Part shown: piece by piece, positions 1 through 64,000 of the stretch
Position numbering within the stretch: position 1 is the stretch's first letter
Layout: the number at the start of each line of letters is the position of its first letter
DNA from: a virus
Taxonomy: Duplodnaviria; Caudoviricetes
DNA: 64,000 nucleotides
Reading direction: 5' to 3' (one strand)
IMG/VR virus record: IMGVR_UViG_3300025809_001850
Program-made: the position numbers and the translations under genes
The notes under the pieces: generated by a model
What the model was told of the DNA's origin: nothing
Databases searched by the model: none
What the model saw: only the letters and a program-made list of their open reading frames with translations

Positions 1-2
1 AT

Positions 3-908
3 TTGGACTTTGCTTTAAACTGGTTAAAGTATATTCGTGCATTGAATATGCAGAACATGGTGATAATGTATTGTTTGGATGACGAATCATTTGAACATAT
101 GTCCACAGAAAAAGACATTGAAAGTAAACGTTGGATAAGTTCTAATTTTCATATAGAAACCACTTCCGAGTTTCACCAAAAAGGATGGGATGCACTAATG
201 TGGAACAAAATGGAGGCTGCACATCAGTTGCTTACGCAAGGGTACAATGTTCTTTATGCTGATACCGACATCAACTTTTTAAAGAATCCATTATCAGACC
301 TTGAAAAAATTTGCGAAGAAGGAAATTATGATGTGGCATTTCAAGTTGCAGGTGGAGCAAGCATTTGTCCTGGTTTCTTTTATGCCAAAAGTAATGCTAA
401 AACAATTCATTTGTTTAACATTGACCGAGAAGATTTCAAACAAGGATACATTGAAACAAACGAAGACGGAGAAATCAAACAACGCAAATTTAAAGAAGAT
501 ATGATGCTTCTTAATCTTCGTTTGCATCGTGCGATTGAACCTGATGATATAAATTATGTACAACTTAGTGCGAATGGTTATCCACAGGGAGTTCATTGGG
601 AACGCAACATTAAAAATCGTGGTCGTGAACGAGCAGAACAAGACGCATTTATTGTTCACTTTAATTGTACTGTAGGTTGGAGCAACATTGATGAAATGAC
701 TGCAAACGGACTTCACAACTTTGATTATCATCAACGTAAAGTATGGAATATGCTTCGTCATGATATGTGGAAAGGAGATGTACCAGAAGGTATGATTGTA
801 CCGAAGGAAATTGTGGAAATGAAACCAGGACCTTTAACGAAAGCATTTCGAGCAGAAAAACGATCAAGAAGAGGTCGCAGAAAACGCACAGAAAACAAAG
901 CAAACTGA
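3..908 (+). CDS. nucleotide-diphospho-sugar transferase (GT77/Nucleotid_trans-like), 5' end may lie outside the window
   Basis: Motifs LMWNKM..YNVLYADTDINFLKNP (DxD), ICPGFFY, YPQG..FIVHFN; paralogous to 7906 and 14591. Confidence 0.7.
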   Translation: MDFALNWLKYIRALNMQNMVIMYCLDDESFEHMSTEKDIESKRWISSNFHIETTSEFHQKGWDALMWNKMEAAHQLLTQGYNVLYADTDINFLKNPLSDLEKICEEGNYDVAFQVAGGASICPGFFYAKSNAKTIHLFNIDREDFKQGYIETNEDGEIKQRKFKEDMMLLNLRLHRAIEPDDINYVQLSANGYPQGVHWERNIKNRGRERAEQDAFIVHFNCTVGWSNIDEMTANGLHNFDYHQRKVWNMLRHDMWKGDVPEGMIVPKEIVEMKPGPLTKAFRAEKRSRRGRRKRTENKAN

Positions 909-943
909 TATTTATTATAAAAAGTATTTAATGGAGAGAAAAA

Positions 944-3061
944 ATGGCAGATAAAATTAAAATAAGAGCAGGTACAGGTTTACAAACTACATTACAAAGT
1001 ACAGTAAACTACGCACAAGCATTCACAGAGTTGGCAAAAAATAGTTTGCAAAATGGAGCAACATATTGTGATATAGACATCGTAAACGCAGAAACAGAAA
1101 CTTACATAAAAGTAACTGATGATGGTCGTGGATTTGATCATGTTCGTGATGAAGAATACAATTTGAATGACTTTGAAAAATACTTCACGTTTGGTACTTC
1201 GTTTGATTTAGACAAACATGGAGATGGACCAAAACTCGGCAAAATGGGTATCGGTGGAAAGGTAAGTAACGATAAATTATCAATTGCAGGTGAATCTCAT
1301 TGGCAAATTCACACCAAGAATATTCACGGAAACTGCTTTGTAGTTGATTTTAATCCACCACAGGGTGCTAATTTCTTTGATGATTATCAACCACGTTGTG
1401 TAGAAGTGAAACCGGAAGATTCTTTAATCAAAACCAAAACTGGAACAGAAGTTAGAATTTTGAATGTCAATAAAGAATTTTTGAATACCGATTATGAAGC
1501 ATCTGTAAAAGCAGAATTGTTGCAATTTTTTGCTCATCTTATTGTCTCATACAAAAAGAACAATAAAATGCTTGATATTATTTTCATGGGAAATAAACTT
1601 GATTTTGATATTGATTTGAACGGAAATTATCGTGGTAAGATCACACGTACATTTAGTTATGAAATTGCAGGTGAAACAAAACATTCCACCTTTGAAATTG
1701 CTCTTAATGAATTTCGTGGAAGAATTCGTAGACAAAAAAACTCAAGTATTGTAAAAGCACTTGAATTAATTTCAGAAGTAAAAGTATGTGACATTCATTT
1801 AAACAATGAAGAAATTATTGAAAATATATTGTTAAAGTTATCCAAAGAAGAAAATACAGATATCGATGATACAGACTTTATGGGTAGAATGCATGGTTTT
1901 ATTGGTTATGTTCGTTGTGATGATTTAAGTAGAATTGAAGATGATCGTGGTATGATTGCAAAAAACATCTCTCACCACGGATTGAATGATGAACATCCTA
2001 TGGTAAAACCATTTCTTGTTGAAGTATATTATGTGGTGATGAAATTATTATACAATATATCTGCTTTGAATGTAAGAAAATCTACACGAACGGTAATGAA
2101 CAAAAATCTTATTGCGTATAATGTCGCAAAACTTTTGGCAAATGATTTTTCTAATGACATGGAAATTCTTACTGACAAAAAAATGTTGGGTTTGGACACT
2201 GTACAAAAAATAGATAACGCAGTTCAAAGAGACGATTTGGTATTAGAAAAATTACTCGGAAATACATACACTCCAACTGATAAACCAAACAAAGAATCAA
2301 CTGATAAACCAAACAAAGAATCAACCGATAAACCAAACAAAGAATCAACTGAAAACGAAACAGAAAACCTTCATACAATTAAACTTGATGAAAAGAACGA
2401 TAAAGTTGAAGACTCCAATACAGCACCAAACTCGGTGACGATAAATGACGAAGAAGTTGCCAAGGAACACAAACAATCAGAATCCTCACCTGCACCTGCA
2501 CCGACACCGAAAACATCGATGGTAGGTTCTATTGTAGATTCCACCAAGAAAAGATTTAATGAAGAGTCTGGTGATAACTCCGAAGCATCAACAGAGTATA
2601 CACAGATGACTCTTCCTGAATATAGAAAAATGTTATTGAAACGTTCTGGACTCAGAATTGATATAGAAGAATTAAAAGATGAAATAACAAGTGGAAATAA
2701 GACTGCAAAGAATACAAATAAACTCAACGAACTTGAACTTGAACTTCACACCATTGAAAATGTAATAAGTGGAATAAAGTTGTTTTATGCGATTGATTAT
2801 ATAGATAATCCTATGGTAATTTCAACTATTCGTGAATATCGTGATGGATTTATCATCGTAGTTAATGAAAACAATGTTCGTTATCGTTCAATTCAGTCCG
2901 ACATCATGTCACTTGCTCTTCATGTTGCAGAAGCAATGATCAAAGAAATCATTTATATTGAAGATAAAACGATTGATAAAGACCGTTTAGATTCTGAGTT
3001 ATCAAAATTCTACGAACGTCATTACAAACAATTACTAGGAAACGATTTACTTTCAATGTAA
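944..3061 (+). CDS. GHKL (HATPase_c, MORC/MutL/Hsp90-like) ATPase with acidic low-complexity linker
   Basis: N-box FTELAKNSLQNG, G1 VTDDGRGF, G2 GKMGIGGK, G3 TGTEV; GGAG SD upstream. Confidence 0.75.
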   Translation: MADKIKIRAGTGLQTTLQSTVNYAQAFTELAKNSLQNGATYCDIDIVNAETETYIKVTDDGRGFDHVRDEEYNLNDFEKYFTFGTSFDLDKHGDGPKLGKMGIGGKVSNDKLSIAGESHWQIHTKNIHGNCFVVDFNPPQGANFFDDYQPRCVEVKPEDSLIKTKTGTEVRILNVNKEFLNTDYEASVKAELLQFFAHLIVSYKKNNKMLDIIFMGNKLDFDIDLNGNYRGKITRTFSYEIAGETKHSTFEIALNEFRGRIRRQKNSSIVKALELISEVKVCDIHLNNEEIIENILLKLSKEENTDIDDTDFMGRMHGFIGYVRCDDLSRIEDDRGMIAKNISHHGLNDEHPMVKPFLVEVYYVVMKLLYNISALNVRKSTRTVMNKNLIAYNVAKLLANDFSNDMEILTDKKMLGLDTVQKIDNAVQRDDLVLEKLLGNTYTPTDKPNKESTDKPNKESTDKPNKESTENETENLHTIKLDEKNDKVEDSNTAPNSVTINDEEVAKEHKQSESSPAPAPTPKTSMVGSIVDSTKKRFNEESGDNSEASTEYTQMTLPEYRKMLLKRSGLRIDIEELKDEITSGNKTAKNTNKLNELELELHTIENVISGIKLFYAIDYIDNPMVISTIREYRDGFIIVVNENNVRYRSIQSDIMSLALHVAEAMIKEIIYIEDKTIDKDRLDSELSKFYERHYKQLLGNDLLSM
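2274..2352 (+). repeat. 24-bp tandem repeat x3.3 (caactgataaaccaaacaaagaat) encoding STDKPNKE
   Basis: Read directly; one substitution in copy 3. Confidence 0.95.
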
Positions 3062-3070
3062 GGTTTAAAA

Positions 3071-3745
3071 ATGATAAACCACGATATTAAATGCATATTC
3101 ATTCATATACCAAGAACTGCTGGTTCAAGTATATCAACTGCGTTATCTCAACGCAAAAAAGATGGTGAACGATTTGAAAAAACAAAACGTGATCCAAACG
3201 AATCCAAGAAGATTCACTTTAGTGTAGAACAGGCACAAAAAATGTTCGGCATGGATGTGTGGGAAGAGTATTTGACGTTCGCATTCGTAAGAAATCCGTG
3301 GGACAGACAAGTATCTCAATATCAATGGAGACTTGCCAAAGGAGAACGAGACGTTGCCAAACGTGACTTTAAAGAGTGGACAAAGTGGAGATGGGAAGGT
3401 TGGTTAAACTGGTTAGAGAATCCACGCAAGGTTATTCGTGGTGTTCCACAACTTGGACACCGTGATCGTGCAGTTGTATTGACAAAAGCATTTGATGAAA
3501 TCTACGATGAAAAAGAAGACAAGATTTTAGTGGACTTTGTGGGTCGTTATGAAAATCTTAGAGAAGATGTTGAAACTTTGTGCGGAAAACTGGGTGTAGA
3601 CAAGGACATCCTGTTACCCCACAAGCACAATGCAAAAAATCGTCCTCATTATACTGAATTCTACGATGATGAAACAATTGAAATTGTTCGTAAATTTTAC
3701 AAGAATGACATTGAAGTTCTTGGGTATAAATATGGGGAAAACTAA
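3071..3745 (+). CDS. carbohydrate sulfotransferase (Sulfotransfer_2/CHST-like)
   Basis: 5'-PSB HIPRTAGSS, 3'-PB FAFVRNPWDRQVS, C-terminal DFVGRYENL. Confidence 0.85.
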   Translation: MINHDIKCIFIHIPRTAGSSISTALSQRKKDGERFEKTKRDPNESKKIHFSVEQAQKMFGMDVWEEYLTFAFVRNPWDRQVSQYQWRLAKGERDVAKRDFKEWTKWRWEGWLNWLENPRKVIRGVPQLGHRDRAVVLTKAFDEIYDEKEDKILVDFVGRYENLREDVETLCGKLGVDKDILLPHKHNAKNRPHYTEFYDDETIEIVRKFYKNDIEVLGYKYGEN

Positions 3746-4278
3746 TGCTGTATTTATCTCTTGGGTCACAACCAGTTGTATCGTCTGTATTAAAAGGTTG
3801 TAATTTAAATACGAATTCAACTATTTTCGATAATGTCGGAGATTTATCATTTAAAACATTGTTGTTGTGTTTGAATACCCAATTCAAAGATTTTTTTCCA
3901 CCTGAAAATCAAATTCAAATTTATGGTGGAATTGTAAATGTTATCAATCAAGTTCCATATTATATAATTAAAGATAAAAGAAACGGAACATTATTTTATG
4001 ATGTATTGCCTGTAGGAAAGAAATCGGGTGCAATATACAACGGAGCAAAAACAAGGTATACAAAACTTGCTTCGGAATATACTAAAACAATTCAGACCAA
4101 TTCATCTATAATTTTTGTACGACAAATGCTTGATGATAACGAAAATGATACAATTGAATTGACGAACACTTTAAAATATGTTTATCCATCTTGTAGATTT
4201 TTTTTAAAACACAGATATGCAGGTATTGTGGAGAGTAAATGCTATCTATATTGGAAATCGGAGTTGTGTAAAATATGA
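3745..4278 (+). CDS. hypothetical protein, divergent DUF1796-like N-terminus
   Basis: N-terminal YLSLGSQ..STIFDN resembles the DUF1796 SLGxxC..PFDW pattern but lacks the Cys; coupled to neighbours. Confidence 0.35.
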   Translation: MLYLSLGSQPVVSSVLKGCNLNTNSTIFDNVGDLSFKTLLLCLNTQFKDFFPPENQIQIYGGIVNVINQVPYYIIKDKRNGTLFYDVLPVGKKSGAIYNGAKTRYTKLASEYTKTIQTNSSIIFVRQMLDDNENDTIELTNTLKYVYPSCRFFLKHRYAGIVESKCYLYWKSELCKI

Positions 4279-5027
4279 AAATATTATTTTTAATATTGGA
4301 TCATGCAAGTGTTTATGACCAATCAATTGCTTGTCAAAGAACATGGGTTAAAAATATTGACACCAGACACGAAATAATTTTTTTAGGTGACACCTCGATG
4401 CCGGGTAATATACTTTTACATGAGGTGTATAAACCTTTACACTCGGAAACTCGGTCAGATATAACTGAAAAAATTGTCAAGGGATTTAGACACTCGTTAA
4501 AAAAAGACTGGGATTATTTGGTCAGATGTGATACAGATGTATATTGTAATATATCTGAATTAGAAAAATTTTTAAATATTTGTGATAAAACCAAACCACT
4601 ATATGCAGGACATGGAGTTTACAGTCAGTCTCCAACGGGACATCCGAATTATATGGTGACTGATTTAAAAGATATACCGAAAAAGAAATACTGGTATTTT
4701 GCCCAAGGTGGGTTTTATATTCTATCAAGGTCTGCACTTGAAAAGACTATTGATGATATGTATTTTCCAGGTCCAATTGAACCGGAATCAGAAGATGTAA
4801 TGGTGGGAGATGTTATGAAACAACAAGAAATACTTTTAAGAGACAGACCTGATTTGTTCAATGTAGGTTGGGTTGGTGAAGGGTGGGGTGGAAACACTGA
4901 GTTGCCGAGAGAGAATACTTTATCTGAACATTTGGATATAATGAATAACAATTTTATTTCGACACACAAAGTAAATGCAAAGCAAATATATGCAATTCAC
5001 GAACTAATTGAAAAAAAATATGGATGA
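4275..5027 (+). CDS. GT31/fringe-like galactosyltransferase
   Basis: DYLVRCDTDVYCN, FAQGGFYILSR, EDVMVG motifs. Confidence 0.7.
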   Translation: MKILFLILDHASVYDQSIACQRTWVKNIDTRHEIIFLGDTSMPGNILLHEVYKPLHSETRSDITEKIVKGFRHSLKKDWDYLVRCDTDVYCNISELEKFLNICDKTKPLYAGHGVYSQSPTGHPNYMVTDLKDIPKKKYWYFAQGGFYILSRSALEKTIDDMYFPGPIEPESEDVMVGDVMKQQEILLRDRPDLFNVGWVGEGWGGNTELPRENTLSEHLDIMNNNFISTHKVNAKQIYAIHELIEKKYG

Positions 5028-5820
5028 TTATTGTGCATTATATTGTATTGGTGATACAAACTCAGAATATTTTGAGAATGGTTTACTTGTCAGTATAAGG
5101 TCACTTAGAAAAAGTAATCCAAATATACCAATTGAAATTTTTTATACAGATTTAAATAAATCGCAAATAAATAAATTATCAAAATATAATTTGACAAAGA
5201 TTAATCCAACTGGATTTTCGGAAGGAAGTCGTGACGATCTAGGAACTGCTATGTTTTTAAGGTTATATTGTGGAATATTACATAAAAAATATAAAAAAAT
5301 AATTTATTTAGATGGAGATACAATAATATTAGATAATTTAGATAAACTTGCAAATTTAAGTGAGTATCCAATTTATGCAAGAAACTGGATAAACTTAGAG
5401 CATTTGGAAACCAAGTGGAATGAGAAACTTTTCAATGAATTGAAACTTTCAACAAATGATTTCAATATAAATTCAGGTGTGCTTGTTATAGATCCAAAAT
5501 TTATGAATGAAACTAATTTTTGCGATAAAGCAAAAATGCTTGGTAATAATATAGGATTTGAAAACTTATATAATCCAGACCAAATCATTATTTATATGTT
5601 ATGTAAACAATTAAATTGTCTTGGTACATTTGATCTAACATGGAATTTTATGAAATATAAAGATTTTCAAACCGAAGATTTTGAGTTAAAAATAAATTCG
5701 AATAATTTAGTGTGTCCATTTTTATTAAATAAGAACCAATTTGTTAACATTGTTCACTATAATTCTACCGAAAAACCCTGGACGACAAATATGACAGAAG
5801 AGTATAAACAATTTGTATAG
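5020..5820 (+). CDS. glycosyltransferase family 8
   Basis: MFLRLY..IIYLDGDTII, INSGVLVI, PDQ, VHYNSTEKPW; ATG at 5020 preferred. Confidence 0.85.
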   Translation: MDDYCALYCIGDTNSEYFENGLLVSIRSLRKSNPNIPIEIFYTDLNKSQINKLSKYNLTKINPTGFSEGSRDDLGTAMFLRLYCGILHKKYKKIIYLDGDTIILDNLDKLANLSEYPIYARNWINLEHLETKWNEKLFNELKLSTNDFNINSGVLVIDPKFMNETNFCDKAKMLGNNIGFENLYNPDQIIIYMLCKQLNCLGTFDLTWNFMKYKDFQTEDFELKINSNNLVCPFLLNKNQFVNIVHYNSTEKPWTTNMTEEYKQFV

Positions 5821-5836
5821 TAATATTTATTTTAGA

Positions 5837-6577
5837 ATGAACAATGTCAAAAAAATATCAATGGTTGTAATGAACTGGTTAAGACCAGAAGTTCTTCAAA
5901 ATCATATTCTTCCTGATATGACAAAATACGAACTCATTGATGAAATCATAATTTCACATGGTCGTGAAGATACTTATTTTGAATTTGACCATCCAAAGAT
6001 TGTCAATCGTAAAGATTGGGGTGAAATAAATGAATATTATGGTCTTAGTCGAAGATTTTTGGCTGCATCGGAAGCAAGTAACGAAATAATATTGATGATA
6101 GATGATGACGAGTATCCAACTGAGGATGCAGTCAAAAAGATGTATGATATTCACACTGAAAATCCAAAAAGGATGATAGGACCATTTGGACAAAATTTAA
6201 GATGGGGTAACTACAACTTACATATGAGGTATGGAGATGTGTGTGTTTTAATAACAAAATGTACAATGTTTGAAAGAAGTTTATGTAATCACTTTTTCAA
6301 GCATATGCCAATTATGCGTGAAATTTTAAAAGAAGGTCAACCTTATTGGAACGGAGAGGATATTTTAATGTCAGCAGTTGCACGATTTCATTATGGGGTT
6401 AATAATCTTGGTGTAAAAAATTGTGGTAATATGAATCCCATTGAAGGTCGTGAAAATAAAAGAAATAGAGCAATTGCGAGTTGGAAAGGGCATCGTGAAT
6501 ATCGTGGCAAAGTAGTGTGGCATTGTGCCCGTTACTTTAATATATGGCACGAATGGACAGGAGAAAGCAATGAATAA
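5837..6577 (+). CDS. GT64 (exostosin/EXTL C-terminal-like) glycosyltransferase
   Basis: VMNWLRP, YGLSRRF, ILMIDDD, WNGEDILMS motifs. Confidence 0.65.
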   Translation: MNNVKKISMVVMNWLRPEVLQNHILPDMTKYELIDEIIISHGREDTYFEFDHPKIVNRKDWGEINEYYGLSRRFLAASEASNEIILMIDDDEYPTEDAVKKMYDIHTENPKRMIGPFGQNLRWGNYNLHMRYGDVCVLITKCTMFERSLCNHFFKHMPIMREILKEGQPYWNGEDILMSAVARFHYGVNNLGVKNCGNMNPIEGRENKRNRAIASWKGHREYRGKVVWHCARYFNIWHEWTGESNE

Positions 6578-7256
6578 TCCGTTTGACTTTTTTGATGAAA
6601 TATACTGCATAAATCTTGAGAGACGAACTGATAGATGGAATCAATGTCAATCTGAGTTTGATAAAATTGGAATTGCTGATCGTGTAATAAAATTTGATGC
6701 TTTTGATAACAAAGAAAATCCCAAGAAGGGTTGTTATGATAGTCATTTGAGTGTTATCAAGTTAGCATATGAAAGAAAACTAAAAAATGTATTGATCTTT
6801 GAGGATGATGTTGCTTTTTTAAAAAAATATGATGATAAAATATTAAGCAAATCAATTAAAAGTTTAAACGAAACAAATTGGGAATTTTTTTATTTGGGTG
6901 GTTTGGAGAGAAGAATTAAACCACGACCAAAATACAACCGTTTATCAAACGAGTGGCAAGGTGAGTTTAACGAAGAGTATGATTATATAATGGAATGTTC
7001 ATCGGTAGGTTGGGCGCACTCATTTGCAGTAAATTGTTCAATATTTGAACGTATTGTGAGTGACTACGACAATAACATTTGGAATGTTCTTGTGGAAAGC
7101 CATGACAGTCATCTTGATAGATATTATCAAGAAGTGCTAAAACCGAAAACTTATGTATGTGTACCTTCACTTACAACACAATACAATTTAGTGAGTGATT
7201 TGACACGCACTCGTACAAACCGAAATTTGAGATTAAATCCAACGGATAATATCTAA
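6570..7256 (+). CDS. glycosyltransferase family 25
   Basis: YCINLERRTDRW, GCYDSH, VLIFEDDV, FFYLG, AHSFAVN. Confidence 0.85.
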   Translation: MNNPFDFFDEIYCINLERRTDRWNQCQSEFDKIGIADRVIKFDAFDNKENPKKGCYDSHLSVIKLAYERKLKNVLIFEDDVAFLKKYDDKILSKSIKSLNETNWEFFYLGGLERRIKPRPKYNRLSNEWQGEFNEEYDYIMECSSVGWAHSFAVNCSIFERIVSDYDNNIWNVLVESHDSHLDRYYQEVLKPKTYVCVPSLTTQYNLVSDLTRTRTNRNLRLNPTDNI

Positions 7257-7909
7257 TGAAAAATCCATTTGATTTTTTTGATGAAATTTATTGTATAAAT
7301 CTTGATCATCGCACAGACAGATGGAAAAATGTGCAGACTGAATTTGAAAAACTTGGAATTGCAGATAGAGTGAAGAGAATATCTGCGGTTAATCGTGAAG
7401 ATGTAAAGAAAAAACACGGTGACTTGGTTACACATCTAAGTAATCCTAAACTTGGCCAACTTGCAGTTACAGAAAGTTCACGTAAATGCATAGAAGATGC
7501 AATCAAATGCAATGCAATAAATTGTTTAACATTTCAAGATGATGTTTGTTTTCGTAATTATGATGCTGATTTTTTTCGTGAAGCATTAAATGAACTTCCT
7601 GAGGATTGGGAAACTTTATTTCTTGGGTATGAGTGTTGGAAACGAAGGCAATTGAAACAAATACACTCAGAAAGACTTTTAAGAATTGAAAAGTTTTGGA
7701 TGGCACACGCAGTCGCAAACAATGCAAGAGTTTTTGACAGATTATATTTAGATATAGATAAAATACCAAATCCACTTGAAAACAGAGAAGGATCGCATGA
7801 AGAATTGTTGTGGGACTATAATAATTATGGTTTGAAATATGAACATAGATTTGCATTTCAAGTGGACAATGAAAATGATAGTGATATTAATGACGGAAAA
7901 ATTTTATGA
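7256..7909 (+). CDS. glycosyltransferase family 25
   Basis: YCINLDHRTDRW, TFQDDV, WETLFLG, AHAVA. Confidence 0.8.
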   Translation: MKNPFDFFDEIYCINLDHRTDRWKNVQTEFEKLGIADRVKRISAVNREDVKKKHGDLVTHLSNPKLGQLAVTESSRKCIEDAIKCNAINCLTFQDDVCFRNYDADFFREALNELPEDWETLFLGYECWKRRQLKQIHSERLLRIEKFWMAHAVANNARVFDRLYLDIDKIPNPLENREGSHEELLWDYNNYGLKYEHRFAFQVDNENDSDINDGKIL

Positions 7910-8721
7910 AAATAGTAAGTGCGTGTAATTTTGGATATTTGCCATTAACATTAAATTGGTTAAAATCATTAGAACTTCTTGGTTTACAAGAAAATGTATT
8001 ATTGTATTCACTTGATAAAAAAGTGCAAGAAGCATTAAATGAAAAGGGAGTAGAAAATATATTATGGGAGACTACCAAGTTTTCAGACATTCCAGAAGAG
8101 CATAACTCAATTCATTCAGATGCTTGGGCAGACATTGTATTTAGAAAAATAGAGTTAGTAAATGCGACATTGAAATCCGGTGAAGATGTATTTTTCACGG
8201 ATTCCGACATTATCTTTAAAAAGAATCCTATTGAACACTTGGAAGGGATTACCAAGAATTTGGACATGGTTATTCAATGTGAAGGACATCCCACTCGTAA
8301 TCCACTTGCTTGTAGTGGTGTTTATTATGCCAAAAGTTGCGAATCAACAATCAGTTTAACAACGGTTGACCTAGAGTATATGGAATGTGTGGCAAACAGA
8401 CTTGTAGGACTACGTAGAACTCCATTTAAGTTTGATTGCGACCAAGGGTACTTAAATGCAAGATTGGGATTAAAACCACGCACTTGGAAGTTTAACAAGA
8501 TGTTTGCAGATGAAGAAGTTCGTTTAGACGTAATGTCTGAACCACACACCAAGTTTGATTTTCTGTCAAGAGATGAATTTCCAACTGGTGATTATTGGTT
8601 GGACAATCAAGAACGAGTCAAGGATAGATGTTATTTGATTCACTACAATAGTCATCGTCTTCAGGGACCAATGGAGAACAAGATAAATCAAATGAAGAAG
8701 GATGGTAATTGGTTGATATGA
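7906..8721 (+). CDS. nucleotide-diphospho-sugar transferase (GT77-like)
   Basis: RKIELVN..VFFTDSDIIFKKNP, CSGVYY, DQG, FPTG..LIHYN. Confidence 0.75.
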   Translation: MKIVSACNFGYLPLTLNWLKSLELLGLQENVLLYSLDKKVQEALNEKGVENILWETTKFSDIPEEHNSIHSDAWADIVFRKIELVNATLKSGEDVFFTDSDIIFKKNPIEHLEGITKNLDMVIQCEGHPTRNPLACSGVYYAKSCESTISLTTVDLEYMECVANRLVGLRRTPFKFDCDQGYLNARLGLKPRTWKFNKMFADEEVRLDVMSEPHTKFDFLSRDEFPTGDYWLDNQERVKDRCYLIHYNSHRLQGPMENKINQMKKDGNWLI

Positions 8722-9476
8722 AAATAAAAAACAACATAACAAATTCATATCCAATCGCATTCCATTTAAATGGTGGATTTGAAAATTGCAAAGTTGGTTA
8801 CGATTTGTTTGACGATGAAACAATAAACAATTGGAATTGGAATTCAACAGAAGAATTGAGGGATGACGTGACTTTGTGTTTTGCAAAGTGGGGTGACGAA
8901 TCCAAGTTTGTATGTACCTTGGATGAGAACTTAAAAAGATTCAATATGTCTTATCTGAATATTGGAGAAAACTTCGATCCAACTAACTTCTCGTATGATG
9001 AATCAAGAGTACGCAAACCACATTTGTTGCATGAAAATTTAAATGAAATTACCACGAAATATATCATGGGGTGGGATGTTGACGTATTTTTTACGGAACA
9101 TCCAAATCACGTAGTTGAGAGATTTGAAAACGAGTTTGATTGTGAATGGTTGTTTAACGCAGAGAATACTTGCTTTCCAATGACTCGTCCACGGAAACAG
9201 GCAATGGGTCTTTATAGAAAGTGGAAGGAACACAATGATCTTGTTGGTGAATCTCCGTTCAAATATTTGAATTCCGGATTGTTCATTGCAAAGGTTGATT
9301 TCTTCAGAGAGATTTTTGAAGATATAATAAACACACCATTGTTTGAAGATCAAACTGATCAAGGTCAGTTTCATCAAATTTATAGAAAGTATTTTCCACG
9401 AATGCAAATTGATTATGGTTGCAGAATTTTTCAGTCTTTGTATAAGTTAGATGAAAATTGTTTGGAGGTGATATAA
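8718..9476 (+). CDS. PLOD/LH3 N-terminal glycosyltransferase-domain-like protein
   Basis: WDVDVFF, WLFNAENTCFP, FKYLNSGLFIA, DQTDQGQF, IDYGCRIFQSL resemble the GT domain of procollagen lysyl hydroxylases. Confidence 0.65.
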   Translation: MKIKNNITNSYPIAFHLNGGFENCKVGYDLFDDETINNWNWNSTEELRDDVTLCFAKWGDESKFVCTLDENLKRFNMSYLNIGENFDPTNFSYDESRVRKPHLLHENLNEITTKYIMGWDVDVFFTEHPNHVVERFENEFDCEWLFNAENTCFPMTRPRKQAMGLYRKWKEHNDLVGESPFKYLNSGLFIAKVDFFREIFEDIINTPLFEDQTDQGQFHQIYRKYFPRMQIDYGCRIFQSLYKLDENCLEVI

Positions 9477-9478
9477 AA

Positions 9479-10531
9479 ATGAAATATTTGACTATTACTA
9501 ATGAAATCTCCACACCGGGTCGAAGGTATATAAAAGCAAACCACGGACATCAGCTTAAAGATTGGATTGGTGGTCTTGTAATTTCTAAATTGCTTAAGTT
9601 AGAATATGTCCACACACCCTACGAATATTTAGATTTTTTTACAACTGATCAGTATGATTTGCAAATACATGATATGAAAAATCTTGATACACTGGATTTC
9701 AGTGACTTCTTGCAAAATAAACACGGAAGACATATAAATCAAATTTGGGGTCAATACCACGGCCACTATGTAGATCAAATAAACTTGCTCAGATGTGATG
9801 AACTTAATAAAATTTCAGATAATATTGTACTAAAAATAAATAACGGATCAAAAAAATGTAAAATTAAATCTGGATTCAAAAACATGAGGGTGTATAGAAT
9901 GCAACCCTGTGTAGTAAACCAATGGTTTCGTAATAAATTTATTTCACATAATATATTGGATGAAATAATAGATGAATTGACAAATAAATTTAAAAAATAT
10001 CATAAAAACTACAAAAGTTATTATGACACGGATAAAGTAAATGTTGCTGTTCATATTGGGCGTGGGGTTGACTATAATGATGAGTGGTTATTAAACCAAC
10101 CATCTTTCGTGGAACGTCATATGTTTAGTTTGAAGTATTTTGAAACCATTTTTAATCAACTTCGTGTAATTTACGGAGATAAAATTATTTTTCACATTTA
10201 TACTGAAGAAAATAATTCAGAGGAAATAGTATCTAAATTTTGTAATAAAAAAGATATAAAATTACATATTGGAAATAACAGAACTGATTTAAAATATAAT
10301 CTAGTACACGATATTTTCTATCATTTTGTAATGAGTGACATATTAATACCTTGTAATAGTGCGTTTAGTGTCGTTGCTTCTTATTACAGAAAGAACAAAA
10401 TAACTATTTATCATCCACATGAACATTTATTTGGTATGCCAAAAAAAAATGGATACATTCCAACATCGGAAGATGGAATATTTGATACTAAATTTGTTAG
10501 CAACTACACAAAGGAATGTGGTTATGGGTAA
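9479..10531 (+). CDS. fucosyltransferase-like (GT11/GT-B) glycosyltransferase
   Basis: GHQL, VAVHIGRGVD, FHIYTE, FYHFVMSDILI..SAFS. Confidence 0.6.
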   Translation: MKYLTITNEISTPGRRYIKANHGHQLKDWIGGLVISKLLKLEYVHTPYEYLDFFTTDQYDLQIHDMKNLDTLDFSDFLQNKHGRHINQIWGQYHGHYVDQINLLRCDELNKISDNIVLKINNGSKKCKIKSGFKNMRVYRMQPCVVNQWFRNKFISHNILDEIIDELTNKFKKYHKNYKSYYDTDKVNVAVHIGRGVDYNDEWLLNQPSFVERHMFSLKYFETIFNQLRVIYGDKIIFHIYTEENNSEEIVSKFCNKKDIKLHIGNNRTDLKYNLVHDIFYHFVMSDILIPCNSAFSVVASYYRKNKITIYHPHEHLFGMPKKNGYIPTSEDGIFDTKFVSNYTKECGYG

Positions 10532-11249
10532 TTTACACATCTGCTTTTGTGGTGATGAATCTGTCGTAAATAAATACACTACGGTTATTAACTCCATCCA
10601 AAAAAAGAATTCGCACCATACTATTAATATTCATTTTATCCGTCCGTTTGATTCATGTGAAGATTACGAAGAATTAAAAAAACACGTTGCTTCATTTGAC
10701 AATCTTAACTTATTTGAATATCATAAAACTTGGGAAAGTAATTATAATGGAATGGAACATATAGAAAGTTCTGCTACAATGATAAGATTGTATATTCCTG
10801 AATTACTAAATGTTGACAAAGTAATTTATTTGGACATGGATTTAATTGTAAACATGGATTTACAAACATTATACGAAATAGATTGTGAAGAACATGGAAT
10901 TGCGATGGCAAATCATATGGACACACCGAGACGTGATAGAAGAAGATTAGGTTTGGGAAAAAAATTATCGGGTAATGCAGGTGTAATGGTGCTTGATTTA
11001 AATCGTCTTCGTGAAAATGATTTTACAAACAAGTGCTTAGAATATAATAAAACACACGGAGGCAATGACCAATGTGCAATCAACTGGTATTGTCGTGGAA
11101 CACACAAAATACTTGAAGTAAAGTATAATTTATTTTACGCAGATAATGGTTATTTGATAAATACCTTAGAAGATTATATTTTCCACTGGGCAGGTCCATA
11201 TAAACCTTGGCATGATAAAATTGACAAATATGATTTTTTGTGGGAATAA
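10524..11249 (+). CDS. glycosyltransferase family 8
   Basis: TMIRLYIPELL, VIYLDMDLIV, NAGVMVLDL, NDQ, HWAGPYKPW. Confidence 0.85.
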   Translation: MGNLHICFCGDESVVNKYTTVINSIQKKNSHHTINIHFIRPFDSCEDYEELKKHVASFDNLNLFEYHKTWESNYNGMEHIESSATMIRLYIPELLNVDKVIYLDMDLIVNMDLQTLYEIDCEEHGIAMANHMDTPRRDRRRLGLGKKLSGNAGVMVLDLNRLRENDFTNKCLEYNKTHGGNDQCAINWYCRGTHKILEVKYNLFYADNGYLINTLEDYIFHWAGPYKPWHDKIDKYDFLWE

Positions 11250-11286
11250 ATTATAAAAATAAATATTTATAAAAAAGGAGAATTTT

Positions 11287-11907
11287 ATGAGTGATAAAAA
11301 TGAAAATATGGTATTGATTATTGGTGATTCAATTGCAAGGCATTACTATCCGTTTGCCGAAGAACATCTTAAAAATAAAAACGTAGAAGCAGTAACATCA
11401 GTAAAATGGGTGTCGTGCCAATGGAAGCAACTGAGATTTCTTGAAAAAAATTGCAAACCAAAACGTCGTGGGTGTGATATTCCGGCTGCTTATTGTCATT
11501 TTAATTTTGGATTGCATAGTATTAAACTTCCAAGCAAGGGACATGATCCAGAACATCAACGTGCAAAACCTGAAGAATTTGAAATTTATGAAAAAGAGTT
11601 GGTAGAGCAAATTGAAACTTTGTGGAGTTATTCAATAAAACCATTATTTTCAAATACTACACCAAATCCAAAAAATGCCGCCACTCGCAATGATGCGGAT
11701 GTTGCGATACTCAATGAGATTGCTAAAAAGGTATGTAACGAAAAGGGTATACCACACAATGATTTATATTCATTCGTAAAATCTCAAGAAGATTATCCAA
11801 GATTGTATTTACATCCACGTGCAGAAAATAATTGTCACTTTGATACACACGGAAGAAACATTATTGGTGAAAACATTGCGGAATTTATATTGGATAACAT
11901 GGAGTAA
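11287..11907 (+). CDS. SGNH/GDSL hydrolase (esterase or acyltransferase)
   Basis: Block I LIIGDSI, FNFGLH, terminal NNCHF His motif. Confidence 0.7.
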   Translation: MSDKNENMVLIIGDSIARHYYPFAEEHLKNKNVEAVTSVKWVSCQWKQLRFLEKNCKPKRRGCDIPAAYCHFNFGLHSIKLPSKGHDPEHQRAKPEEFEIYEKELVEQIETLWSYSIKPLFSNTTPNPKNAATRNDADVAILNEIAKKVCNEKGIPHNDLYSFVKSQEDYPRLYLHPRAENNCHFDTHGRNIIGENIAEFILDNME

Positions 11908-11911
11908 TTTC

Positions 11912-12592
11912 TTGGAAAAGAAAATTATATTTGTAGGTTTTAATAAAACTGCAACGACAAGTATTCATTCTACACTTAAACAAAATGGTATAGATAGCAA
12001 GCACCGTGCGGGTGTTTGGCGTTTCAAGAACCGATACAATAAACTGAAACAAGTTGTGACAAGAAGAGATGCCGTGAGTGACTGGGGTGACACTCATGTT
12101 TCAATTGAAGTTCTTTTGAGATTAAATTCTGACTTTGACAATTTATTGTTTGTGTTGAATACACGGAATTTAGAAAACTGGATCAAGTCAAGATTTAAGC
12201 ATTATTATTTTAATAAGTCGTGGGATTTTGATAATAGAGAAGTCGGTCTTGATGATATATGTTTAGAAAATGCTCAAAAATTTATACGTCACCGCAATGA
12301 GTTTTATCTTAAATGTTGTGAGTCGTTTGATAAAAATAATTTCATTCTACTTGATATTGATAAAGATAATTTTTATGACCACATATCTTCCAAAATCAAT
12401 TTAAAATTAAATAAGATAGATTCTAGGAAAAATGTAAGACCCATATCAAAACTTGATCAAAATTTTAGTGAAAAATACAATAAAGTTAAAAATGAACTGT
12501 TGGAACACTACAATGAAGTAACATTAAATAATGTGCTTACTACAAACGACTGCACCAATCAAAAACTAATGCAGTTTGAAAATAATATATAA
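11912..12592 (+). CDS. sulfotransferase family protein (Sulfotransfer_4/P-loop-like)
   Basis: FVGFNKTATTSI (5'-PSB), FVLNTRNLENWIKS (3'-PB); TTG start at 11912 preceded by GGAG. Confidence 0.65.
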   Translation: MEKKIIFVGFNKTATTSIHSTLKQNGIDSKHRAGVWRFKNRYNKLKQVVTRRDAVSDWGDTHVSIEVLLRLNSDFDNLLFVLNTRNLENWIKSRFKHYYFNKSWDFDNREVGLDDICLENAQKFIRHRNEFYLKCCESFDKNNFILLDIDKDNFYDHISSKINLKLNKIDSRKNVRPISKLDQNFSEKYNKVKNELLEHYNEVTLNNVLTTNDCTNQKLMQFENNI

Positions 12593-13276
12593 ATGAAACA
12601 GAATTTAATAAATGATTTGATTGATAAATTTGTATTGCTTAAAACAAATAGTGATTATCGTGTGTACGATTTGGTAACTCGGTACGGTGCCAGGTGGAGA
12701 GAAAGTAAACACGAAATAAAAACAAATCCAATTTATTCAGATACAATATTATTTAAGTATTTTAAAAGACGGGGTAAACGTGGCAAACTTGATATAAATT
12801 TATTATTGAATACAATAATAGAACATAGAGATGAAAAAAAATATAAAATACCAAATGAAGACGAGTTGGTATTTCACTTGAGATTGGGTGATCATGCGTA
12901 TCATAATAACTTTTTATCCAAAGATTATGTTGGTTTAATAAAAAACATAGTAAAAGATAATAATATAAGAAAAATAACCTTTGTCGGAGCATTTGCTTAT
13001 CAGGTGTGGTCAGAAGATACAATGAACATTAAACCTAAAGATTGTCCTACTTGGGAGTACACCGATGAAATACAACAAAGAAACATAAATGGATTAAGAC
13101 GGGTATTTGGGGATATTTTAGACAATTTTGATTTACCGATTGAAATATATTCAAATTTAGATATTGATAAAGATATATGCTATTGTGTATCTGCGAAGCA
13201 TTTTATATGTGATGTTGGAAATTTAGGAGGTTTGATGAAAAAACTAGGGATTTTAAATCAGGAAAATACAAAGTGA
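12593..13276 (+). CDS. fucosyltransferase-like protein
   Basis: LVFHLRLGD donor-binding motif; short. Confidence 0.45.
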   Translation: MKQNLINDLIDKFVLLKTNSDYRVYDLVTRYGARWRESKHEIKTNPIYSDTILFKYFKRRGKRGKLDINLLLNTIIEHRDEKKYKIPNEDELVFHLRLGDHAYHNNFLSKDYVGLIKNIVKDNNIRKITFVGAFAYQVWSEDTMNIKPKDCPTWEYTDEIQQRNINGLRRVFGDILDNFDLPIEIYSNLDIDKDICYCVSAKHFICDVGNLGGLMKKLGILNQENTK

Positions 13277-14598
13277 GCAATCAGAATCCATTTGATTATT
13301 TCGATAAAATAGTTTGCATTTGTGCTAAGACAGAGTCAACACGATGGAACTCCATTCAAAGTGTTTTTGAAAAACTAAATATTAAAAAAAGAGTTGAAAG
13401 GTTTGACGAAGTAATAGATTCCGATAAATTAAAAAACGAATTCAACTCCGATGAATTTAGTAAAACTGATTATTGTCATTACAAAATAATTGAAACTGCT
13501 AAAAAAGAAAAATTAAATAACATTTTTATATTTGAAAGTGATGTTGAAATAAATGAAGATTTAGTGGATATAGAACTTTCTATTTCTCAGTTAGAAAACG
13601 TAGATTGGTCTTTATTTTTTCTAGGAGGAGTTCCACATAATGTTTTAAATGTGCATACTGAACATTTATTAAATGGAACAATGTGCCAGGCACATTCATA
13701 TGCGGTTAACGGGAAATATTTTGATGATGTTTTGAATAAATTATTATCAGAGAAAGTTGCAATAGACCAAGTATATAAACGAGATCAAAAAAATGAAATA
13801 GGTGAAAAGTCTTATTTCTCAGGCAAATGTTTTTTCGTACAAAAATTAGACGAAGATATTCCGAGAGCAGAACTTCCTCATAGAAAACTAATATCTGAGT
13901 TTAAGTACAATTCTATCGTCAAAGATGTAATTGATTTATATAATAAAAATATAGCATGGGTAGTTAGTGATACCGGTAAAGGAAAACTTCATAGAATGAT
14001 TCGTAGTAATTTTGTAGAATCATTAAAACGAAATAAAATAAATACTACTCCTGCTTTTGTAAGAATTAAAGATTTACCAGAGAATTATGGAAAACGAAAG
14101 TTTACAATGATACGAGACGAACTTTCACAAAATAAAATTTGCTTTTTTTCAGATACAAAGGTAGTGTTTTTAAAAAACTGCTTAGATGAATTGTTTTCTT
14201 ATTTGAATGAATATGATTTAATAATTATGGCAGATGGTGGTCATTTACCTGCATATGAATTTGAAAAAAATATTTTAAATTTTAATGTATGCATAGCAAA
14301 ACCCACAGATTATATAAAATCATTGTTTTGGCCAAGAGGTTATGGTGAACCGGTTTTAAATGATTTACGTGAAGATGTATCTATTTTTAATGACAAGTTA
14401 AACTATAAAAAGAAATTTACACATAATACTAAAATAAAAATTTTAGATTCATCTGAGTATTGTATGCTAGATTCATATAATGCAAGTGGTGATGAAAAAA
14501 TAATTAACTTTGCAACAGAAGATTTGTTTGATAAGCATCCACGTACTATCATAAAATCATTTAAGCAAGCAAACTGTTGGTTTATCGAGGATGAATGA
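13273..14598 (+). CDS. two-domain glycosyltransferase: GT25-like N-terminus plus nucleotide-diphospho-sugar-transferase-like C-terminus
   Basis: NPFDYFDKIVCI, FIFESDV, FFLGG, AHSYAVN; then ICFFSDTKVVFLKN and NFNVCIAK. Confidence 0.6.
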   Translation: MSNQNPFDYFDKIVCICAKTESTRWNSIQSVFEKLNIKKRVERFDEVIDSDKLKNEFNSDEFSKTDYCHYKIIETAKKEKLNNIFIFESDVEINEDLVDIELSISQLENVDWSLFFLGGVPHNVLNVHTEHLLNGTMCQAHSYAVNGKYFDDVLNKLLSEKVAIDQVYKRDQKNEIGEKSYFSGKCFFVQKLDEDIPRAELPHRKLISEFKYNSIVKDVIDLYNKNIAWVVSDTGKGKLHRMIRSNFVESLKRNKINTTPAFVRIKDLPENYGKRKFTMIRDELSQNKICFFSDTKVVFLKNCLDELFSYLNEYDLIIMADGGHLPAYEFEKNILNFNVCIAKPTDYIKSLFWPRGYGEPVLNDLREDVSIFNDKLNYKKKFTHNTKIKILDSSEYCMLDSYNASGDEKIINFATEDLFDKHPRTIIKSFKQANCWFIEDE

Positions 14599-15298
14599 TT
14601 TTAAAATAATTTCATTTTGTAGTTTTGATTACATTGAAGTTGCAAAGAACTGGGTACAGTATCTATCCAACTATAATATTGAAAATTATGTAATAGTAGC
14701 AATGGACACAGAAACCTACAATCATCTACTAGAGCAAGAAATTAATACAAAACTTGTACATGGAGAAATACTAAAACGGTCGGGAACTGGATGGAAGTTT
14801 CGTTTTCAAACAATGTATGAAATGCTAAAAGATGGAAATATCCTTCATTGTGACTTGGATGCCATTTGGTTAAAAGATGCTCGTAATTTACTTGATGATG
14901 AACATGATATAATTGCATCAAAAGATGACGGTGGGTGGCCACCAAAAGCATACGAACATTTAAATTTCACGATGTGCATGGGTTGGATATTTTTCAGAAG
15001 CAATGATAATGTTAAGAATATATTTGAAAAAATTCTTCAAAAAGAATCTGACTTTGATGATCAGCAAGAATTTAATGAGTATATTGTTGATAATTTAAAA
15101 AGTAACAATATTTATTATAAAAATGAAAACGAGAGAATTTTAAAGGTTGATGATGTAAAAATACGTGTTTTAAATGAAACGGATGTATTTCGTGGAAATT
15201 ACAACGAAGCATCTTATGTTTGTCATCCGTTAATAAAAAAACAAGCAAATAAACAAGTTCAACTGAAAAAGAGAGGACTTTGGTACAATGAGAAATAG
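14591..15298 (+). CDS. nucleotide-diphospho-sugar transferase (GT77-like)
   Basis: VAKNWV..VIVAMD, ILHCDLDAIWLKD, CMGWIFFRS, DDQQEFN. Confidence 0.75.
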   Translation: MNDFKIISFCSFDYIEVAKNWVQYLSNYNIENYVIVAMDTETYNHLLEQEINTKLVHGEILKRSGTGWKFRFQTMYEMLKDGNILHCDLDAIWLKDARNLLDDEHDIIASKDDGGWPPKAYEHLNFTMCMGWIFFRSNDNVKNIFEKILQKESDFDDQQEFNEYIVDNLKSNNIYYKNENERILKVDDVKIRVLNETDVFRGNYNEASYVCHPLIKKQANKQVQLKKRGLWYNEK

Positions 15299-16043
15299 AA
15301 AAAATAAAAAAGATGTAGATTGTGAAATACTAATTGCTATTAATAGTTGCGAAAAAGATCGTGAGCATTTAGAAAAACTTAAATCATCAGAATTTTATGC
15401 AGAACTTGAAAGAAATCCTGATATTGGTATATTTGAGTTTTATCGTGGAAGTGATGAAGTTAAATTTGAAAATCAACAACTTCATTTAACAGGTGAAGAG
15501 CGATATGATAAACTTCATGTAAAAACTTATGATATGATAAAATGGGCAACAAGTAATTTAAGTTTTAATCGTTTGGTGAAACTTGATTGTAATTTTATGT
15601 CTTATAGCCATGTTGGTGAACGCACACGAAAAAAAATATGTGGACTTGATCGTGTAAATCGTGCAATTTTTAAACAAAAATTTGCATCATACTTAGGGTC
15701 AAATGGTCGTGAATTTTTGTTAAGAGATTTTCGTGCATGGTCAAAACAAAAAGGAATTGTGACGCAACTCGATGAACCAACATGGTTGACTGATGGAATT
15801 TGGTATTTTTGCGGAAAGTGCTATCGTGTTAGCTATGAGTTTGCAAAGTTTATCGCAGAGCAAGACGTATGTGTTGAAATGTTAAAACAGCATGATGTTA
15901 AAAATATTCTTGGCCATCATCCGTTCGCAATTGAGGATGTAATGATTGGCAGAATGCACAGTGCATATGAAGAGCATATTAAAGCACTCACAGAACTCGA
16001 AGAAAATTCTGCCGATGAAACAATACATAATAACAGAACGTGA
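15288..16043 (+). CDS. GT31-like glycosyltransferase
   Basis: YDKLHVKT, LVKLDCN, YFCGKCY, EDVMIG. Confidence 0.45.
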   Translation: MRNRKNKKDVDCEILIAINSCEKDREHLEKLKSSEFYAELERNPDIGIFEFYRGSDEVKFENQQLHLTGEERYDKLHVKTYDMIKWATSNLSFNRLVKLDCNFMSYSHVGERTRKKICGLDRVNRAIFKQKFASYLGSNGREFLLRDFRAWSKQKGIVTQLDEPTWLTDGIWYFCGKCYRVSYEFAKFIAEQDVCVEMLKQHDVKNILGHHPFAIEDVMIGRMHSAYEEHIKALTELEENSADETIHNNRT

Positions 16044-17016
16044 CGTAGGCCTTGCAAGTTTATTCTTTCAGGTCATCAACGCACTAAATCGTTGTGAAAA
16101 AGAAGAACTTGGAACACCAATCGTTTACTTTAAGAATCAATGTGTTTATTATAATCAAGAAGGTCATCAAAACAAAGACAATGTTTGGGAATATTATTTT
16201 CGTCCTGTTGTAGAAACTGCGGATACTTCGTGCATATCAGAACAAAATAAATTGGAAATTGAAAATGCTTATCTAAATACAGAACCCAAGAAACTAAATA
16301 ATAGTCGTTTCGTTAAGTTGAGTAATCGTAACAAAATGTGTTGTCATTACGGAGATAGAAAACTGGGACACACTATGATTGTTCCTCCACATTTGATTCC
16401 AGAAGTTTATGAAGATGGTCATCGTGAAAAAGCAAATGCAATCATCAACAAATACTTCAAACTTAGAATGTATCTTAACAATAAAATCAACGACTTTTTC
16501 GCAGAAAATTTAGCAGACGCAAAAAAGGTTCTTGGTGTTCATATTCGTGGAACAGATGCACTTGTAAATAATGCGGAAAGATGGAGAAAGACCTTCGATA
16601 TTCAGAATTATATTAACTGCATACGAATATTTATAGACAAGTATGGAGATGAAGGAAAAGTGTTTGTTGCAAGTGATGATGCGAAGTTGTTTAACATCGT
16701 TAAAAACGAATTTAATGATGCTATCGTTGAATATGATACATTTCGTCAAGAAGAGAATGATGTTGGCAAAAGTGGTGATAATACAAAGGGTAATGCTATG
16801 ATGCCAACATATTTATGCGATGACGGAGCAAAAGCAGCTCAAAACGGAGAAGATGCAATTGCTGAAATGTATTTACTAAGCAAGTGCGATTATTTGCTTC
16901 ACAACGCAAGTGGATTTGCTCATGTTGCTTTGTTATTGAATTCAGAAATGAAACACACAGATAGTCAGAGACCGGGTGGCAAAGAAACTTTGAATAAATT
17001 TGAAGAAATTGTATAA
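16015..17016 (+). CDS. NodZ/O-fucosyltransferase-like glycosyltransferase
   Basis: GLASLF, NVWEYYF, LGVHIRGTD, VFVASDD, AEMYLLSKCDYLLH. Confidence 0.75.
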   Translation: MKQYIITERDVGLASLFFQVINALNRCEKEELGTPIVYFKNQCVYYNQEGHQNKDNVWEYYFRPVVETADTSCISEQNKLEIENAYLNTEPKKLNNSRFVKLSNRNKMCCHYGDRKLGHTMIVPPHLIPEVYEDGHREKANAIINKYFKLRMYLNNKINDFFAENLADAKKVLGVHIRGTDALVNNAERWRKTFDIQNYINCIRIFIDKYGDEGKVFVASDDAKLFNIVKNEFNDAIVEYDTFRQEENDVGKSGDNTKGNAMMPTYLCDDGAKAAQNGEDAIAEMYLLSKCDYLLHNASGFAHVALLLNSEMKHTDSQRPGGKETLNKFEEIV

Positions 17017-17786
17017 TGAAAATTGATGTAATAATAGGACACTCAAATACACACGATTCCCGTGATAGGAATCTTAAGTTTATTGTTGCACGATATCAAA
17101 AATTGCTTCCAAGTGCAAAAATAACAATCGTTGAACAAAACACCGAATCGGATTTGTCGGACATCGGAGGAGATGTATCAATTAGACATATATTTAGAAA
17201 AACTCCAGAACCATTTGATTATAGTCGTGGGTATGGATTCAACGAAGGAGCAAAAGTAACTGATGGAGATTATCTTATATTCTCAGACAATGACATTATG
17301 TTGCATGAAGATTTGCTGAAGAATTTTGAGAAACTTGTAAATGGATACGACTTTTTTGTTCCTTCGCAAAAATTTCTTAACATTTCACGTGACGGAACAA
17401 AGAAGGTAATTGCAGGTGACAACCTTGATGAATCTTGGTTGGGAAGAAATCGTCCAAGGGTTGCCGACAATGGTGCAGGGGGAGTCTGTATAATGTCTAG
17501 AAAAGGTTTTTACAAAGTATACGGATGGGAACCGTCAATTGGTTCTTGGTGTCCTGAAGACGAGTTAATGCGAAGCAAAGTAGATACATTTGATTTAAAG
17601 ATAGGAAGATCACCTTACGATATGTATCATCTTGATCACGATACCAAGGCACATAGAAGACTTGCACGAATTAACGACAAAAAACAATGGAAGGGAATGG
17701 TAGAGAGAATATCAGTATTCAAGCAAATGAGCAAACAACAACTTTTAGAACATTATAAGAAAATCGGGGAGACGCATTGTAGATGA
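17016..17786 (+). CDS. GT2/GT7-C-like glycosyltransferase
   Basis: RGYGFNEGA, LIFSDND, GGVCIMS, GWEPSIGSWCPEDE. Confidence 0.75.
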   Translation: MKIDVIIGHSNTHDSRDRNLKFIVARYQKLLPSAKITIVEQNTESDLSDIGGDVSIRHIFRKTPEPFDYSRGYGFNEGAKVTDGDYLIFSDNDIMLHEDLLKNFEKLVNGYDFFVPSQKFLNISRDGTKKVIAGDNLDESWLGRNRPRVADNGAGGVCIMSRKGFYKVYGWEPSIGSWCPEDELMRSKVDTFDLKIGRSPYDMYHLDHDTKAHRRLARINDKKQWKGMVERISVFKQMSKQQLLEHYKKIGETHCR

Positions 17787-18433
17787 AAAATCCATTTAAT
17801 TATTTTGATAAAATAGAAATTATAGCAGAATCTAAACAAGATTACGATATACTTGTTGAAAAATTAAAATTAGATCAAAAAATTTATTTTAGATCACGGA
17901 GTCACAGTGAGAGTGAGACTGATTGTAAAAAAATCATGGAAATACAAAATTGGAATGGTAGACTTGATAGGAGATTTCCTGAGAATTGGTCACTTGGAAG
18001 ATGTCACGACCATGTGAATATATTAAAAGAAGCAAAAAGTGAAAATAGAAGCAATGTATTGGTATTTCAAGTACCGGGATGTGATAATATTGTTGAAAAC
18101 TATAAAGATATTGTAAATTGTGCATTTAACGATTTAAAAAAGATTGAATGGGACATTTTATATCTAGGATGGCATAACCCACATGGTATCAAAAAACTTA
18201 CAAAAAAACATTCTGAATGTTTATTTGAAACATTTCCACATAATAGGTGTGGGGTTGGGGGAAACTATGCGATTTGTTATAATTCAAGTTGCTTTGATAT
18301 TTTAATTGATAAAATAAATCCTTTTAACAGACATCTACACGGTCCGAGAGGATATCTTGATAGATTTTATCGCAAGTCTCCATATTTCAAAAGATTTATG
18401 TTACCAAAAAATACAATGTACAGAAATAAATGA
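17783..18433 (+). CDS. divergent GT25-like protein
   Basis: NPFNYFDKI N-terminus, GRCHDH, WDILYLG, GNYAICYN. Confidence 0.55.
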   Translation: MKNPFNYFDKIEIIAESKQDYDILVEKLKLDQKIYFRSRSHSESETDCKKIMEIQNWNGRLDRRFPENWSLGRCHDHVNILKEAKSENRSNVLVFQVPGCDNIVENYKDIVNCAFNDLKKIEWDILYLGWHNPHGIKKLTKKHSECLFETFPHNRCGVGGNYAICYNSSCFDILIDKINPFNRHLHGPRGYLDRFYRKSPYFKRFMLPKNTMYRNK

Positions 18434-19167
18434 AAATGAATATATTTGATACAGAATGGAATGTTGCATATAATATAGGAGTAAAATGTAATGCCCTCGA
18501 TGTTACTAAAACTGCGGGAGTAAGATATTTTTCAAGTCCTTGGGACAATATGGATACAGTGCGTGGATTAACTCAAACTGCCGATTTGATGGCAAGTGGA
18601 TTTGAGAATTATATGGTTGATATAAACGACTGGACAATATGGTACACAGAACGACAACGACAAATAAGACACAAAGACTATAAATGGTGTTATTATCCTC
18701 ATACGGATTTTCAATGGGTTCATAATTATACAACCGAGGAAGATTACAATAAATGGAAACGAAGTAAAGAGTGTGATTTGAATCCAATATGGAAAGGTTT
18801 TTCTGAAACATATACAAGAAGACAACAACGAATGACATCTATTTTAGAAAGTGAAAATAAAATGCTTCTATTGAGAATTGATATTGATAATCGTCAACTC
18901 AGAAAAATTAGAAATGCAAATAAAACATACCACCTAAACAAATTTATGGAAACTATGACGAAGGCATATCCAAATAAAAATTGGGGATTTCTATATTTGT
19001 ACTGCGATGAAAACAGAAATTTAAGTTGTGATTATGATAATTGTCACTTGGAATGCATTCCACCCGGAAAGTCAGGATACAGAGATAACTGGGTTGTAGA
19101 TAAACTAAAAGAACTTAAACTTTTACCAAGAGACGAAATGAAACCATATGATTTTGAAGAAAAATGA
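18430..19167 (+). CDS. DUF1796-like (putative papain-like) protein
   Basis: NIGVKC..SSPWDN, YPH, RRQQRM..LLLR pattern. Confidence 0.45.
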   Translation: MKMNIFDTEWNVAYNIGVKCNALDVTKTAGVRYFSSPWDNMDTVRGLTQTADLMASGFENYMVDINDWTIWYTERQRQIRHKDYKWCYYPHTDFQWVHNYTTEEDYNKWKRSKECDLNPIWKGFSETYTRRQQRMTSILESENKMLLLRIDIDNRQLRKIRNANKTYHLNKFMETMTKAYPNKNWGFLYLYCDENRNLSCDYDNCHLECIPPGKSGYRDNWVVDKLKELKLLPRDEMKPYDFEEK

Positions 19168-20009
19168 ACTACATTAACATACATTTAAAAGGACTTCTTG
19201 CAAATCAAATGTTTTGTGTATCTGCTTTGTTTGCTTATGCTTGGAAACATAATCTTACACCGATTGTAAAACTCAATCAAATATCCCGTAATCACGATAA
19301 AGGACGAGAATCGTTGCTAAAGGTGTTTCCTAACATTCCTTTTAATGACGATGTAGATTTTAAAATTGAAGAGTTTTTAGAAGAACCAAAGTCACTTGGA
19401 TTTCGTTACCAGGAAATACCGTTTCATCCAAACAAAAATGTTCAAATGCGTGGATTTCGTCAAAGTGAAAAATATTTTGTGGAATACAAAAAGGAAATTC
19501 AAAAAATGTTTGAACCACATCTTGAAGAAAAAGAGTATCTTGAAAGCAAATATGCTGATGTTTTAAAAAATAGTGTGTCACTTCATATTCGCAAAGGTCG
19601 TGATAATGCCGACACATATAGTTCTGCTTATTATTGTTTGTTTGAAGATTTAAACACTTATTATCCGAATGCGATTCGCAAAATTTTGGAACTTGGTAAG
19701 ACAATTGACAACATAGTAATATTTTCAGATGCAGTTGATTGGGTAGAGAAAAATCTTGATTTGTCTGAGTTTGATACAAACATTACTTTTGTTCGTGGTG
19801 AGAAAGATTATATGGATATTCATTTAATGAGTATGTGTGACCACAATGTAATTGCAAACTCAACATTCAGCTGGTGGGGTGCTTGGTTGAATTCAAATGA
19901 GGGAAAGGTTGTTATTGCTCCAACCGAATGGCACCCGTTACATAAGAAACGAAAGTTTAGTGATGAAGATATAATTTGCGAAGATTGGATTCGTGTGGAT
20001 GTGAAGTGA
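19164..20009 (+). CDS. alpha-1,2-fucosyltransferase (GT11)
   Basis: GLLANQMF, GFRQSEKYF, SLHIRKG, IFSD, DIHLMSMCDHNVIANSTFSWWGAWL. Confidence 0.9.
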   Translation: MNYINIHLKGLLANQMFCVSALFAYAWKHNLTPIVKLNQISRNHDKGRESLLKVFPNIPFNDDVDFKIEEFLEEPKSLGFRYQEIPFHPNKNVQMRGFRQSEKYFVEYKKEIQKMFEPHLEEKEYLESKYADVLKNSVSLHIRKGRDNADTYSSAYYCLFEDLNTYYPNAIRKILELGKTIDNIVIFSDAVDWVEKNLDLSEFDTNITFVRGEKDYMDIHLMSMCDHNVIANSTFSWWGAWLNSNEGKVVIAPTEWHPLHKKRKFSDEDIICEDWIRVDVK

Positions 20010-20674
20010 TGTTTTCAAGACAACAAATTTTAGACTACATACAAAATCAGGAAGAAACGGATATATCGTATGTTAAAGTCGGCAATGGTGGTCAGCATCT
20101 TATAGTAAGTTTTGGGCATAACGGTCACACTGGTTTTGCACAAAAAACGAGTCTTGTAGATTTAATGCTTACACGAAATGATTTTGATATATTGTATTTA
20201 AGAAATCATGCAAAGTGGTATCTCGGTGGATTGAAAGGTATTGGAAAAAATATAAACCACACAATTTCGTTTCTTAAAAAACAATTTGCGGAATATGATA
20301 AGATAATATGCTCAGGATTCAGCTCGGGGGGATATGCAAGTATTTTATTTGGAAGTTTGTTGGAAGTGGATTCGGTTATAGTGGTAAATCCACAAACTGA
20401 TTTGCAATTCATACACACATCTTCTCAAACTCATTTAACGAGTTTAGTTAAAAAATGTACGAAAACTTATCAAAAGTATAATAATTTAAATGCTGTTATT
20501 ACAGAAAATGTAAATTATTTTTATTATAGTGCAGGAGATAAAAATTTAAATGGAGACGAAGATTTCGTTTTGCATGGTGATCATCATTACGATAATATCA
20601 AGAATTGTTCATCAGTAACTAGGATTGATAATAAACCTGATGTAAATTTTATTGATAGTTTGTTAAATCAATAA
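20009..20674 (+). CDS. alpha/beta-hydrolase-fold protein
   Basis: Nucleophile elbow SGFSSGGYASILFG; NPQT. Confidence 0.65.
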   Translation: MFSRQQILDYIQNQEETDISYVKVGNGGQHLIVSFGHNGHTGFAQKTSLVDLMLTRNDFDILYLRNHAKWYLGGLKGIGKNINHTISFLKKQFAEYDKIICSGFSSGGYASILFGSLLEVDSVIVVNPQTDLQFIHTSSQTHLTSLVKKCTKTYQKYNNLNAVITENVNYFYYSAGDKNLNGDEDFVLHGDHHYDNIKNCSSVTRIDNKPDVNFIDSLLNQ

Positions 20675-20699
20675 TTACTTGTTTTTATATTTATATTGG

Positions 20700-21428
20700 A
20701 TGAGTGATAAAAATCCATTTGACTATTTTGACAAGATATTTTGCATAAATCTTGATTCTCGTCCTGATAGATGGGAACAAGTGCAGAAAGAGTTTGACAA
20801 AGTTGGAATTCTTAACAGAGTTGAGAGGTTTTCTGCACTCACTGGTAAAACAGAGGGGGGACCACAAGGCAAGAACGTAAGAGGTTGGTTAAAGTGGAAA
20901 AACGTGGACGGAAACAATTTGAGCAATATGTCGTGCATCAAGTATGCCAAGGAAAACAATTTGAACAATGTATTGATATTTGAAGATGACATTTATTTTC
21001 GTTGGTGGAACAAAGAACGATTTCAAAAAATCATAGACACACTTTCAGAGCAACAATGGAGATTGTTCTTTTTCGGTGGAACAATCGATAAACGTGACCA
21101 CAATCCTCCGTTTAATAAAATTTCTGATGAATTATACAACATCCACCTTCCTCTGTTTGGAACAAGTTCCTACGCAGTTCATTCATCAACATACGATGCG
21201 ATTCTTAACAACAGATACTTTAAAGTAGACTGGAGTATTCCTGATGTCGTTAAACATCATCGCAGAATTTGGAATCTTGATGTATTGCTTGGGCGAAAGT
21301 TTGATGGTAAATATACGATGCGAGAACCAATGTGCTTGCAGATTGCAGATTATAGTGAAGTAAGTGACGGAGAAACCGACCACCATGCAACCGCAGTTGA
21401 TAGATATAAGGAGTTATTTGGTGAATGA
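20700..21428 (+). CDS. glycosyltransferase family 25
   Basis: FCINLDSRPDRW, VERFSA, VLIFEDD, TSSYAVH. Confidence 0.85.
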   Translation: MSDKNPFDYFDKIFCINLDSRPDRWEQVQKEFDKVGILNRVERFSALTGKTEGGPQGKNVRGWLKWKNVDGNNLSNMSCIKYAKENNLNNVLIFEDDIYFRWWNKERFQKIIDTLSEQQWRLFFFGGTIDKRDHNPPFNKISDELYNIHLPLFGTSSYAVHSSTYDAILNNRYFKVDWSIPDVVKHHRRIWNLDVLLGRKFDGKYTMREPMCLQIADYSEVSDGETDHHATAVDRYKELFGE

Positions 21429-21973
21429 ATAAAAAAATCGCAATAATACAAACAAGTCCGCAACGTTCCGCAAGCACTTTGCTGATGAATGCTATTCTTG
21501 GGTTTATACTACCAAATCAATTTGCATATTATGTGGATGCACCCGGTAAAAAGACGCAACTTTCACGGGCAAAGTCTGCAATGGAAAATCCATTTATAAT
21601 AAAAAGTCACGCATGGAGTGTACAAAATAAATGGCAAAGGTATTTAAAAGATTATGAATGTTATTTTATAGCATCTGAACGCAGAGAGTTGGGTTTAAAT
21701 GTTGATATAACAAATGATAGAACATTAGTTATTCCATTTGAGATGTTACTTGAAACTCCATCTTATTCATTAGATGAAATCGTTGATCAGTTGTACAAGA
21801 AATTTTTAAACTTTTTACCGAAACAACTCACTCTTGATAAGAAAGATTGCGTAAAAAGACTCAGAGGTATGAACGATATGACTCGTAAAATGAGTAACAA
21901 AAGTTTTTCAGACTATGATCTTTTTTACGGCATACATGGTGGTCACCGAAATCGTGGAGGTAAAAATTTTTAA
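21425..21973 (+). CDS. sulfotransferase-like protein
   Basis: QTSPQRSASTLL (PSB-like), IKSH, IASER; short and divergent. Confidence 0.5.
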   Translation: MNKKIAIIQTSPQRSASTLLMNAILGFILPNQFAYYVDAPGKKTQLSRAKSAMENPFIIKSHAWSVQNKWQRYLKDYECYFIASERRELGLNVDITNDRTLVIPFEMLLETPSYSLDEIVDQLYKKFLNFLPKQLTLDKKDCVKRLRGMNDMTRKMSNKSFSDYDLFYGIHGGHRNRGGKNF

Positions 21974-22804
21974 TTGTTTTGTCAAGTGAAATATTTAACT
22001 GCAAAATTTGATTCTGGTACAAATGACGGTGCGACTTCACAAATGCACCGTAGACTATCAATCTGGGCATATTGCAAACTAAATAGTATTCAGTATGTTC
22101 ACACCCCATTTTTTACAACTGAGCATAATTACAATAATGATCCTAAGTTTGAAGACAAATGGGAAACTTTTTTTAATTTAGGTGACGGTGAATTGTCATT
22201 AAATGAAATCAATGAGTCTGAGTTAAATTACGAACCCTTTATGTCACACTATTTTAATCAACATGGTGTGGATTTATATGACAATGTGCGTGATGAATAT
22301 CGTGAAAAATATTTTAAAACGGAAAAACCAAAACTTGTTTATGATGAAAATTGCATGAATGTTGCAGTTCATGTAAGACGAGGCGATATTCTTGGTAAAC
22401 ACAGATTCAGGCAATTTGGTTTGTCAGATGATTATTATATTTCCGTCATGAAAAAACTTAACAAGGAATCAAAAGAAAACAGTGATAAAAAAATTAAGTT
22501 TTATGTATTTTCGGAATACAAAACACATACCAACAAACAACTTGGTGTAAATCTTAAAACCGGTAAGTGGGGCAACTACAATAAAACATTGTTTGACAAT
22601 TTTAAGAACTTGGATTTGGACTTAGAACTTATATTAAATGGATGTCCGTTTTCGGATTTTCACCATTTAATGATAGCAGATATTTTGGTAACAAGTAAAA
22701 GTTATTTTTCGTATGTACCTGCGTTAATGACAAAGAGTAAGGTAATATTTCATGATTGGGGAAATTATGCTTTACCGAAATCGTATTGGGAAGTGAATAA
22801 ATGA
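21974..22804 (+). CDS. fucosyltransferase-like glycosyltransferase
   Basis: VAVHVRRGD, FYVFSE, FHHLMIADILVTSKSYFSY; TTG start. Confidence 0.65.
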   Translation: MFCQVKYLTAKFDSGTNDGATSQMHRRLSIWAYCKLNSIQYVHTPFFTTEHNYNNDPKFEDKWETFFNLGDGELSLNEINESELNYEPFMSHYFNQHGVDLYDNVRDEYREKYFKTEKPKLVYDENCMNVAVHVRRGDILGKHRFRQFGLSDDYYISVMKKLNKESKENSDKKIKFYVFSEYKTHTNKQLGVNLKTGKWGNYNKTLFDNFKNLDLDLELILNGCPFSDFHHLMIADILVTSKSYFSYVPALMTKSKVIFHDWGNYALPKSYWEVNK

Positions 22805-23727
22805 AAAAACACTTTATAATCAAATCGGGTGACGAAAACGCAGGATTCACTGCATACATAAAGTTTGCTTTAAATGGCATTCTTTATGCGGAGCAACACG
22901 ATTTGATTCCCGTTGTCAACTTTGACAATTCAATTCGCAATTTCTTTTACGAAGAATCTTACGGAGAAAATACATGGGAATATTATTTTGAACCAGTTGC
23001 GAAGATTTCATATGCAGATGTGACCGAGAACAATTTATCAAAGTGTACACTGAAGGATAGACAATTCCGTAATCAGAACTCACATCCGAATCCTGATCGT
23101 GTTGATACGTTTTGGAAAAGTGATAGAAAAATTGGTGGAGATGAACATAAAGGTGATCCAAAAAATTGGTTAGAAAGCAAACGTAAGATTGCACGTGAAT
23201 TGATGAGAAAGTATGTTGTTGTAAAACCACACATTCAAAAAATCGTGGACAACTTCGTTGATGAAAATTTTAATAACAAGAATGTTATAGGTTGCCATGT
23301 CCGTGGAACTGACTTTGCCTATGCCACCGCAACTTCAGTTGAAAAATATTTTGAGATATTAGATACGCAAAAAGATGTATACATTTTTCTTGCAACTGAC
23401 CAAACCCAATATGTTGACTTGTTTAAAGAACGATACGGAACTGAAAAAGTTTTAACATACGATAGTTTGCGAAGTGATAATGATGTAGCTGCGTTTGAAC
23501 TTGAAAACGGAAGTCCATATAAAAAAGGAGAAGATGTATTAATTGACACATTGCTTTTAAGTAGAACAAATTCAATTATCAAGTGTGCAGCTGCTGGTGG
23601 TGAGTTTGCTTTATGGTTCAATGAAAATCTTAAAGTCCTTCACGACTTTGCATTAGAAAGTCAATTTCAAAAGGGTGGTCATTGGAATCGTGAAAATACT
23701 GCATTTCAAAGACTTAAAATAAATTAA
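22801..23727 (+). CDS. NodZ/O-fucosyltransferase-like glycosyltransferase
   Basis: NTWEYYFEPV, IGCHVRGTD, IFLATD, IDTLLLSRT. Confidence 0.75.
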   Translation: MKKHFIIKSGDENAGFTAYIKFALNGILYAEQHDLIPVVNFDNSIRNFFYEESYGENTWEYYFEPVAKISYADVTENNLSKCTLKDRQFRNQNSHPNPDRVDTFWKSDRKIGGDEHKGDPKNWLESKRKIARELMRKYVVVKPHIQKIVDNFVDENFNNKNVIGCHVRGTDFAYATATSVEKYFEILDTQKDVYIFLATDQTQYVDLFKERYGTEKVLTYDSLRSDNDVAAFELENGSPYKKGEDVLIDTLLLSRTNSIIKCAAAGGEFALWFNENLKVLHDFALESQFQKGGHWNRENTAFQRLKIN

Positions 23728-23747
23728 ATATATTATATTTATAGAGT

Positions 23748-24443
23748 ATGGGGGATTTATTAAAAATGTTTGACGGAATTGTGTGTATTTGCATGGATTC
23801 TGAAGAAGATAAATGGCAATCACATTGTGCGCCTCAATTTCAGAAACTTGGATGTTTGGATAGAGTAATTCGATACAAAAGTTTGAAAATTAAAGATGGT
23901 TCGGATATTAGAAAAAAATACAAAGGTACGACTTTTGCACACTATAATGCAATAAAATTATGCCAAGAAAAAAACTTTAAAAATCCTTTAATACTAGAAT
24001 CAGACTTTTGGTTCGTCTCAATGAATTCTGAAAATGAAATAGAAAGACTTGACGATGATAGTAATTTTATTGATAAATCATTTATGGATGCGAAAACTAA
24101 AAATTGGAAATTGTTTTCACTTGGTGGACTCATAAGAAAACTAATTTCAATTGAAAGTGATTATCTTTTTCGAGTGTGGAGAGAGCATTCTCATGCTTAT
24201 TGTATAAATGGAAACTATTATGATGACGTATTATCAACAATTGGCAAAAAATTAAATAAACCAATTGATTGGATTTATACAAAAAAGAAATTTGGTGGGG
24301 ACTTAAGATATTATAGTTATATGACATCTAAATTACTTGTTGTTCAGAAATGGGGTAAACTTGAAAGAAAAAGGAGACGTCATGCAAGAAAGATGTGGGG
24401 ACGAAGAACACTAAACTTTAAACCAAATAAACCTGAGGAATAA
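23748..24443 (+). CDS. divergent GT25-like protein
   Basis: FDGIVCI, LILESDF, LFSLGG, SHAYCIN. Confidence 0.6.
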   Translation: MGDLLKMFDGIVCICMDSEEDKWQSHCAPQFQKLGCLDRVIRYKSLKIKDGSDIRKKYKGTTFAHYNAIKLCQEKNFKNPLILESDFWFVSMNSENEIERLDDDSNFIDKSFMDAKTKNWKLFSLGGLIRKLISIESDYLFRVWREHSHAYCINGNYYDDVLSTIGKKLNKPIDWIYTKKKFGGDLRYYSYMTSKLLVVQKWGKLERKRRRHARKMWGRRTLNFKPNKPEE

Positions 24444-24484
24444 ATGGGAAGACCACAGAATAAAGAAAAACTAAATAAAGAACA

Positions 24485-25114
24485 ATGATCTATACACATA
24501 TACCATATACACCAAACGAACATGGAACTAATTTAGGTTATTCCTATAATAAATTTATGGAGATTCTTCCAAATGATGACGATTGGGGATGCTTTCTAGA
24601 CCACGATGCGATGTTCACGACATCAACTTGGTATAATCAAATATCCGAAATTGTTGAGAAGAATCCTGATATAGGTGCATTTGGAGCAAGAACAAATAGA
24701 ATTGCAAAAAAATATCAACTTGTTGGAAATATTGATCCACATAATCATGACATCACATACCACAGGAAAATAGGAAACTATTTGCAAAATACTTACTATG
24801 ATGACATCTTGCATATCAACAGAAAAACACGTCCAAAGGGATTTGGTGGAGTTTTCATTTTGCTAAAGAAAAGTGCGTGGAAGATTATAGGTGGATTTAA
24901 GAAAACAGGATTTACAGGGGTCGATGATGATTTGAGAAGTAGATTACATCATGCAAAAATTCCGTTTCATATTATGAATGGGTTGTATGTGTATCACTGG
25001 TATCGTGCAGATAATCCATATTCTCATGGTCAAAGAAGAATGGCAAAGATAAACAAGTTTTACCAAAAATACAATAAAGAAAATTTTGATTTAGATAAGA
25101 TATTTTTGTATTAA
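24485..25114 (+). CDS. GT2-like glycosyltransferase
   Basis: LGYSYN, CFLDHDAMF, IGGFK..GVDDD, VYHWYR. Confidence 0.65.
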   Translation: MIYTHIPYTPNEHGTNLGYSYNKFMEILPNDDDWGCFLDHDAMFTTSTWYNQISEIVEKNPDIGAFGARTNRIAKKYQLVGNIDPHNHDITYHRKIGNYLQNTYYDDILHINRKTRPKGFGGVFILLKKSAWKIIGGFKKTGFTGVDDDLRSRLHHAKIPFHIMNGLYVYHWYRADNPYSHGQRRMAKINKFYQKYNKENFDLDKIFLY

Positions 25115-25121
25115 AAATAAA

Positions 25122-25976
25122 ATGAAAGGACTAATATTAGCAGGAGGAAGTGGTACTCGTTTGTATCCAACAACGAGTGTAGCAAGCAAGCAATTGCTTA
25201 TGCTTTACGATAAACCAATGATTTACTATTCGTTGTCGAGTTTATTAAGATTCGGTATCAACGAAATATGTATAATCTCTAACGACATCGGGTTGAGATT
25301 TTTCCGCAAACTTTTTGGTGATGGAAAAAAGTTCGGATGCAAATTTGAGTATGTTCATCAGGAAAAAAGCAACGGAATCGCAGAAGCATTTATTCTTGCG
25401 GAAGACTTTATTAAAAATGATCCTGTGTGTTTGATTTTGGGTGACAACTTTTTTCATGCTTCAAATAAATTCTTTGAAATTGAAACGCCGATAAAAGGAG
25501 GAACAGTGTTTGCTTATCGTGTGGAAGATCCAGAAAGATACGGAGTTGTTGAATTTGATAAAAATAAGATTGCATTGAGTATTGAAGAAAAACCAAAGAA
25601 ACCCAAAAGCAATTATGCAGTTACTGGATTATATTTCTACGACAATGATGTGGTGGAGATTTCCAAGAATTTAAAACCATCGGATCGTGGTGAACTTGAA
25701 ATTACAGACGTCAACAATGTGTATTTGGAACGAGGTGATCTTAAAGTAAAAGTAATGCCCAATGGAAGTGCGTGGTTAGACGCAGGAACTGCTGAAAGTT
25801 TCTTTGATACATCTTCGTATATTCGCACCATTCAAAGAAGGCAAGGAGTGTGTATAGGATGCTTAGAAAGCATTTGCCTAGAGCAAAACTTTATTGATGT
25901 TCAGCAATATGATCGTTTATTAAGAAAAATTCCGAAATCTTCATATAAAGATGCTTTGCGTGGAAAGTTTTTATGA
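25122..25976 (+). CDS. rmlA: glucose-1-phosphate thymidylyltransferase
   Basis: KGLILAGGSGTRLYP, SKQLL.LYDKPM, LILGDN, YGVVEF, EKPK.PKSNYAVTGLYFY, RGELEITD, WLDAGT. Confidence 0.93.
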   Translation: MKGLILAGGSGTRLYPTTSVASKQLLMLYDKPMIYYSLSSLLRFGINEICIISNDIGLRFFRKLFGDGKKFGCKFEYVHQEKSNGIAEAFILAEDFIKNDPVCLILGDNFFHASNKFFEIETPIKGGTVFAYRVEDPERYGVVEFDKNKIALSIEEKPKKPKSNYAVTGLYFYDNDVVEISKNLKPSDRGELEITDVNNVYLERGDLKVKVMPNGSAWLDAGTAESFFDTSSYIRTIQRRQGVCIGCLESICLEQNFIDVQQYDRLLRKIPKSSYKDALRGKFL

Positions 25977-26752
25977 ATAAAAAAACATTAATAACATTTA
26001 TTCACTATGATCGTGGTGATAAAGAAATACTTTATAGAGAAAACTTAAATTTTTTTCAAAAAAATGGTGTAATTGAAAACGAAAATTATCATTATAAATT
26101 TGTGATAAATAGTGAAACTGGTATAGAAAATATTATTCCAAGAAAAAATGTTTCTGCAATTCAAGGACACAACAAAGGATATGACTTTGGTGCTTACAAA
26201 CAATCAATTGATTCTGTAAATATAAATGATTTTGATTATTTTATTTTTATAAATGATACTTGTCGTGGTCCTTTTGTTGCTGATTATGTTCCTTCAAGTT
26301 TAACTTGGGTTGATATGTTTTTGGATAAAATAGATGATAAAGTAAAAATGGTAGGACCTACTTGGTGGAATTTGAGAAAAAATAGGTATGTAGAAAAGAA
26401 GTTCGGGTGCAAACGCGGGCAGGGAACACATATTCAAAGTTATTGTTTCGGTGTAGATAAAATAGCATTAAATCTATTGCTAAAAAATAATAAATTTGAT
26501 ACAGAAAATAAAGAAAGAAATCAAGTCATAGGTGAACACGAAATTGGATGTAGTAGGTTGTTAATAGAAAACGGATACAAAATCAGACCATTTCAAATGT
26601 CAAAATATGATTGTGGTGAAACTGGAGATGTAGTCTTTCCCGACCAATATTTTGGTACAACACTAAATCCATTTGAAATTATGTTTATTAAAACAAATAG
26701 AATCAACAATCAAATCGTTAAAAACTATACAAACTGGTTTATGCAAAAATAA
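25973..26752 (+). CDS. rhamnan synthesis RgpF-like protein
   Basis: GYDFGAY, FINDTCRGPF, HIQSYCF, EIGCSRL, PFEIMFIK. Confidence 0.55.
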   Translation: MNKKTLITFIHYDRGDKEILYRENLNFFQKNGVIENENYHYKFVINSETGIENIIPRKNVSAIQGHNKGYDFGAYKQSIDSVNINDFDYFIFINDTCRGPFVADYVPSSLTWVDMFLDKIDDKVKMVGPTWWNLRKNRYVEKKFGCKRGQGTHIQSYCFGVDKIALNLLLKNNKFDTENKERNQVIGEHEIGCSRLLIENGYKIRPFQMSKYDCGETGDVVFPDQYFGTTLNPFEIMFIKTNRINNQIVKNYTNWFMQK

Positions 26753-26814
26753 AAAAATCTTCATACAAAGATGCTTTAATAGGAAAGTTTTTATAATAAC
26801 TCATATTTATTATT

Positions 26815-27699
26815 ATGATATTATTAATAGGTGGTACAGGATACATCGGACTTAAATTTCAGGAGATTTTGTCTTCACGAAACATTGAGTTTAGAAATCT
26901 TTCAAGAAGTGAAGTTGATTATTATGATTTCAAAACATTGAACGATGTAATTGTTAATGCAAAACCTGAGTTTGTATTAAACGCAGGAGGTTTCACAGGA
27001 AAACCAAATGTTGATCAATGCGAAATCAACAAAAGTGGAACTATCATTGGGAATGTTCTTCTTCCTCAGATTCTTGGTCAAGTATGCGAACTTAACGATG
27101 TTCCTTTGGTTCATGTAAGCAGTGGTTGCATTTATGCGGGTGACAAAGGAGAAGATGCTAACGGAGATAAAATCGGTTTTACCGAAGACGATGTTCCAAA
27201 CTTTTCATACGATCAACCTCCTTGTAGTTTTTATAGTGGAAGCAAGGCACTTGGTGAAGAAATACTTTCCAAGTTTGAAAAGGTGTATACTTGCAGACTT
27301 AGAATTCCATTTGATGAGTTTGATTCTAATCGTAATTATTTATCCAAGATTCAAAGATACGACAAAGTTTACAACGCAGTTAACTCAATTTCACATCGTG
27401 AAGAATTTGTTAATGCTTGTCTTGATTTACCATTGAATAAATGCGACTATGGAATCTATAATGTAACCAATGGGGGATATGTGACAACCAAGCAAGTCGT
27501 TGAGTGTATGAAAAAGAAGTTTAAGTTGGAAAAGGAATTTGAATATTGGGAAGATGATTCAGAGTTTTATAGCAAAGGAGCAACTGCACCACGATCAAAT
27601 TGTGTGATGGACAATAGCAAATTATTAAACACAGGTATTAAAATGCGTTATTGTATGGATGCAATTGCGGATTCGTTTGACAAATGGGTAAAGGAGTAG
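26815..27699 (+). CDS. NDP-4-keto-6-deoxyglucose 3,5-epimerase/4-reductase (NRS/ER-like; RmlD-related SDR)
   Basis: GGTGYIG, GFTGKPNVDQCE, SSGCIY, GFTEDDVPNF, SFYSGSK, RLRIP, NYLSKI, GIYNVTN. Confidence 0.75.
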   Translation: MILLIGGTGYIGLKFQEILSSRNIEFRNLSRSEVDYYDFKTLNDVIVNAKPEFVLNAGGFTGKPNVDQCEINKSGTIIGNVLLPQILGQVCELNDVPLVHVSSGCIYAGDKGEDANGDKIGFTEDDVPNFSYDQPPCSFYSGSKALGEEILSKFEKVYTCRLRIPFDEFDSNRNYLSKIQRYDKVYNAVNSISHREEFVNACLDLPLNKCDYGIYNVTNGGYVTTKQVVECMKKKFKLEKEFEYWEDDSEFYSKGATAPRSNCVMDNSKLLNTGIKMRYCMDAIADSFDKWVKE

Positions 27700-28232
27700 A
27701 AAACGATATTACAAAGGGTAGACATTCTTATTTTAATGGCTATGTAACTTGGAATTTATTTAATCATAAATTGATTATTGGAAATTTTTCAAGTATAGCT
27801 GCAAAAGTAGAAATTATGCTATCAAACGGCAGAGGTCACGATATTAACAATGTTTCTACGTTTCCATTTGGTCATATTCACAAAGAAATCTTCCAAAATG
27901 TAGATCAAAAATCTAAAAACACAAATGGAGATGTTGTTATTGGAAGTGATGTATGGATTGGTGAAAATACCAAGATACTCAGTGGTGTTACAATCGGTGA
28001 TGGTGCAGTGATTGCAAATAATAGTCATGTAGTTAAAGATGTAGAACCATATTCAGTTGTCGGTGGAAATCCTGCAAAACATATCAAGTTTCGTTTTGAT
28101 GAAGAAACTATTAAAAAACTTCTTAAAATACAATGGTGGAATTGGGACGATGAAAAAATTCAGGAAAATGTGAACTTATTATGTAATGATGACATACAAA
28201 AGTTTGTAGATAAATTTTATAATGAAACCTAA
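27684..28232 (+). CDS. hexapeptide-repeat O-acetyltransferase (CatB/Vat-like)
   Basis: IIGNFSSIA, VSTFPF, IGSDVWIG, IGDGAVI, VVKDVEPYSVVGGNPAK.IK.RF. Confidence 0.85.
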   Translation: MGKGVENDITKGRHSYFNGYVTWNLFNHKLIIGNFSSIAAKVEIMLSNGRGHDINNVSTFPFGHIHKEIFQNVDQKSKNTNGDVVIGSDVWIGENTKILSGVTIGDGAVIANNSHVVKDVEPYSVVGGNPAKHIKFRFDEETIKKLLKIQWWNWDDEKIQENVNLLCNDDIQKFVDKFYNET

Positions 28233-29196
28233 AAACATATTAATAACAGGAGGTTGCGGATTCATCGGTTCAAATCTTGTTCTGCATCTTGCGAAGAAGT
28301 ATCCTAATTACAAGTTAATCAACTTGGATTTAATGACATATGCTTCTGACGCAAGTTATTTAAAAACGTTAAAAGACAATCCAAATTATTTACTCGTGAA
28401 AGGAGATATTCGTGATGAAAACTTGGTCAATTCACTTTTTGATGAACACAACATTGATTCAGTAATTCACCTTGCAGCCGAATCACACGTAGACAATAGC
28501 ATCAAACGACCATTGGACTTCGTTACAACGAATGTGGTCGGAACTTGCGTATTGCTTGAGGTTTTCCGTAGAAAATGCACAGGAAGGTTTCATTACGTGT
28601 CCACCGATGAAATCTATGGAACACTCGGCAAAGAAGGTCTGTTCACCGAGACCACTCCTCTTGCTCCGAATAGTCCGTATAGTGCAAGCAAGGCAAGTGG
28701 GAACTTTTTCGTAGACGCATATTACGAGACTTACGATTTGAATGTAATTACAACAAGTTGCAGTAACAATTATGGTCCACATCAGCATCGTGAGAAACTA
28801 ATTCCAACGATTGTTCGTACTGCGATTGCAGGAAAGAATATTCCAATTTACGGAAACGGAGACAACGTGAGAGATTGGTTGTTTGTAGAAGATCATTGTG
28901 TTGCGATTGATGAAGTATTTCACAACGGAAAAATCGGTGACATATATAACGTGGGTGGAGACAAAGAACTCAACAATCTTGAACTTGCAAATAAAATCTG
29001 TGATATTCTTGATGAATTAAAACCCAAAACAACAAAATACTCCAAACAACTAACGTTTGTTGAAGATCGTAAAGGACATGATTTCAGATACGCAGTTGAT
29101 TTCAGCAAAATCCATAACGAATTAAATTGGAATCCCACGAAGGATTTTGAAGGAAAGTTGCGTGAGACAATAGCATGGTGCATCAAAAATTTGTAA
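28222..29196 (+). CDS. rmlB: dTDP-glucose 4,6-dehydratase
   Basis: TGGCGFIG, HLAAESHVD, VSTDEIYG, SPYSASK, CSNNYGP, NVRDWLFVEDH, DRKGHDFRY. Confidence 0.93.
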   Translation: MKPKNILITGGCGFIGSNLVLHLAKKYPNYKLINLDLMTYASDASYLKTLKDNPNYLLVKGDIRDENLVNSLFDEHNIDSVIHLAAESHVDNSIKRPLDFVTTNVVGTCVLLEVFRRKCTGRFHYVSTDEIYGTLGKEGLFTETTPLAPNSPYSASKASGNFFVDAYYETYDLNVITTSCSNNYGPHQHREKLIPTIVRTAIAGKNIPIYGNGDNVRDWLFVEDHCVAIDEVFHNGKIGDIYNVGGDKELNNLELANKICDILDELKPKTTKYSKQLTFVEDRKGHDFRYAVDFSKIHNELNWNPTKDFEGKLRETIAWCIKNL

Positions 29197-29214
29197 TATA
29201 TATTATATTTAAGA

Positions 29215-30888
29215 ATGATGGATGAAATTAAAACGGCAGTTTATGCGTATTGGGCAAAACCATTTGCAGAAAAAAACGTTTATAGTAATTTCCAACGCAA
29301 AAACGATTTGCTTGTTTCATTAAAACTGAGTGTTGAGCAATCAAGAAAGTTTTTTGACAAGATTGTATTTTATGGAGATCACGAAGCAATTTCTCAGATT
29401 TGTAAAATCATTGAGTTTGATGAAATATACGATGACATTGAAGAATTAAATCAAAAAAATATTCCTGATTATTTTTATTCTTTGCCCAAGGCAATCGTAT
29501 GCGAAAAAATGCGAGAACCATTCGTGTTACTTGAAAATGATTTTTATTTGTGGGAAATTCCGTCCGAAAGCAAACTGTTAAATTCTGAATTAATTGTAGA
29601 AGATATGCACGTAACACCAGATGGTTACTATAAAGAAATATCTAATATGAAATCAGACGGATTAAATACTCGTCCAAGGTGGTATCGTTTTGCAAACAAA
29701 GGAGAATTTAAAATACCAAGCAAAGGCATTTACGGAGGAACAAACATCAAGTTCATTAATGAACACGCAGCTGAAGTAATTAAGTTAACAACTAATCCTG
29801 AAAATTTATCAAGATTTCAAGTTGAGAATGCAAATAAATCTTACAAAAATACGCACTTGGTTTATGATCTTTGGTATTGCGGAGCAAAAATTGATACACA
29901 CAAAATAGAACCATTTAATGTTCGTGTGAGTGATGTAAAATACACTCATTTGTATTCAGATAAAAAGAATGATCCTGATGTAATCATTAAATTATACCAA
30001 CGAGTCAAAAAAGATTTGCCGGAATTTATGAATTCAATAAAAAGCAAAGAAAGTTCCGTGTTTGATCCTCTTTCAGATTATGATTATTTTATTGAACCAA
30101 TCAAAGGAATTGATAATGTTCCGTGTGGTAAAAAGAAATTGACTTTCGTTATGGCATTAATGAATCGTTCGCATCAAATTGAACAAACCTTATTAAAAAA
30201 TCTTGAAGATAATTGGGAAGACCGTGATGATATAGAGTTTCTTCTGATGGATGTAAACAGTAAAGACGGATTTAGAAATTGGATTCGTGAACAAAATTTA
30301 GAAAAATACATTGAGTGTGGTTATTTGAGATACTATGAAACTGAAATACTTGATCAATGGCACGCTAGCATAGGCAAAAACACCGCAACACATCAAGCAC
30401 GTGGAACAATAGTGGTTACATTAGACTGCGATAATTTTACAGGCTATCGTGGTGGTAGATTTGTGATAACGCAGTTTGAACAAAATGATTACAATTGCGT
30501 AGTACATCAATATGATTGGAAACCCCAAAACGGAAACTTTGGAAGAATTGCATTAACCAAAAAGAAATTCAATGAAATTGGTGGATACGATCAATCGTTA
30601 CTTCCTATGGGTTATCAAGATTGGGACATCATAAAACGTGCAGAAGCATCAGGATGCAAGTATGTTAATCCAACCGATGAAGAATTTAATCGTGCAATTA
30701 TGAATGAAGGTGGAAAAGAACTTAGTATGGCAAATCAAACAGATGTACACAAACAAATGGGATGGATTGAAATGAACCGTATCAACAAATTAAAGTGTCA
30801 TATCAATCTTTATCAGAAAAAACACAAAGCAAACGAAGGTTATTACGGAATTCGGTCTGACGTTCGCAATATTTATGGTGAAGAGTAA
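29215..30888 (+). CDS. two-domain protein: DUF6734-like N-terminus plus GT2/GT7-C glycosyltransferase
   Basis: N: YAYWAKP, LKLSV, PFVLLENDFYLW; C: ALMNRSHQ, VTLDCDN, GGYDQSL..GYQDWD. Confidence 0.6.
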   Translation: MMDEIKTAVYAYWAKPFAEKNVYSNFQRKNDLLVSLKLSVEQSRKFFDKIVFYGDHEAISQICKIIEFDEIYDDIEELNQKNIPDYFYSLPKAIVCEKMREPFVLLENDFYLWEIPSESKLLNSELIVEDMHVTPDGYYKEISNMKSDGLNTRPRWYRFANKGEFKIPSKGIYGGTNIKFINEHAAEVIKLTTNPENLSRFQVENANKSYKNTHLVYDLWYCGAKIDTHKIEPFNVRVSDVKYTHLYSDKKNDPDVIIKLYQRVKKDLPEFMNSIKSKESSVFDPLSDYDYFIEPIKGIDNVPCGKKKLTFVMALMNRSHQIEQTLLKNLEDNWEDRDDIEFLLMDVNSKDGFRNWIREQNLEKYIECGYLRYYETEILDQWHASIGKNTATHQARGTIVVTLDCDNFTGYRGGRFVITQFEQNDYNCVVHQYDWKPQNGNFGRIALTKKKFNEIGGYDQSLLPMGYQDWDIIKRAEASGCKYVNPTDEEFNRAIMNEGGKELSMANQTDVHKQMGWIEMNRINKLKCHINLYQKKHKANEGYYGIRSDVRNIYGEE

Positions 30889-30899
30889 TATATATTTAT

Positions 30900-31319
30900 G
30901 TGGACAAACGCATAAATGAAGTAACATCCTCGGGCATTTCAACTACAACAGATTCAGAACCCGATTTTGGAAATTGGTTGGCTGCCGGAAAGATAAGAAA
31001 ACTTGGAGTAGAAATGAGTGGAGATGCTGATAAATGGTTTCGTACCGGAGGTTATACACAAACTGAGTTTCCTCAAGCAGATGATATTTGGGGTGGAAAG
31101 TTTGATGAACTAACTGCATTTAATCTTGATCCTGGTATTTATAGGAAGTCTGCCACCGAAAAATTGAAAGTTCCACCTACATGGTCTAACTTTGCAACAC
31201 CTGATGAAGCAGAATCGTTACCAAAACCAAATTCGGTAACAACTGATGATGAACTGGACACAGAAGACGAATTTGATGATATAAATGTAGAGATTCCAAA
31301 ATATCGTGATTTCTTTTGA
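30900..31319 (+). CDS. hypothetical acidic protein
   Basis: 139-aa ORF filling the gap; GTG start uncertain. Confidence 0.5.
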   Translation: MDKRINEVTSSGISTTTDSEPDFGNWLAAGKIRKLGVEMSGDADKWFRTGGYTQTEFPQADDIWGGKFDELTAFNLDPGIYRKSATEKLKVPPTWSNFATPDEAESLPKPNSVTTDDELDTEDEFDDINVEIPKYRDFF

Positions 31320-31354
31320 GTATTATTGAGTTATTATAATACTTATAATTGGTA

Positions 31355-31918
31355 ATGGAAGCACCAATGATAATCGGATTAACGGGTCTTGCTCGTTGTG
31401 GAAAAGATACTTTTTGTAATTATGCAAGAGAATACTTAAAATCAAAGAACTACGAATCACAACGACTTGCGTTTGCGGACGAACTTAAAAAGGATTTAGA
31501 TGCATTTTTGATTGAGAAACTTGGTATTTCAGCATTCACAGAAGTAACATCAGAAAAAGAAATTATACGTCCTATGCTTACAACATGGGGAACGGAGATA
31601 ATGCGTAAACAAGATGATTTGTGTTGGGTAAAAAAAGTGGAAGAAATCATTGTTGAAAATCAAAAAAATAATATAGTAAGTATTGTAACAGATATTCGTT
31701 TTCCAAATGAAATTGAATATATTCACAAAATGGGTGGATGTGTAATTCATTTGACTATGACAGGCAATAAACCTGCTAACGATTATGAAGCAGAAAACGA
31801 TCCATTGTTACGAAAGAATTCCAATTGCCATGTTGAATGGGAACGGTACGGAGATGATGCTCTAGAAAAGTGCATTGCTCATGTTGAAACTGCATTCAAA
31901 GAGTGCATCAACAAGTAA
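31355..31918 (+). CDS. phage deoxynucleoside-monophosphate kinase
   Basis: IIGLTGLARCGKDT, FADELK, RPML..WGTEIMR, VTDIRFPNE; start could be 31355 or 31367. Confidence 0.85.
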   Translation: MEAPMIIGLTGLARCGKDTFCNYAREYLKSKNYESQRLAFADELKKDLDAFLIEKLGISAFTEVTSEKEIIRPMLTTWGTEIMRKQDDLCWVKKVEEIIVENQKNNIVSIVTDIRFPNEIEYIHKMGGCVIHLTMTGNKPANDYEAENDPLLRKNSNCHVEWERYGDDALEKCIAHVETAFKECINK

Positions 31919-31960
31919 CTTTGTTTTTATAATTTCCTCGGAAACTTCTATTTATATAAT

Positions 31961-32725
31961 ATGAAGTATAATCCAAAGAAACGAAAAAGCACCAAAGAAG
32001 CACACGAAAACATGACATTCATGAATAGTCGTGAAGCACGATGGTTGAGAGTTCTTGCGGAATTGATGGAAACAGAAGCCAGAATGAAAAAAACTGGTAT
32101 TAGACACACAATTGTTTTTCAAGGAAGTGCAAGAATCAACGAAGAATCTGAACAATTTAAAAAGAACAAATATGATCGTTATTATACCGAAGCATATCAA
32201 CTCAGCAAGCAATTGACTGAGTGGTCAGAAGAAAACTTCACAGAACGAGAAAACAAATTTTATATCAGCAGTGGTGCTGGACCAGGCATTATGGAAGCAG
32301 CCAATAAAGGCGCACACGATGCAGGAGGAAAATCAGTTGGTCTTGGAATCAATCTTCCGTTTGAACAAACCAACAATGAGTATGTAACTCCTGAGTTGGA
32401 TTTTGTTTATCATTATTTCTTTACACGCAAATATTGGTTTCTTTATCAAGCAAAAGCATTGGTTGTATTTCCAGGTGGTTTCGGAACAATGGACGAACTA
32501 TTTGAAGCATTAACTTTAATTCAATGTCAAAAGATTGAAAAACCTGTTCCAACAATTTTATACGGAAAAGATTTTTGGGAAAATGTGATTGGTTGGGACA
32601 AATTTATTGAAGCAGGAACAATCAGCAAAAAAGACTTGAATTTGTTTAAAATTGTAGATGATGTAGAAACTGCAAAAACTTTTTTGATTGAACAGTTAAC
32701 AAAACACTATAAACTTCATTTTTAG
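31961..32725 (+). CDS. LOG-family nucleotide 5'-monophosphate phosphoribohydrolase (TIGR00730-like)
   Basis: GSAR, SGAGPGIMEAANKGA, INLPFEQ, FFTRK, PGGFGTMDELFE. Confidence 0.9.
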   Translation: MKYNPKKRKSTKEAHENMTFMNSREARWLRVLAELMETEARMKKTGIRHTIVFQGSARINEESEQFKKNKYDRYYTEAYQLSKQLTEWSEENFTERENKFYISSGAGPGIMEAANKGAHDAGGKSVGLGINLPFEQTNNEYVTPELDFVYHYFFTRKYWFLYQAKALVVFPGGFGTMDELFEALTLIQCQKIEKPVPTILYGKDFWENVIGWDKFIEAGTISKKDLNLFKIVDDVETAKTFLIEQLTKHYKLHF

Positions 32726-33397
32726 ATGCGACTTTCATGGACACATAAATTTTTGTATATTTCTATACACAAAACTGCAAGTTCAACGGTAAGAGAACTT
32801 TTAGATCCTTATTCGGATATGACATCATGTGGTGACAAACAAACAATTTGTTATCATCATATTCCTGCAAAGAAAATGAAATATTATTTTGATGAAAGAT
32901 ATATTAAAGCAGATAAACAGAATTGGGACTGGAATAACTTTTTTAAATTTACCACTGTACGAAATCCTTGGGATAGAAAATTATCTACATTTTCATACTT
33001 AAAACGAAAAGCACAGGAATTCAAAAAATTTGATTTGGGGTTTGATCCAACATGGTTTGTTGAAAAAACCTTGCGAATAGATGAAGAATGTGATAACTTT
33101 AAAGATTATCTCAAAAAATATTGTAAACCAAATAAAAAAAGAAATCGACAGGTTGATTGGGTACTTGACAAAAATGGAAATAATATGTTAGACTATGTAG
33201 TTAAAGTGGAAAATTTAAAACATGATTTAAAGTATGCTTTCAAGCAAATCGGTTTACCTGAACCTAATCTCGTTCATGCAAACAAAAGTGAACATCGTCC
33301 TTATACGGAAACATACGATGAACAATGGATGATTGATAAAGTTGCACAAAGATACAAAGATGACATTAAACACTTTGATTATGAATTCGGAAACTAA
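32726..33397 (+). CDS. carbohydrate sulfotransferase (Sulfotransfer_2-like)
   Basis: SIHKTASST, FTTVRNPWDRKLS, DYVVKVENL. Confidence 0.85.
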   Translation: MRLSWTHKFLYISIHKTASSTVRELLDPYSDMTSCGDKQTICYHHIPAKKMKYYFDERYIKADKQNWDWNNFFKFTTVRNPWDRKLSTFSYLKRKAQEFKKFDLGFDPTWFVEKTLRIDEECDNFKDYLKKYCKPNKKRNRQVDWVLDKNGNNMLDYVVKVENLKHDLKYAFKQIGLPEPNLVHANKSEHRPYTETYDEQWMIDKVAQRYKDDIKHFDYEFGN

Positions 33398-33403
33398 CAT
33401 TAT

Positions 33404-34564
33404 ATGAACAAAAAACTATTTACATCAGAAAGTGTGTCGAGTGGACATCCAGATAAAGTATGCGATCAAATTTCAGATGCAGTTCTTGACGCATTTTTGA
33501 CACAAGACCCCAACGCAAGAGTTGCGTGTGAAACATTTGCGACAACCGGATTGGTTGTTGTTGGAGGAGAAATTACCGCAGAGGGTTGGGTAAACTTTCA
33601 AGAAGTAGCACGTGAAGTTTTATCAGACATTGGATACACCAATGAAAAATACGGAATAAGTGCAAGTGGATGCTCTGTATTGTTTACAGTTGATCGTCAA
33701 AGTGCTGATATTGCTATGGGGGTTAATGAAAATGAAGGGGAGCACAAAGAAGCAGGTGCAGGTGATCAAGGACTTATGTTTGGATATGCTTGCAACGAAA
33801 CACCTGAACTTATGCCATTGCCTATTATGTTATCGCATCAAATTATCAAACGGGTAGAATCAGCAAGACACAACAAAGAACTTGAGTATCTTCGTCCTGA
33901 TGCAAAAGCACAAGTTACGGTGGAATACGATGAAAACGATAAACCAATTCGTGTAGATACAATTGTGTTATCAACTCAGCACGATGAGAATATAACGCAA
34001 GAAACAATCAAAGCAGATATAGAAGTTTTAATTCGTGAAGTTGTAAATGAAAAGTATTTAATGAACACCAAATTTCATATCAATCCAACAGGTCAATTCA
34101 TTATCGGTGGACCCCACGGAGATACAGGCCTTACTGGTCGTAAAATCATCGTTGATACTTACGGAGGAATGGCAAGACACGGAGGTGGAGCATTTAGTGG
34201 CAAAGACCCTACCAAAGTAGATAGAAGTGCGGCTTATATGGCACGACACGTTGCTAAAACAATTGTAGCAAGTGGAATAGCAGACAAATGTGAACTTCAA
34301 CTTGCTTATGCAATTGGAGTTGCGAAACCTGTGAGTGTTCGGATTGATACATTCCAAACAAGTAAAGTCGCCGAGACCAACATTGAAAATGCAGTTTTGA
34401 AAAACTTTGATTTAACACCAGAGGGAATCATCAACTACCTTGATCTCAGAAAACCTATTTATCGCAAAACTTCTTATCACGGACACTTTGGTCGTAACGA
34501 TGTTTCGTGGGAAAATATAAACGAAGACAAAAAACAAATTTTTGTGGAATTACAAAACAATTAA
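33404..34564 (+). CDS. metK: S-adenosylmethionine synthetase
   Basis: [64 protein letters not shown]. Confidence 0.97.
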
Positions 34565-34570
34565 AATATC

Positions 34571-35017
34571 ATGGCAGACGAAAAAGAAAAAGTAGCATTA
34601 TATGATGCAATTGATGCAAGCATATTAAAAACAATTCCAAATCCAAGCAAAGAACCTTACGAAATAAAAGTAAAAGTTCCTGAGTTTACATTTCTTGGTG
34701 TGAACGAACAACCAGATTTTGGTGTGCTTTATATCACAATTTATCCAACCAAGAAAATTATTGAACTTAAAAGTTTAAAGCAATACACTTATCAGTTGCG
34801 TAACATCGTTGTTTCATATGAACGACTTATCAACGTGGTATATGATCAGTTAATGCAAGTGTATGCTCCAGATCGTTTGCGGTTGGTTTTGAAAAGCAAT
34901 CCAAGAGGTGGTATCAGTAGTCGTTTGGTTATTGATAGTGATTGGTCTGCAAGAGGTGGCAAAGAAAAATATCGTGACTGGGGATCAACTGATGATTCTT
35001 GGGAAGTAACGATGTGA
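34571..35017 (+). CDS. QueF-like tunnel-fold protein lacking the catalytic cysteine
   Basis: PEFTFLGVNEQPDF, IIELKSLKQY (QueF motif), YE, PRGGI; no Cys anywhere in the protein. Confidence 0.75.
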   Translation: MADEKEKVALYDAIDASILKTIPNPSKEPYEIKVKVPEFTFLGVNEQPDFGVLYITIYPTKKIIELKSLKQYTYQLRNIVVSYERLINVVYDQLMQVYAPDRLRLVLKSNPRGGISSRLVIDSDWSARGGKEKYRDWGSTDDSWEVTM

Positions 35018-35063
35018 CTATAAAAACTCGTTTCCAATCATATTTATAAATTGGAGATGATGT

Positions 35064-35723
35064 ATGTTACTTTCGCACGACAAAAAGTTTTTATTCGTTG
35101 CAGTTCATAAAACTGGAAGCACTTCTATTAGAAGGTTGCTCAACAAATACACAGATGTAAAAGCATCATCGGATAGTAAATCACCTTACTTTTTTCATGC
35201 GTCTGCGTTATCGTTAAAGCATGAATTCGCAATGAATAAATGGAACTGGTCTTCTTATTTCAAATTTGGATTTGTTAGAAATCCGTGGGAACGATTAGTA
35301 TCAGCATATTTTTATCGTCAGAAAATGGTAAAAAAATGGAAAGAAAACCCACCTACCACCAATTTTTATCATAATGTCAATGAAGCATTTTCTTATGAAC
35401 TTGGAACAACAAAAAACTTCAAAGATTGGATAAAGAAGTTTTTGGTAAACGGAAAACATGAAATTGTAATGCATCAACACAAATATCTTGTTGATGAAAA
35501 TAAAAAATTGTTGATAAACTTTGTTGGAAAACTAGAAAACATAAATCAAGATTTTAATAAAATAATCAACAAACTTGGTGTAGACGTAAAACCTCTTGAA
35601 AACAAAAACAAATCAAATCACAGAAAGTATTCAACTTACTACGATGAATATACTCAAATGTTGGTGCATGATTATTACTCGGTTGATATAAATTTGTTTG
35701 AATATGAATTCAATGAAAAGTAA
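35064..35723 (+). CDS. carbohydrate sulfotransferase (Sulfotransfer_2-like)
   Basis: AVHKTGSTS, FGFVRNPWERLVS, NFVGKLENI. Confidence 0.85.
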   Translation: MLLSHDKKFLFVAVHKTGSTSIRRLLNKYTDVKASSDSKSPYFFHASALSLKHEFAMNKWNWSSYFKFGFVRNPWERLVSAYFYRQKMVKKWKENPPTTNFYHNVNEAFSYELGTTKNFKDWIKKFLVNGKHEIVMHQHKYLVDENKKLLINFVGKLENINQDFNKIINKLGVDVKPLENKNKSNHRKYSTYYDEYTQMLVHDYYSVDINLFEYEFNEK

Positions 35724-36624
35724 ATACTTTATGCTGAAACCTATCAATGGTCTGGCAAACCGTTTGCGAGTTTTATTTTCCTATAAAATAATTGCAGATT
35801 ATTTAAAACTTCCATTTTATGTTTACTGGACGAAGTCAAGTGGATTTGACGAAACGCAGTTAACAGACCTGATTTCAGTTTCGGACTTGGAATTTATAAA
35901 CGAAGATGTATGGAACGAACATCGTCCTGTGTCATTTCACATAGACAAACGAATCTCAGGAACAAGTGAGTTTAAACTTGATTCAACAAAAGAAAAGAAA
36001 AGTGAATCAATGGCAAATTTATTGATGAACAAAACATTTACCAAGATAACCGCAGAAGTTTCAAATTTACCGAACTGGTCTTTTAATGATGCTCTTGTAA
36101 ATAAAATACCAAATCATAAAAAATTATACAAGAAAATGGTTCGTTCATTGTCAGTTTCAAATAAAGTAAAAACTGAATCTCAGCAAACATTGAAGTTATT
36201 TGATAATGATGTGATCGGGGTGCATTTAAGATTTGGTGATGCAATGGATTCCGAAAATCCAAAGCACAAACTGCACACTAAAAATAATTTGGAAAAAATC
36301 ATAGATACTTGTAAAAATCATGTTGGAAAAGTTTTTGTATCAACGGACGATCAAGAAGTGCTAGAACTGTTCAAAAATAAATTACCCAATAAACTTCTAT
36401 TCAGAGAAAAGCAATTCGTGCAAAGTAAATTAAATGCACAAAAGAATGGACAATTTGATGCAATGGTAGATTTGTATTTATTGTCACAAACAAATTATAT
36501 GCTTCCCACAAGTCCGAGTTCATTCGGAAAGTTTGCATCTGATGTCGGTGGGGATTTGTATAAAAAATATAGAAGTAATGAATCAAATATTTTAAAAGAA
36601 TTAGAAACTATAATTACTTGGTAA
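35713..36624 (+). CDS. O-fucosyltransferase-like glycosyltransferase
   Basis: NGLANRL, IGVHLRFGD, VFVSTDD, VDLYLLSQT, SSFG. Confidence 0.7.
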   Translation: MKSKYFMLKPINGLANRLRVLFSYKIIADYLKLPFYVYWTKSSGFDETQLTDLISVSDLEFINEDVWNEHRPVSFHIDKRISGTSEFKLDSTKEKKSESMANLLMNKTFTKITAEVSNLPNWSFNDALVNKIPNHKKLYKKMVRSLSVSNKVKTESQQTLKLFDNDVIGVHLRFGDAMDSENPKHKLHTKNNLEKIIDTCKNHVGKVFVSTDDQEVLELFKNKLPNKLLFREKQFVQSKLNAQKNGQFDAMVDLYLLSQTNYMLPTSPSSFGKFASDVGGDLYKKYRSNESNILKELETIITW

Positions 36625-36641
36625 ATGATATTTATATTAAA

Positions 36642-38336
36642 ATGGATTTAACTAAAGACAGATTTTTAGCAATTGCTCCGGTAAATGGTTTGGGTAATCG
36701 TATGCGGGCAATATGTTCATACAAAGTTCTTGCTGATTATTTGAAAGTTCCGTTGTTAATATATTGGCACAAAACAGAAGGATTTGATGACACACCAATT
36801 GAAAAACTAGTAAAGACCGATAAATTAAATGCGACATTTATAAAAGAGTCTGAATGGCAACGATGCAGAGAAAACTCCAAGCATATTGATAAATTAGTTG
36901 CAGGTGTATATGAAAAAGATATAGCATCGGCCGACACAAGTGTCGAGGATTCAACTGCACACATTGAAAATGTAAACAACATCATGTCAGGATCATTTAA
37001 AAGTTATAGTGTAATGACCAGTAATTCATTTTGTATTCCGTTTTTTGGTAATTCATCAGGATCTGAATATACAAAATACAAATATGATTTTTGGAAAGCA
37101 TATTTAAACGAAATAAAAAGTTTAGAACCGAGTGATGAAGTTTTAGCAGCCTGTGGTCAAACTCTTTCTGAGTTTGATGCCGACACCATCGGAATTCATA
37201 TAAGAAGAGGAGATGCAACATCACGTGATAATCCAAATTGCTATCATTATGGAATACACCCTAAATACATTGATCTTGAGGTAGGAAAGTTGATTAAAAA
37301 AAATTCCAAGCTTAAAGTATTTTTGGCTACAGATTCGGTAGATACACATCAAAAATTAAAAGCAAAATACAAAGATAAAATAATTTCATACGATAAAAGT
37401 TTTGTCGAAAGTAAGTTTAACTCGGAAAAACCCGGACAATTTGATGCAATGGTGGAGGTGTATTTGTTAAGTAAAACAACAAAACTATATACTACCCGGT
37501 GGAGTACCTTTTCAGAATTAGCTCGTGGAATGGGGAAACTACCAAGTGAGGTAATCTCAGTTTCTCCTGGTAGCACAACATCGTTGCGTAATTTACCCAA
37601 GCATACAGGTGTAAGTTTGTTAACTTGTTGTATGAACAGAAATGAAAATTTAAAGAAATCACTTGAAACATGGCTAAAAGTACCTGAAATAGATGAGATT
37701 ATAATAGTTGATTGGGGATCGTCCGTACCTGTTTGGAAACTAATTCCCAAAGAAACAAATGGAAAGAAAATTAAATTAGTTTCTGCACCTGATGAAACAA
37801 AATGGATTCTGAGTCGTGCTTTTAACTTGGGTGCGTCATTTGCCACTCGGCAGAATTTACTTAAATTAGATGCGGATATAATGTTGTCTCCTGATGTTAT
37901 CAAAGACAATAAACTGACTGACCACAATTTTTTTCATGGTACTTGGAAAACTGCCAAAGACTTAAATGAAGAAAGTTTAAACGGGCAATTATATTGTAAA
38001 ACGGCAGACTTCTGGAAAGTAAATGGATACCACGAAGGAATTGTTACATACGGTTGGGATGATGATGATTTGTACGGAAGATTGATTGGTGCTGGATTGA
38101 CCGAGGAGTATATGACATCTGAACATATTTACCACATACCGACTTCACATAAAAAACGAATAGAGTCTCAAGACGAGTTTAAAGGCAAGGATGCTAGTTT
38201 GGAGATTATAAGAGAGTCTATTCAAACAAATCGTAAGTGGTGTCTTGAAAATCCGTGGGGCCCAAGCAAAAGACTAATAAATTACGATGTGCAAAAAATT
38301 GACGAGTATGTTTATGTTTGCTTTCCAAAGAGGTGA
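36642..38336 (+). CDS. two-domain glycosyltransferase: fucosyltransferase-like plus GT2/GT7-C
   Basis: NGLGNRM, GIHIRRGD, VFLATD, VEVYLLSKT; then CCMNRNE, IVDWGS, SRAFNLG, LKLDAD, NGYHE..YGWDDDD. Confidence 0.75.
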   Translation: MDLTKDRFLAIAPVNGLGNRMRAICSYKVLADYLKVPLLIYWHKTEGFDDTPIEKLVKTDKLNATFIKESEWQRCRENSKHIDKLVAGVYEKDIASADTSVEDSTAHIENVNNIMSGSFKSYSVMTSNSFCIPFFGNSSGSEYTKYKYDFWKAYLNEIKSLEPSDEVLAACGQTLSEFDADTIGIHIRRGDATSRDNPNCYHYGIHPKYIDLEVGKLIKKNSKLKVFLATDSVDTHQKLKAKYKDKIISYDKSFVESKFNSEKPGQFDAMVEVYLLSKTTKLYTTRWSTFSELARGMGKLPSEVISVSPGSTTSLRNLPKHTGVSLLTCCMNRNENLKKSLETWLKVPEIDEIIIVDWGSSVPVWKLIPKETNGKKIKLVSAPDETKWILSRAFNLGASFATRQNLLKLDADIMLSPDVIKDNKLTDHNFFHGTWKTAKDLNEESLNGQLYCKTADFWKVNGYHEGIVTYGWDDDDLYGRLIGAGLTEEYMTSEHIYHIPTSHKKRIESQDEFKGKDASLEIIRESIQTNRKWCLENPWGPSKRLINYDVQKIDEYVYVCFPKR

Positions 38337-38342
38337 TGTGAA

Positions 38343-40160
38343 ATGGGATATCCTCTCGTTTCAATAATAACATCGTTGTATGATGGTGATGAATATATCC
38401 ACGACTTTCTACAAAATATAACAAAACAAAGCATTTTCAACAAATGCGAACTCATTATTATTGACGCAAATTCACCCGGTGAAGAACATTCAGTAATTTG
38501 CAGTTTTCAAGAACAATACGATAATATATTTTACGAATGTCTAGACCACGATCCAGGTATTTACGAAACATGGAATCATGCTATAAGAAAATCAAAAGGC
38601 AAATACATTACAAATGCCAATCTTGATGATGGTCGTTTATCAACGCACATTGAAGAATGTGTAAATGCGATGGAAAAAAATTCCACAATTTCAGTTGTTT
38701 CAACTGCGACTTATGTAATAAACGAACACGAAAACTTTTACGAAAAAAATGCAGATTCAATTCAACGATGGTTTATGAAAGGAGTACCTGAGTTTTATTG
38801 TGCGAAAGATATGTTTACAAACAAAAACGGAAAAATTGAATCTCGTAACATACCACACAATAGTCCTGTTTGGAAAAAATCCATCCACGATGAAATTGGT
38901 TATTTTGACGAAGCAAATTTCAAACACGCATCCGATTGGGAATTTTGGTTAAGAGCATCAACCAAAGGATTTTATTTTTATCACATAGCAAAACCACTAT
39001 CGGTATATAGAATTGTGGAAAACTCCCACAACCGACGTTCACGTGAAATTCACACCAACATCGCAGATAAAATTATCGATACGTATTATGATAAATCCCA
39101 GAAGTTGAATGGAATATTTGATTTCAATACTCAGTTTAAAGGAAGTTATGGAAAACATCGTAGTGGGTGGTCATTTGTAATGAATAGTTTGAAACCAAGA
39201 GGGAATAATCCACACGGATTAATATTTTCTTCGTTTATCGAACGAGACTTCGGATGGGCATTCAGTAACGAACTAATGAAGATAATGATGTTTCGTGGTT
39301 GGGTCGGCATTGCCCACGCACCCCATGAATATCCAAAATTTCTTGCAGACATAGTAAATCAATATCCAGACAAATATGTTAAAGATAAAAGATTTAGAAT
39401 GGTGTGGGGCAAATGTAAGGGTTTATTTACATTGACTGAGTATTTGGCAAACGAATGGAGACGGTTGCTTCCAAATGTTCCTGTGTCTGTATTAAAACAT
39501 CCAACTGAATTTACGGATGTTAAGTTTTCGATGGAAAGATTTTTATTGAATCAAGATAGAAAGATTATTCAAATTGGTTATTGGTTGCGTAAAATGACTG
39601 CAATTTTAAGATTAGAACCGAGGTATGATGTTCAAAAGGCAATCATTGAAATCGAAATAGATAAACATATTCCACATATTGCGAAATTATGGAATGCGTG
39701 TGTGAAGAACGAAATGCGAGAATCAAAATTTCAATTAAAGTTTGGACCCAATGACTTTGGTGACAATAAACGGAAATTTGACAATCTGTGTTCCAAATAT
39801 AAAACACAAGTTATACCCCGTCTATCAGATTACGAATATGATGTGCTGTTGTCGGAGAACATAGTGTTTTTTGATTTCTATGATATTTCGGCAAGTAATC
39901 TTGTTGTGGAGTGTATTGTTAGAAACACCCCGATACTGATAAAGAAGCATCCTGCCACAATTGAATATTTGGGTGAAGATTATCCGTTTTTCTTTGAAAC
40001 GATTGAAGATGCAAACTTAAAGGCAACTGATATGGAATTGATAAACAGAACTCACTTATACATGAAAACAGAAATTGATGTTCATAAATTTACCGCAGAA
40101 AGTTTCATCAGTTCTTTTTTTACAAGCAAGGTATACAATCAAATAAGCAACTCAAAATGA
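38343..40160 (+). CDS. GT2 glycosyltransferase fused to a large uncharacterised C-terminal domain
   Basis: VSIITSLY, IIIDANS, GIYETWN, ITNANLDD, SDWEFWLR; C-terminal YGKHRSGW..WVGIAHAP..LSDYEYD..ECIVRNTP. Confidence 0.7.
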   Translation: MGYPLVSIITSLYDGDEYIHDFLQNITKQSIFNKCELIIIDANSPGEEHSVICSFQEQYDNIFYECLDHDPGIYETWNHAIRKSKGKYITNANLDDGRLSTHIEECVNAMEKNSTISVVSTATYVINEHENFYEKNADSIQRWFMKGVPEFYCAKDMFTNKNGKIESRNIPHNSPVWKKSIHDEIGYFDEANFKHASDWEFWLRASTKGFYFYHIAKPLSVYRIVENSHNRRSREIHTNIADKIIDTYYDKSQKLNGIFDFNTQFKGSYGKHRSGWSFVMNSLKPRGNNPHGLIFSSFIERDFGWAFSNELMKIMMFRGWVGIAHAPHEYPKFLADIVNQYPDKYVKDKRFRMVWGKCKGLFTLTEYLANEWRRLLPNVPVSVLKHPTEFTDVKFSMERFLLNQDRKIIQIGYWLRKMTAILRLEPRYDVQKAIIEIEIDKHIPHIAKLWNACVKNEMRESKFQLKFGPNDFGDNKRKFDNLCSKYKTQVIPRLSDYEYDVLLSENIVFFDFYDISASNLVVECIVRNTPILIKKHPATIEYLGEDYPFFFETIEDANLKATDMELINRTHLYMKTEIDVHKFTAESFISSFFTSKVYNQISNSK

Positions 40161-40888
40161 AAATATCGTTTTTGACTTCTTGTATGGATAGATGCCACCA
40201 TCTAAAAAAGACTTATTTGAAGAACATTGAGAATAGCAAACCAACTTCGAACTGCGAAGTAGAGTTTGTGCTATTAAACTACAACTCCAAGGATGATTTA
40301 ACATCTTGGGTAGAAAAAACCAAGTTTTCTCAGAACTTTAGATTTTTGACAACCGACAAACCAACACAATTCAGTATGTCAAAAACAAAAAACATACTTG
40401 GTCGAAATGCAACCGGTGATATATTGTGTTGGTTGGATGCCGATAACTACACTCAACATGGTTTTGTTGATTATGTTGTGTCTGTATATACAAAGCAACC
40501 AAACTCTGCGTTGCGTGTCACGTGGAGCAATCAAACACAAGGAATGTGTGGGCGTGTCGTGTGTCGTAAGTCAGATTTTATTAAAATCGGTGGTTATGAT
40601 GAGCAACTAACTGGTTGGGGATACGAAGAACTTGACTTTTGCAAACGACTAGAAAAAACAGGAATCAATATGATTGAATTACCGTATCCGTTTCTTGGTA
40701 AAATCCAACATACGGACGCAGATAGGTTCAAAAATTATCCAACGAATTTGGTTGAGAAGTTGCCAAGTAATCATATATGTAGTCAAATGAATACCAAGTC
40801 AAATTATTTGAACTTCAAACTCAGTGAAAAAAACATCAAAAGAAATAAATTTATAGCAAACAAAAACTCTGATTGGGGTATTATATAA
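40157..40888 (+). CDS. GT2/GT7-C-like glycosyltransferase
   Basis: SCMDR, FSMSKTKN, CWLDADN, IGGYDEQLTGWGYEELD. Confidence 0.75.
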   Translation: MKISFLTSCMDRCHHLKKTYLKNIENSKPTSNCEVEFVLLNYNSKDDLTSWVEKTKFSQNFRFLTTDKPTQFSMSKTKNILGRNATGDILCWLDADNYTQHGFVDYVVSVYTKQPNSALRVTWSNQTQGMCGRVVCRKSDFIKIGGYDEQLTGWGYEELDFCKRLEKTGINMIELPYPFLGKIQHTDADRFKNYPTNLVEKLPSNHICSQMNTKSNYLNFKLSEKNIKRNKFIANKNSDWGII

Positions 40889-40925
40889 ATTATAAAAACT
40901 CCTTTGTTGTATATTTATTATATTA

Positions 40926-41462
40926 ATGGGAGCATCATCTAAAGATAAAGGAAACGCATGGGAACTTGAAGTAGCAAAGTTCCTTGAAGAAAACTTCGAA
41001 GGTAAGTTTAGTCGTGTTCCTAGATCAGGAGCAATGTTCGGTGGAGAAAATGCGGAAAACGCAGAAGGAGAGCGTTCAGATGTCGTTGAAATACTCACAG
41101 GAGACATTATCACACCAAAAGACTTTCCGTTTACCATTGAAGCAAAGCATTATGATGACTTTAAGTTTTCTCATTTGATACAAGGTGAAAACAAATTACT
41201 TGACGGGTGGTTGGAGTCTGCAATTAAAGACGCAGACCTTGCCAAGAGACTTCCTATGATAATGGCAAAGTTTAGTTACATTGGAAGTTATGTTGTGTTT
41301 GATTACCGAGTAGTGAAATCTGACAATGGAATATGTCCGAGTACATATTTTGAAAATCATTTGATATACAAACGAAAATGGTTGATGATTTCATTTGATG
41401 AATTTGTAAACGTTAAAAACATAATTGTGGATATGGCACGATTGAAACTTATATCAGACTGA
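40926..41462 (+). CDS. phage Holliday-junction resolvase (PD-(D/E)xK)
   Basis: SKDKGNAWELEVAK, RVPRSGA, GDII, TIEAKHY. Confidence 0.75.
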   Translation: MGASSKDKGNAWELEVAKFLEENFEGKFSRVPRSGAMFGGENAENAEGERSDVVEILTGDIITPKDFPFTIEAKHYDDFKFSHLIQGENKLLDGWLESAIKDADLAKRLPMIMAKFSYIGSYVVFDYRVVKSDNGICPSTYFENHLIYKRKWLMISFDEFVNVKNIIVDMARLKLISD

Positions 41463-41464
41463 TC

Positions 41465-41590
41465 ATGTATCATACGATTTTGGCATTTTTATTTTACTTA
41501 CATCTAATTCTGGGTGGATTGATTATATTCGGTTTTCTTGGAAGTGTATTATATACTTCATGTACGAATATGTTGCAATGGATAAGTTAA
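41465..41590 (+). CDS. small membrane protein (41 aa), not in ORF track
   Basis: MYHTILAFLFYLHLILGGLIIFGFLGSVLYTSCTNMLQWIS; starts 2 nt after the resolvase stop. Confidence 0.5.
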   Translation: MYHTILAFLFYLHLILGGLIIFGFLGSVLYTSCTNMLQWIS

Positions 41591-41718
41591 TTGAGATATT
41601 AAAATTTTTTGGTATACTGATACTGATAATCATACCTGTGGTTGTATTTTGGTACATATTATCAATGTACATGATCACAATCAATCTATTTGAGTTTTTC
41701 ATTGGAATCTTCTCATAA
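41578..41718 (+). CDS. small membrane protein (46 aa), not in ORF track
   Basis: MDKLIEILKFFGILILIIIPVVVFWYILSMYMITINLFEFFIGIFS; overlaps the previous ORF. Confidence 0.5.
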   Translation: MDKLIEILKFFGILILIIIPVVVFWYILSMYMITINLFEFFIGIFS

Positions 41719-41758
41719 TAAAATTATAAAAACTAATATATACCATAGTTATTATAAT

Positions 41759-42241
41759 ATGAAGAAAGTAATATTTATCGGCAACGGAGATATGTATCGC
41801 AGTAAATTTGCGGAAGCATATTTTAACAATTTGGGCAAGTTAGAGTGTTTGTTTATGTTGAATACTCATGGAATGGGACGGTATCCCAGTTCAAGGTATC
41901 CAGCTGCATATAGCAGTAACATTGAGTTGACTGATTCGGTTGAGTTGAATGAGTTTTCAAAACAAGTATGTGATAGTTACTTGATGTTCGGAAATGATTG
42001 CTATTCTAAAGAACATACAGCTATATCAGACGAAGATTTTTCACATTGTGATATTATCGTGGTGGTAAGTGAAACAGAACAAAAAGATTTTATGATGAAA
42101 AACTATGAACAATATGCAGACAAAATGCAGTTCTGGAACATCAAGAAAGTTGCAGGTGACGAAAACGTAAAAACGAAAGTCACTTCAAGCATACGAAATA
42201 AAGTAAAAGAACTTTATGAAGATGTAACCAAAAAAAAGTAA
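41759..42241 (+). CDS. LMW-PTP/arsenate-reductase-fold protein with degenerate active site
   Basis: FIGNGDMYRSKFAEAYFN where CxxNxxRS is expected; DIIVVV..; FWNIKK in place of WxxxDP. Confidence 0.65.
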   Translation: MKKVIFIGNGDMYRSKFAEAYFNNLGKLECLFMLNTHGMGRYPSSRYPAAYSSNIELTDSVELNEFSKQVCDSYLMFGNDCYSKEHTAISDEDFSHCDIIVVVSETEQKDFMMKNYEQYADKMQFWNIKKVAGDENVKTKVTSSIRNKVKELYEDVTKKK

Positions 42242-42258
42242 ACACATATTTATAATAG

Positions 42259-42699
42259 ATGATGATAAACCAAACAATCAAGCATATTCGTGCATTTGAT
42301 AATTTTTCCACCGACAAACGAGTGGTTTTAAATTATACATCAAGTGCCAAAGAAATTGATGGAATCAATCGCAGTGCGGTTGATTCATTTTTTGCGTTTT
42401 GCAAACAAGAAGGTTGTTTAATATCAATGAGTGATTTTTCGTTGAAAAGCATGGCAGGAGACTCAATTTCTAGGTTTGAGGGAACATATTTCAATATAAA
42501 ATATGTTGAAACCACAGGTCAAAGAGAAATTTTGTTTGAAACCAAGTTTCCATCTGAGTCTGTTAAAATACTTTTTTTGAACCGAAACAAATCGGTTCGC
42601 GTGATAGAAAACACTTTTGATAAAAATCAAATAAAAGGTTCTTTGTTCAAACGAACTATTACAGAACTACCAAACTTACAATATATAGAGAGAATTTAA
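42259..42699 (+). CDS. hypothetical protein
   Basis: 146-aa ORF with upstream TATTTAT motif. Confidence 0.6.
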   Translation: MMINQTIKHIRAFDNFSTDKRVVLNYTSSAKEIDGINRSAVDSFFAFCKQEGCLISMSDFSLKSMAGDSISRFEGTYFNIKYVETTGQREILFETKFPSESVKILFLNRNKSVRVIENTFDKNQIKGSLFKRTITELPNLQYIERI

Positions 42700-42721
42700 T
42701 TATAATAACTGGAGATTAAAA

Positions 42722-45700
42722 ATGGCAGAGGGAAAGAAAATTAGTGAATTGACAAAGGTATCTGAAATTTCTGATAACGATGAATTGCTTATGGTGAACA
42801 AAGAAGTCACCTCAGGCGATGACGCAGGTTCAGAAGGACAGACGAGTATAATCACATTTAGTGATTTAAAAGATGCAATTGGTTCACAAGGTCCTATGGG
42901 CCCAGCTGGACAAGTAGGTGACACAGGTCCTGCAGGACCTAAAGGTGAACCAGGTGATTCTGCGTTTGCAATCAATGATGGAAAGGTTTCACTTGGTGAC
43001 AACCACATCGGCATCGGAACAACTGATGCTCAAGTACCTTTACACATTTCAGGTAAACGACCTGCAATTAGACTGACCGACACGGAGTTACCAGGTACGG
43101 CAAACTTTGAAATAGTAAACAATGGTGATAAATTAGCATTTTTTAATCATCCAGGTTCTACCATTCTGGCTCTTACTGCCGATGGATCACTTGGTGTTGG
43201 AACTGAGACTCCTGCAGCTCGTTTACACATAGATGATAAGCACACAAACCAAGCAAGTGCTTCTGGTCAACTTTTGTTGAGCAATGGTGCAGCTAATGGT
43301 GGAAAGTGGGGAATTGGTACAACTGCTGATCAATGGAACATCGGTGGAGGTGGTAAGTTAGGATTTTTTGCTGACAATAATGCTGATGACGCACGTGTTG
43401 TATTTACACAAGACGGCCATGTTGGTATCGGTACATCTGATCCAGAGTGGCTACTTGACTTGCAGGGAAAAAACAGTACTGTACAACTTCATATGAGTCG
43501 TTCGGGGGATAACGTCGGTGAAGCATGGATGGGTGCAAACGAAAGTGGTTTTCATTTAGGTGTCGGTGAATATGGTGTGGGTAACGATCAATTAACACCA
43601 AACGGATTTTCAGTTTCTACACAAGGAAATGCAACTTTCAAAGGTAACATTGAAGCAAAATCATTTTCAATTGGTGGTACATCAGTCGGAGCAGCCGATT
43701 TAAAAGGACCAAAGGGAGACACAGGTCCTGTTGGTGCAACCGGTGCAGACGGAGTAGATGGTGAAGACGCATTTGCAAATCGTCATCTTGATCTTGCAAC
43801 CGATGGTCCTTTGGGTATGTCAATCGCATCTCCAAGTGGTCATAGTTTTTCTAAAACATCAGGTGACCAGCAATGGAACGCAGCTGTACATTCAAAAGTA
43901 GGATTTACAGGAGGATGCTATATAGCATTTGCTTCTTCATACAACAACAAGTATTTTATGATGGGTCTTTCCCAAGACGTAAATCGTGGAACAAATAGTG
44001 GTGATCATTATGACGGCATAGATTTCGCATGGTATTGTGCAAACGGTGTTGCTCAAATTTACGAAAGTGGATCAAACAAAGGATCGTTTGGTGCATATAG
44101 TGCAGGAGACAATTTTACTATTACATACGACAACGAAACTATTCGTTATTTCGTAAATGGTTCAGAAAAACGAGCAGTTCCTGTTGGAGAAAATAAAACA
44201 TTTTATTTAGATTCATCTGTGTATCATGTTGCAAACAACATAACAAAGTATCTTCATTTTGCACCAATGGCATCAAGGGGTGCAGTTGGAATGACAGGTC
44301 CTCAAGGTCCTATCGGTGCAGAAGGTCCCAGTGGAGTTCAAGGTGAAAAAGGTAACGCAGGTGAAAAAGGTGAACCAGGAGTTGCGGGTAACCCAATGTC
44401 TGTTGCAGAACCAATTAATCGTTGGGATGCATCTAACTATTCAACTGGTGCATTGTTGTATCCATTAAAAGGGTCTGCTCAACTGAATGTTGTAGGAAAC
44501 GTTATTACAACTGACGATGAACGAGGAAAAGTATTTGAATTTCCTGCGGTTCCTGGTGGATTAAACAAAACACAATTATGGTCACCTGATATTTGGGATG
44601 CAGAAATTGCAGATGGAACATTTTCGTGGTCTGTGTGGGTAAAACCAAGATCACTCAACGCAACGACAGATGATACAAAAGGACATGGATCAGTAATTGC
44701 TAAATGGAATACGGCAAGTCCGGTGGACGGTGGAAATAATTCATTTATTTGTTATGCTAACGGAACATTCGTATCATCATTTTCATATTCAACAACTCCT
44801 CTTAATAATTGGACACCTGAATTAAACAAATGGACACATTTAACATGGACATTAAATAATGGAGTGTGTACGTTATATGCAAATGGAAAACTCATTCCAA
44901 CTGTATCAAGTCCTGCCGTGGCATCCTCCGACTACCGAGTAACAGAAAGTTCATATAATCCTGCAACGATGGGTGATTCAAACTTTATGTCTACAATACA
45001 ATCACAGGGAGACCTAATTTATATAGAAGATTTGCTCGCAGACCCAAGTATTATTACCAAAATCGGAGCATCTGAGTTAAATAATGTAGGAATGGTTGTG
45101 CGTGATCCTAGCAAGTTAAGTAAACTGAACGGAACTACACGTACACTTTACTATGATCAAACAAGTCCTTCTCTTAAACGTAATTATTATTTACAAACAG
45201 GAACAAGTGGACTTACACACACATACAATGGAAGTCATCCATTTAGTGAATATAATTTATACATTAAATCTTGGACTGGTTCATATCAGTATCTTGTTTC
45301 TGATCCAATCGTGTCCAACGGTTCCAGTCCACAACACCAATTCAAAAATAGTTCAGAGAGAATCCGTGTAGGAGCTCTTTCTTCACGTGGGCATTATCAG
45401 TTTAATGGTAGCATCGATGATGTTAAGTTTTACGATGTTGCACTTGATGAAGGTGAAGTTTATTTTGCTTACAATGGTATCGGTGGTGGAGGACTTGTGG
45501 GTCCTCAAGGTCCTGCGGGTATCGGAGAACCAGGAGAAAAAGGTGACATAGGTCCTCAAGGTCCTGCTGGAATTCAAGGTGAACGTGGTCAAGAAGGTAT
45601 TCCTGGAACACCCGGTGAACCAGGTGAACCAGGTGATAAAGGTGATAAAGGTGATAAAGGTGATAAAGGTGATTCAACTCTTATGAATTTTGCGTCCAAT

Positions 45701-48526
45701 GTAAATTGGGAAATCGCAACTAATAGACCAACTTATTCATCTCAAGATGGTGATTTGTTTGGTGTTAATGGAACAGCTGCGGAAAACTCGGTGGCATGGG
45801 GAAATGATCCATTTGGTCGTAGAGTCAAAATTTGGAAAGCAAGAAACAATGACGCAGCTTCCAATGCAGATGGTGGATGGGGAAAAATCATCAAGGGACT
45901 TAAGAAAAATGCAGGATATATGTCTGTTGTTTATATTCGTAGAAATGGAACAAGCACAAATGGTAGATTTTATCATGGATGCAAACAAGGCACAGATACA
46001 CTCAACTTGGATGGTACACCAAATGGAAATCCATATTTTCATTATCCAACAATCGGTGAATTGCCACAAGACAAATGGTTATTGTCGGTAGGATTTATTC
46101 GTGCTAATAATGATACAAGTACAACTCAGTCTGGATTAAGTGGAATATACGATGTTACAACAGGTAAAAAACTTACATTGTCGAGAAGTTTCGGTGATTA
46201 TAAAATGGGAACATCGGGTGTACAATCACATAGAACTTATTTGTATTACTCAACAAACGGAAATGATTCAATTGATTGGACATTACCTGGTTTTTACGAA
46301 CTTGGTAGTGATGCTCCTACAATAAACGATCTATTGAAAATAGGTGGTGGAGGTGGTGCTTCTGCGGTATCCACCAACTATCAAGTAACAGAAAGTTCAT
46401 ATAATCCTGCAACGATGGGTGATTCAAACTTTATGTCTACAATACAATCACAGGGAGACCTAATTTATATAGAAGATTTGCTCGCAGACCCAAGTATTAT
46501 TACCAAAATCGGAGCATCTGAGTTAAATAATGTAGGAATGGTTGTGCGTGATCCTAGCAAGTTAAGTAAACTGAACGGAACTACACTATCACTTTACTAT
46601 GATCAAACAGATCAAGGTCTAAAACGTAATTATTATTTACAAACAGGAACAAGTGGACTTACACACACATACAATGGAAGTCATCCATTTAGTGAATATA
46701 ATTTATACATTAAATCTTGGACTGGTTCATATCAGTATCTTGTTTTATCTGCAACCGGAGGAGTGCCTGGTGCAAGAGGCCCACAAGGGGAACAAGGTCC
46801 TCCCGGTGACGTCCGAGAATTAGCAAGCACAACACTTCCAAGTCTGAAAACTCAAGCACTTACTATGGAAGGTGACATTCGCATGGCACAACATAGTGTG
46901 CGTTTTGGAAATGCTTCAACACGAATCTTTGATTCAAGTGGAACTCCACACTACTACTCAGCATCTGCCGTTCATAACTTTAATAGTTCGGATGGTGGGA
47001 AGGCAACTGTTAATGTGAATACAATTTCTACTGCAAAATTTAGTAGTTCTGCAATGAAGTTTGGTGAAAAGGACAAAGAAACACAAGTAGATTTCTTGGG
47101 AACGTTGACTTGTGGCAATGTTGTAATAAATAAAAGTGGTCATCAGATGTATGGTGGTTCTCAGATTACTTCTATGTCGGAAAACAACGGCGCAGGAAAT
47201 CATCTTTATACCACAAATGATGGTGTGTTTCATATACAACCAAGAGAACGTAATGGTAACAATGATAAACTTGCAAGAGTTTCTTTTAATAGTCGTTTAA
47301 GAATTGATACGTCCGATAGAGCAAATACATACATTACTGCTCATACGAATCCATCACGTGATCCTGGCACTTCGCAAGACGGTCCTAGAACACTACATTT
47401 GGAAGCACCAAAGGGTGACATCAATATCCGAGCAGGTGATGGTTCACGTGGTTGGGGTACAATCATGCTTCGTGCAAGAGGGTACGTATCAACTATGGGT
47501 ATCTCAAAGAAACCAAATGAATATTTTGGAAATCCTTGGTTTTCTTCAAAAAATGCCGCCAGAGAAACGATAATTAGAATTATGGGTGGAGCAATGTTCC
47601 CTGAGAAGGGTCATACTGATCTCGGAACACCGAACTTTGAGTATCGTTTTGATACGTTGTATGCAAAGAATCACATAGATACCGGTTCTGACAAACGTCT
47701 TAAACGACAAATTGAAAAATCAGATTTGGGACTTGAGTTTATTACAAAACTTAAACCAGTTAAATACAAGTATAAGTCCGAGAAAATCAAAGACCAGGAG
47801 ACCGGAAAAGTTCAGACTATTGATCACAATCGTTTTCACTACGGATTGATTGCTCAAGATGTCAAGGAAGCACTTGGTGATACGGATTTCAGTGGATATG
47901 TTGATCCTGCTCATGGTGGTGAAGAACTGCCTGAAAAAGATGCTATGTTAGGTCTTCGTTATGGTGAGTTTATTTCACCTATGATTATGGCAATTAAACA
48001 ACTTGATAGAAAACTTGATAAACTTGAAACTGCGGATGTAAACAAGAAGAAGAGAATTGGTGACCTTGAACAGAAACTTGAGAAGAAGCATAAAATGCAA
48101 ATGCAGAAAATCAAGGATATAGAAACAAGTGAAACTACAACAGAATCAGAACCTGTGTTGACCGCTAAAGAACTGGACGCAAGGGTAGAAGAAAAGTTCA
48201 AGTCAGCAGAAGCAGAACGAGAAACTAGATTGCGTGAAATGGAAGAACACCTTGAAACCACACGAAAAGAGTTGGCATTGGAATTTCCTTCTCATTGGGG
48301 TGATCAACCCGAAATGGAAACCAACGATTATGTGAAGTTACCAGGTCATTATGGATGGGGTAGTTCAACACTTAAAAATTGGATTGAAGTTAATATGCAG
48401 TCTGACAGAAATGAAATGGATGAATCAAAAACTCTTAACCTAAAGATTTTGGATACTCTTAAAACAATAAACGAAAGATTAACAAGACTGGAAGGCAATT
48501 CTGATCCAGAAACACAAGAACTATAA
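42722..48526 (+). CDS. long tail fibre/spike protein with collagen-like segments, LamG domain and peptidase-S74 chaperone
   Basis: N-terminal KKISEL, VGIGT repeats, five Gly-X-Y runs, LamG (WTHLTWT..LYANG..FNGSIDDVKFY), GSDKRLK..LKPVKY..YGLIAQDV..LRYGEFI. Confidence 0.85.
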   Translation: MAEGKKISELTKVSEISDNDELLMVNKEVTSGDDAGSEGQTSIITFSDLKDAIGSQGPMGPAGQVGDTGPAGPKGEPGDSAFAINDGKVSLGDNHIGIGTTDAQVPLHISGKRPAIRLTDTELPGTANFEIVNNGDKLAFFNHPGSTILALTADGSLGVGTETPAARLHIDDKHTNQASASGQLLLSNGAANGGKWGIGTTADQWNIGGGGKLGFFADNNADDARVVFTQDGHVGIGTSDPEWLLDLQGKNSTVQLHMSRSGDNVGEAWMGANESGFHLGVGEYGVGNDQLTPNGFSVSTQGNATFKGNIEAKSFSIGGTSVGAADLKGPKGDTGPVGATGADGVDGEDAFANRHLDLATDGPLGMSIASPSGHSFSKTSGDQQWNAAVHSKVGFTGGCYIAFASSYNNKYFMMGLSQDVNRGTNSGDHYDGIDFAWYCANGVAQIYESGSNKGSFGAYSAGDNFTITYDNETIRYFVNGSEKRAVPVGENKTFYLDSSVYHVANNITKYLHFAPMASRGAVGMTGPQGPIGAEGPSGVQGEKGNAGEKGEPGVAGNPMSVAEPINRWDASNYSTGALLYPLKGSAQLNVVGNVITTDDERGKVFEFPAVPGGLNKTQLWSPDIWDAEIADGTFSWSVWVKPRSLNATTDDTKGHGSVIAKWNTASPVDGGNNSFICYANGTFVSSFSYSTTPLNNWTPELNKWTHLTWTLNNGVCTLYANGKLIPTVSSPAVASSDYRVTESSYNPATMGDSNFMSTIQSQGDLIYIEDLLADPSIITKIGASELNNVGMVVRDPSKLSKLNGTTRTLYYDQTSPSLKRNYYLQTGTSGLTHTYNGSHPFSEYNLYIKSWTGSYQYLVSDPIVSNGSSPQHQFKNSSERIRVGALSSRGHYQFNGSIDDVKFYDVALDEGEVYFAYNGIGGGGLVGPQGPAGIGEPGEKGDIGPQGPAGIQGERGQEGIPGTPGEPGEPGDKGDKGDKGDKGDSTLMNFASNVNWEIATNRPTYSSQDGDLFGVNGTAAENSVAWGNDPFGRRVKIWKARNNDAASNADGGWGKIIKGLKKNAGYMSVVYIRRNGTSTNGRFYHGCKQGTDTLNLDGTPNGNPYFHYPTIGELPQDKWLLSVGFIRANNDTSTTQSGLSGIYDVTTGKKLTLSRSFGDYKMGTSGVQSHRTYLYYSTNGNDSIDWTLPGFYELGSDAPTINDLLKIGGGGGASAVSTNYQVTESSYNPATMGDSNFMSTIQSQGDLIYIEDLLADPSIITKIGASELNNVGMVVRDPSKLSKLNGTTLSLYYDQTDQGLKRNYYLQTGTSGLTHTYNGSHPFSEYNLYIKSWTGSYQYLVLSATGGVPGARGPQGEQGPPGDVRELASTTLPSLKTQALTMEGDIRMAQHSVRFGNASTRIFDSSGTPHYYSASAVHNFNSSDGGKATVNVNTISTAKFSSSAMKFGEKDKETQVDFLGTLTCGNVVINKSGHQMYGGSQITSMSENNGAGNHLYTTNDGVFHIQPRERNGNNDKLARVSFNSRLRIDTSDRANTYITAHTNPSRDPGTSQDGPRTLHLEAPKGDINIRAGDGSRGWGTIMLRARGYVSTMGISKKPNEYFGNPWFSSKNAARETIIRIMGGAMFPEKGHTDLGTPNFEYRFDTLYAKNHIDTGSDKRLKRQIEKSDLGLEFITKLKPVKYKYKSEKIKDQETGKVQTIDHNRFHYGLIAQDVKEALGDTDFSGYVDPAHGGEELPEKDAMLGLRYGEFISPMIMAIKQLDRKLDKLETADVNKKKRIGDLEQKLEKKHKMQMQKIKDIETSETTTESEPVLTAKELDARVEEKFKSAEAERETRLREMEEHLETTRKELALEFPSHWGDQPEMETNDYVKLPGHYGWGSSTLKNWIEVNMQSDRNEMDESKTLNLKILDTLKTINERLTRLEGNSDPETQEL
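44938..45299 (+). repeat. 362-bp internal direct repeat, copy 1 (copy 2 at 46384-46745)
   Basis: Read base by base: identical except 10 substitutions in 45141-45175. Confidence 0.95.
46384..46745 (+). repeat. 362-bp internal direct repeat, copy 2
   Basis: Offset 1446 bp from copy 1; in frame. Confidence 0.95.
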
Positions 48527-48529
48527 TTT

Positions 48530-48566
48530 AAAAATGGAGGAGGTCTAAATCCTCCTCCATTTTTTC
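48530..48566 (+). terminator. intrinsic (probably bidirectional) terminator
   Basis: aaaaATGGAGGAGG-tctaaat-CCTCCTCCATtttttt right after the fibre stop. Confidence 0.85.
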
Positions 48567-48580
48567 AGGAGACAACAGAG

Positions 48581-50440
48581 ATGACAAACGAAGAATTATT
48601 AAACGAAATCAATAAACTTAAAGCAGACCTTGCTAAACTTTCACAAAAACTTGACAACAAACAAGGTCGTGTGGCGGCAAGAGTTTCTGAGTTGGAAGAT
48701 AGCACTAAAAAGTATAAAAACCAAATCGCAAACCTTGATTCTGCAAACGACAACAAAAAAGAAAGAATTGCAGGTCTTGAAAGAAAACTTGATACCAAGC
48801 AGGGTAGAATGGGTGACCGAGTTAGAGCATTGGAAGGTGTTGTTGCTGGTCAAGCAGATGAAATTGCGGAACACGCAGATGATGGTGATGGCCACGTAGG
48901 ATTAATTCAGTCTAAGGTATTTCTGATGAAAGGAAGTATCAACCGAGTTAATAATTCTTGGAGACGATTGTCGTTTGATGGAAACTATGCAATGGAAATG
49001 GAAGATTGGACTTTCACAAGTGCAAGTGGCCACAAAGGATTGCGTCCTTCGGTTACTGGTTTCTACGACATCGATTTGTCAATGGGTCTTGAAGCATCCC
49101 CCAGCAATACGATGATAGTGTCGCAATCAATCCGTGTCTACAAAATGAGTGTAACAACGGATCAGATTATCGGAATCTTGGCAAAAACAATCAATACTGC
49201 TTCGATACGTGGCGACGATGCACCTACAATTTCGTTGTCAGTCAAAAACGTTTATTTAAAAGACGATGAATTTATTTTGGTTGTCGCAAAGACTGATGAT
49301 GGTGAAGCAAATGAATTCAGATTTATAGACGGAACACCTGAAACAACTCATTTGAGTTTGGAACTTAAATATGCTCATGTGTTGGAAGGACTTGAAATAC
49401 AGGAACCAGAAGTTGAACTACCAGAGATACTTTCAGTTGACTTTACTCGTAGTGATTCCGTGAGTGCAATGTCATCACTTCCAGTAGTGGTGGACTCTAC
49501 AGAACCAACTGCAACCAACAATGAATTTTCTGAATTGTCGGGTAACTATGTTATTGCACCAAATACCCACCAAGGTGTGGCATATTGGAAGCACGAAGAT
49601 GGCCATTATATTCATTATTCAGGAGAAAAAGATACGTGGGTGATAACTTCACCTTCAAATACATCTGAAAGTTGGGTTATGTCTACAATGACACCAGTAC
49701 AAGATGCTCCATCATGGCCATGGACAGGTTCTTGGGTAACGGAAAATGCAGAAGGTGAATTACTTGATCTTCCAATAGTTGTGTATGGTGGAAAACTTCC
49801 ATCTACTCCAACTCCAACTCCAACGACTGGAAGTTTCTATGAAAAAACACCAACTCCAACGACTGGAAGTTTTTACGAAAAAACACCAACTCCTACGACA
49901 GGAAGTTTTTACGAAAAAACACCAACTCCTACGACAGGAAGTTTTTACGAAAAAACACCAACTCCTACGACAGGAAGTTTTTACGAAAAAACACCAACTC
50001 CTACGACAGGAAGTTTTTATGAGAAATCTCTAACAAGTTATGAGGGAGCAATTGATAAATTGAATGAACAACAACTTCAGTGGAATTCGTTGAACATAAC
50101 CGAGTATAAGTTTGAGTTTGTATGGAAGTGCTATTGTTCAGCTGAATACACAACTCCCGTGATACTTCATGTTAGAGACAACGAGATTATTGACGTAGAG
50201 TGGGCAAACGCATCTGAAAATGATGAGGAACTTGTAAATCCTGATGTGGAAAATTATTATACCATGCCCGAGTTGTTCTCATTTACGTCAGATTACTATG
50301 CAAAGAAACCACATACAATGGATGTAAAGTTTGATGATGATCATCAGTTTGTTGCGGAAATGTATGCGGATGTTCAAGAGAATATAGCAGACGAGGAAAT
50401 GGGATTTGTAGCAAGTAATCTACAAGTTATTTCTGAGTAA
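48581..50440 (+). CDS. putative virion protein: coiled coil, Thr/Pro-rich tandem repeat, C-terminal DUF6174-like domain
   Basis: Heptad N-terminus; (TPTPTTGSFYEK)6; C-terminal YKFEFVWKCYC..TMPELF..IADEEMGF; GGAG SD. Confidence 0.65.
   Translation: MTNEELLNEINKLKADLAKLSQKLDNKQGRVAARVSELEDSTKKYKNQIANLDSANDNKKERIAGLERKLDTKQGRMGDRVRALEGVVAGQADEIAEHADDGDGHVGLIQSKVFLMKGSINRVNNSWRRLSFDGNYAMEMEDWTFTSASGHKGLRPSVTGFYDIDLSMGLEASPSNTMIVSQSIRVYKMSVTTDQIIGILAKTINTASIRGDDAPTISLSVKNVYLKDDEFILVVAKTDDGEANEFRFIDGTPETTHLSLELKYAHVLEGLEIQEPEVELPEILSVDFTRSDSVSAMSSLPVVVDSTEPTATNNEFSELSGNYVIAPNTHQGVAYWKHEDGHYIHYSGEKDTWVITSPSNTSESWVMSTMTPVQDAPSWPWTGSWVTENAEGELLDLPIVVYGGKLPSTPTPTPTTGSFYEKTPTPTTGSFYEKTPTPTTGSFYEKTPTPTTGSFYEKTPTPTTGSFYEKTPTPTTGSFYEKSLTSYEGAIDKLNEQQLQWNSLNITEYKFEFVWKCYCSAEYTTPVILHVRDNEIIDVEWANASENDEELVNPDVENYYTMPELFSFTSDYYAKKPHTMDVKFDDDHQFVAEMYADVQENIADEEMGFVASNLQVISE
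49811..50026 (+). repeat. 36-bp tandem repeat x6 encoding TPTPTTGSFYEK
   Basis: Read directly; differences are synonymous. Confidence 0.97.
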
Positions 50441-50448
50441 TTTATACC

Positions 50449-50468
50449 TTAGATACCTCGGTATCTAA
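50449..50468. promoter_or_regulatory. 20-bp palindrome TTAGATACC-TC-GGTATCTAA (operator or hairpin candidate)
   Basis: Perfect 9-bp arms in the intergenic gap before the subtilase. Confidence 0.45.
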
Positions 50469-50487
50469 ATTTCATGTGGAGAGAAAA

Positions 50488-51681
50488 ATGAGAGATGATG
50501 AATTAAAATTACCTGAGTTTAAGGTAAACGAAACGATGAGTACCCTCAGTCAACGAATTGATTGGGGATTGCGACAATTGAATGTACCAAAAACATGGAG
50601 CATTACACGTGGTGAGGGAATTACTGTTATGGTAATTGACACAGGACATCCTGTTCATCCTGACATCGGTGATAATGCAATAGAAGGAAAAAACTGCATT
50701 CCCAATGAACCAATTGAAGATGAAAACGGACATCAATCTCATTGTACAGGTATCATTTGTGCAAAAGACAATGAAACTGGAATGGTGGGTGTTGCTCCTG
50801 GATCAAAATGTATTTCAGTAAAAGCATTAAGTAAAAGTGGAAGTGGAAGTTATCGTGGATTGGCAGAAGCATTGGATTATGCAATTGAAATGAAACCAGA
50901 CTTGATAAGCATGAGTTTAGGAGGTTCTTCACCTTCAGCTGCTATGCAATCACGCATACAAAAATTGTACGATATGAATATTCCTGTTATTTGTGCAGCT
51001 GGAAACTCAGGTGATGGTGGAGTTAATTATCCAGCAGCCTTTGATGAAACAATAGCAGTTGCAGCTTACGACAAATACGGAAATGTAGCAAGATTTTCTT
51101 CTAAAGGAGAAAAAGTAGAATGGGCTGCTCCTGGTGTAAACATTTATAGTACATATCTTAACAATGGATATGCTAGTTTAAGTGGAACTTCAATGGCGTG
51201 TCCGTTTATTGCGGGTGTTGTGGCGTTGATGCTTGCAAAGCACAAAAAGCAAGAAGAATCAACTGGTATGAACGATTGTAAAACAGTTGAACAAATTCGT
51301 GAGCATCTTCTTAAATACACCAAAGACAAAGGTGAAGTCGGCCGTGACAATTCATGGGGATACGGAGTTATTGATGTAGAGAAACTTATCGGTGGTGGTG
51401 ATATTGAACAACCAGTTCCAACACCTACTCCAACACCTACTCCAATAGAAAAACCAACACCTCAACCACCTGAAGAGAAACCTGTGGAAAAAGAACCGGT
51501 GAAAGAAGAACCAAAAAAGAAAAACAAAAACACTTTATTTATTGTTATTGGAGTTGTGGTAATTGCAACAATTATTGGAATTGCCGTGGTAATGAACAAC
51601 AAAGTTGATATACCAACACCACCTTATTATGATGAAAATGGTGAAATCAATTGGGACAAGAAATTTGAACTTGATCGATAA
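50488..51681 (+). CDS. subtilisin-like serine protease (S8) with Pro/Thr linker and C-terminal membrane anchor
   Basis: Catalytic VIDTG (D), HQSHCTGII (H), GTSMACP (S), AAGNSG; LFIVIGVVVIATIIGIAVVM TM segment. Confidence 0.9.
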   Translation: MRDDELKLPEFKVNETMSTLSQRIDWGLRQLNVPKTWSITRGEGITVMVIDTGHPVHPDIGDNAIEGKNCIPNEPIEDENGHQSHCTGIICAKDNETGMVGVAPGSKCISVKALSKSGSGSYRGLAEALDYAIEMKPDLISMSLGGSSPSAAMQSRIQKLYDMNIPVICAAGNSGDGGVNYPAAFDETIAVAAYDKYGNVARFSSKGEKVEWAAPGVNIYSTYLNNGYASLSGTSMACPFIAGVVALMLAKHKKQEESTGMNDCKTVEQIREHLLKYTKDKGEVGRDNSWGYGVIDVEKLIGGGDIEQPVPTPTPTPTPIEKPTPQPPEEKPVEKEPVKEEPKKKNKNTLFIVIGVVVIATIIGIAVVMNNKVDIPTPPYYDENGEINWDKKFELDR

Positions 51682-51705
51682 CTTTATTAAATGGGAGAAT
51701 AACAA

Positions 51706-52305
51706 ATGGAAAATGATGTAAAAAAAGAACTGGATGATTTAAACAAAAATCTCAGAATCATAGAATCTGAATTGACATGGCAACTTGACAAGCTCAAAGA
51801 TTATATGAAACGAGACAACGAAAATGATATGGAGTCTCATTTGAAGATTGCAGATATTAATGCCAGTATTGAATTGCTTCAAGAACAAATTAAATCTCAG
51901 GCAGAAATTTTCACAAGCAATTCAAATAAACAATCATCGTCAACAAGCAACTTGAAGAAAAGTATTGAAGATATATCAAAAACAACAAATTTACTTCAAC
52001 AACACTTTGAGTTTCAAAAAAATAAATTGTCAGAATACATTGAACGAGATAGTGAATTTACAAAGCAGTTTGGTGATACATTACGAAAAATGCGTGACGA
52101 TATGAAAACAATCACATATTCAAAATCAATTGTAGATACACTCAATGTTGCTAGTCAGAAAGATGATGTGGATAGTCTCAAAAAGAAAGATGTATACAGA
52201 AAAGAAAAATTGTTGCATCTTGAAAAGAAACTTGAGAACACCCACATTAATATGAAGAAACGAGTTTCTGAACTTGAAAACAAGATAAAGAAACTAGAAT
52301 CTTAA
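51706..52305 (+). CDS. coiled-coil hypothetical protein
   Basis: Heptad-rich 199-aa ORF with GGAG SD. Confidence 0.65.
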   Translation: MENDVKKELDDLNKNLRIIESELTWQLDKLKDYMKRDNENDMESHLKIADINASIELLQEQIKSQAEIFTSNSNKQSSSTSNLKKSIEDISKTTNLLQQHFEFQKNKLSEYIERDSEFTKQFGDTLRKMRDDMKTITYSKSIVDTLNVASQKDDVDSLKKKDVYRKEKLLHLEKKLENTHINMKKRVSELENKIKKLES

Positions 52306-52391
52306 TTGACATATTCATTATTTGCAATGTATTCCATAAATTCATATCAATAATAATTATAAAAATAACATCATTTGCTATTTATTATAAT

Positions 52392-52973
52392 ATGGGAACT
52401 GATGGAAAAACAATTTTTCCGACTGAATATTTGTCGGCTGATTACTTTGAAAAAGTCGGAGGTCGCAAAGCATATGCATTTTGGTTGGTTGGTAATAGTG
52501 GAAGTGGTAAAAGTACACTCACTAAGACCGTAGAAACAATGCTGATGGAACATGAATATTGGGTAAAGTGCTTAGACGGAGACAATATGCGAAGCACCAT
52601 CAATTCAGACTTGGATTTGTCAGTTGAATCTAGAACAGAAAATGTTCGTAGAAGTGCTGAAATTTCAAAAATGTTTTTGATGAATGGAACAACTACAATT
52701 AATTGTTTTATTTCTCCAACTGAAGAAAGTCGTAATCAAGCACAAAAAATTATTGGTGAACGTTTTTGTTTGATTTATATCAAAGCATCACATGAAGAAG
52801 TTAAAAAACGAGATGTTAAAGGATTATACAAAGATAATGCTGAAAACATGAACAATTCTTTGAATTTATTTGAAGAACCTAGTGACCCTGATTTGATTAT
52901 AGACACCACAGGTAAAACGATAAAATATTCTGCGAATATTTTATTTAATTTTATAATAAACCAACCCATTTGA
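52392..52973 (+). CDS. cysC: adenylylsulfate (APS) kinase
   Basis: WLVGNSGSGKST, LDGDNMR, RTENVRR, FISP, RDVKGLY, FEEP. Confidence 0.88.
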   Translation: MGTDGKTIFPTEYLSADYFEKVGGRKAYAFWLVGNSGSGKSTLTKTVETMLMEHEYWVKCLDGDNMRSTINSDLDLSVESRTENVRRSAEISKMFLMNGTTTINCFISPTEESRNQAQKIIGERFCLIYIKASHEEVKKRDVKGLYKDNAENMNNSLNLFEEPSDPDLIIDTTGKTIKYSANILFNFIINQPI

Positions 52974-52988
52974 TATTTATAAAAAGAG

Positions 52989-53894
52989 ATGAAAAAATGT
53001 AATTTAACACACTTAGAGGAACTTGAAGCAGAAAGCATTCATGTGTTGCGAGAAACCGCTGCACAATTTTCAAGTTCAACATTGCTTTTTAGTGGTGGTA
53101 AAGATAGTTTGGTCTGTCTGCACCTTATCGCAAAAGCATTTTATCCTGCTAATGCTCCGTTTGTTGCACTTCATGTCGACACAGGACACAACTTTCCAGA
53201 GGTAATGGAATTTCGTGACAAAGTTCTTGAACAATACAAAATGAAATTATTTGAACGCAAAGTTGAAGATGCGATTGCAGAAGGTCTTATTAAAGATGAA
53301 ATCGGCATCGGTGCAACTCGTAACGAACTTCAAATACCTGTGCTTCTTGATGCAATTGAGCATCACAAGTTTGATGCTTGTTTAGGAGGAGCAAGACGAG
53401 ACGAAGAAAAAGCAAGAGCAAAAGAACGTTTCTTTTCACATCGTGATGACTTTGGTCAATGGGACCCAAAAAATCAACGACCAGAAATTTGGGATGCATT
53501 TAACGGAAAGAAAAATCAAGGTGAACACTTTCGTGTATTTCCAATCAGTAATTGGACTGAACTTGACGTATGGACTTATATAAAACAAGAAAACATTCCG
53601 TTGCCATCATTATATTTTTCACACAAAAGAAAATGCTATGAACGTGACGGAGTTTGGTATGGTCACGCTGATTACATTAAATTAAAAGACGATGAAAAAC
53701 TAGAAGAAAAAGTAGTTCGCTTTCGTTCAATTGGTGATGTAACAACAACTGGTGCTTGTTTAAGTACTGCAAACAATCTTGATGATATTATCGCAGAAGT
53801 TGCAAGTGCAACCACAACTGAACGTGGAACAAGAGGAGACGATAAAAAATCCGATACAAGTATGGAAGATCGTAAGCAACAAGGATATTTCTAA
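52989..53894 (+). CDS. cysD: sulfate adenylyltransferase subunit 2
   Basis: LEAESIHVLRE, LFSGGKDS, HVDTGHNFPE, GGARRDEEKARAKER.FS, WDPKNQRPE, RVFPISNWTELD, MEDRKQQGYF. Confidence 0.95.
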   Translation: MKKCNLTHLEELEAESIHVLRETAAQFSSSTLLFSGGKDSLVCLHLIAKAFYPANAPFVALHVDTGHNFPEVMEFRDKVLEQYKMKLFERKVEDAIAEGLIKDEIGIGATRNELQIPVLLDAIEHHKFDACLGGARRDEEKARAKERFFSHRDDFGQWDPKNQRPEIWDAFNGKKNQGEHFRVFPISNWTELDVWTYIKQENIPLPSLYFSHKRKCYERDGVWYGHADYIKLKDDEKLEEKVVRFRSIGDVTTTGACLSTANNLDDIIAEVASATTTERGTRGDDKKSDTSMEDRKQQGYF

Positions 53895-53895
53895 G

Positions 53896-55233
53896 ATGGC
53901 AAAGAACAACAACAACGATAAAGAAAACAAGAAACCTGTGGAAAATCAAAAAAAAGAACCAAAACAGAATGTTGATAAGTTGCAAAACAACGAACTTCTT
54001 CGTCTTTCAACTGCGGGTAGTGTAGATGATGGCAAAAGTACCTTAATTGGTCGTTTACTTTACGATACAAAAAGTGTGATGAAAGATCAATACGAAGCAG
54101 TTCGTGCCACTTCCAAAAAGAAAGGTGAAGAAGAAGTAAATCTTGCTTATTTGACAGACGGACTTAAAAGTGAACGTGAACAAGGAATCACGATTGACGT
54201 AGCATATCGTTATTTTAATACTGCGAATCGTAAGTTTATTATTTCAGATACACCAGGACACGTTCAATACACTCGTAATATGATTACAGGTGCAAGTAAA
54301 AGCAACGTTGCAATTATTTTGGTTGACGCACGAAAAGGAATTTCTGAACAAACAAGAAGGCATTCGTTTATTGCAAGTCTTTTGAAAATACCTCATGTTA
54401 TTTATGCGGTAAATAAAATGGACTTGATTGATTATGATGAGCAAAAGTTCAATAAAATTCGTAATGAACTTAAACAATTTAGTGCAAAATTAAGATGTAA
54501 CGATATTCGTTTTATTCCTATATCAGCATTAAAAGGTGATAATGTTACAACCAAGAGTCAAAAAACATCTTGGTATAAAGGTGGTCATTTGCTTGGTATG
54601 CTTGAAAACATTGAAATTTTCTCTGACAATAATTTGGTAGACGCACGATTTGATATTCAAACTGTGATTCGTCCTCATAGTGATAAATGGCATGACTTTC
54701 GTGGATACGCAGGAAAAATCGTAAGTGGTAGTTTTGAAAAAGGACAAAAAGTTTCTGTGCTTCCAAGTGGATTTGAAACACGAATTAAAGATATGCGAGT
54801 ATATAAGGATTTAATAAATCATGCGTGTACACCTGCGAGCATCGTAATGCAACTTGAAGATGATATAGATGCAGGTCGTGGTGATATGATTGCCCGTGTA
54901 GATAATCTTCCAAAAACTTCTCAAAATTTTGATGCAATGATTTGTTGGATGTCGGATGGTGTTATGCAACCTCGTAAAAAATATTTGCTAAAACACGGAA
55001 GCAACGAAGTAACTGCTATGATTACAAAAAAGGTTTATACATTAGATGTAAATACTTTCAGTAAAGCAGAAGATCAAACATTGCAACTTGGATTAAATGA
55101 TATTGCAAGAATCAGCATAAAAACAAGCAAACCCATTAACTTTGATTCATTTGAAAGCAATCGTGCCAATGGAAGTTTTATTTTAATTGATACGCAAACA
55201 AATGAAACACTTGCCGCTGGAATGATAAAGTGA
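53896..55233 (+). CDS. cysN: sulfate adenylyltransferase subunit 1 (GTPase)
   Basis: LLRLSTAGSVDDGKSTLIGRLL, EREQGITIDVAYRYF, DTPGHVQYTRNM, VNKMD, GSFILID; no fused CysC. Confidence 0.94.
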   Translation: MAKNNNNDKENKKPVENQKKEPKQNVDKLQNNELLRLSTAGSVDDGKSTLIGRLLYDTKSVMKDQYEAVRATSKKKGEEEVNLAYLTDGLKSEREQGITIDVAYRYFNTANRKFIISDTPGHVQYTRNMITGASKSNVAIILVDARKGISEQTRRHSFIASLLKIPHVIYAVNKMDLIDYDEQKFNKIRNELKQFSAKLRCNDIRFIPISALKGDNVTTKSQKTSWYKGGHLLGMLENIEIFSDNNLVDARFDIQTVIRPHSDKWHDFRGYAGKIVSGSFEKGQKVSVLPSGFETRIKDMRVYKDLINHACTPASIVMQLEDDIDAGRGDMIARVDNLPKTSQNFDAMICWMSDGVMQPRKKYLLKHGSNEVTAMITKKVYTLDVNTFSKAEDQTLQLGLNDIARISIKTSKPINFDSFESNRANGSFILIDTQTNETLAAGMIK

Positions 55234-56288
55234 AAACTGTAATTGTAACGGGTGGTCTTGGATACATCGGTAGTCATACCGTTGTGGAACTTTTAAATGC
55301 AAATTATGATGTGGTGGTTGCAGACAATTTGTCAAATTCTTCGGAAAAAGTAATTGACGGAATTCGTCAAATCACGGGCAAAAGTATAACCTTCGTTAAT
55401 CTTGATATTCGTGATTATTTTAAATTAGAGTCATTGTTAGGATTTTATCAGCAAAGCACAATTGGTGTAATTCATTTCGCTGCTTGTAAAAGTGTCGGAG
55501 AAAGTATGAAAGAACCAAGCAAGTATTATGATAATAATGTTACAGGTACAAACAACTTGCTTAAAGCAATGAAACGATACAAAGCAGATAATCTGGTGTT
55601 TAGTAGCAGTTGCACTGTTTATGGTCAAGCAGATGATTTACCAGTCACAGAACAAACTCCACAAAAACCTGCGGAAAGTGTTTATGGTCGTACCAAGCAA
55701 ATTTGTGAGCAAATGATAAAAGATTTTCACACAGAACACAATTACAATTCTGTGCTTCTTCGTTATTTCAATCCAATTGGCGCACATGAAAGTTCTTTGA
55801 TTGGAGAACTTCCAAACGGAACTCCCGACAACCTTTTACCGTACGTCGCCGAGACTGCAAGTGGAAAACGGAAATTGTTTACTGTGTTCGGAGAAGACTA
55901 TGACACCGAAGATGGAACTTGCGTTCGTGATTACCTTCATGTGGTTGATTTGGCAAAAGCACACGTTTTGGCATTGGAAGTTTCGGTGGAAAAAAATCTG
56001 AAAGCAGAACCTGTTAATTTAGGAACAGGTACTGGATATTCCGTGAAACAAGTTCTTGAAGCATTTGAAAAAGAAAACGACATTAAGATAAACACTCACT
56101 ACGGAAATCGTAGAAAAGGAGATGTTGAAGCAATTTATGCAGACCCAAGTTACGCAGAAAAGTTGCTTGGATGGAAATCAAAACTTGGATTAAAAGAAAT
56201 GGTAACTTCAGTTTGGAACTGGCAAAAAACAATATCAAGCAAATGTTGTGGTGGTGGTTGTGGTTGTCATGTAAACAAAGAAATTTAG
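55230..56288 (+). CDS. galE: UDP-glucose 4-epimerase
   Basis: VTGGLGYIGSH, IHFAACKSVGES, FSSSCTVYG, YGRTK, LRYFNPIGAH, DGTCVRDYLHVVDLA. Confidence 0.94.
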   Translation: MKTVIVTGGLGYIGSHTVVELLNANYDVVVADNLSNSSEKVIDGIRQITGKSITFVNLDIRDYFKLESLLGFYQQSTIGVIHFAACKSVGESMKEPSKYYDNNVTGTNNLLKAMKRYKADNLVFSSSCTVYGQADDLPVTEQTPQKPAESVYGRTKQICEQMIKDFHTEHNYNSVLLRYFNPIGAHESSLIGELPNGTPDNLLPYVAETASGKRKLFTVFGEDYDTEDGTCVRDYLHVVDLAKAHVLALEVSVEKNLKAEPVNLGTGTGYSVKQVLEAFEKENDIKINTHYGNRRKGDVEAIYADPSYAEKLLGWKSKLGLKEMVTSVWNWQKTISSKCCGGGCGCHVNKEI

Positions 56289-56319
56289 ATTGGTTTCGCT
56301 ACCAACCTATTGGTCACAT

Positions 56320-56359
56320 GGGATGGACAGGAATTAAGTTTCCTGTCCATTCTTCTTTA
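56320..56359 (+). terminator. intrinsic terminator closing the cysCDN-galE unit
   Basis: ATGGACAGGAA-ttaagt-TTCCTGTCCAT followed by tcttcttt. Confidence 0.8.
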
Positions 56360-56377
56360 TAAAGTAAATCTTTTTTG

Positions 56378-56406
56378 TTGACTTTTTATAATAAGTTTAG
56401 TAGGAT
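56378..56406 (+). promoter_or_regulatory. sigma70-type early promoter
   Basis: TTGACT-N17-TAGGAT. Confidence 0.75.
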
Positions 56407-56412
56407 ACTTGT

Positions 56413-56583
56413 ATGACAATGAGAGATAACAAAGTTAATTTTTTTGCTAAAGTCACTCCTGAGGAGTTTGAAGACGAGATCCTTGGATTAGAGGAGTTGA
56501 ATCGTTTGCTTGTGGAAGATGCAACTGACGAACCTACGGAAGTTGAAAAAGAACTTTTTAATGAACCCGCATCCATTGGTTGA
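56413..56583 (+). CDS. small acidic hypothetical protein (56 aa), not in ORF track
   Basis: MTMRDNKVNFFAKVTPEEFEDEILGLEELNRLLVEDATDEPTEVEKELFNEPASIG. Confidence 0.6.
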   Translation: MTMRDNKVNFFAKVTPEEFEDEILGLEELNRLLVEDATDEPTEVEKELFNEPASIG

Positions 56584-56585
56584 TT

Positions 56586-56828
56586 ATGAAACATAAAATC
56601 GAGTTAACAACCGAAGAAATGCTTTGCATTGCTCAGTCAACTGAACGAAATCTACAAAATGCTATTGACAACAATATACCATGTAGGATATTATTTTATA
56701 CAAATATGCGAAATAAAATACAATTAGCACTTTCAGGACCTGTAGCTCAGTGGTTAGAGCAGGACACTCATAATGTCTTGGCCGCAGGTTCAAATCCTGC
56801 CAGGTCCACCATTGTACTTTCCAACTAA
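56586..56828 (+). CDS. hypothetical protein whose 3' end overlaps the tRNA
   Basis: ATG 2 nt after the previous stop; frame stays open through the tRNA. Confidence 0.35.
   Translation: MKHKIELTTEEMLCIAQSTERNLQNAIDNNIPCRILFYTNMRNKIQLALSGPVAQWLEQDTHNVLAAGSNPARSTIVLSN
56736..56811 (+). tRNA. tRNA with CAU anticodon, most likely tRNA-Ile2 (lysidine-modified, reads AUA)
   Basis: GGACCTG/CAGGTCC acceptor, GCTC/GAGC D arm, CTCATAA anticodon loop, GGTTCAAATCC T arm, A73 and encoded CCA, 76 nt; resembles E. coli ileX rather than initiator Met. Confidence 0.92.
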
Positions 56829-56830
56829 TT

Positions 56831-57706
56831 ATGATAGATTTCAAAAATGTAACTAAAATTGTGACTCATCCAGGTCATGCACATAGAGACGACTTTCTGT
56901 CGGTCTGTTTTGTTCTTGCAATGTGTTCACAACATCAAAATATGCCATCAGTTTACAGACGTGATCCAACAGAGCATGAACTGAAAGACCCCAACATTGT
57001 AGTGATTGATATCGGAGAACGACACGAACCTGAGTTGAGTAACTTTGATCATCATCAATTTCCACGTGATCACAAACCATGTTGTGCATTATCTTTAATT
57101 TTACAGAATATGACCATCTACGAAGAAGCAAATCGTGGATTTCGTTGGTTAACTGTAACTGAAAAGTTTGATAGCAAGGGACCATACGAGGTGGCAAAAG
57201 ATATCGGAGTAGATTGGAATACCATTTCAGATGCTACATTTTCTCCTGTAGAGGAGGCTGTGTTACATCTATTTGCAAAAACATTTGATGGTGGTCAAAG
57301 TGGAATATATCTGGGTTTAATGACTACCATCGGAACTGAGTTACTAAACACCCTTGAGATGTTCACAGGTCGTTGGCAACAATTATCAGATTCAATTACG
57401 ACATCGTTGGTATACGGAAACGAAGTAGTATTTTCACTTGGTATTTTGGGTGACAATGATCCTTCATTTGCATTGAGTGCATATGTTGAAGAAAATCATC
57501 CGAATGCAGTTGCCACAATCACCCACGATGATCGAGGAGATGGTTATTGTCTGTTTAGACTCAATGATAGTTCAAAGATTGACTTTTCTAAAATTGAGAA
57601 TGACGAACACATATTATTTGCTCACAAAAATGGATTCGTGGCAAAGACTCATACTACAATTTCAAATGAAAAACTTATTGAACTTCTTGAAAAATCTTCA
57701 AAATAA
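56831..57706 (+). CDS. MYG1-family (DHH-related) exonuclease
   Basis: THPGHAHRDDF, VIDIG, FDHHQ, FAHKNGFVA. Confidence 0.75.
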   Translation: MIDFKNVTKIVTHPGHAHRDDFLSVCFVLAMCSQHQNMPSVYRRDPTEHELKDPNIVVIDIGERHEPELSNFDHHQFPRDHKPCCALSLILQNMTIYEEANRGFRWLTVTEKFDSKGPYEVAKDIGVDWNTISDATFSPVEEAVLHLFAKTFDGGQSGIYLGLMTTIGTELLNTLEMFTGRWQQLSDSITTSLVYGNEVVFSLGILGDNDPSFALSAYVEENHPNAVATITHDDRGDGYCLFRLNDSSKIDFSKIENDEHILFAHKNGFVAKTHTTISNEKLIELLEKSSK

Positions 57707-57729
57707 ATCGACTTTTTATAACTTTGGTG

Positions 57730-57758
57730 TTGACTTTTTACAGTAAGTTTGGTACTAT
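57730..57758 (+). promoter_or_regulatory. sigma70-type early promoter
   Basis: TTGACT-N17-TACTAT. Confidence 0.75.
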
Positions 57759-57794
57759 ATATACATAATCAAGATTAAACCAATTAAGACAAAT

Positions 57795-58397
57795 ATGAAA
57801 AATAAAATACTACTAATCGCAATCGCAACTTCGTTTTTCGCAAGCAGTTTATCTGCCAATAATGGGTGGGGTTCAAAGCAAACTTCACGCACCGTTGGTG
57901 GTGCTTTAGGTGGAGCAACTATCGGTGGAATCATTGGACATCAACACGGCAAGCAAAAAGAAGGAATCATCATTGGTTCTGTACTTGGTATGCTCATCGG
58001 AAACAAAAGTGGCAAGGGTCACGATTCACGAATGGAGCAACAGAGGTGGGAACAACAACAACGAGAAATGGCACAACGTGAAGAGTTGCGTAGACATGAA
58101 CAAGAACGTCAACGTCAATATCGTGTACAACAAATGCGTACCAACACAAGTTCCAATTCGGTTAGATCTTCTTCAGATGAACTAACCCAAGCACGTCATC
58201 GTGCAGAACAACGTGAAGCAGAACTTCAACGTGAAATGGAAATTATACGAATTCAACAAGAACGTCGCAGAGCATTAGAAGAATATCGTCAACGTGAAAT
58301 TCAAGCACAACAACAACTTGAAAGAGTTCGCAACGGAGAATCAGTTCAAACTCAGTCTTCAAGCAGTTCTAGGTATTCTCACAATCTTAGTTATTAA
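57795..58397 (+). CDS. glycine-zipper (2TM) exported protein with coiled-coil tail
   Basis: Signal-peptide-like N-terminus; GGALGGATIGGIIG..GSVLGMLIG; Q/R/E-rich helix. Confidence 0.75.
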   Translation: MKNKILLIAIATSFFASSLSANNGWGSKQTSRTVGGALGGATIGGIIGHQHGKQKEGIIIGSVLGMLIGNKSGKGHDSRMEQQRWEQQQREMAQREELRRHEQERQRQYRVQQMRTNTSSNSVRSSSDELTQARHRAEQREAELQREMEIIRIQQERRRALEEYRQREIQAQQQLERVRNGESVQTQSSSSSRYSHNLSY

Positions 58398-58418
58398 TAA
58401 AAAATTTATTTAAAACAA

Positions 58419-58709
58419 ATGCAAAAACAAATCAAAGATCTACCGATTGCTTTTCAATCATTATTTGCGGAATTGAAGGCAGAAAAAGATGCAGAAGAAG
58501 GATCGTCAACTGACTATGTAATTCAACCAACCAAGAAGGATGTTCAAGAAGAATACGAACAACTTGACACCGTTCTTGAAGAAGAAAACGAAGCAGATTA
58601 TGATGAGTATGATGAAAACACATATGATATGAATGCAGTATCCCCTTATATGCGAGATGCGTTTGGAGAACTTGATGAAGACGAAGACGAAGAATACGAC
58701 TACGAATAA
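58419..58709 (+). CDS. highly acidic hypothetical protein
   Basis: D/E-rich 96-aa ORF. Confidence 0.6.
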   Translation: MQKQIKDLPIAFQSLFAELKAEKDAEEGSSTDYVIQPTKKDVQEEYEQLDTVLEEENEADYDEYDENTYDMNAVSPYMRDAFGELDEDEDEEYDYE

Positions 58710-58737
58710 GTAAACTCAAATCAATTTAAACTAAATA

Positions 58738-59106
58738 ATGCAGAAAATACCATTAGCTTTGTTGATCAGTTTCGTTGCATTTGTTGGATATCTCGTAATA
58801 TCTAAAGTATCAGGTGGTGACTTTACCAATCAACTTGAAGTTTATGTTGGTGGTGACAAAATATTACATCTGGTGCTTGCATTCGTATTGTCGTTACTTT
58901 CAATGATGTCATTTTCACACAAATTTTCCAGCTGGAACATCTTGACAGTATTAATGATTATACTGACAATTGAAGAAACTGCTCAATATTTTTTACCAAA
59001 TCGTCATTTTGGATTTGATGATTTAATTGCAGGGTGGAGTGGATTGATATGTGGAGGACTTTTATACAACTTAATAAAAACACTAACAAAAATAAGATAT
59101 GAATGA
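58738..59106 (+). CDS. VanZ-like membrane protein
   Basis: DKILHLVLAFVL, EETAQYFLPNR.FGFDDLIAG. Confidence 0.75.
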   Translation: MQKIPLALLISFVAFVGYLVISKVSGGDFTNQLEVYVGGDKILHLVLAFVLSLLSMMSFSHKFSSWNILTVLMIILTIEETAQYFLPNRHFGFDDLIAGWSGLICGGLLYNLIKTLTKIRYE

Positions 59107-59176
59107 GAACAGCGCACCTTGGGGAACAATATTATTAATTTTAATCGCAATGATGCTTATTATGTGGAAATGTTGA
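59099..59176 (+). CDS. possible 25-aa single-TM peptide
   Basis: MNENSAPWGTILLILIAMMLIMWKC, overlapping the VanZ stop. Confidence 0.3.
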   Translation: MNENSAPWGTILLILIAMMLIMWKC

Positions 59177-59379
59177 TTATGGACGATTATATCAATTTTG
59201 CAAACCTACCACATATTCTTACGATAACACATCGTCAAACTAATCAATTGATTTTAAAAAAGAAATTCAGCAACGAAGGTGATGCATTGCAGTATATGAA
59301 CGAAGCCAGAGAATTTCAAAATAACAAACAAAACTTTAGTTTCGTGATCTCTGGTCCTAATATGTATTATAGCACCTGA
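59170..59379 (+). CDS. hypothetical protein
   Basis: ATG at 59170 or 59179 preferred over the TTG at 59119. Confidence 0.45.
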   Translation: MLIMDDYINFANLPHILTITHRQTNQLILKKKFSNEGDALQYMNEAREFQNNKQNFSFVISGPNMYYST

Positions 59380-60065
59380 TGTACACATCTGGAGTCAGAA
59401 TCATCATTTGGATATGTGCAATATTTTATTTATTGCAACATTTATATTATCCTTTGGTAAGTGAAATGTTCGGACTTGCTTATATTGGTCATCCCAATTT
59501 CAATTCATTGCAACTTTTAACTTACACATTCTTACACGGAGATGCGTTCCACATTTTTATTAATATGTTTATGTTGGCAATTTTCGGACCACGCATAGAA
59601 CAATCAGTTGGAATCCAAAATCTGTTTGTATTGTTTGTATTATCTTCAATTGGTGGTGCGGTTGCTCAAACAATGTTTACTATGTTTTCTGTGTACACTG
59701 CGTTCGGAACTTTGTTTCCGATTGCTCCACTTGATTTTTATGAACAAGTTCAATTTTCACTGATACACGGTCATGAAGCATCAGCAACATTCAACAGAAT
59801 AACCATAGGAGCATCTGCAGGGGTATTCGGGGTGATGCTTGCATTTACGTGTATGTTTCCAACACAGCGACTTGGATTACCTTTATTAAACATCACATTG
59901 TCTGCACGATTAATTATGATTATTTACGTCGTGGGAGAAATTTACATGGCAATATACGATCCCACTCCAAATATTGCTCATTACGCACACATTGGAGGAG
60001 CAATCGTTGGATTACTATTGGCATTATATTGGAGAAACTCACTCAAATCAAAAAATAATGCTTGA
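59379..60065 (+). CDS. rhomboid intramembrane serine protease
   Basis: TYTFLHGDAFHIFINM, IGASAGVFG (Ser), AHIGG (His); multiple TM helices. Confidence 0.9.
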   Translation: MYTSGVRIIIWICAIFYLLQHLYYPLVSEMFGLAYIGHPNFNSLQLLTYTFLHGDAFHIFINMFMLAIFGPRIEQSVGIQNLFVLFVLSSIGGAVAQTMFTMFSVYTAFGTLFPIAPLDFYEQVQFSLIHGHEASATFNRITIGASAGVFGVMLAFTCMFPTQRLGLPLLNITLSARLIMIIYVVGEIYMAIYDPTPNIAHYAHIGGAIVGLLLALYWRNSLKSKNNA

Positions 60066-60119
60066 CTTTTTATAATAAATTTGGTAGTATACTTGTATTG
60101 AGAGTGACTAAGAACCAAA
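60051..60119 (+). promoter_or_regulatory. sigma70-type early promoter cassette (TTGACT 60062, TAGTAT 60085), repeat copy 1
   Basis: 65/69 nt identical to 63753-63821. Confidence 0.85.
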
Positions 60120-60145
60120 TTAAAAATTCAAACAAAAGAGAGAAA

Positions 60146-60589
60146 ATGAATATTGAACTAAGCAATCCTGTGATTTCCAAGTTGGCAAACGATTATGTTA
60201 TGTCGTTTCTTCATCATACTGGTGAAAATACCAAGCATATCAACAATCAACAAAGTGGGGACGTTAAATTTTATCACGCAGATGGTTTCGGAAATTTGTC
60301 GGAAAAATCAAATAATATGTATTCCGAATCAATGAAGGATATGTTGTTTGATTGGAGTCACGTTCGTGATTCATCTGATGAAGCATTTCTTGCAATGGCA
60401 CACGCAATAAGTGCTTGTGTTCCATGTGAAGCAAAATTTGCTGATTCGTTGCTTGATTTTAAGACATACGTTGCAAATCATTTTCAAGACCTTCGCAGAG
60501 AATTGGATTATTATACATTGCACGAACCTGATGCAACTTCAGAGATTGACAGAATTGATCAAGAACTATATCACGAAGCACAAGTTTAA
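60146..60589 (+). CDS. hypothetical protein
   Basis: ATG at 60146 downstream of promoter and GAGAG. Confidence 0.65.
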   Translation: MNIELSNPVISKLANDYVMSFLHHTGENTKHINNQQSGDVKFYHADGFGNLSEKSNNMYSESMKDMLFDWSHVRDSSDEAFLAMAHAISACVPCEAKFADSLLDFKTYVANHFQDLRRELDYYTLHEPDATSEIDRIDQELYHEAQV

Positions 60590-60590
60590 G

Positions 60591-60782
60591 ATGACAGAAA
60601 TAGCAAAACAAACAATTTTAATTCTAAGCAACGCAATGCTTGAAAACGACATTGGTCCCGTTTGGGATGTTCGTAATAACATTGATACTTTAAAAGTAAC
60701 CGATGAAGAACGGGAAGTTATTCGTCAGTTGATGGTAACTGCCGATGCAATGGTTGAATTTCAGCACAATGTGCTATATTAA
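60591..60782 (+). CDS. hypothetical protein
   Basis: ATG 1 nt after the previous stop. Confidence 0.55.
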   Translation: MTEIAKQTILILSNAMLENDIGPVWDVRNNIDTLKVTDEEREVIRQLMVTADAMVEFQHNVLY

Positions 60783-60809
60783 TAATAAGTAAAAGGAGAG
60801 AATAATAAA

Positions 60810-61184
60810 ATGGGATTTTTTAGTTGGAATTGTAAGTGTTGTGGAAAGAGTATTGTGTCACCGTATTCACCCAAGCAAATTGATTGGATGAACAAAATTA
60901 CGATGGTTCTTGAAACAGGAGAAGTAGTTCAAGGTGAGTATGATGGATACGGAAACATTGGTAATCGTACTGATGAACACGCATTTGGGGATAATTGGGA
61001 CATAGATGAAAATGCTGAAAGTATTTGCTTAGACAATGAACATCAAGCAACTTTTTATCATACTGCTTGTTACGAAGAAAATAATCAACCAGGATTTCAA
61101 GGTCAAAATGATTCTGCAAGTGATCAAGGATTTTTCTTGGAAGAATCAAATTATGCTGATTGCGTACCCACCAATGCGTCATGA
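60810..61184 (+). CDS. phage hypothetical protein, possible metal binding
   Basis: MGFFSWNCKCCG, GEYDGYG, HxxC; AAGGAG SD. Confidence 0.7.
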   Translation: MGFFSWNCKCCGKSIVSPYSPKQIDWMNKITMVLETGEVVQGEYDGYGNIGNRTDEHAFGDNWDIDENAESICLDNEHQATFYHTACYEENNQPGFQGQNDSASDQGFFLEESNYADCVPTNAS

Positions 61185-61492
61185 CACGACAAGTCAAAGC
61201 AACATTGCAAGCATTTTCAGAGTACTTTAACGAATTTGAAGATGCCGAAGATTTTAATTATGGTTCAATTCAAATGTGCTACGAAATAGATGAAGAACGA
61301 GATGATGGAAGTGTAATTGGAAGAACGATGGTTTATTCAGGTCAGAATAAAGATGGTCATTCAATGGTTCGTGATGAAGGTATATTTGAAGTAAATGCCA
61401 ACGGAGAAATTATGAAATGCGATGGATTACTAAGTTCCACTTGCGATTATATTTCAGATAAAGGATTAAAACTTTACGAAGAAGAACATTGA
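61181..61492 (+). CDS. acidic hypothetical protein
   Basis: Start overlapping the previous stop at 61181. Confidence 0.6.
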   Translation: MTRQVKATLQAFSEYFNEFEDAEDFNYGSIQMCYEIDEERDDGSVIGRTMVYSGQNKDGHSMVRDEGIFEVNANGEIMKCDGLLSSTCDYISDKGLKLYEEEH

Positions 61493-61527
61493 CAAACATT
61501 TTGTTATAGTTTAATTTAGTATCTGTT

Positions 61528-61872
61528 ATGACAAAAAAATGTAAATTTGAAGTAGAAGTTACGTACAATTCTGATTATTTTGCAGAAGGAGAAATAAAAG
61601 ATACAATTAAAAAAGCAATTAAAGATTTAAACGATGCCAAAGAACAAAAATTTGGCAAACGAACTATGTGTGATCCAGGTAAAACAAACAAAGGAATCAC
61701 CAGCAATGTAACTCAAACTGTATACACCGATAATAACGAATCAACTGATATAGTAGAAACATTAGTTAGTTTAAGTGCGTGTATGGACGAGACTGAATCT
61801 CCAAACATTGTTTTACCTGAACCTAAAATCGAAGAATTAATGTCCCAAGTACGAAAAACATTCAATCAATAA
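61528..61872 (+). CDS. hypothetical protein
   Basis: 114-aa ORF. Confidence 0.6.
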   Translation: MTKKCKFEVEVTYNSDYFAEGEIKDTIKKAIKDLNDAKEQKFGKRTMCDPGKTNKGITSNVTQTVYTDNNESTDIVETLVSLSACMDETESPNIVLPEPKIEELMSQVRKTFNQ

Positions 61873-61873
61873 A

Positions 61874-62026
61874 ATGGCAAAACGAAAACAAAAACCTTCT
61901 CAAAAACAACTTCAACAAATACAAGATGAATACATTGACTTTTGGAGTCGTTGCGTAACCGAGTCAATCTTTTGGTTGACTCCTTATATAATAATTTTTA
62001 TAGTTCTCGGATTTATATTTAATTGA
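61874..62026 (+). CDS. small membrane protein (50 aa), not in ORF track
   Basis: MAKRKQKPSQKQLQQIQDEYIDFWSRCVTESIFWLTPYIIIFIVLGFIFN; fills the gap exactly. Confidence 0.55.
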   Translation: MAKRKQKPSQKQLQQIQDEYIDFWSRCVTESIFWLTPYIIIFIVLGFIFN

Positions 62027-62027
62027 C

Positions 62028-62393
62028 ATGAATGAAGTAGCAATATTACTACAGGTGTTTGTAGCACTTGTTATTTTTAACGTATGGACTTTCCGTTCAG
62101 ATAAACCAACAAAATATCGTGGTGGATCAGCAAGAACATTGAAAGAAGAATTCGTTGAGTTTGGTCTTAGTGAAAAAATTTATTTGTATACAAGTTTGGC
62201 GAAACCAATGCTCGCAGTTGCTTTGATAGTAGCAATATTTTTTCCATTTATGACTATACCCGTTGCATTGGCAATGGCATTTTTTATGGCAGCTGCATTG
62301 TTAATGCATTATCGCGTAAAAGATAAATTCATAAAGTTTATTCCTGCGGGTATTACTTTTGCTTGTTGCATTGCCATTGTCATTGTTTCTTGA
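62028..62393 (+). CDS. DoxX-like membrane protein
   Basis: IFNVWTFR..YRGG..LKEEF..GL, LMHYRVKD..KFIPA; several TM helices. Confidence 0.7.
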   Translation: MNEVAILLQVFVALVIFNVWTFRSDKPTKYRGGSARTLKEEFVEFGLSEKIYLYTSLAKPMLAVALIVAIFFPFMTIPVALAMAFFMAAALLMHYRVKDKFIKFIPAGITFACCIAIVIVS

Positions 62394-62608
62394 TGTCTAA
62401 AGCAATTGCTCTACTAGAAGAATTCGCCGAGACCAACGATGATGTCATTTCTATTGATGGTGACATTTTGTATCGTTGTTTAAAAAAATATATGCCAATT
62501 GTATATCCACGATTAGCAAGCATGGGGTACGCTGTATCTGAAATAGAAATACTTGATTCTACAGATGAATATATGAGTGTAAGATTTTATTCCGTGTTCA
62601 AAAAATGA
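62393..62608 (+). CDS. hypothetical protein
   Basis: TGATG-coupled start at 62393. Confidence 0.55.
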   Translation: MSKAIALLEEFAETNDDVISIDGDILYRCLKKYMPIVYPRLASMGYAVSEIEILDSTDEYMSVRFYSVFKK

Positions 62609-62610
62609 AC

Positions 62611-62639
62611 TCGACTTTTTATAATAACTAAAGTATATT
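62611..62639 (+). promoter_or_regulatory. variant early promoter upstream of uvsE
   Basis: TCGACT-N17-TATATT with the same TTTTATAATAA spacer. Confidence 0.55.
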
Positions 62640-62645
62640 AAAACA

Positions 62646-63635
62646 ATGAAACTAGGACTTGTCTGTATCTCTGAACAACTAAAAAGCATCAATAAAGAAA
62701 TTGCGTTTCGCACAATGACACGCAAACGATTTAATGATTTAACTGCATTATATGATCGTGATTATGCTATCAAAGAATTGTCGGAAAGAATTCTGATTAA
62801 CATAGAAGTTACAGGTTTAGTTATTGATCATTGCGAAAAACAAAACTTTGCTCATTATCGTCTTACTTGTGCAGGATTTCCACTTATCACAGATCCCACA
62901 CTTGATTTGTCGTTTACAAAACTGCACAATCACCAAGAAATCAAAAAGCAACTAAATTTACTTGGAAAACAAATCAATGAATCATCAGTAAGCATCGGAA
63001 GTCATCCTGATCAATTCAATGTTCTTGCTTCTCTTAATCAAGACTCGGTAAATAAAACTATCAAGGAACTTAACTTTCAAACGAGTATCATTGATATGAT
63101 GCTTCAACCAAGAAATCACAAATGTCCTGTGAACATTCACATCAACGCAAGTCCTGCAAACAAATCTGTCGATGTATCAGATCAAATAGAAGAAATGGTG
63201 AATCGTTTTTATGCAGGTTTCTCGCAATGCAATGAATCAGTTAAAACTCGTCTGACTTTAGAAAACGAAGACAAAGGATTTTTCAGTACAGAGCATATTC
63301 TTATGTTTCATGCTAGATTAAAGGAAAAGTATGATGTTGATGTTCCTATATGCTACGACAACCTCCATGATGTCTGCAACAACACTTGTGGTAACGATGT
63401 AGAAACTAATATGAACCTATGCATGGAAACATGGCCAAACGATGTAGAACCCGTGTTTCATTGGTCAGAAGGCAAAGAAGATAAAATGCGTAGTCATCGT
63501 GATTATTATACCGACAACTTCTTTCCACCAACTGCAACTCGTAGCATAAAGTGGGAGTGTGAAGTAAAAGCAAAAGATAATGCAATTTGCCAGTTGCTTG
63601 AACAACACGAAGCACACAATCTACTTGTTGCGTGA
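62646..63635 (+). CDS. uvsE: UV-damage endonuclease
   Basis: LGLVCIS, FRTMT, HYRL, SHPDQF, NIH, RLTLENED, YDNLH, FHWSE, ECEVKAKD. Confidence 0.88.
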   Translation: MKLGLVCISEQLKSINKEIAFRTMTRKRFNDLTALYDRDYAIKELSERILINIEVTGLVIDHCEKQNFAHYRLTCAGFPLITDPTLDLSFTKLHNHQEIKKQLNLLGKQINESSVSIGSHPDQFNVLASLNQDSVNKTIKELNFQTSIIDMMLQPRNHKCPVNIHINASPANKSVDVSDQIEEMVNRFYAGFSQCNESVKTRLTLENEDKGFFSTEHILMFHARLKEKYDVDVPICYDNLHDVCNNTCGNDVETNMNLCMETWPNDVEPVFHWSEGKEDKMRSHRDYYTDNFFPPTATRSIKWECEVKAKDNAICQLLEQHEAHNLLVA

Positions 63636-63639
63636 TTAT

Positions 63640-63726
63640 GCTTGATATATCATGCACATTGGTAGATTTAAGGTGGAAATCCAGAAGTTAGGTGCTTAAT
63701 TCTGTATATTGCATGATATATCATGC
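63640..63726. repeat. two copies of a 16-bp palindrome (GCTTGATATATCATGC 63640-63655; GCATGATATATCATGC 63711-63726)
   Basis: Read directly; second copy is a perfect palindrome. Confidence 0.85.
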
Positions 63727-63752
63727 CTAGCAAGCAATTTGGTGATTATTAT

Positions 63753-63821
63753 AAAAATAATGCTTGACTTTTTATAATAAATTTGGTAAGATACTTGTAT
63801 TGAGAGTGAGAAAGAACCAAA
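63753..63821 (+). promoter_or_regulatory. sigma70-type early promoter cassette (TTGACT 63764, TAAGAT 63787), repeat copy 2
   Basis: 65/69 nt identical to 60051-60119. Confidence 0.85.
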
Positions 63822-63838
63822 ACAAAAATATTAAAAAT

Positions 63839-64000
63839 ATGAATAACGATCAAAATATAAACGAGAGAATAGAAAACTTTATGCAGTTGGTAAACCAAAA
63901 TATGCATAATCATTACAGAAACAACTTTCCTTCCACTTATGCGGAAACTGCCGAAGATCATCAGTATGTGATTGCTGATACCGGCCGTAAGTTTCTTAGA
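63839..64000 (+). CDS. hypothetical protein, truncated by the window end
   Basis: MNNDQNINERIENFMQLVNQ...DTGRKFLR, open to the end. Confidence 0.6.
   Translation, partial: MNNDQNINERIENFMQLVNQNMHNHYRNNFPSTYAETAEDHQYVIADTGRKFLR

Follow-up and report, generated by a model that had tools for sequence, protein, structure and literature searches.

The capsid glycans of chlorovirus PBCV-1 and the fibril glycans of mimivirus exemplify virus-encoded virion glycosylation, and we know of no case of virion glycosylation that includes sulfation or PAPS synthesis. A precedent among phages is the O-glycosylation of mycobacteriophage virions by phage glycosyltransferases (GTs) (Freeman 2023, as cited in PMC12619734). 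In all three systems the virus's own soluble GTs and nucleotide-sugar enzymes work in the cytoplasm, independently of the host's secretory machinery, and the target is a structural protein (capsid, fibrils, and capsid plus tail tube, respectively); known phage virion glycosylation uses one to four GTs. In rhizobia, an additional CysD/CysN(/CysC) set reserved for the purpose, NodP/NodQ, feeds PAPS to the carbohydrate sulfotransferase (ST) NodH, and fucosyltransferase-family genes (NodZ) are encoded alongside. Bacterial O-antigen and capsule clusters unite rmlAB, galE, many GTs, an acetyltransferase and STs in one co-oriented cluster, and sulfated capsules are reportedly made by marine Vibrio and Cobetia. 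Finally, for bacterial operons encoding hydroxylases, STs and PAPS synthetase, collagen-like and tail-collar proteins were predicted as substrates (Iyer et al. 2010, PMC2938197).

Here we describe a phage locus that resembles each of these systems in part. Like the viral systems it encodes soluble GTs and nucleotide-sugar enzymes, among them a bifunctional rhamnose-nucleotide enzyme of the kind found in plants and mimivirus (PDB 7jid), but it has ~28 GTs, and a structural-protein target is in its case the favored reading. Unlike the Nod system, it lacks the chitin-oligomer backbone genes NodA, NodB and NodC, its STs are of the Sulfotransfer_2 family with NodH type not established, its NodZ matches fall at or below the Pfam cut-off, and it is set in a phage fiber module. 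The 2010 operons likewise co-encode STs and PAPS synthesis with collagen-like, phage-fiber-like proposed substrates, but they are built around 2OG-Fe dioxygenases and attach sulfate directly to hydroxylated residues, whereas our locus has no dioxygenase and an enormous GT complement; both are computational predictions. It differs from O-antigen and capsule clusters in lacking an initiating phosphoglycosyltransferase, Wzx/Wzy/Wzz and an ABC exporter, and in being phage-encoded among fiber genes.

We found no published account of such a phage pathway, and a sulfated-glycan pathway with its own PAPS supply has not been described for phages. The initial annotation knew of no characterized tailed phage with a complete glycan-sulfation pathway; none was found, but partial precedents exist. 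Ralstonia jumbo phage phiRSL1 (ORF232-238) and the 462-kb uncultured phage LR756500 carry, of the sulfation set, only APS kinase and ST, clustered with GTs and sugar nucleotidyltransferases, and 367 IMG/VR stretches encode related STs, often with GT77, GHKL ATPase and S8 protease. These partial clusters, none of them characterized, have one to three STs and few GTs; all 45 IMG/VR and all three phage records examined lack CysD, and a search of 50,697 records turned it up in no genuine phage.

A predicted glycan-building island beside tail-fiber genes

The window, a 64,000-nt stretch of IMG/VR record IMGVR_UViG_3300025809_001850, holds at positions 1-56288 the core of a ~55-kb island of ~50 ORFs that adjoins tail-fiber genes in an uncultured marine jumbo phage. 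Scanning every + strand ORF with Pfam, NCBIfam and PHROGs reproduced the gene list and gene content first described. The span originally given, 3-56288, stands as to genes but not as to its start at base 3: the island extends ~5.6-6 kb beyond the window, its true start lying ~5.6 kb upstream, and this extension holds four further STs and a GDP-mannose 3,5-epimerase. The ~75 kb directly upstream of the island are occupied by giant fiber-like genes, for which PHROGs gave ‘baseplate wedge subunit’ and ‘virion structural protein’ matches, and the island is flanked by two fiber-gene groups. Within the window, the island genes and the 1934-aa collagen/S74 fiber gene that they surround all lie on the + strand.

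The DNA looks like that of a tailed phage. The S74-domain fiber, PHROG matches and virus-dominated protein clusters, together with the lack of cellular housekeeping genes in the ~150 kb read, agree with the viral origin first assigned. The contig recurs in marine data at 261-348 kb, and the phage is abundant and uncultured. Genes of the window outside the sulfation, sugar and fiber sets are as follows.

944..3061, +, 705-aa GHKL-type ATPase (HATPase_c_3), recurring beside GT77 and ST genes in IMG/VR contigs
3745..4278, +, DUF1796 protein, with paralogues at 18430-19167 and upstream at L003:5772-6548
31349..35017, +, non-glycan gene insertion (Pfam/NCBIfam), the ST at 32726-33397 among its genes
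from 31349, +, dNMP kinase (insertion)
from 31961, +, LOG/SLOG protein (insertion)
from 33404, +, MetK (insertion), 566.9 bits against a cut-off of 309.4
from 34571, +, QueF-like (insertion)
40926..41462, +, phage PDDEXK_15/RusA-like nuclease, a conserved anchor, 83% identical in one relative

The identities of rmlA, rmlB, galE, cysD, cysN and metK, as originally named, all score above NCBIfam cut-offs. MetK had also been counted as glycan donor supply, a claim that is unsupported, the island having yielded no methyltransferase.

PAPS supply and sulfotransferases

The window encodes a predicted PAPS-forming gene set and five ST-like ORFs.

3071..3745, +, ST (Sulfotransfer_2), Pfam 66.8 bits, PHROG 3347 at 1e-25, conserved PAPS-binding motifs
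11912..12592, +, ST-like ORF, Sulfotransfer_4 at its cut-off, NKTATTS loop
from 21425, +, small ST-like protein of 182 aa, N-terminal PAPS-loop-like motif
32726..33397, +, ST (Sulfotransfer_2), above the Pfam cut-off, among non-glycan insertion genes
35064..35723, +, ST (Sulfotransfer_2), Pfam 71.8 bits, PHROG 3347
52392..52973, +, CysC, APS kinase, Pfam 125 bits (cut-off 21.1), P-loop, LDGDN, FISP and KGLYK motifs
52989..53894, +, CysD, sulfate adenylyltransferase small subunit, 397.9 bits against 396.6, SGGKDS PP-loop
53896..55233, +, CysN, GTPase subunit of sulfate adenylyltransferase, 536.6 bits against 336.1, G1, G3 and G4 intact

The five STs of the initial annotation thus comprise three above cut-off (3071, 32726 and 35064), one at cut-off (11912) and one assigned by motif (21425); with the four upstream there are at least nine STs within 55 kb. 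The cysN start first given, 53779, is corrected to 53896. PAPS-binding motifs are invariant in the STs, and catalytic motifs are intact in CysC, CysD, CysN and the STs; the proposed PAPS-to-ST logic holds at the level of predicted activity.

Viral cys genes are usually read as auxiliary genes for cysteine supply. Kieft et al. (bioRxiv 10.1101/2021.01.05.425418) count cysC, cysD and cysN among the viral genes for assimilatory sulfate reduction and place viral cysC almost exclusively in samples of marine or freshwater origin. It is nonetheless distinctly improbable that cysC-cysD-cysN merely boosts cysteine through sulfur assimilation while the STs use host PAPS. Pfam and NCBIfam scans found no PAPS reductase or sulfite reductase accompanying cysDNC, so cysteine synthesis is not an obvious fate of the PAPS; cysH, cysI and cysJ are absent nearby, and the APS-reductase route does not need CysC. 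Moreover, at least nine PAPS-consuming STs lie within the same 55 kb, both genuine phage genomes found with APS kinase (LR756500 and phiRSL1) carry an ST too, and relatives keep the cys genes fixed beside glycan and fiber genes.

Activated sugars and glycosyltransferases

11287..11907, +, SGNH/GDSL-like esterase, weak Pfam score, GDS motif
from 19976, +, alpha/beta hydrolase, weak Pfam score, GxSxG motif
25122..25976, +, RmlA, glucose-1-phosphate thymidylyltransferase, TIGR01207 370.6 bits (cut-off 360.65)
26815..27699, +, NRS/ER-type bifunctional 3,5-epimerase/4-reductase, PDB 4qqr 3e-38, 7jid 1e-18
27684..28232, +, hexapeptide-repeat O-acetyltransferase (Vat/CatB-like), clear assignment
28222..29196, +, RmlB, dTDP-glucose 4,6-dehydratase, TIGR01181 429.5 bits (cut-off 365.1)
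55230..56288, +, GalE, UDP-glucose 4-epimerase, TIGR01179 398.6 bits (cut-off 262.3)

The ‘epimerase-reductase’ is closest to an Arabidopsis 3,5-epimerase/4-reductase of solved structure and to the mimivirus UDP-L-rhamnose synthase (7jid), with just 61 bits to RmlD, and would complete an L-rhamnose nucleotide without RmlC. The acetyltransferase first noted is clear, and the two esterase-like ORFs noted with it score weakly in Pfam but have the GDS and GxSxG motifs. The label ‘fucosylated’ fits the fucosyltransferase-family genes, but Pfam and NCBIfam scans found no GDP-fucose genes in the window; the GDP-mannose 3,5-epimerase just upstream makes GDP-L-galactose.

1..908, +, GT77-type (Nucleotid_trans), 318 aa, starting 48 nt before the window, Pfam 63.3 bits
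4275..11249, +, run of ten GT genes, nine starts named (Pfam, language-model neighbors):
from 4275, +, GT31/Fringe
from 5020, +, GT8
from 5837, +, GT64
from 6570, +, GT25
from 7256, +, GT25
from 7906, +, GT77
from 8718, +, PLOD-type GT
from 9479, +, GT11-like, weak
from 10524, +, GT8
12593..25114, +, seventeen ORFs, mostly GTs, sixteen starts named, including 19976 and 21425 above (Pfam, BLAST paralogy, language-model neighbors, motifs):
from 12593, +, ORF without assignment
from 13273, +, GT25-like plus GT77
from 14591, +, GT77
from 15288, +, weak GT31
from 15946, +, FUT8/NodZ-like
from 17016, +, weak GT2
from 17783, +, weak GT25-like
from 18430, +, DUF1796-like
from 19164, +, GT11
from 20679, +, GT25
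from 21974, +, GT11-like
from 22801, +, NodZ-like
from 23748, +, GT25 paralogue
from 24485, +, weak GT7C
25973..26752, +, RgpF-type (rhamnan synthesis) GT, Pfam 33.6 bits
29215..30888, +, DUF6734 plus GT2 two-domain GT (Pfam)
35698..40888, +, four GT genes (Pfam, BLAST paralogy):
from 35698, +, NodZ/O-FucT-like
from 36618, +, fucosyltransferase-like plus GT2 fusion
from 38343, +, GT2
from 40157, +, GT2

Nineteen of the window's + strand ORFs score at or above the Pfam gathering threshold of a GT family: four GT77/Nucleotid_trans, three GT25, two GT8, four GT2-type (one a fusion with a fucosyltransferase-like N-half) and one each of GT31, GT64, GT_PLOD, GT11, RgpF and NodZ/O-FucT. Up to nine weaker candidates, assigned by borderline Pfam scores, BLAST paralogy or language-model neighbors, bring the total to ~26-28, close to the ‘about 29’ first estimated.

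Phage GTs can hypermodify DNA (Pyle 2024, as cited in PMC12619734), the phiRSL1 APS kinase/GT/ST cluster adjoins a thymidylate-synthase-family gene, and dNMP kinase and QueF-like genes lie within the island. That the GTs and STs decorate modified bases of phage DNA is nevertheless highly improbable, as ~28 protein- or glycan-type GTs (GT11, GT23/65-like, GT31, GT64, GT77) far exceed known DNA glycosylation systems, and no base hydroxymethylase or DNA-type GT family was matched in the window.

Fiber genes as candidate acceptors

42722..48526, +, 1934-aa fiber with six collagen G-X-Y runs including GDKGDKGDKGDK, Laminin_G_3 and a Peptidase_S74 chaperone domain; many PHROG tail-fiber matches
48581..50440, +, coiled-coil protein of 619 aa, containing DUF6174 and six copies of the repeat ‘KTPTPTTGSFYE’
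50476..51681, +, S8 peptidase of subtilisin type, hydrophobic segment at the C-terminus, conserved in relatives at 78-82% identity, always just before cysC

We tentatively propose, at somewhat less than an even chance, that the island encodes a cytoplasmic pathway for sulfated glycans that are attached to the phage's own fibers. CysD/CysN and CysC would turn sulfate and ATP into PAPS in the infected cell's cytoplasm; RmlA, RmlB and the NRS/ER-type enzyme would supply an L-rhamnose nucleotide, GalE UDP-galactose, and the upstream GDP-mannose 3,5-epimerase GDP-L-galactose. The soluble GTs (GT2, 8, 11, 23/65-like, 25, 31, 64, 77 and PLOD-type) would build hetero-oligosaccharides, then decorated by the PAPS-dependent STs, acetyltransferase and esterases. 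Fiber proteins would accept these chains through collagen-like G-X-Y runs and mucin-like Pro/Thr/Ser linkers, giving the virion a sulfated glycan coat. Gene identities, intact motifs, missing membrane and export parts, and conservation in relatives are supported directly; genomic context favors a virion coat, with fiber proteins as the most likely acceptor.

The 619-aa Pro/Thr-repeat protein is a candidate O-glycan acceptor, and adjacent 681-aa and 3004-aa proteins have long mucin-like Pro/Thr/Ser linkers. Unglycosylated fibers, too, commonly have collagen repeats and Pro/Thr linkers. The island has neither a lysyl nor a prolyl hydroxylase, and the closest gene for a 2OG-Fe oxygenase lies ~65 kb upstream.

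Fiber and island genes, cysD included, share the motif ATATTTAT 5-34 nt before their starts; it occurs 17 times on the + strand and twice on the - strand and is almost missing from the downstream small-ORF region. Its role as a late promoter is unproven, since it also precedes a nuclease gene and a few small ORFs.

Three relative lineages retain S8-cysC-cysD-cysN-GalE at 78-96% identity beside collagen-like or other fiber genes, while STs, GTs and fibers are swapped around it. The co-occurrence raised as a check in the initial annotation was borne out: the relatives' cysC-cysD-cysN-GalE adjoins fiber genes and GTs, with STs in one relative.

Export components and other destinations for the glycan

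No hydrophobic segment was detected in any ORF from 3 to 40888, nor a membrane segment in the island enzymes (~50 island ORFs). Pfam scans matched no Wzx, Wzy, ABC-transporter or polyprenyl-phosphate GT family in the island, which has no flippase, polymerase or lipid-carrier initiating transferase. O-antigen-type GTs are likewise mostly soluble, so the missing membrane segments are compatible with use of host lipid-linked intermediates and host flippases.

This bears on the main rival, which we judge unlikely yet worth serious weight, that the island remodels the LPS, capsule or exopolysaccharide of the infected cell. Sulfated, deoxy-hexose-rich side chains would be built on host lipid-linked intermediates and exported by host machinery, blocking superinfection or preventing new virions from adhering to infected cells and debris. 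Cell-surface polysaccharide clusters typically contain genes such as rmlAB, galE and RgpF, which counts against a virion acceptor, and with GT2, GT8 and GT25 these genes typify O-antigen and LOS loci; the T4-like cyanophage P-SSM2 carries LPS-type gene clusters. ST and GT content is highly variable between relatives, as in a serotype locus, and hypervariable surface islands of marine bacteria with GTs and STs are phage receptors (bioRxiv 10.64898/2026.04.03.716430). Yet, besides the components missing above, neither a chain-length regulator nor an ABC exporter is present, the island sits inside the fiber module and shares its upstream motif, and the relatives' PAPS genes stay linked to the S8 protease and fiber genes. 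Devoting fifty genes to exclusion would also be a very large outlay for a phage that looks lytic.

It is improbable that the product is a sulfated small molecule or a free sulfated oligo- or polysaccharide. Such a polyanion would act in the cell (for example, by nuclease inhibition) or be released at lysis as matrix; the enzymes are all soluble, no acceptor-specific feature was found, and many IMG/VR viral ST clusters lie away from recognizable fiber genes. However, the island has neither an exporter nor a processive transmembrane synthase, and its many non-processive Golgi-like GT families are better suited to making a carrier-bound branched oligosaccharide of defined structure. The conserved fiber-gene linkage in relatives also counts against a released product.

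Assembled contigs from RNA libraries, in which DNA carry-over is possible, match the island and the cys genes in four marine metatranscriptomes.

PAPS supply

CysC, CysD and CysN are full-length, and the catalytic motifs of all three are intact. CysD scores 397.9 bits against TIGR02039 (cut-off 396.6) and 424.5 bits against PRK05253, with an SGGKDS loop at residue 35, while CysN scores 536.6 bits against TIGR02034 (cut-off 336.1), with GSVDDGKS, DTPGH and NKMD as its G1, G3 and G4 motifs; cysN starts 2 nt past the end of cysD. The APS kinase has P-loop, LDGDN and FISP motifs, seen in the alignment, and scores 125.2 bits against Pfam APS_kinase (cut-off 21.1) and 130.7 bits against TIGR00455, slightly below the 138.7 cut-off. 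Viral cysC, cysD and cysN have been read as sulfur assimilation genes, and viral cysC is almost entirely aquatic (Kieft et al., bioRxiv 10.1101/2021.01.05.425418). Next to the cysDNC genes on which an assimilatory reading would draw here, there is no PAPS/APS reductase CysH, CysD being the sole PAPS_reduct-family ORF of the window, and sulfite reductase (CysIJ) families have no match in the window or in the 10 kb downstream. We consider it highly probable that the predicted phage-made PAPS feeds a working sulfated-glycan pathway encoded by the island, the glycan-building gene set of window 1-56288.

Two neighbors of the cys genes keep their place in relatives. In each of the three lineages read, the gene directly preceding cysC encodes an S8 protease of subtilisin type (50476-51681), which has a hydrophobic segment at its C-terminus; a MYG1-family phosphoesterase (56831-57706) follows galE, a position kept in a relative whose protein is 68% identical. 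Speculatively, the latter may clear PAP, the sulfotransferase by-product.

Glycosyltransferases and sulfotransferases

Every + strand ORF was scanned against Pfam, PHROGs and NCBIfam, and the ORFs were also compared among themselves. These scans and comparisons bear out the initial annotation's estimate of about 29 glycosyltransferases (GTs) and five sulfotransferases (STs): 19 window ORFs reach the gathering score of a Pfam GT family (four GT77, two GT8, three GT25, four GT2-type, and one each of GT31, GT64, PLOD-type, GT11, RgpF and NodZ/O-FucT), borderline scores, paralogy or language-model neighbors mark up to nine more as GT-like, and five are ST-like. One of the GT2-type ORFs is a fusion whose fucosyltransferase-like N-half is 36% identical to the adjoining gene. 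NodZ Pfam scores are 32.0 (cut-off 28.3), 25.7 and 19.8 bits, with the FUT8 and O-FucT families competing for the same ORFs.

Three of the ST-like ORFs are clear Sulfotransfer_2 members (66.8, 44.6 and 71.8 bits; cut-off 22), in which both the 5'-phosphosulfate loop (K/R-T-G-S-T/S) and the 3'-phosphate motif (RNPW-x-R ... S) are present. Across five ST paralogues, the PAPS-binding residues K7, R74, N75, P76, W77, R79 and S82 are invariant. The only solved relative, a heparan sulfate 6-O-sulfotransferase, is a weak match (E 0.015). For ORFs 12593-13273 and 18430-19164, AlphaFold models built from the single sequence had pLDDT values of 41 and 32, respectively, and were discarded.

Two other kinds of gene are interspersed with the transferases. 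Three DUF1796-like paralogues ('putative papain-like peptidase') are dispersed in the island (3745-4278, 18430-19167 and, in the sequence extending upstream of the window, L003:5772-6548), and a 705-aa GHKL-type ATPase (HATPase_c_3; 944-3061) has homologues, 37-40% identical, that adjoin GT77 and ST genes in five IMG/VR loci.

Sugar-nucleotide supply

RmlA and RmlB score above the NCBI equivalog cut-offs and GalE is clear; ORF scans of the window found no RmlC. ORF 26815-27699 matches a solved Arabidopsis bifunctional 3,5-epimerase/4-reductase (3e-38) as well as a mimivirus UDP-L-rhamnose synthase, and an RgpF-type transferase gene lies between rmlA and this epimerase-reductase gene. An SDR (short-chain dehydrogenase-family enzyme) encoded just upstream, in the stretch from ~1.1 kb to 70 nt ahead of the window start (L003:7962-8987), matches the plant GDP-mannose 3,5-epimerase (3e-97); as a homologue of that enzyme, it implies that the phage has a predicted supply of GDP-L-galactose, a rare donor.

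The product had been described as fucosylated. Fucosyltransferase-family enzymes are indeed present, but the window contains no genes for GDP-fucose synthesis, and these enzymes may therefore use L-galactose or host GDP-fucose. MetK, also counted toward the donor supply, is encoded, but we found no methyltransferase in the island. It belongs to an insert in mid-island (31349-35017) that also carries a dNMP kinase, a LOG/SLOG-family protein and a QueF-like protein, the last with 67% identity to a protein of a T4-like IMG/VR phage; the insert hints at nucleotide or 7-deazaguanine-type DNA modification.

Phage identity

The long ORFs of the window are all on the + strand, its GC content is ~0.33, and it bears one tRNA-Met. 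Exact copies of its proteins are encoded on the 260,986 bp JGI contig Ga0209196_1000001 (3300025654), where the window is 90026-154025, reversed; ENA contigs of 198-308 kb also encode window proteins, with 33-77 collection blocks per protein. Essentially all words sampled from 50000-58000 are present in marine metagenome runs of at least nine studies. Megablast with 45 kb of the window found no near relatives among 50,697 deposited phage records, the sole match being an 80-bp piece of cysN from bacterial contigs filed there in error. When IMG/VR was scanned for close relatives, neither the HATPase protein nor CysD retrieved any; a two-sequence alignment of CysC gave poor search patterns and recovered just one known locus.

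The fibre, a 1934-aa collagen/S74 gene product (42722-48526), carries a Peptidase_S74 intramolecular chaperone (48.9 bits). The window matches 34 PHROG fibre or structural families, PDDEXK_15 scores 100.6 bits, and the nearest cluster to the HATPase protein is 96% viral, with Uroviricota as its commonest phylum. Within the ~150 kb read we met no terminase large subunit, portal, HK97-fold capsid or sheath/tube gene. Walking ~75 kb upstream toward a capsid or terminase in nine exact-protein steps yielded fibre-like giants instead, plus a CCA-adding enzyme, an RNase T-like protein, a 2OG-Fe oxygenase and an aminotransferase. By tblastn against isolated phages, a 1179-aa fibre-like protein had no match, and a helicase fragment had just 24% identity to Synechococcus phage S-CAM9. 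Ribosomal and core metabolic genes are absent across the ~150 kb, on which basis a cellular origin was rejected. We also rejected a giant-virus (Nucleocytoviricota) origin, given the bacterial-type CysDN, operon-like overlapping genes, S74 fibre and PHROG matches. The predicted tailed-phage identity rests on the S74 fibre, the PHROG and viral-cluster matches, the gene layout, the IMG/VR relatives and the absent cellular core genes.

Among CysN homologues from cellular organisms, the nearest (54-60% identity) come mostly from marine Verrucomicrobiota, order Opitutales; overall, cellular CysN identities are 50-62% over several phyla, in a candidate set biased by the pattern search. This kinship is a weak hint to the donor or host.

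A conserved donor core beside changing transferases and fibres

CysC falls into >120 distinct clusters at 78-94% identity, each protein 191-195 aa long and all from marine data, with some members on contigs of 176-570 kb. Two relatives illustrate the gene order. The first, with 84% CysC identity (284- and 348-kb contigs), has three STs, GT25, GT2, a PDDEXK nuclease and a different 1104-aa fibre, followed by the S8 protease, cysC-cysD-cysN-GalE and then the same downstream genes as the window. The second, with 79% CysC identity, has three collagen-repeat proteins, the S8 protease and cysC-cysD-cysN, together with two GDP-mannose-dehydratase-family SDRs, GalE, GTs and a Laminin_G_3 protein. The proposed co-occurrence of cysCDN, STs and GTs is seen, beside a fibre, in the 84% relative; in the 79% relative cysC-cysD-cysN, GalE and GTs adjoin collagen-repeat and Laminin_G_3 proteins.

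Identity to the window is 92-96% for CysD, 89-90% for CysN, 82-84% for GalE and 78-82% for the S8 protease, whereas the STs reach at most 32-38% and the fibres have no match. This contrast, along with the kept gene order, indicates that, as judged from these genomes, the genes for donor supply form a conserved core linked to fibre genes, beside which transferases and fibres are exchanged. Downstream of the core, VanZ-like and rhomboid-family membrane proteins and a UvdE UV-damage endonuclease (58738-60065 and 62646-63635) are conserved in a relative.

Fibre genes and a shared upstream motif

The island runs ~5.6 kb further upstream than the window start, and this extension contains a NodZ-like ORF, two weak Sulfotransfer_1/3-like ORFs, a DUF1796-like ORF, two Sulfotransfer_2 ORFs, the epimerase and a GT77. 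Before it lies an uninterrupted run of ~75 kb of co-oriented giant genes (L115:1 to L108:20709, on upstream stretches of matching contigs) encoding ~20 fibre-like proteins, among them products of 3004, 2017, 1384, 1292, 1285, 1179, 1169, 1140, 1009, 994, 859 and 856 aa. These have Laminin_G_3, RCC1/WD40-like, DUF285/LRR-like and glycine-rich domains; two match the PHROG 'baseplate wedge subunit' and 'virion structural protein' families, and the 681-aa and 3004-aa proteins have Pro/Thr/Ser linkers of 60-120 residues. For a phage, this is an unusually rich set of adhesins or fibres. Within the window, the 1934-aa fibre has six collagen runs, among them GDKGDKGDKGDK, and the gene after it has six KTPTPTTGSFYE repeats. 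Amid the upstream fibre genes (L114:2771-4632), a 2OG-Fe_Oxy_2 dioxygenase is encoded along with a class-V aminotransferase; these enzymes might act on fibre proteins or on sugars.

The + strand has 17 copies of the octamer ATATTTAT and the – strand two, against ~9 expected for both strands combined. It lies 5-34 nt ahead of start codons of fibre and island genes alike, including cysD, the epimerase-reductase gene and an ST gene, and is nearly missing before the downstream small ORFs (it precedes ~22 of the 96 genes that make up the fibre, island and cys regions, against ~2 of 42 downstream).

Occurrences of the octamer
908, 5823, 11263, 23735, 26803, 35040, 40911, 42246, 52973 (+ strand): examples of sites in the window, often followed by A
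L108, L111, L113, L115: upstream stretches with the octamer beyond the window

We regard ATATTTAT as a candidate phage promoter common to fibre and glycan genes. Its distribution suggests that the fibres and the island form one regulatory class, of which late expression is not proven by the motif. Contigs from four marine RNA libraries match island and cys genes at 90-100% identity, with DNA carry-over possible.

Where the glycans may go

We found no published account of a phage that couples STs and GTs to PAPS synthesis. In mycobacteriophages, it is established that phage GTs glycosylate the virion (cited in PMC12619734). Like known virus-encoded virion glycosylation systems, the island has soluble GTs and nucleotide-sugar genes; those systems attach glycans to structural proteins, and here collagen and Pro/Thr-rich fibre proteins adjoin the island. 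Iyer et al. 2010 (PMC2938197) predicted bacterial hydroxylase/ST/PAPS-synthetase operons that modify collagen-like and tail-collar proteins. Nod-factor modification (NodPQ/NodH/NodZ), in contrast, acts with the backbone genes NodA, NodB and NodC, and no such Pfam family is found in any window ORF. Wzx/Wzy- or ABC-dependent clusters also differ in having a polytopic membrane initiating polyprenyl-phosphate GT, a flippase, and a polymerase or exporter: ORFs 3-40888 have neither hydrophobic segments nor flippase, polymerase, exporter or lipid-carrier initiating transferase families, and precomputed Pfam calls include no such export families in the 6 kb upstream of the window.

We tentatively favor the reading that sulfated glycans from the island would go onto the phage's own fibres, an acceptor that we infer from four features: the island lies within the fibre module, shares an upstream motif with it and lacks export or lipid-carrier parts, and its cys genes stay linked in relatives to fibre genes, collagen-like or other. 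A serious rival, possible though on the unlikely side, is that host surface glycans are remodelled via host export machinery; the host would then contribute the export parts that the island lacks, while the fibre linkage and shared motif favor the phage's own fibres as acceptor.

A more specific proposal, which we think improbable, is that the fibres wear a sulfated L-rhamnose/L-galactose/galactose coat imitating algal sulfated polysaccharides (ulvan-, porphyran- or fucoidan-like) and serving as bait. If so, polysaccharide-foraging marine bacteria, with Verrucomicrobiota/Opitutales or Bacteroidota as possible hosts, would catch the virion by means of the uptake proteins with which they themselves bind glycans; a glycan made by the phage, and not a phage protein, would drive adsorption, and fast ST/GT swapping among relatives would amount to host-range evolution through glycan re-coding.

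A sulfated coat on the fibres, if it exists, would be the first case of a sulfated glycoconjugate built wholly by virus-encoded enzymes, and by far the largest known phage glycosylation system. It would also give a function to cysC and other cys genes of aquatic viruses, now read as sulfur assimilation, and to phage sulfotransferases, whose role an OM43-phage paper termed 'unclear' (PMC10580990). Because the clade is common in marine metagenomes (>120 CysC clusters at 78-94% identity; exact sequence in at least nine studies), effects on adsorption, particle stickiness, grazing and carbon or sulfur flux would be ecologically relevant. The layout of conserved donor and variable transferases is in addition a natural library of carbohydrate STs and Golgi-like GTs that are soluble and bacterial-expressible.

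Partial sulfation sets in other phages

Related STs are encoded on 367 stretches in IMG/VR, where the flanks often hold two or three STs with GT77, a GHKL ATPase (37-40% identity), GT25/GT11, an RmlB-like protein and an S8 protease, the last 57-69% identical in five ST loci. The 222-kb record IMGVR_UViG_3300021964_009390, T4-like by its Gp23 capsid gene (296.8 bits), has 8-10 ST-like matches over at least three loci. None of 45 ST-carrying records, this one included, has CysD, and among deposited phages CysD appeared in mis-filed or fragmentary records only.

An APS-kinase-domain match is present in 17 of the 45 records. Nine of the ten matched loci read encode fusions of ~275 aa joining an APS-kinase-like half to an NMNAT-like HxGH nucleotidyltransferase (L085:1483-2310 and homologues in L086-L093), with DLGFSxEDRxEHxRRMGK and F-x-C-P-T, the latter replacing FISP, in the N-half and GRYQPFHxGH, weakly NMNAT-like, in the C-half. 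Since these matches are mostly fusions and not plain CysC, we rejected them as proven PAPS supply; conceivably the fusion is a PAPS synthase in compact form, or else an enzyme related to NAD.

Two further phages, neither with CysD, pair an APS kinase with an ST. The uncultured 462-kb phage LR756500 encodes a full APS kinase and an ST. Ralstonia phage phiRSL1 (164264-171498) is annotated with, in order, an APS kinase, a glucosyltransferase, two nucleotidyltransferases, two glucosyltransferases and a sulfotransferase, two genes away from a thymidylate-synthase-family gene, a cluster by which this isolated phage could make a sulfated modification of DNA or of glycans.

Follow-up and report, generated by a model that had tools for sequence, protein, structure and literature searches.

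Islands of glycosyltransferase (GT) genes are known in large phages, where they are usually interpreted as modifying host LPS. The GT77, GT31, GT64 and PLOD-GT families are best known from eukaryotic Golgi/ER glycosylation and from giant viruses. Among described phage loci, the "LPS-like" clusters of jumbo cyanophages (P-SSM2 type; PMC7824862) are likewise large islands of GT and nucleotide-sugar genes, polymorphic between relatives. Virion glycosylation by phage GTs has a precedent in mycobacteriophages, where, as outlined in PMC12619734 and PMC11256854, phage GTs are candidates for decorating capsid and tail tube. Host-independent virion glycosylation in Nucleocytoviricota (chlorovirus capsid GTs, mimivirus R699/L230; PMC9614988) relies on soluble, anchor-free GT domains and virus-owned sugar-nucleotide genes, and sulfated-glycan loci of marine bacteria (Pontiella, PMC7356697; our loci L009, L093 and L094) combine GTs, including GT64- and GT77-type members, with sulfotransferases.

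The marine megaphage locus described here resembles each of these in part. Its 41-kb block holds about 25-30 sugar-transferring genes, against 15 genes in total in the P-SSM2-type clusters; it is far larger than known phage GT islands and adds sulfotransferases with their own PAPS supply. The mycobacteriophage accounts concern two or a few GTs, shown there, whereas dozens of GTs and sulfation are read here from genes. Unlike the Nucleocytoviricota systems, this is a tailed phage with an operon-like layout, and its PLOD-GT is permuted and free of accessory or hydroxylase domains. Whereas the marine bacterial loci encode exporters or can draw on them, the phage island has no exporter.

Layout of the island and identity of the genome

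The window (the whole 64-kb stretch analyzed) carries the island as far as 40888 (Table 1; genes are named by first nucleotide). All eight ORFs singled out in the initial annotation are present on the plus strand, the gene at 3 being truncated by the window start; they belong to GT families also typical of the Golgi and giant viruses. The island also has GT8, GT25, GT11/23, GT2 and sulfotransferase genes. Within the first 16 kb are two GT8, two GT25, 1-2 sulfotransferases, an SGNH protein and a GHKL ATPase, the last recurring near GT77 genes of phage glycan islands (L001, L002 and 15 IMG/VR loci). A few housekeeping genes interrupt the part from 15946 onward.

Table 1. Features of the window, with supporting scores (bits, against the cut-off where two values are given)
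Feature	Coordinates	Strand	Evidence
GT77-type glycosyltransferase, 5' end beyond window	3..908	+	63.3 bits
TATTTAT(T/A) motif, candidate phage late promoter, heads GHKL ATPase run	909..916	+	
GHKL (HATPase_c_3) ATPase	944..3061	+	
Sulfotransferase (Sulfotransfer_2)	3071..3745	+	66.8 bits
GT31/fringe-type glycosyltransferase, accessory	4275..5027	+	PF01762 40.8 bits vs 23; Fringe 29.1 vs 21
GT8 glycosyltransferase	5008..5820	+	66 bits
GT64 (exostosin C-terminal) type glycosyltransferase, accessory	5837..6577	+	PF09258 46.6 bits vs 21.3
Two GT25 glycosyltransferases	6525..7909	+	47.8 and 26.2 bits
GT77-type glycosyltransferase, accessory	7906..8721	+	PF03407 75.6 bits
Stand-alone PLOD/R699-type GT domain, circularly permuted	8718..9476	+	PF25342 (GT_PLOD) 34.6 bits vs 27
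GT8 glycosyltransferase	10419..11249	+	115.3 bits
SGNH/GDSL-like protein (below cut-off) and sulfotransferase-like protein (borderline)	11287..12592	+	
Two-domain protein, core gene	13273..14598	+	PF03407 28.5 bits, residues 270-396
GT77-type glycosyltransferase, core gene	14591..15298	+	PF03407 64.4 bits
Divergent protein, predicted GT31 fold, core gene	15288..16043	+	structure comparison
Rest of island: GT23/NodZ-like, GT11, GT25, GT2/GT7C-like, RgpF, sulfotransferases, RmlA/B/D-like, MetK	15946..40888	+	
Candidate acceptors: tail fibre and two Thr/Pro-rich-tract proteins (48581, 50476)	42722..51681	+	
CysC-CysD-CysN (PAPS supply) and GalE-like epimerase	52392..56288	+	read from translations

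Phage identity is backed by PHROG matches in the window (tail fibre, dNMP kinase, RusA-like, endonuclease); its 64 kb hold no capsid or terminase gene. Gene order is operon-like, with 48 co-directional ORFs and no strand switch across 41 kb, compared with 5-9 switches per 12-20 ORFs in giant-virus loci. On the evidence of the window, a Nucleocytoviricota identity, which calls for NCLDV core genes and a mixed-strand, monocistronic layout, was rejected: strand switches are absent, and a phage tail fibre and resolvase are present.

The encoded proteins are soluble. Across 1-41 kb no ORF has a membrane segment (best 19-residue hydropathy ≤1.59), and a Golgi/ER-type N-terminal anchor or signal peptide was rejected, as no island protein has a hydrophobic segment. 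No flippase, polymerase, ligase, ABC exporter or lipid-carrier initiating transferase was recognized in the same interval. Without membrane protein, export or initiating genes, the island alone cannot make and export O-antigen, and for these 41 kb we rejected an autonomous O-antigen or capsule locus, which requires an initiating phospho-GT, a flippase or ABC exporter, a polymerase and a ligase.

The TATTTAT(A/T) motif heads island genes, the gene preceding that for the fibre, and those for PAPS, with 13 of its 20 plus-strand copies at most 30 nt from an ATG (7.5% expected). Further sites are TATTTAT at 5824 (GT64 gene), TATTTATA at 11264 (SGNH/sulfotransferase-like pair), and 52379 and 52974, upstream in the CysC-CysD-CysN/GalE-like region. 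The small genes beyond 56.5 kb carry TTGAC boxes, and the motif precedes none of them.

Mosaic gene content is evident among relatives whose core genes are 85-96% identical. The conserved core comprises 13273-14591-15288 plus 15946, 17016 and 19164; in close relatives, genes 4275, 5837, 7906 and 8718 are missing, have been substituted or lie elsewhere. With four of the eight genes thus swapped or moved, the locus is a variable toolkit, and the "protein O-glycan assembly line" first proposed for it is overstated as a single fixed line, while its protein acceptor is plausible from context.

Eukaryote-type transferase families

The original family calls were right: seven of the eight genes exceed Pfam cut-offs (four GT77-type, GT31, GT64, PLOD-GT), and 15288 is closest to GT31 by fold. 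HMMs placed none in ordinary bacterial GT2/GT8, nor does either family explain any of them better.

GT77-type here denotes membership in PF03407 (gathering cut-off 22 bits), which is broader than CAZy GT77. The DxD motif reads D-T-D in 3, D-S-D in 7906 and D-L-D in 14591, and is degenerate (D-T-K) in 13273, whose N-terminal half is GT25-like, by similarity to its GT25 neighbors, and whose C-terminal half is GT77-type. Gene 3 has an orthologue of 85% identity in related locus L001, 13273 is conserved in related loci, and 14591 has orthologues in 13 of 16 related loci (55-92% identity); 7906 has none above 30% identity among 16 such loci.

The GT31-type pair is more divergent. Gene 4275 carries D-T-D (DxD motif) and matches CHSY3 (E 0.0096) and C1GalT1 best in the PDB; sequence searches found no relative. 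Gene 15288 falls below the PF01762 cut-off (14.2 vs 23 bits; E 0.039) and has no BLAST similarity to 4275, and it is predicted to be GT31 in fold. When its AlphaFold model (pLDDT 79) was compared against 48,161 chains, the top matches were all GT31 (B3GalT6 Z 13.9, B3GalT5 13.7, B3GNT2 11.9, CHSY3 11.5, C1GalT1 10.6), the first non-GT31 match following at Z 10.3. E216-D217 (EDV motif) is invariant in its family, where D-C-N (as in 15288 itself) or D-G-N stands in place of an intact DxD. In relatives L001 and L121-L125 this domain is fused behind a sulfotransferase-type domain.

Gene 5837 belongs to a compact GT64 subfamily of phages, giant viruses and marine bacteria. In a PDB profile search with the family, EXT2, EXTL3, EXT1 and EXTL2 (E 3e-10 to 1e-5) scored better than bacterial heparosan synthase (E 5e-5); a GT2 assignment was rejected as sub-threshold (21.4 vs 23.3 bits). 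The S-x-R-F, DDD, N-x-E-D and late His/Arg motifs align with EXTL2 and the C-terminal domains of EXT1, EXT2 and EXTL3. Among 33 sequences aligned to EXT2, DDD, WNGED and His/Arg, matching the catalytic motifs of EXTL2/EXT2 (DDD, NxED, His/Arg), are invariant or near-invariant. Unlike EXT-type GT64 proteins, 5837 has neither membrane anchor nor GT47 partner.

The 252-aa, single-domain product of 8718 is a clear structural variant: a PLOD-type enzyme whose sequence order is a circular permutation of that in human LH3 and mimivirus R699, and for which we found no description in the literature. R699 (E 6e-14) and LH3 (E 1e-10) are the best matches of its family in PDB profile searches, and its modelled structure is likewise closest to LH3 (Z 14.1, rmsd 3.2, 182 aligned) and R699 (Z 13.4). 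The strand with the metal-site His is now N-terminal, residues 1-23 matching the C-terminal His253/H216 strand. Identity to the LH3/PLOD3 GT domain and R699 is about 20%, with metal- and acceptor-site residues largely kept. The LH3 metal site is Asp112, Asp115 and His253 (PMC6082870); by sequence, the equivalents in 8718 are two Asp in W-D-V-D-V and a (near-)invariant His16 in the permuted strand, and counterparts of R699 K62, D83/D86, N138, D163/Q164 and H216 are retained. Canonical PLOD order, accessory domain and lysyl hydroxylase domain are all absent. The permuted form occurs in large phage-type contigs and one planctomycete.

Distribution and the giant-virus question

All four families have bacterial and giant-virus members and also occur in other phages. 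That they are known from Nucleocytoviricota, as first noted, was confirmed; they are also rare in ordinary bacteria (0-4/251 in Pseudomonadota, against 40/251 for GT25). The GT77, GT31 and GT64 genes matched nothing among 50,697 sequenced phage records, and our literature search turned up no account of these families in phages. No tree nested the genes in one bacterial LPS lineage. For the genes with relatives, the nearest lie in marine phage operons, and those of GT77 and PLOD-GT are located in phage-type operons.

The initial annotation went further, suggesting gene exchange with giant viruses. Direct transfer between this phage lineage and Nucleocytoviricota, in either direction and independent of the acceptor question, appears unlikely to us. 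The GT64 tree joins a megaphage clade to giant-virus loci L011 and L022 and three unplaced proteins (99/92), but support drops to 88/89 under changed taxon sampling, and AU tests reject none of the alternatives (phage with bacteria, p 0.22; both phage groups together, 0.098; all giant-virus rows together, 0.24). Atlas neighbors of GT77 and 15288 include mostly-Nucleocytoviricota clusters, and rarity in bacteria fits such exchange; against it, identity to every outside group is only 32-40%, low-GC viral proteins may attract each other in trees, and none of 26 IMG/VR GT77 loci is a GVMAG, nearly all being operon-like. Giant-virus PLOD-GTs are canonical in order and lie across a 99/97 split from the phage form. 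With bacterial members in all four families, nearest GT77 and PLOD-GT relatives in phage-type operons and an unstable GT64 grouping, we do not adopt the suggestion. We propose instead that these genes come from an old pool common to phages, giant viruses, picoalgae and scattered marine bacteria; the "eukaryote-type" families may represent that pool of stand-alone soluble GT domains.

What the island may build

In our best model, to which we give about an even chance, the island's soluble enzymes, probably expressed late, add sugars and sulfate to virion proteins. The island would supply the phage with its own cytoplasmic set of soluble glycan-building tools. At a late stage of infection the phage would produce nucleotide sugars and PAPS, from which GT-A and GT-B transferases, sulfotransferases and acyl-modifying enzymes could assemble a branched, fucosylated, sulfated glycan directly on structural proteins (fibres, appendages, perhaps capsid), much as happens in giant viruses and some mycobacteriophages. 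Core genes would be kept and the accessory GT31 (4275), GT64, one GT77 and PLOD-GT exchanged between strains, so that the glycan varies. We infer timing, acceptor, sugars and purpose; protein as acceptor is a plausible best guess from context. The model is favored because the island has no membrane segment or exporter, the candidate late motif is common to island, pre-fibre gene and PAPS genes, collagen and Thr/Pro tracts of neighboring structural-type proteins offer acceptors, and the closest solved relatives act on protein-linked glycans. Mosaic content among relatives with closely similar core genes is expected of a surface glycan under selection and fits as well. Against it, the window has no recognized peptide-initiating enzyme and no lysyl or prolyl hydroxylase, acceptors cannot be predicted from GT fold relatives that share 14-35% identity, and about 25-30 transferases seem to exceed the need of one virion glycan. 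RgpF, GT8, GT25, GT11 and Rml are classic LPS/rhamnan genes, and in bacteria the GT64 and GT77 homologues are neighbors of GT2, ABC-transporter and sulfotransferase genes within surface-glycan loci.

These last points favor host-surface conversion, a less probable but serious reading in which the enzymes extend or cap host LPS, capsule or glycolipid on a lipid carrier via host exporters, blocking superinfection or grazing. Mosaicism is equally compatible with it, and host O-antigen diversification is the published reading of similar cyanophage clusters (PMC7824862); yet the island lacks a membrane protein or exporter and adjoins fibre genes, and conversion should be early, whereas the candidate late motif is shared with structural-type genes. 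More specific is a collagen-type pathway, in which GT25 and PLOD-GT add Gal and Glc to hydroxylysines of the fibre, like COLGALT with LH3/R699. Six collagen tracts in the 1934-aa tail fibre contain nine Lys in third position, GT25 genes adjoin the PLOD-GT, and the latter keeps equivalents of the R699 residues named above; we nonetheless find this pathway improbable, as the window has no lysyl hydroxylase, the domain is permuted and without accessory domain, and its gene is moved or replaced among relatives. R699 also accepts free glucose (PMC12279948), so the PLOD family is not collagen-bound. Least probable is glycosylation of phage DNA, or synthesis of a free polysaccharide or small glycoside. 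Phage GTs hypermodify DNA, as outlined in 10.1101/2023.12.21.572611, and the GHKL ATPase travels with the island, but no pyrimidine-modifying gene was recognized there, and so many families for chain extension and capping, together with the sulfotransferases, suggest that the product is a large, branched glycan.

The virion model could be widened: marine megaphages, as a widespread group, would build a proteoglycan-like, sulfated, fucosylated, strain-variable virion-fibre coat with their own soluble GT31, GT64, GT77 and permuted PLOD-type enzymes. Such a coat would parallel, in viruses of bacteria, the fibril glycosylation of giant viruses, and the GT64 gene, at least, would have been traded with the latter. 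We regard this full version as doubtful, more so than gene exchange by itself and slightly less so than the collagen-type pathway. If virions are coated, phages heavy with sugars and sulfate would be a common presence in seawater, and this would influence their attachment to hosts, their decay, and the cycling of carbon and sulfur. The GT64, GT31, GT77 and PLOD-type domains, small and soluble, lend themselves to expression, and they offer points of comparison from the prokaryotic world for how Golgi and ER enzyme families arose.

The island and its gene families

The window is a single co-directional stretch with a GC content of about 33% and no strand switch across 48 ORFs. Together with PHROG matches to tail fibres, a dNMP kinase, a RusA-like resolvase and an endonuclease, this layout marks the genome as that of a tailed phage; identity as a giant-virus genome was rejected on the same grounds. 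Beyond the Pfam-matched genes of the glycan island (see table), about five more are GT-like by motif or neighbor similarity. The eight eukaryote-type genes (named here by start position) make up roughly one third of the island GTs, the remainder being GT8, GT25, GT11, GT23/NodZ-like, GT2/GT7C-like and RgpF.

Positions of the glycan island, its associated features and compared loci
Feature	Position	Strand	Remark
Glycan island	3-40888	+	24 genes with a Pfam GT match at E < 0.05
3' of island			In order: 1934-aa tail fibre, two Thr/Pro-rich proteins, CysC-CysD-CysN, GalE-like gene, small genes
TATTTAT(A/T) motif	909-52981		Resembles the T4 late promoter in reverse complement
GHKL ATPase gene	944-3061		
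SGNH-like gene	11287-11907		
tRNA-Met	56736-56811		Single; where the late-type block meets the small genes
PLOD-like GT, L119 (close relative)	4519-5301		Canonical order, in variable slot
GT25/PLOD-GT proteins, L098, L101, L104	about 5150-7130		Similar proteins in L100, L102
GT64-type gene, L012, L016, L039	around 5998-6800		
GT77-type genes, L092 (bacterial)	9037-13977		Five in tandem
GT77-type multidomain protein, L094	8001-12920		1639 aa

The initial annotation had placed these eight genes in GT77-, GT31-, GT64- and PLOD-type families, and the assignments stand. PF03407 scores above cut-off at 3, 7906, 14591 and the C-terminal half of 13273 (GT77-type), PF01762 and Fringe both do so at 4275, PF09258 at 5837 (GT64) and PF25342 at 8718 (PLOD-like). 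Gene 15288 misses the Pfam cut-off for GT31 (14.2 vs 23), but the first five structural matches of its predicted model are all GT31 (Z 13.9 to 10.6), and D-C-N stands at the DxD position. Ordinary GT2/GT8 identity was rejected for all eight, which fit their own family's profile or fold instead. Profile searches of the PDB returned EXT2, EXTL3, EXT1 and EXTL2 for GT64, and mimivirus R699 and human LH3 for PLOD; PDB sequence searches with the GT77 and 15288 profiles gave no match, and PHROGs holds no family for GT77, GT31 or GT64.

Other genes accompany the GTs. Both in this phage and in another large-phage lineage (15 IMG/VR loci, 36-41% identity), a GHKL ATPase gene and a GT77 gene are only a few genes apart; the loci compared are the window, L001, L002 and L138-L158. 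Nearly all relatives carry one or two copies of the SGNH-like gene (L112, L116, L118-L120), which is possibly an O-acyltransferase or esterase acting on the glycan.

Distribution and exchange with giant viruses

The eukaryote-type families are rare yet present in the surveyed bacteria. Of the 251 Pseudomonadota genomes in one set, 40 carry GT25, four PF03407, one PF01762 and none PF25342, and the GT64 profile was found only in the genome that served as centre; five of 201 Planctomycetota have PF03407 and one matches the PLOD profile. The GT64 subfamily reaches 26 GTDB loci in six phyla, several on chromosome-scale contigs and one with GT2, ABC transporter and sulfotransferase neighbors; some of these lineages are sponge symbionts. 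Many of the bacterial GT64-type genes spread across the six phyla (L060-L085) apparently lie in sponge-associated genomes, which suggests transfer within that niche. The subfamily also occurs in five giant-virus metagenome-assembled genome (GVMAG) contigs, a 289-kb contig carrying IleRS, RING and MIF4G genes, other large phage-type contigs, and loci called prasinovirus-like from capsid-like and packaging-ATPase-like neighbors rather than by HMM. In the latter loci (L012, L016, L039) the gene keeps a constant position beside those neighbors, which hints that it may have a virion role.

GT77-type genes are found in Thiohalocapsa and Methylocella, in tandem on a 2.08-Mb bacterial chromosome outside any polysaccharide locus (L092), and in bacterial-type glycan loci, one of which encodes a protein joining a GT77-type domain to two sulfotransferase and two GT2 domains (L094). 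A eukaryote-type scaffold encodes a GT77-type protein of three domains whose N-terminus has a hydrophobic segment, and GT77 also falls in Atlas clusters composed mostly of Nucleocytoviricota. The GT31 clusters that neighbor the 15288 model come from giant viruses (TM 0.63), plants (0.62) and Verrucomicrobiota (0.56), and PLOD-GT domains occur in cultured cyanophages, small phages and GVMAGs. Single-protein scans of IMG/VR with 14591, 4275 and 15288 gave no matches. Relatives of 4275 were not found in metagenomes, phages, plasmids or the 201 Planctomycetota, so no tree could be built for it. Most "phage" labels in these comparisons rest on gene layout, since marker searches were mostly empty: only G004 (terminase) and G467 (gp23) could be typed among the IMG/VR records, and G466 (also L095), a complete 461-kb genome with a GT island, matched no gp23, Terminase_6N, sheath or NCLDV capsid profile.

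Possible gene exchange with giant viruses, raised in the initial annotation, was addressed by trees for GT64, GT77 and PLOD-GT. Lacking eukaryotic GT64, GT31, PLOD or characterised eukaryotic members, these are unrooted and silent on a eukaryotic donor. The GT64 megaphage proteins form one clade (100/100). With 66 rows it groups with giant-virus loci L011 and L022 plus three unplaced proteins (99/92), but with 44 rows the support falls to 88/89, and AU tests reject none of the alternatives (phage plus bacteria, p 0.22; both phage groups, 0.098; all giant-virus rows, 0.24). The four GT77 copies split into two lineages. Gene 14591 sits among phage-type operon genes; a broad GT77 profile recovered 26 IMG/VR loci, none of them from a GVMAG, almost all laid out as operons on one strand, and most accompanied by sulfotransferases. 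A phage clade (97/94) unites genes 3, 7906 and 13273 in a 20-row set (96/87) that also contains the protein from the eukaryote-type scaffold and a bacterial-type protein, in no settled order. The trees show a shared gene pool in which donor and recipient are not distinguishable, and direct exchange between the phage lineage and giant viruses appears unlikely.

A permuted PLOD domain

The PLOD domain of gene 8718 is circularly permuted relative to human LH3 and mimivirus R699. Profile positions 66-243 align to R699 29-198 (73-243 to LH3 chain 6wfv 41-209), and positions 1-23 to the segment that follows (6wfv 219-241; R699 from 205), which holds the metal-site His253 of LH3 (PMC6082870) and H216 of R699 (PMC12279948). 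The N-terminal match is weak by itself (7-9 bits); the permutation is backed by structural alignment (model 47-252 on LH3 35-233, both ends left unaligned), by motif order, with H-x-N-G preceding YLNSG in 8718-type proteins and following it in canonical ones, and by a 99/97 split between the two orders in a tree that omits the moved segment and contains long branches. The permuted form occurs in the present phage group, L095 (461 kb), L096, gp23-bearing L097 and one planctomycete. Canonical order in the PLOD-GTs of GVMAGs and small phages argues against a recent giant-virus origin of 8718. A literature search on the permutation found nothing. Both orders exist within the phage group, as seen in L119.

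Proteins of 610-740 aa, read as GT25, canonical PLOD-GT and a further domain, are common to small phages and GVMAGs and adjoin structural genes in the phages; they are candidate all-in-one collagen-modifying enzymes.

Proposed virion glycosylation and its alternatives

At about even odds, the island builds a glycan on virion proteins. No island protein has a membrane segment, which places their action in the cytoplasm and sets them apart from Golgi enzymes, a Golgi-like membrane arrangement being rejected; no export machinery was found in the island. Collagen and Thr/Pro tracts occur in adjoining proteins, and the distribution of TATTTAT(A/T), a candidate late promoter, points the same way. 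Thirteen of its 20 plus-strand copies lie 3-27 nt before an ATG (7.5% expected), including copies at 909, 5824 and 11264 in the studied 16-kb region, and the motif heads both the PAPS genes and the gene that leads into the fibre. It precedes no small gene beyond 56.5 kb, where TTGAC boxes lie in the gaps. Ten spacings of 3-7 nt suggest that transcripts may be leaderless. A sigma-70 scan of 1-20 kb gave matches at chance level, gp23 of G467, an unrelated phage, is not preceded by the motif, and a literature search on it found nothing.

Judged by their families, GT31 enzymes would form beta-1,3 links, GT64 would add alpha-1,4-hexosamine, GT77 and GT8 alpha-linked caps, and GT11/GT23 fucose, while sulfotransferases would sulfate the product. 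A single assembly line, as initially annotated, did not hold up, and one fixed pathway was rejected: genes 13273, 14591, 15288, 15946, 17016 and 19164 recur in 16 related loci, often at 85-96% identity, but accessory genes are replaced or moved. At the 4275-5008-5837 slot, L001 and L125 carry GT2 with an unknown gene, L124 has different genes and L112 has only GT64; L114 has a replacement for 7906; the PLOD gene varies in position and identity (37-92%); and in L001 and L121-L125 a sulfotransferase-type domain precedes 15288 in one fused protein. From this pattern we infer that diversifying selection acts on a surface-glycan locus.

Conversion of the host surface by the island enzymes is a less likely alternative. 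Jumbo cyanophages have polymorphic GT clusters that are among the closest known systems and are read as host O-antigen modifiers (PMC7824862); the soluble proteins, missing exporter and nearby tracts favor virion proteins. A specific collagen Gal-Glc pathway is improbable, and action on DNA or synthesis of a free polymer highly improbable. Virion glycosylation has its own counterparts in giant-virus self-glycosylation (PMC9614988) and, as cited in PMC12619734, in mycobacteriophage virions. GT77, GT31 and GT64 matched nothing in 50,697 phage records, and a literature search found no report of them in phages. The island is real, of a phage GT-island type already known, and unusually rich.

Follow-up and report, generated by a model that had tools for sequence, protein, structure and literature searches.

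A phage-encoded, cysteine-free relative of QueF beside metK: a candidate flavin-free 5,10-methylene-THF reductase

A QueF homologue that has lost the cysteine on which QueF catalysis depends raises the question of what chemistry, if any, its fold still performs, and what use a phage could make of it. Such a protein, here called P0001, is encoded within a stretch of 64,000 nucleotides of a Caudoviricetes virus (IMG/VR record IMGVR_UViG_3300025809_001850; hereafter the window), in a gene that begins 6 nt downstream of metK (Table 1). From the letters of the sequence, the initial annotation had noted a QueF signature retained in a protein without any Cys, and had proposed either a new T-fold chemistry or a decoy that binds preQ0 or other purines and could alter the queuosine metabolism of the host.

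Table 1. Coordinates of the P0001 gene, its diagnostic segments and the preceding metK gene in the window
Feature	Position	Strand	Basis
metK (S-adenosylmethionine synthetase)	33404..34564	+	ORF; tblastx to bacterial metK
P0001 gene, Cys-free QueF-fold protein ('FLG type' / class A)	34571..35017	+	ORF, translation, PF14489
PEFTFLGVNEQPDF segment, residues 37-50	34679..34720	+	alignment to 4f8b, 4fgc
ELKSLKQY, QueF motif, residues 65-72	34763..34786	+	sequence; NADPH/substrate helix
Ser82-Tyr83-Glu84 (SYE), residues 82-84	34814..34822	+	alignment to Phe95-His96-Glu97 of B. subtilis QueF
S-N-PRGGIS-S hairpin (PRGGIS, residues 111-116)	34895..34921	+	homologue alignments

The ORF of P0001 is intact, running from an ATG start through 148 codons to a TGA stop, and its translation contains no Cys at all. 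In a Pfam scan at E<=1, the only domain returned is QueF (PF14489, E 3.6e-16), with neither PF02219 nor GTP_cyclohydroI, while TIGR03139, the curated QueF equivalog profile, scores the protein at 83.7 bits, under its cut-off of 86.9 bits. P0001 is 29-32% identical to B. subtilis QueF (bsQueF), which is also the best structural match of its AF2 model (mean pLDDT 76; TM about 0.65), followed by GTP cyclohydrolase I and archaeal QueF-L. The phage family phrog_5949 carries the name 'GTP cyclohydrolase I', a label common to T-fold proteins. That assignment is rejected because P0001 has no Cys for the Cys/His Zn site of that enzyme, its Pfam domain is QueF, and GTP cyclohydrolase I structures rank below QueF.

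Compared with unimodular QueF (YkvM type, EC 1.7.1.13; B. subtilis structures 4F8B and 4FGC), P0001 retains the T-fold, the QueF motif helix and the PRGG loop, and the motifs PEFT..QPDF, ELKSLKQY, SYE and PRGGIS read as the initial annotation described them. Its ELKSLKQY segment fits the QueF motif, E(S/L)K(S/A)hK(L/Y)(Y/F/W), at seven of eight positions, the motif definition and the numbering and roles of bsQueF residues being those of PMC13740343. Three acidic residues are kept: Asp49 (34715-34717) aligns with the general acid Asp62, Ile64-Glu65 corresponds to Val77-Glu78 of the QueF motif, and Glu84 corresponds to Glu97, which anchors the substrate. In contrast, the position of the catalytic thioimide Cys55 is occupied by Gly43 (codon ggt, 34697-34699) in the alignment to 4f8b and 4fgc, the protective Cys99 is replaced by Leu86, and the pocket is remodeled, with Phe33, Phe95, His96 and the stacking Ile130 replaced by Ile22, Ser82, Tyr83 and Ser117, respectively.

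These replacements are not peculiar to one contig. A search of 5.8 billion proteins yields 3296 homologues at E<=1e-5, and PEFTFLG(V/M)..QPDF is found in all 108 motif-readable sequences among the best 120 of them; homologues with Gly at the same site are thus widespread, and the concern that the Cys loss might be unique to this DNA is dispelled. In a library of 1.84 billion representative sequences, QueF-type proteins fall into two sharply distinct classes. The canonical class has T[SC]xCP, Phe22 and F[YHM]E, whereas in the Cys-less class, to which about 60 clusters at 50% identity among the best 150 matches belong, T-F-x-G, Ile/Leu22, S-Y-E and, mostly, Ser117 co-vary. TIGR03139 scores are likewise bimodal, at 84-92 bits for Cys-less proteins (87-92 for the relatives of P0001) and 175-179 bits for canonical QueF. 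Given that the former straddle the cut-off, databases name some members 'preQ(1) synthase' and others 'hypothetical'. Across 51 homologues, Gly43, Gln47, Pro48, Asp49 and Phe50 never vary; Glu65, Leu66 and Lys70 are likewise invariant in the homologue alignment, and P0001 has every family-invariant residue. The Cys-less family also has a conserved C-terminal tail of its own, DSDW..RGG.E...DW....W, which differs from that of canonical QueF. Informative domain fusions are absent from it, the only long forms being six singletons that are probably gene-calling artefacts.

Bacterial members 65-74% identical to the phage protein occur in Bacteroidota, Kangiellaceae/Pleionea, Syntrophorhabdaceae, Bacillota and others. 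Most of them have a single Cys, at 'CNPRGG', and it is Ser (Ser109 in P0001) in the phage clade, which is therefore wholly Cys-free. This residue was considered as a relocated catalytic Cys and rejected, as position 109 varies among C, F, T, L, S and M across the Cys-less class and is Phe in bsQueF. The viral sequences form a single clade (support 100) that is placed among Bacteroidota sequences with weak support (81). Its sister is P0025, a metagenomic protein of 156 aa whose N-terminal half resembles the phage proteins and whose C-terminal half, containing 'NCNPRGG', resembles the bacterial ones; recombination or a transitional state could account for it. Purifying selection on the viral clade is strong, with dN/dS of 0.015-0.086 between P0001 and its viral relatives. 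Although a single base change (GGT to TGT) separates Gly43 from a Cys codon, a sequencing error at this site is hard to reconcile with a Gly that is invariant in hundreds of independent sequences, and a decaying pseudogene with an intact frame under purifying selection; the chance of either is negligible. On these sequence features, P0001 is probably functional and belongs to a large Cys-less family, sister to QueF, in which the T-fold, the NAD(P)H motif, the Glu anchor and the Asp acid are retained. This sister family is not described in the literature that was found: a 2026 QueF review treats YkvM and YqcD as the sole subfamilies, the family is absent from both that review and GapMind, and literature searches returned no paper that links QueF proteins to MTHFR, MetH or folate.

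Since the thioimide Cys is absent from the subfamily, thioimide catalysis is impossible in it; in QueF itself, C55A and related mutants are inactive (PMC13740343). Among 151 Bacteroidia genomes searched with the family profile, nine encode the Cys-less type (259-283 bits), seven encode canonical QueF (45-66 bits) and 135 encode neither. QueC is found in none of the nine Cys-less carriers versus all seven canonical-QueF genomes, where it often adjoins queF, and TGT is present in all 16 genomes with either type. Neither queuosine nor dpd genes adjoin the Cys-less gene in 76 bacterial loci whose ORFs were called and clustered, and nothing in the window resembles queC or tgt, tblastx with bacterial queC, queF and tgt loci having matched only the P0001 gene and metK. 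The protein could still be a 7-deazaguanine enzyme, either a Cys-independent reductase of salvaged preQ0 or one that takes part in deazaguanine modification of phage DNA; its homology to QueF, the TGT of all carriers and the name preQ(1) synthase in some databases would fit. Against this stand the inactivity of the C55A-type mutants, the missing QueC, the 135 Bacteroidia with neither QueF type (not the spread expected of a general queuosine enzyme), the lack of queuosine or dpd neighbors, the tblastx result in the window and TIGR03139 scores at or under the cut-off, which together leave it highly improbable. P0001 is not a queuosine enzyme, and the proposed decoy of host queuosine metabolism falls with the missing QueC and queuosine neighbors, as the gene instead tracks metH, thyX, metY, metK, SAM riboswitches and the absence of MetF. 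Of the new T-fold chemistry suggested at the outset, the spirit survives, in that the family is conserved, selected, Cys-less and remodeled in its pocket, but the preQ0/queuosine frame does not.

The neighborhoods of the bacterial homologues, which the initial annotation had singled out as worth inspecting, are those of methionine and one-carbon metabolism. In 39 of the 76 loci, the Cys-less gene adjoins metH, and the layout takes several independent forms. Cyclobacteriaceae, Flammeovirgaceae and relatives (Bacteroidota) have a split metH, with the gene placed between its homocysteine-domain half and its pterin/B12/activation half; Pleionea, Kangiellaceae and some Bacteroidota have a full-length metH that points away from the gene in a divergent pair; and in a Halanaerobiales MAG, the two genes are co-directional. 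In 16 loci, from Syntrophorhabdaceae and relatives, thyX lies directly 5' of the gene, an adjacency that suits a user of methylene-THF without being specific to an MTHFR. In Chitinophagaceae, the gene is found between metY and a homoserine dehydrogenase gene. A SAM-I riboswitch (RF00162, 69-83 bits) precedes the operon in six of eight loci scanned, which represent three lineages. Thus, the Cys-less gene tracks methionine/one-carbon genes, not queuosine genes. Other recurrent neighbors, namely MerR, DprA, CitMHS, MFS, TPR, HisRS, HMGL-like, glyoxalase, GNAT and helicase genes, reflect lineage synteny and are uninformative. It may also be recorded that a conserved 123-aa protein that has no Pfam match (cluster c10; L006:6850-7221 and relatives) is encoded 5' of thyX and the Cys-less gene in 13 loci of the Syntrophorhabdaceae type.

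A second association, with the absence of MetF, emerges from whole genomes, in which MetF was scored by PF02219, so that each absence is that of a match to one Pfam model in draft genomes. Among the 151 Bacteroidia, MetF is absent from eight of nine carriers versus nine of 142 non-carriers (Fisher p 3.7e-8, or 4.6e-9 without the hand-picked centre genome). In the order of Pleionea (51 genomes), it is absent from five of six carriers, the sixth having a PF02219 match of only 106 bits, versus 14 of 45 non-carriers (p 0.022); because carriers of the same clade are related, these p-values overstate independence. In the phylum of Syntrophorhabdus (61 genomes), the sole genome without a PF02219 match is one of the three carriers (versus 0/58 non-carriers), and the other two have an atypical 75-bit match in a 528-aa ORF and a normal MetF. 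With two additional carriers, G005 (no MetF) and G004 (MetF present), counted along with the three genome samples, PF02219 is absent from 15/20 carriers versus 23/245 non-carriers. MetF-less Bacteroidia carriers retain a methionine synthase that depends on methyl-THF, MetH in seven of eight and a full-length MetE in the eighth (G009), and Syntrophorhabdus (G003) also has a full-length MetE, whereas in MetF-less Bacteroidia non-carriers MetH is absent as well in eight of nine. Most MetF-less carriers have the gene on a different contig from metH, and the phyletic signal is therefore independent of that from adjacency. The relation between the gene and MetF is not strictly one-or-other, as three carriers have a clear MetF (G001 Marinoscillum, G004 and G252), and in Marinoscillum metF is in the same operon as the Cys-less gene.

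Two minor observations came from the same genomes. G148, a member of Bacteroidia, has both MetH and MetE and neither MetF (PF02219) nor the Cys-less gene, which reflects either an incomplete assembly or another route to methyl-THF. In the phylum of G003, ORFs of 500-680 aa in G206, G215, G226, G233, G236, G237, G259 and G263 give weak, partial PF02219 matches (57-75 bits) and appear to form a distinct family of MTHFR-like fusions.

We consider it likely that the Cys-less protein is an NAD(P)H-dependent, flavin-free 5,10-methylene-THF reductase, a non-homologous substitute for MetF that the phage uses together with MetK for SAM supply. In the second half-reaction of QueF, a hydride from NADPH is delivered to the exocyclic imine carbon on C7 of a 7-deazaguanine, with Glu97 holding the base and Asp62 serving as the acid. 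The remodeled pocket can be argued, by homology, to fit a folate. A tetrahydropterin held in the manner of QueF would place N5 at the position of C7 and the 5-iminium carbon at that of the QueF imine carbon. Glu84 would hold the 2-amino-4-oxo-pyrimidine ring of the pterin as QueF holds preQ0, Asp49 would protonate N10 to open the imidazolidine ring and give the 5-iminium cation, and NAD(P)H would then deliver its hydride to the exocyclic carbon on N5, with no thiol required at any point. The switch would need a Gly in place of the Cys, smaller or polar side chains in place of Phe33, Phe95 and Ile130, and a new conserved C-terminal tail. All known methylene-tetrahydropterin reductases use a 5-iminium cation whose formation is triggered by a carboxylate, and in Mfr the hydride comes directly from NADH without a flavin (PMC11094777).

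The reaction that we infer for P0001 is that of MetF/MTHFR (PF02219), and the Cys-less gene occupies the place expected of metF: it belongs to metH operons controlled by SAM riboswitches, and most of its occurrences are in genomes that lack MetF. The proposed mechanism matches that of flavin-independent mycobacterial Mfr, in which a carboxylate acid initiates a direct NAD(P)H-to-5-iminium hydride transfer (PMC11094777). However, MetF, Mfr and Mer all adopt the (beta-alpha)8 barrel, MetF with FAD, and share no homology with a T-fold protein of 148 aa. Without PF02219 and with a T-fold, P0001 can be a functional analogue of MTHFR only. Other QueF relatives differ from it as well. Archaeal QueF-Like (archaeosine synthase; 5JYX, 5K0P), a T-fold relative in the fold search, has the thioimide Cys but no NADPH motif (PMC5485725), the reverse of P0001. 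The QueC-QueF fusion of S. pneumoniae has, like P0001, a QueF domain without the catalytic Cys, which does not support the use of preQ0, but it is reported to be a decayed, inactive remnant in one genus (bioRxiv 10.1101/2025.10.13.681863), whereas the Cys-less family is widespread, spans phyla at 65-75% identity and evolves under purifying selection. Its conserved C-terminal tail and its methionine/folate gene neighbors, instead of queC/D/E, set this family apart from unimodular QueF.

Much of this evidence would apply equally to an enzyme or accessory of the methionine/folate cycle that is not an MTHFR, such as a reductase that repairs oxidized folates (5-methyl-dihydrofolate, quinonoid or 7,8-dihydrofolate), another methylene-THF/methenyl-THF oxidoreductase or a helper of MetH. 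The neighborhoods and riboswitches do not distinguish between the two, the link with thyX suits any folate-handling role, and the presence of the gene and metF in one operon of Marinoscillum suggests that they are not redundant. Such a role would, however, leave unexplained why carriers so frequently lack MetF and yet retain MetH or MetE, and it is regarded as unlikely. One variant, the replacement of DHFR, was rejected, as DHFR (PF00186) is present in four of five carriers tested and would not need replacing. It has also to be asked whether the protein catalyzes anything. T-folds bind purines and pterins, and a fold that has lost its nucleophile, like the Cys-less domain of S. pneumoniae reported to be inactive (bioRxiv 10.1101/2025.10.13.681863), might persist as a carrier, sensor or decoy. 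That Asp49, the NAD(P)H motif and Glu84 never vary between members from different phyla (65-75% identity), that dN/dS is 0.02-0.09, and that complementarity with MetF points to a catalytic replacement make a mere binder improbable.

The wider claim that follows from the MTHFR reading, to which we lean with somewhat less assurance than to the reading itself, is that a third, structurally unrelated way of reducing methylene-THF may exist, in which a QueF-derived T-fold of 145 aa without flavin or Cys replaces MetF in many Bacteroidota, Kangiellaceae/Pleionea, Syntrophorhabdus and others, and has been captured by abundant marine megaphages as an auxiliary gene, paired with metK, that drives the supply of methionine and SAM. 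The reaction is so far known from the TIM-barrel enzymes MetF and Mfr only, and MetF has been described as the sole known source of 5-methyl-THF. If the assignment is true, it would fill an unrecognized gap in the many genomes that have MetH or MetE but no MetF, and correct a widespread 'preQ(1) synthase' misannotation that inflates predictions of the queuosine pathway. It would also show how a covalent nitrile reductase can become a simple iminium reductase through the loss of its nucleophile, and add a methyl-cycle pair, MetK and a maker of methyl-folate, to the auxiliary metabolic genes of ocean phages.

In the phage, the short gap between metK and the P0001 gene contains no terminator-like site. 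Downstream, just 5' of a sulfotransferase gene that starts at 35064, TATAAAT is followed by GGAG at 35045-35066, the former matching the T4 late-promoter consensus TATAAATA at 7/8 positions; this late-promoter-like site implies that metK and the P0001 gene may end one transcription unit. In the closest relative, the TARA contig L092, the order of metK and the gene is kept and MetK is 89% identical, with a different gene downstream, while in more distant viral relatives the gene lies 3' of transaldolase and near ribonucleotide reductase. The phage gene would be co-transcribed with metK, and the pair would channel one-carbon units of the host, by way of its MetH or MetE, toward methionine and SAM in the infected cell. 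Supplying SAM through MetK and a maker of methyl-THF would parallel the supply of PAPS to the sulfotransferases by the surrounding island itself. The gene lies in a glycan-tailoring island, with many glycosyltransferases, two flanking sulfotransferases, dTDP-rhamnose-type genes and sulfate activation by CysC/CysD/CysN. No methyltransferase was identified near the P0001 gene by Pfam among the 50 window ORFs scanned.

Several other features of the window deserve mention. On the 5' side of the sulfotransferase-metK block, a dNMP-kinase-like gene (PF21448) and a gene of the LOG/SLOG 'lysine decarboxylase' family (PF03641) occupy 31349-32725. The sulfate-activation set, at 52392-55233, is complete, comprising an APS kinase (CysC), a CysD-like protein of the PAPS_reduct fold and a CysN-like GTPase, and is followed by a GDP-mannose-dehydratase-type enzyme at 55230-56288. 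Between these blocks, positions 42722-48526 encode a 1934-aa fibre-like protein with collagen repeats, a laminin-G/ConA-like domain and a Peptidase_S74 intramolecular chaperone, after which come a DUF6174 protein and a subtilase (50476-51681). The region 56736-63635 carries cargo that is unusual for a phage, including tRNA-Met (CAT) at 56736-56811, an MYG1-like protein, a rhomboid protease at 59379-60065 and a UvdE UV endonuclease at 62646-63635.

Follow-up and report, generated by a model that had tools for sequence, protein, structure and literature searches.

The 64,000-nucleotide stretch of DNA analysed here (hereafter, the window), from a large, uncultured phage of marine origin, encodes, one after the other, an adenylyl-sulfate (APS) kinase (cysC) and the two subunits of an ATP sulfurylase (cysD and cysN), and this phage PAPS module probably feeds the sulfation of glycans made by the phage rather than the synthesis of cysteine. 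The core of this reading, that the module supplies a sulfate donor and is linked to glycans, is well supported by genomic context, synteny, purifying selection and co-occurrence in other viral records. A widespread clade of marine phages shares the module, which is subject to purifying selection there; its source appears to be a single capture of a cysC-cysD-cysN operon from one marine lineage of Bacteroidota, of the Cytophagales/Flavobacteriales type. Donor supply and a glycan link were also the substance of the original prediction; its comparison with NodPQ holds for function but not for kinship, and the absence of a reductase, on which it drew, is not a sufficient argument by itself.

Judged by their sequences, CysD and CysN would together form a GTP-driven ATP sulfurylase that converts sulfate and ATP to APS, which CysC would then phosphorylate to PAPS; both reactions are established enzymology of these families. 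The phage sulfotransferases would spend the PAPS on sulfating glycans, and the glycans would in turn be assembled by phage glycosyltransferases from the nucleotide sugars of GalE and RmlA/RmlB; in relatives, whose operon also contains gmd and fcl, the products of these two genes would add further nucleotide sugars. The sulfated glycan may sit on the fibres of the virion or on the envelope of the host. Removal of the by-product PAP presumably falls to the CysQ of the host, as the searches described below gave no cysQ in the phage.

The cysC-cysD-cysN-galE unit

All four genes of the unit lie on the plus strand and are intact and co-directional, with their catalytic motifs kept. The cysC gene (52392-52973; 193 aa) is followed after 15 nt by cysD (52989-53894; 301 aa), which encodes the small, catalytic subunit of ATP sulfurylase, and after 1 nt more by cysN (53896-55233; 445 aa), which encodes the GTPase subunit without a fused APS kinase domain. 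The cysN stop overlaps by 4 nt with galE (55230-56288), the gene for a UDP-glucose 4-epimerase (TIGR01179, 398.6 bits against a cut-off of 262.3). A start for cysN at the TTG at 53779, which would give the longest ORF, was dropped; the ATG at 53896, one base past the cysD stop, was taken as the real start. The unit is closed by an intrinsic-terminator-like hairpin and a following T-tract (56320-56353, plus strand), located by a consensus scan and by folding; the hairpin has a 14-bp GC-containing stem and a predicted stability of -29.1 kcal/mol (z = -4.52), and 0 of 200 shuffled sequences were equally stable.

The family assignments of the three cys products differ in how far they clear their thresholds. 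CysN clears TIGR02034 (536.6 against 336.1), matches 1ZUN_B with 425 bits and has the GTPase motifs G1-G4 (GSVDDGKST, DTPGH and NKMD) in alignment; it covers only positions 8-431 of the bifunctional CysN/CysC model of 632 positions. CysD clears TIGR02039 narrowly (397.9 against 396.6), scores 424.5 with NF003587 (cut-off 195) and 281 bits against PDB 1ZUN_A, and contains the PP-loop SGGKDS, which is invariant in the alignment of the clade. CysC matches PF01583 (2.9e-36; 125.2 bits against a cut-off of 21.1) and, when aligned to the APS kinases 2yvu and PAPSS1, has the P-loop GNSGSGKST and the motifs LDGD, FISP and RDVKGLYK, but it scores below the strict NCBIfam equivalog cut-off (TIGR00455, 130.7 against 138.7) and, on the evidence of its sequence, is a divergent member of the APS kinase family. 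These family scores and motifs, together with the gene spacing and the hairpin, bear out the initial description of three intact consecutive genes followed by galE and a terminator. Purifying selection acts on the whole unit, with dN/dS relative to the relatives described below of 0.04-0.16 over the four genes (0.11-0.13 for cysC, 0.04-0.12 for cysD and 0.10-0.11 for cysN).

A TATTTAT motif (52379-52385, plus strand), 6 nt 5' of the cysC start, is a candidate promoter or regulatory element. TA(T/C)TTAT is the sole conserved block 5' of cysC when the window and four relatives are compared, and in 9 of 50 ATG-start genes the motif precedes the start by no more than 30 nt, versus 1.2% of random positions. 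The 4-nt overlap and the terminator suggest that cysC-cysD-cysN is co-transcribed with galE, as had been proposed from the outset. Logan contigs from RNA libraries of three studies match each of the four genes in part, with 90-99% identity, and span the cysD/cysN and cysN/galE junctions; this is weak evidence, consistent with co-transcription but no proof of it, as DNA carry-over is possible and strand, level and the existence of a single transcript cannot be read from contigs. Gaps in this coverage carry no information.

Sulfotransferases, glycan genes and the likely acceptor

Three genes in the window, all on the plus strand, are firm members of the Sulfotransfer_2 family (PF03567): 3071-3745 (4.3e-18), whose product is a presumed PAPS consumer, 32726-33397 (2.5e-11) and 35064-35723 (1.3e-19). 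The last of these proteins also matches phrog_3347, annotated 'Galactose-3-O-sulfotransferase' (4.3e-21). An alignment of the three paralogues shows that they keep the PAPS-binding motifs, represented in the 3071-3745 product by the 5'-phosphosulfate motif HIPRTAGSS and the 3'-phosphate motif VRNPWDR..S. The five sulfotransferases of the original prediction are reached with two further plus-strand genes, which are probable members only. The first, at 11912-12592 within a long ORF from 11819, is Sulfotransfer_4-like: its product is just below the PF17784 cut-off (22.6 against 22.8 bits) and has Atlas feature scores of 0.93-0.95 to Sulfotransfer_4 clusters, the Atlas record beginning at residue 32 of the long ORF. 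The second, at 21425-21973, gave no Pfam match, and its product is a probable sulfotransferase-fold protein by its Atlas structural matches to Sulfotransfer_1/3 clusters (TM 0.57-0.67, feature score 0.94). Roughly 25-30 glycosyltransferase-like genes, rmlA, rmlB and an acetyltransferase gene are found on the same strand of the 64-kb window. The sulfotransferase genes at 32726 and 35064 flank a group comprising dNMP kinase, LOG-like, MetK and QueF-like genes, and giant fibre proteins adjoin the cys module.

The surroundings of the module are conserved in four related contigs (L001, L003, L108 and L109), each of which has an S8 protease gene and then cysC-cysD-cysN, with galE 3' of the cys genes. 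Three of the four (L001, L003 and L108) have gmd-fcl inserted ahead of galE; the best NCBIfam matches of these two genes are GDP-mannose dehydratase (310-313 bits) and GDP-fucose synthase (446-450 bits), respectively. The unit leads directly into glycosyltransferase genes in L003, whereas the ~8.5 kb upstream in L109 contain two Sulfotransfer_2 genes, about 8 kb from the cys module, together with a methyltransferase, a pyruvyl transferase and three glycosyltransferase genes.

It is unlikely that the PAPS is destined for the sulfation of something other than a glycan, such as tyrosine or serine of virion or host proteins, nucleotides or DNA, or a small molecule, or that it has a dual use in sulfation and assimilation. 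The nucleotide-flavoured group between two of the sulfotransferase genes and the giant fibre proteins beside the module could be read in that sense, but we take Sulfotransfer_2 to be a carbohydrate-sulfotransferase family, and the PHROG match is annotated as a Galactose-3-O-sulfotransferase. Moreover, the operon encodes GalE, plus Gmd and Fcl in relatives, and the L109 sulfotransferase genes stand among genes for glycosyltransferases and a pyruvyl transferase.

Sulfur reduction, other viral records and the probable origin of the module

A Pfam scan of nearly all ORFs of at least 110 aa in the 64-kb window found no second PAPS_reduct match, and the ORFs scanned contained no NIR_SIR or cysteine-synthase match. 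When the window was searched in six frames, a profile made from 12 cellular CysH sequences matched only CysD, and no CysQ-like sequence was detected. The search of about 72 kb from the four related contigs likewise gave neither CysH nor CysQ, and sulfite reductase and cysteine synthase were not found in the window or in those 72 kb. The Pfam scans and the CysH profile thus confirm the earlier statement that the window is without a reductase. That alone is insufficient for a donor role, because the CysH of the host could consume PAPS made by the phage, and the missing reductase is weak evidence on its own because phages often carry just part of a host pathway. A MYG1/DHH-like gene (56831-57706), separated from the unit by the terminator and a tRNA gene and missing from L003, is a speculative candidate for a phage PAP phosphatase, with a family assignment only (a Pfam N-terminal match and an Atlas score of 0.98). 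Other points also weigh against donor supply: the firm sulfotransferase gene closest to cysC in the window is separated from it by 17 kb containing fibre genes; no cysQ was detected in the phage, although operons of the PAPS type in cells often include one; and CysC scores just under TIGR00455.

The phage CysD clade falls, on a long branch, inside marine Bacteroidota (Cytophagales and Flavobacteriales; SH-aLRT 94), and its Bacteroidota neighbours in the tree have cysC-cysD-cysN(-cysQ) operons. The clade groups with operons of the cysC-cysD type, apart from the cysH-cysD type of other branches. Directly 5' of cysD, cysC occurs in 48 cellular rows of the tree, and cysQ is adjacent in 21 of 81 cellular loci (80 GTDB genome loci and one Chondrinema plasmid). 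The closest sequences, those of the Bacteroidota operons, are 58-65% identical for CysD and 55-62% for CysN; identity to the Bacteroidota proteins is 50-62% for CysN, on which a mosaic operon with a proteobacterial CysN is rejected, and 31-50% for CysC. Inference of the host from Shine-Dalgarno sequences was uninformative, the core being present at 28% of starts against a background of 9%. Like the phage, Bacteroidota with such operons (among them marine Cyclobacteriaceae, Roseivirga, Flavobacteriaceae and the Chondrinema plasmid) have a separate cysC upstream of cysD-cysN. Some of these operons are beside polysaccharide genes, as is the permease-cysC-cysD-cysN-cysQ cluster of the Chondrinema litorale plasmid NZ_CP111067.1, and some of the genomes are without CysH. 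The phage unit, in contrast, has neither cysQ nor a sulfate permease and is joined to galE (and to gmd-fcl in relatives). The ancestral operon may have served assimilation as well, because CysH is encoded in 35 of the 50 cellular genomes with the most similar CysD; among the 50, a CysH match that passed the cut-off was lacking from two Aequorivita, a Lutibacter and a Leeuwenhoekiella genome. Bacteroides thetaiotaomicron, whose genome served as a control, matched APS kinase, PAPS_reduct and sulfotransferases, and not CysH.

The cys module is rare in reference collections yet common in marine metagenomes. No credible cysD was present among 50,697 GenBank phage records, those 'phage' records that do have cysD being only evidently bacterial or very short contigs, and PHROGs has no family for CysC, CysD or CysN. 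The 2.9 million contigs of IMG/VR yielded five cysD contigs and one weak match to the same protein fold; a scan of IMG/VR with a single CysD protein gave no match, an alignment-based CysD scan gave distant contigs only, and a search there for an exact stretch of 46 bases of the window gave no match. Marine metagenomes, on the other hand, contain >120 CysC clusters at >=78% identity; about 100% of sampled words of the 64-kb stretch were found in nine marine metagenome runs, and the same arrangement was seen on two independent contigs (190 kb and 351 kb) that came from different samples.

The co-occurrence with sulfotransferases that the original prediction had anticipated was seen in three of the five other viral cysD contigs. 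In G051 (177.8 kb, with direct terminal repeats), cysD-cysN is accompanied at a distance of ~20 kb by two Sulfotransfer_2 genes, and there is no further PAPS_reduct gene; G052 combines cysD-cysN with an APS kinase and a Sulfotransfer_3; and in G054 a Sulfotransfer_3 gene immediately precedes cysD-cysN-cysC. An APS kinase and a Sulfotransfer_2 also occur together in the huge phage LR756500.1, which lacks a PAPS_reduct gene. No ATP sulfurylase of the Sat type (PF01747) was found in LR756500.1, LR756508.1, G051, G054 or G055. The IMG/VR contig G055/L008 has cysH directly 5' of cysD.

That last arrangement is what would be expected of auxiliary metabolic genes for assimilation, which would boost sulfate activation so that the PAPS and sulfite reductases of the host could make more sulfide and cysteine for phage proteins, the position next to galE being incidental. 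A survey files viral cysD, cysN, cysC and cysNC under that process (10.1101/2021.01.05.425418), and the frequency of CysH in the cellular genomes with the closest CysD also favors it. We nevertheless consider assimilation quite unlikely for the module in the window: cysH and genes for sulfite reductase and cysteine synthase were not found in the window or in the ~72 kb of the relatives, the cys genes share their operon exclusively with sugar-nucleotide genes (galE, gmd and fcl) and never with sulfur-reduction genes, sulfotransferases are plentiful in the same genome, and the CysD clade goes with operons of the cysC-cysD and not the cysH-cysD type. It is very improbable that the stretch is a bacterial polysaccharide locus or a chimeric assembly, as the bacterial nature of the GenBank 'phage' cysD records might suggest, in that it encodes a 1934-aa fibre protein with collagen repeats and an endosialidase-chaperone domain, a phage PDDEXK_15 nuclease, a dNMP kinase and a tRNA, has every gene on one strand, recurs in its arrangement on the two independent contigs and is covered almost completely by the marine metagenome runs.

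Comparison with known systems and implications

NodP/NodQ of Sinorhizobium meliloti are a dedicated second sulfate-activation system, which provides PAPS for the Nod-factor sulfotransferase NodH and not for cysteine. The phage would follow the same logic, having an extra CysD/CysN/CysC set with associated sulfotransferase-like genes (five in the window and two in L109); the NodPQ acceptor is a glycan, a lipo-chitooligosaccharide. The comparison made in the original prediction holds as a functional analogy but not as kinship. The CysD homologue on the S. meliloti plasmid pRmeGR4c is 44% identical to phage CysD and joins E. coli CysD in the distant outgroup of the tree, on a branch of 1.17 changes per column. 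Gene order differs too: the NodQ-type order is cysD-cysN-cysC, with cysC directly after cysN in the rhizobial locus, whereas the phage cysC is free-standing and upstream, and phage CysN does not have the NodQ architecture of a CysN fused to or directly followed by an APS kinase.

A viral parallel is found in giant viruses. Moumouvirus australiensis (Ma457 and Ma461) and Cotonvirus japonicus have a bifunctional sulfate adenylyltransferase/APS kinase and a sulfotransferase in the cluster for virion-fibril glycans, from which the authors predicted possible sulfation of sugars (PMC10117803). Those viruses have eukaryotic hosts and a single fused protein of 620-650 aa, whereas the phage has the bacterial three-protein system of GTPase-dependent CysD/CysN plus CysC and far more sulfotransferases. 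Our literature searches found no paper describing a phage or megaphage sulfotransferase or PAPS system, nor any account of a bacteriophage that makes sulfated glycans.

Viral cysC, cysD, cysN, cysNC and cysH have been booked as genes of assimilatory sulfate reduction (Kieft et al. 2021 preprint, 10.1101/2021.01.05.425418); the same source found viral cysC to be mostly marine or freshwater and under purifying selection, and sulfotransferases occur 0 times in the text of this viral organosulfur survey. The gene families are those of the module described here, but their context in the window argues for donor supply.

Tentatively, and at somewhat less than even confidence, very large marine phages of an abundant clade would make their own activated sulfate during infection and use it to build sulfated glycans that contain fucose or galactose, either on the phage fibres or on the surface of the host; most of the cysC, cysD and cysN genes catalogued in viruses as 'assimilatory' would in that case supply the donor for sulfotransferases encoded by the viruses. 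The idea is directly testable, given a complete, conserved PAPS pathway in a sugar-nucleotide operon and the many sulfotransferase and glycosyltransferase genes of the same genome, and it questions the booking of viral cysC, cysD and cysN as assimilation genes in inventories of the marine sulfur cycle. Sulfated polysaccharides are a recalcitrant class of marine organic matter. If these viral genes are indeed for donor supply, they would say nothing on viral stimulation of sulfate reduction and would instead be a pointer to virus-driven production of sulfated polysaccharide.

The cysC-cysD-cysN-galE unit

Four closely packed genes, cysC, cysD, cysN, and galE, lie just where the original prediction had placed them, in a window that is AT-rich (GC 0.29–0.39) and carries nearly all of its genes on the + strand. 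The APS kinase gene cysC (52392–52973) matches PF01583 at 125 bits and TIGR00455 at 130.7 bits, just below the cut-off of 138.7; cysD (52989–53894) scores 397.9 bits against TIGR02039 (cut-off 396.6) and 424.5 bits against NF003587; cysN, starting at 53896, scores 536.6 bits against TIGR02034; and galE (55230–56288) scores 398.6 bits against TIGR01179. CysN is without a fused kinase domain, spanning only positions 8–431 of the 632-position bifunctional model. All three proteins have their active-site motifs: P-loop, DGD, FISP, and RD-KGLYK in CysC, the SGGKDS PP-loop in CysD, and G1–G4 in CysN. The longest cysN frame opens at a TTG inside cysD, which was rejected as the start in favor of the ATG at 53896, 1 base past the cysD stop; read from there, the protein agrees with its relatives and with the crystal-structure sequence from its residue 20 onward. 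CysN begins with an Asn/Lys-rich extension of ~30 residues (53896–53990), which cellular CysN lacks and whose length differs between relatives. The final 4 nt of cysN are shared with galE, and 3' of galE is a 14-bp hairpin followed by a T-tract (z = −4.5 versus shuffles).

The sole conserved element 5' of cysC, both in the window and on contigs of four related phages (L001, L003, L108, and L109), is TA(T/C)TTAT, located within a few bases of the start codon. With sites at 52379–52385 and 52974–52980, it precedes 9 of 50 gene starts in the window versus 1.2% of random positions (~15-fold enrichment) and may be a promoter or translation signal. Each gene of the unit is partly covered, at 90–99% identity, by contigs of four marine metatranscriptome runs (three studies); single contigs bridge the cysD|cysN junction (contig set X16, record 14) and the cysN|galE junction (set X15, record 7; X16, record 16). 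These contigs are compatible with several transcripts or with DNA carry-over, and their support for expression is thus weak.

Upstream of the module are genes for a 1934-aa fibre-type protein (collagen repeats, laminin-G domain, and endosialidase-chaperone domain), a DUF6174 protein, an S8 protease, and a phage PDDEXK_15 nuclease, and, farther upstream, a dNMP kinase, MetK, and a QueF-like gene. The S8 protease gene and cysC are separated by a family-less 199-aa ORF (51706–52305) that L001, L003, and L109 do not have there; it is therefore outside the conserved module. Past the galE terminator are a tRNA-Met (CAT; 56736–56811), lying within a spurious 82-aa ORF, and a DHH-superfamily MYG1/UPF0160 gene (56831–57706) that is also found in L001, not in L003. 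VanZ-like, rhomboid-protease-like membrane protein, and UvdE UV-endonuclease genes occupy 58738–60065 and 62646–63635.

Metagenomic proteins near those of the window form a distinct clade with a sharp identity gap to cellular sequences. The clade comprises ~20 CysD clusters at 83–98% identity, ~28 CysN clusters at 74–94%, and more than 120 CysC clusters at 78% or above; past the gap, identity falls to 58–68%, all in Bacteroidota and allies. Some clade contigs are 190–569 kb long, and Tara Oceans is among the sources. About 100% of the window's sampled words occur in nine marine metagenome runs, which are coded as nine studies and may share sampling campaigns or include the window's own source sample; for five other runs, drawn from two additional studies, the share is 57–77%. 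The S8 protease gene followed by cysC-cysD-cysN is kept in all four related contigs read, and dN/dS against the relatives is 0.04–0.16 for cysC, cysD, cysN, and galE; in the comparison with L109, the synonymous sites of the three cys genes are saturated.

Sulfotransferases, glycan genes, and the search for a reductase

Positions 1–41000 form a very large glycan island in which ~25–30 glycosyltransferase-like genes from a wide range of families are accompanied by rmlA, rmlB, and genes for an RmlD-like reductase and a hexapeptide acetyltransferase. The five sulfotransferases originally predicted are acceptable as three firm and two probable genes. The firm ones (starts 3071, 32726, and 35064) belong to Sulfotransfer_2 and all keep both PAPS-binding motifs; one matches a PHROG family annotated Galactose-3-O-sulfotransferase. 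The probable ones are 11912–12592, with a borderline Sulfotransfer_4 score and feature scores of 0.93–0.95 in the Atlas protein cluster resource, and 21425–21973, with no Pfam match, whose Atlas model resembles sulfotransferase clusters at a TM of 0.57–0.67.

Two genes separate cysN and galE in L001 (12236–14321), L003 (12218–14300), and L108 (12576–14230), and their best family matches by far, checked in L001 and L003, are GDP-mannose 4,6-dehydratase and GDP-L-fucose synthase; such genes are absent between cysN and galE in the window. The predicted routes to PAPS, GDP-fucose, and UDP-galactose are thus a single operon on these three contigs, which in L003 runs unbroken into glycosyltransferase genes. 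In L109, a more divergent relative, ~8.5 kb of upstream sequence (including 1–5281) encodes two Sulfotransfer_2 proteins, a Methyltransf_24 protein, a polysaccharide pyruvyl transferase, and three glycosyltransferases, followed by PDDEXK-S8-cysC-cysD-cysN-galE with no giant fibre gene between.

The claim that the window lacks a reductase stood. Pfam searches covering nearly all window ORFs of at least 110 aa gave no second PAPS_reduct gene, sulfite reductase, or cysteine synthase, and a CysH profile, built from 12 CysH sequences of cellular genomes with the closest CysD, matched only CysD in six frames. CysQ had no match in six frames either, and neither CysH nor CysQ was found in L001, L003, L108, or L109. 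As there is no cysQ, the MYG1-like protein could conceivably dispose of the by-product PAP, a purely speculative role.

Origin of the module and its counterparts in other viruses

A 103-row CysD tree (quick IQ-TREE search, with SH-aLRT as the only support measure) recovers the phage sequences as one monophyletic clade (support 100) on a long stem, nested among marine Cyclobacteriaceae, Roseivirga, Flammeovirga, and Flavobacteriaceae in a group with support 94; the best cellular CysN matches, Cytophagales (Fulvivirga and Rapidithrix) at 58–62%, agree. The distant outgroup consists of E. coli CysD and the CysD of a NodP-type locus on a rhizobial plasmid, so the proposed comparison with NodPQ holds as functional analogy and fails as kinship. 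Operons in the enclosing group are almost always cysC-cysD-cysN, often with cysQ next, and cysH-cysD-cysN operons sit on other branches. Across Bacteroidota, Verrucomicrobiota, and Chlorobiota, the same cysD-cysN core occurs in two designs that cluster on the tree, cysH-cysD-cysN versus cysC-cysD-cysN(-cysQ) (L014, L020, L033, L038, L040, L046, L076, and L078 versus 48 cysC-cysD loci).

A CysH above the curated cut-off is encoded by 35 of the 50 cellular genomes whose CysD is most similar; those without included several Flavobacteriaceae (two Aequorivita, Lutibacter flavus, and one Leeuwenhoekiella). The control genome, Bacteroides thetaiotaomicron, matched the APS kinase, PAPS_reduct, and sulfotransferase families, not CysH. 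On a Chondrinema litorale plasmid, permease-cysC-cysD-cysN-cysQ directly adjoins polysaccharide genes. These CysH-less genomes and the plasmid indicate that the operon type has a PAPS-only use in cells, besides an assimilatory one.

No credible phage cysD was found among 50,697 GenBank phage records, the matches being a Salmonella contig, short faecal contigs, and two 115-kb "Acinetobacter phage" contigs of enterobacterial-level identity, and the CysC, CysD, and CysN families are absent from PHROGs. IMG/VR yielded five contigs with cysD, plus a weak, 21%-identity match that shares the protein fold; none is a member of the window's clade. The predicted co-occurrence with sulfotransferases agrees as a trend, three of these five contigs, a small sample listed by IMG/VR as viral, carrying one. 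G051 (177.8 kb, terminal repeats), a large viral contig unrelated to the window, independently combines predicted cysD-cysN and two Sulfotransfer_2 genes ~20 kb off (~141860–162878), with a weak APS-kinase-like gene and neither a second PAPS_reduct gene nor cysH. G052 has APS kinase and Sulfotransfer_3, and G054 has Sulfotransfer_3 directly 5' of cysD-cysN-cysC; a search of three families found no sulfotransferase on G053, and G055, with cysH-cysD, is of the assimilatory type. The published 462-kb huge phage LR756500.1 encodes APS kinase (112863–113291) and Sulfotransfer_2 (134038–134607) 21 kb apart; PAPS_reduct and Sat genes were not found, and, with ATP sulfurylase of neither type, it would have to draw APS from its host.

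A probable sulfuryl-donor supply in a marine phage clade

Bacteria are known to have dedicated PAPS systems. In the fibril-glycosylation cluster of two giant viruses, Moumouvirus australiensis and Cotonvirus japonicus, a sulfotransferase gene accompanies one for a bifunctional sulfate adenylyltransferase/APS kinase (PMC10117803), an arrangement from which sugar sulfation was considered hinted at, with validation needed (PMC10117803; echoed in PMC11625862). Virus-encoded PAPS synthesis beside sulfotransferases had thus already been predicted there, and the window's phage is alike in this; our literature search found no bacteriophage equivalent described. A survey of viral organosulfur genes classed cysD, cysN, cysC, and cysNC as assimilatory sulfate reduction, with viral cysC nearly all from marine and freshwater samples and sulfotransferases unmentioned (10.1101/2021.01.05.425418). 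For the present module, an assimilatory role appears quite improbable: it has a counterpart in the cysH-cysD of G055 and in the many CysH-bearing cellular genomes, and on the other side stand the negative reductase searches of the window and four related contigs and the sulfotransferase and glycan context.

The literature searched describes no phage-captured set of bacterial-type CysC and CysD/CysN that shares an operon with galE and gmd-fcl and is conserved across an abundant clade of marine phages. Mainly because of the positive evidence of context, and not the missing reductase, the best explanation is that the module probably supplies the sulfuryl donor for phage sulfotransferases and is tied to glycan synthesis.
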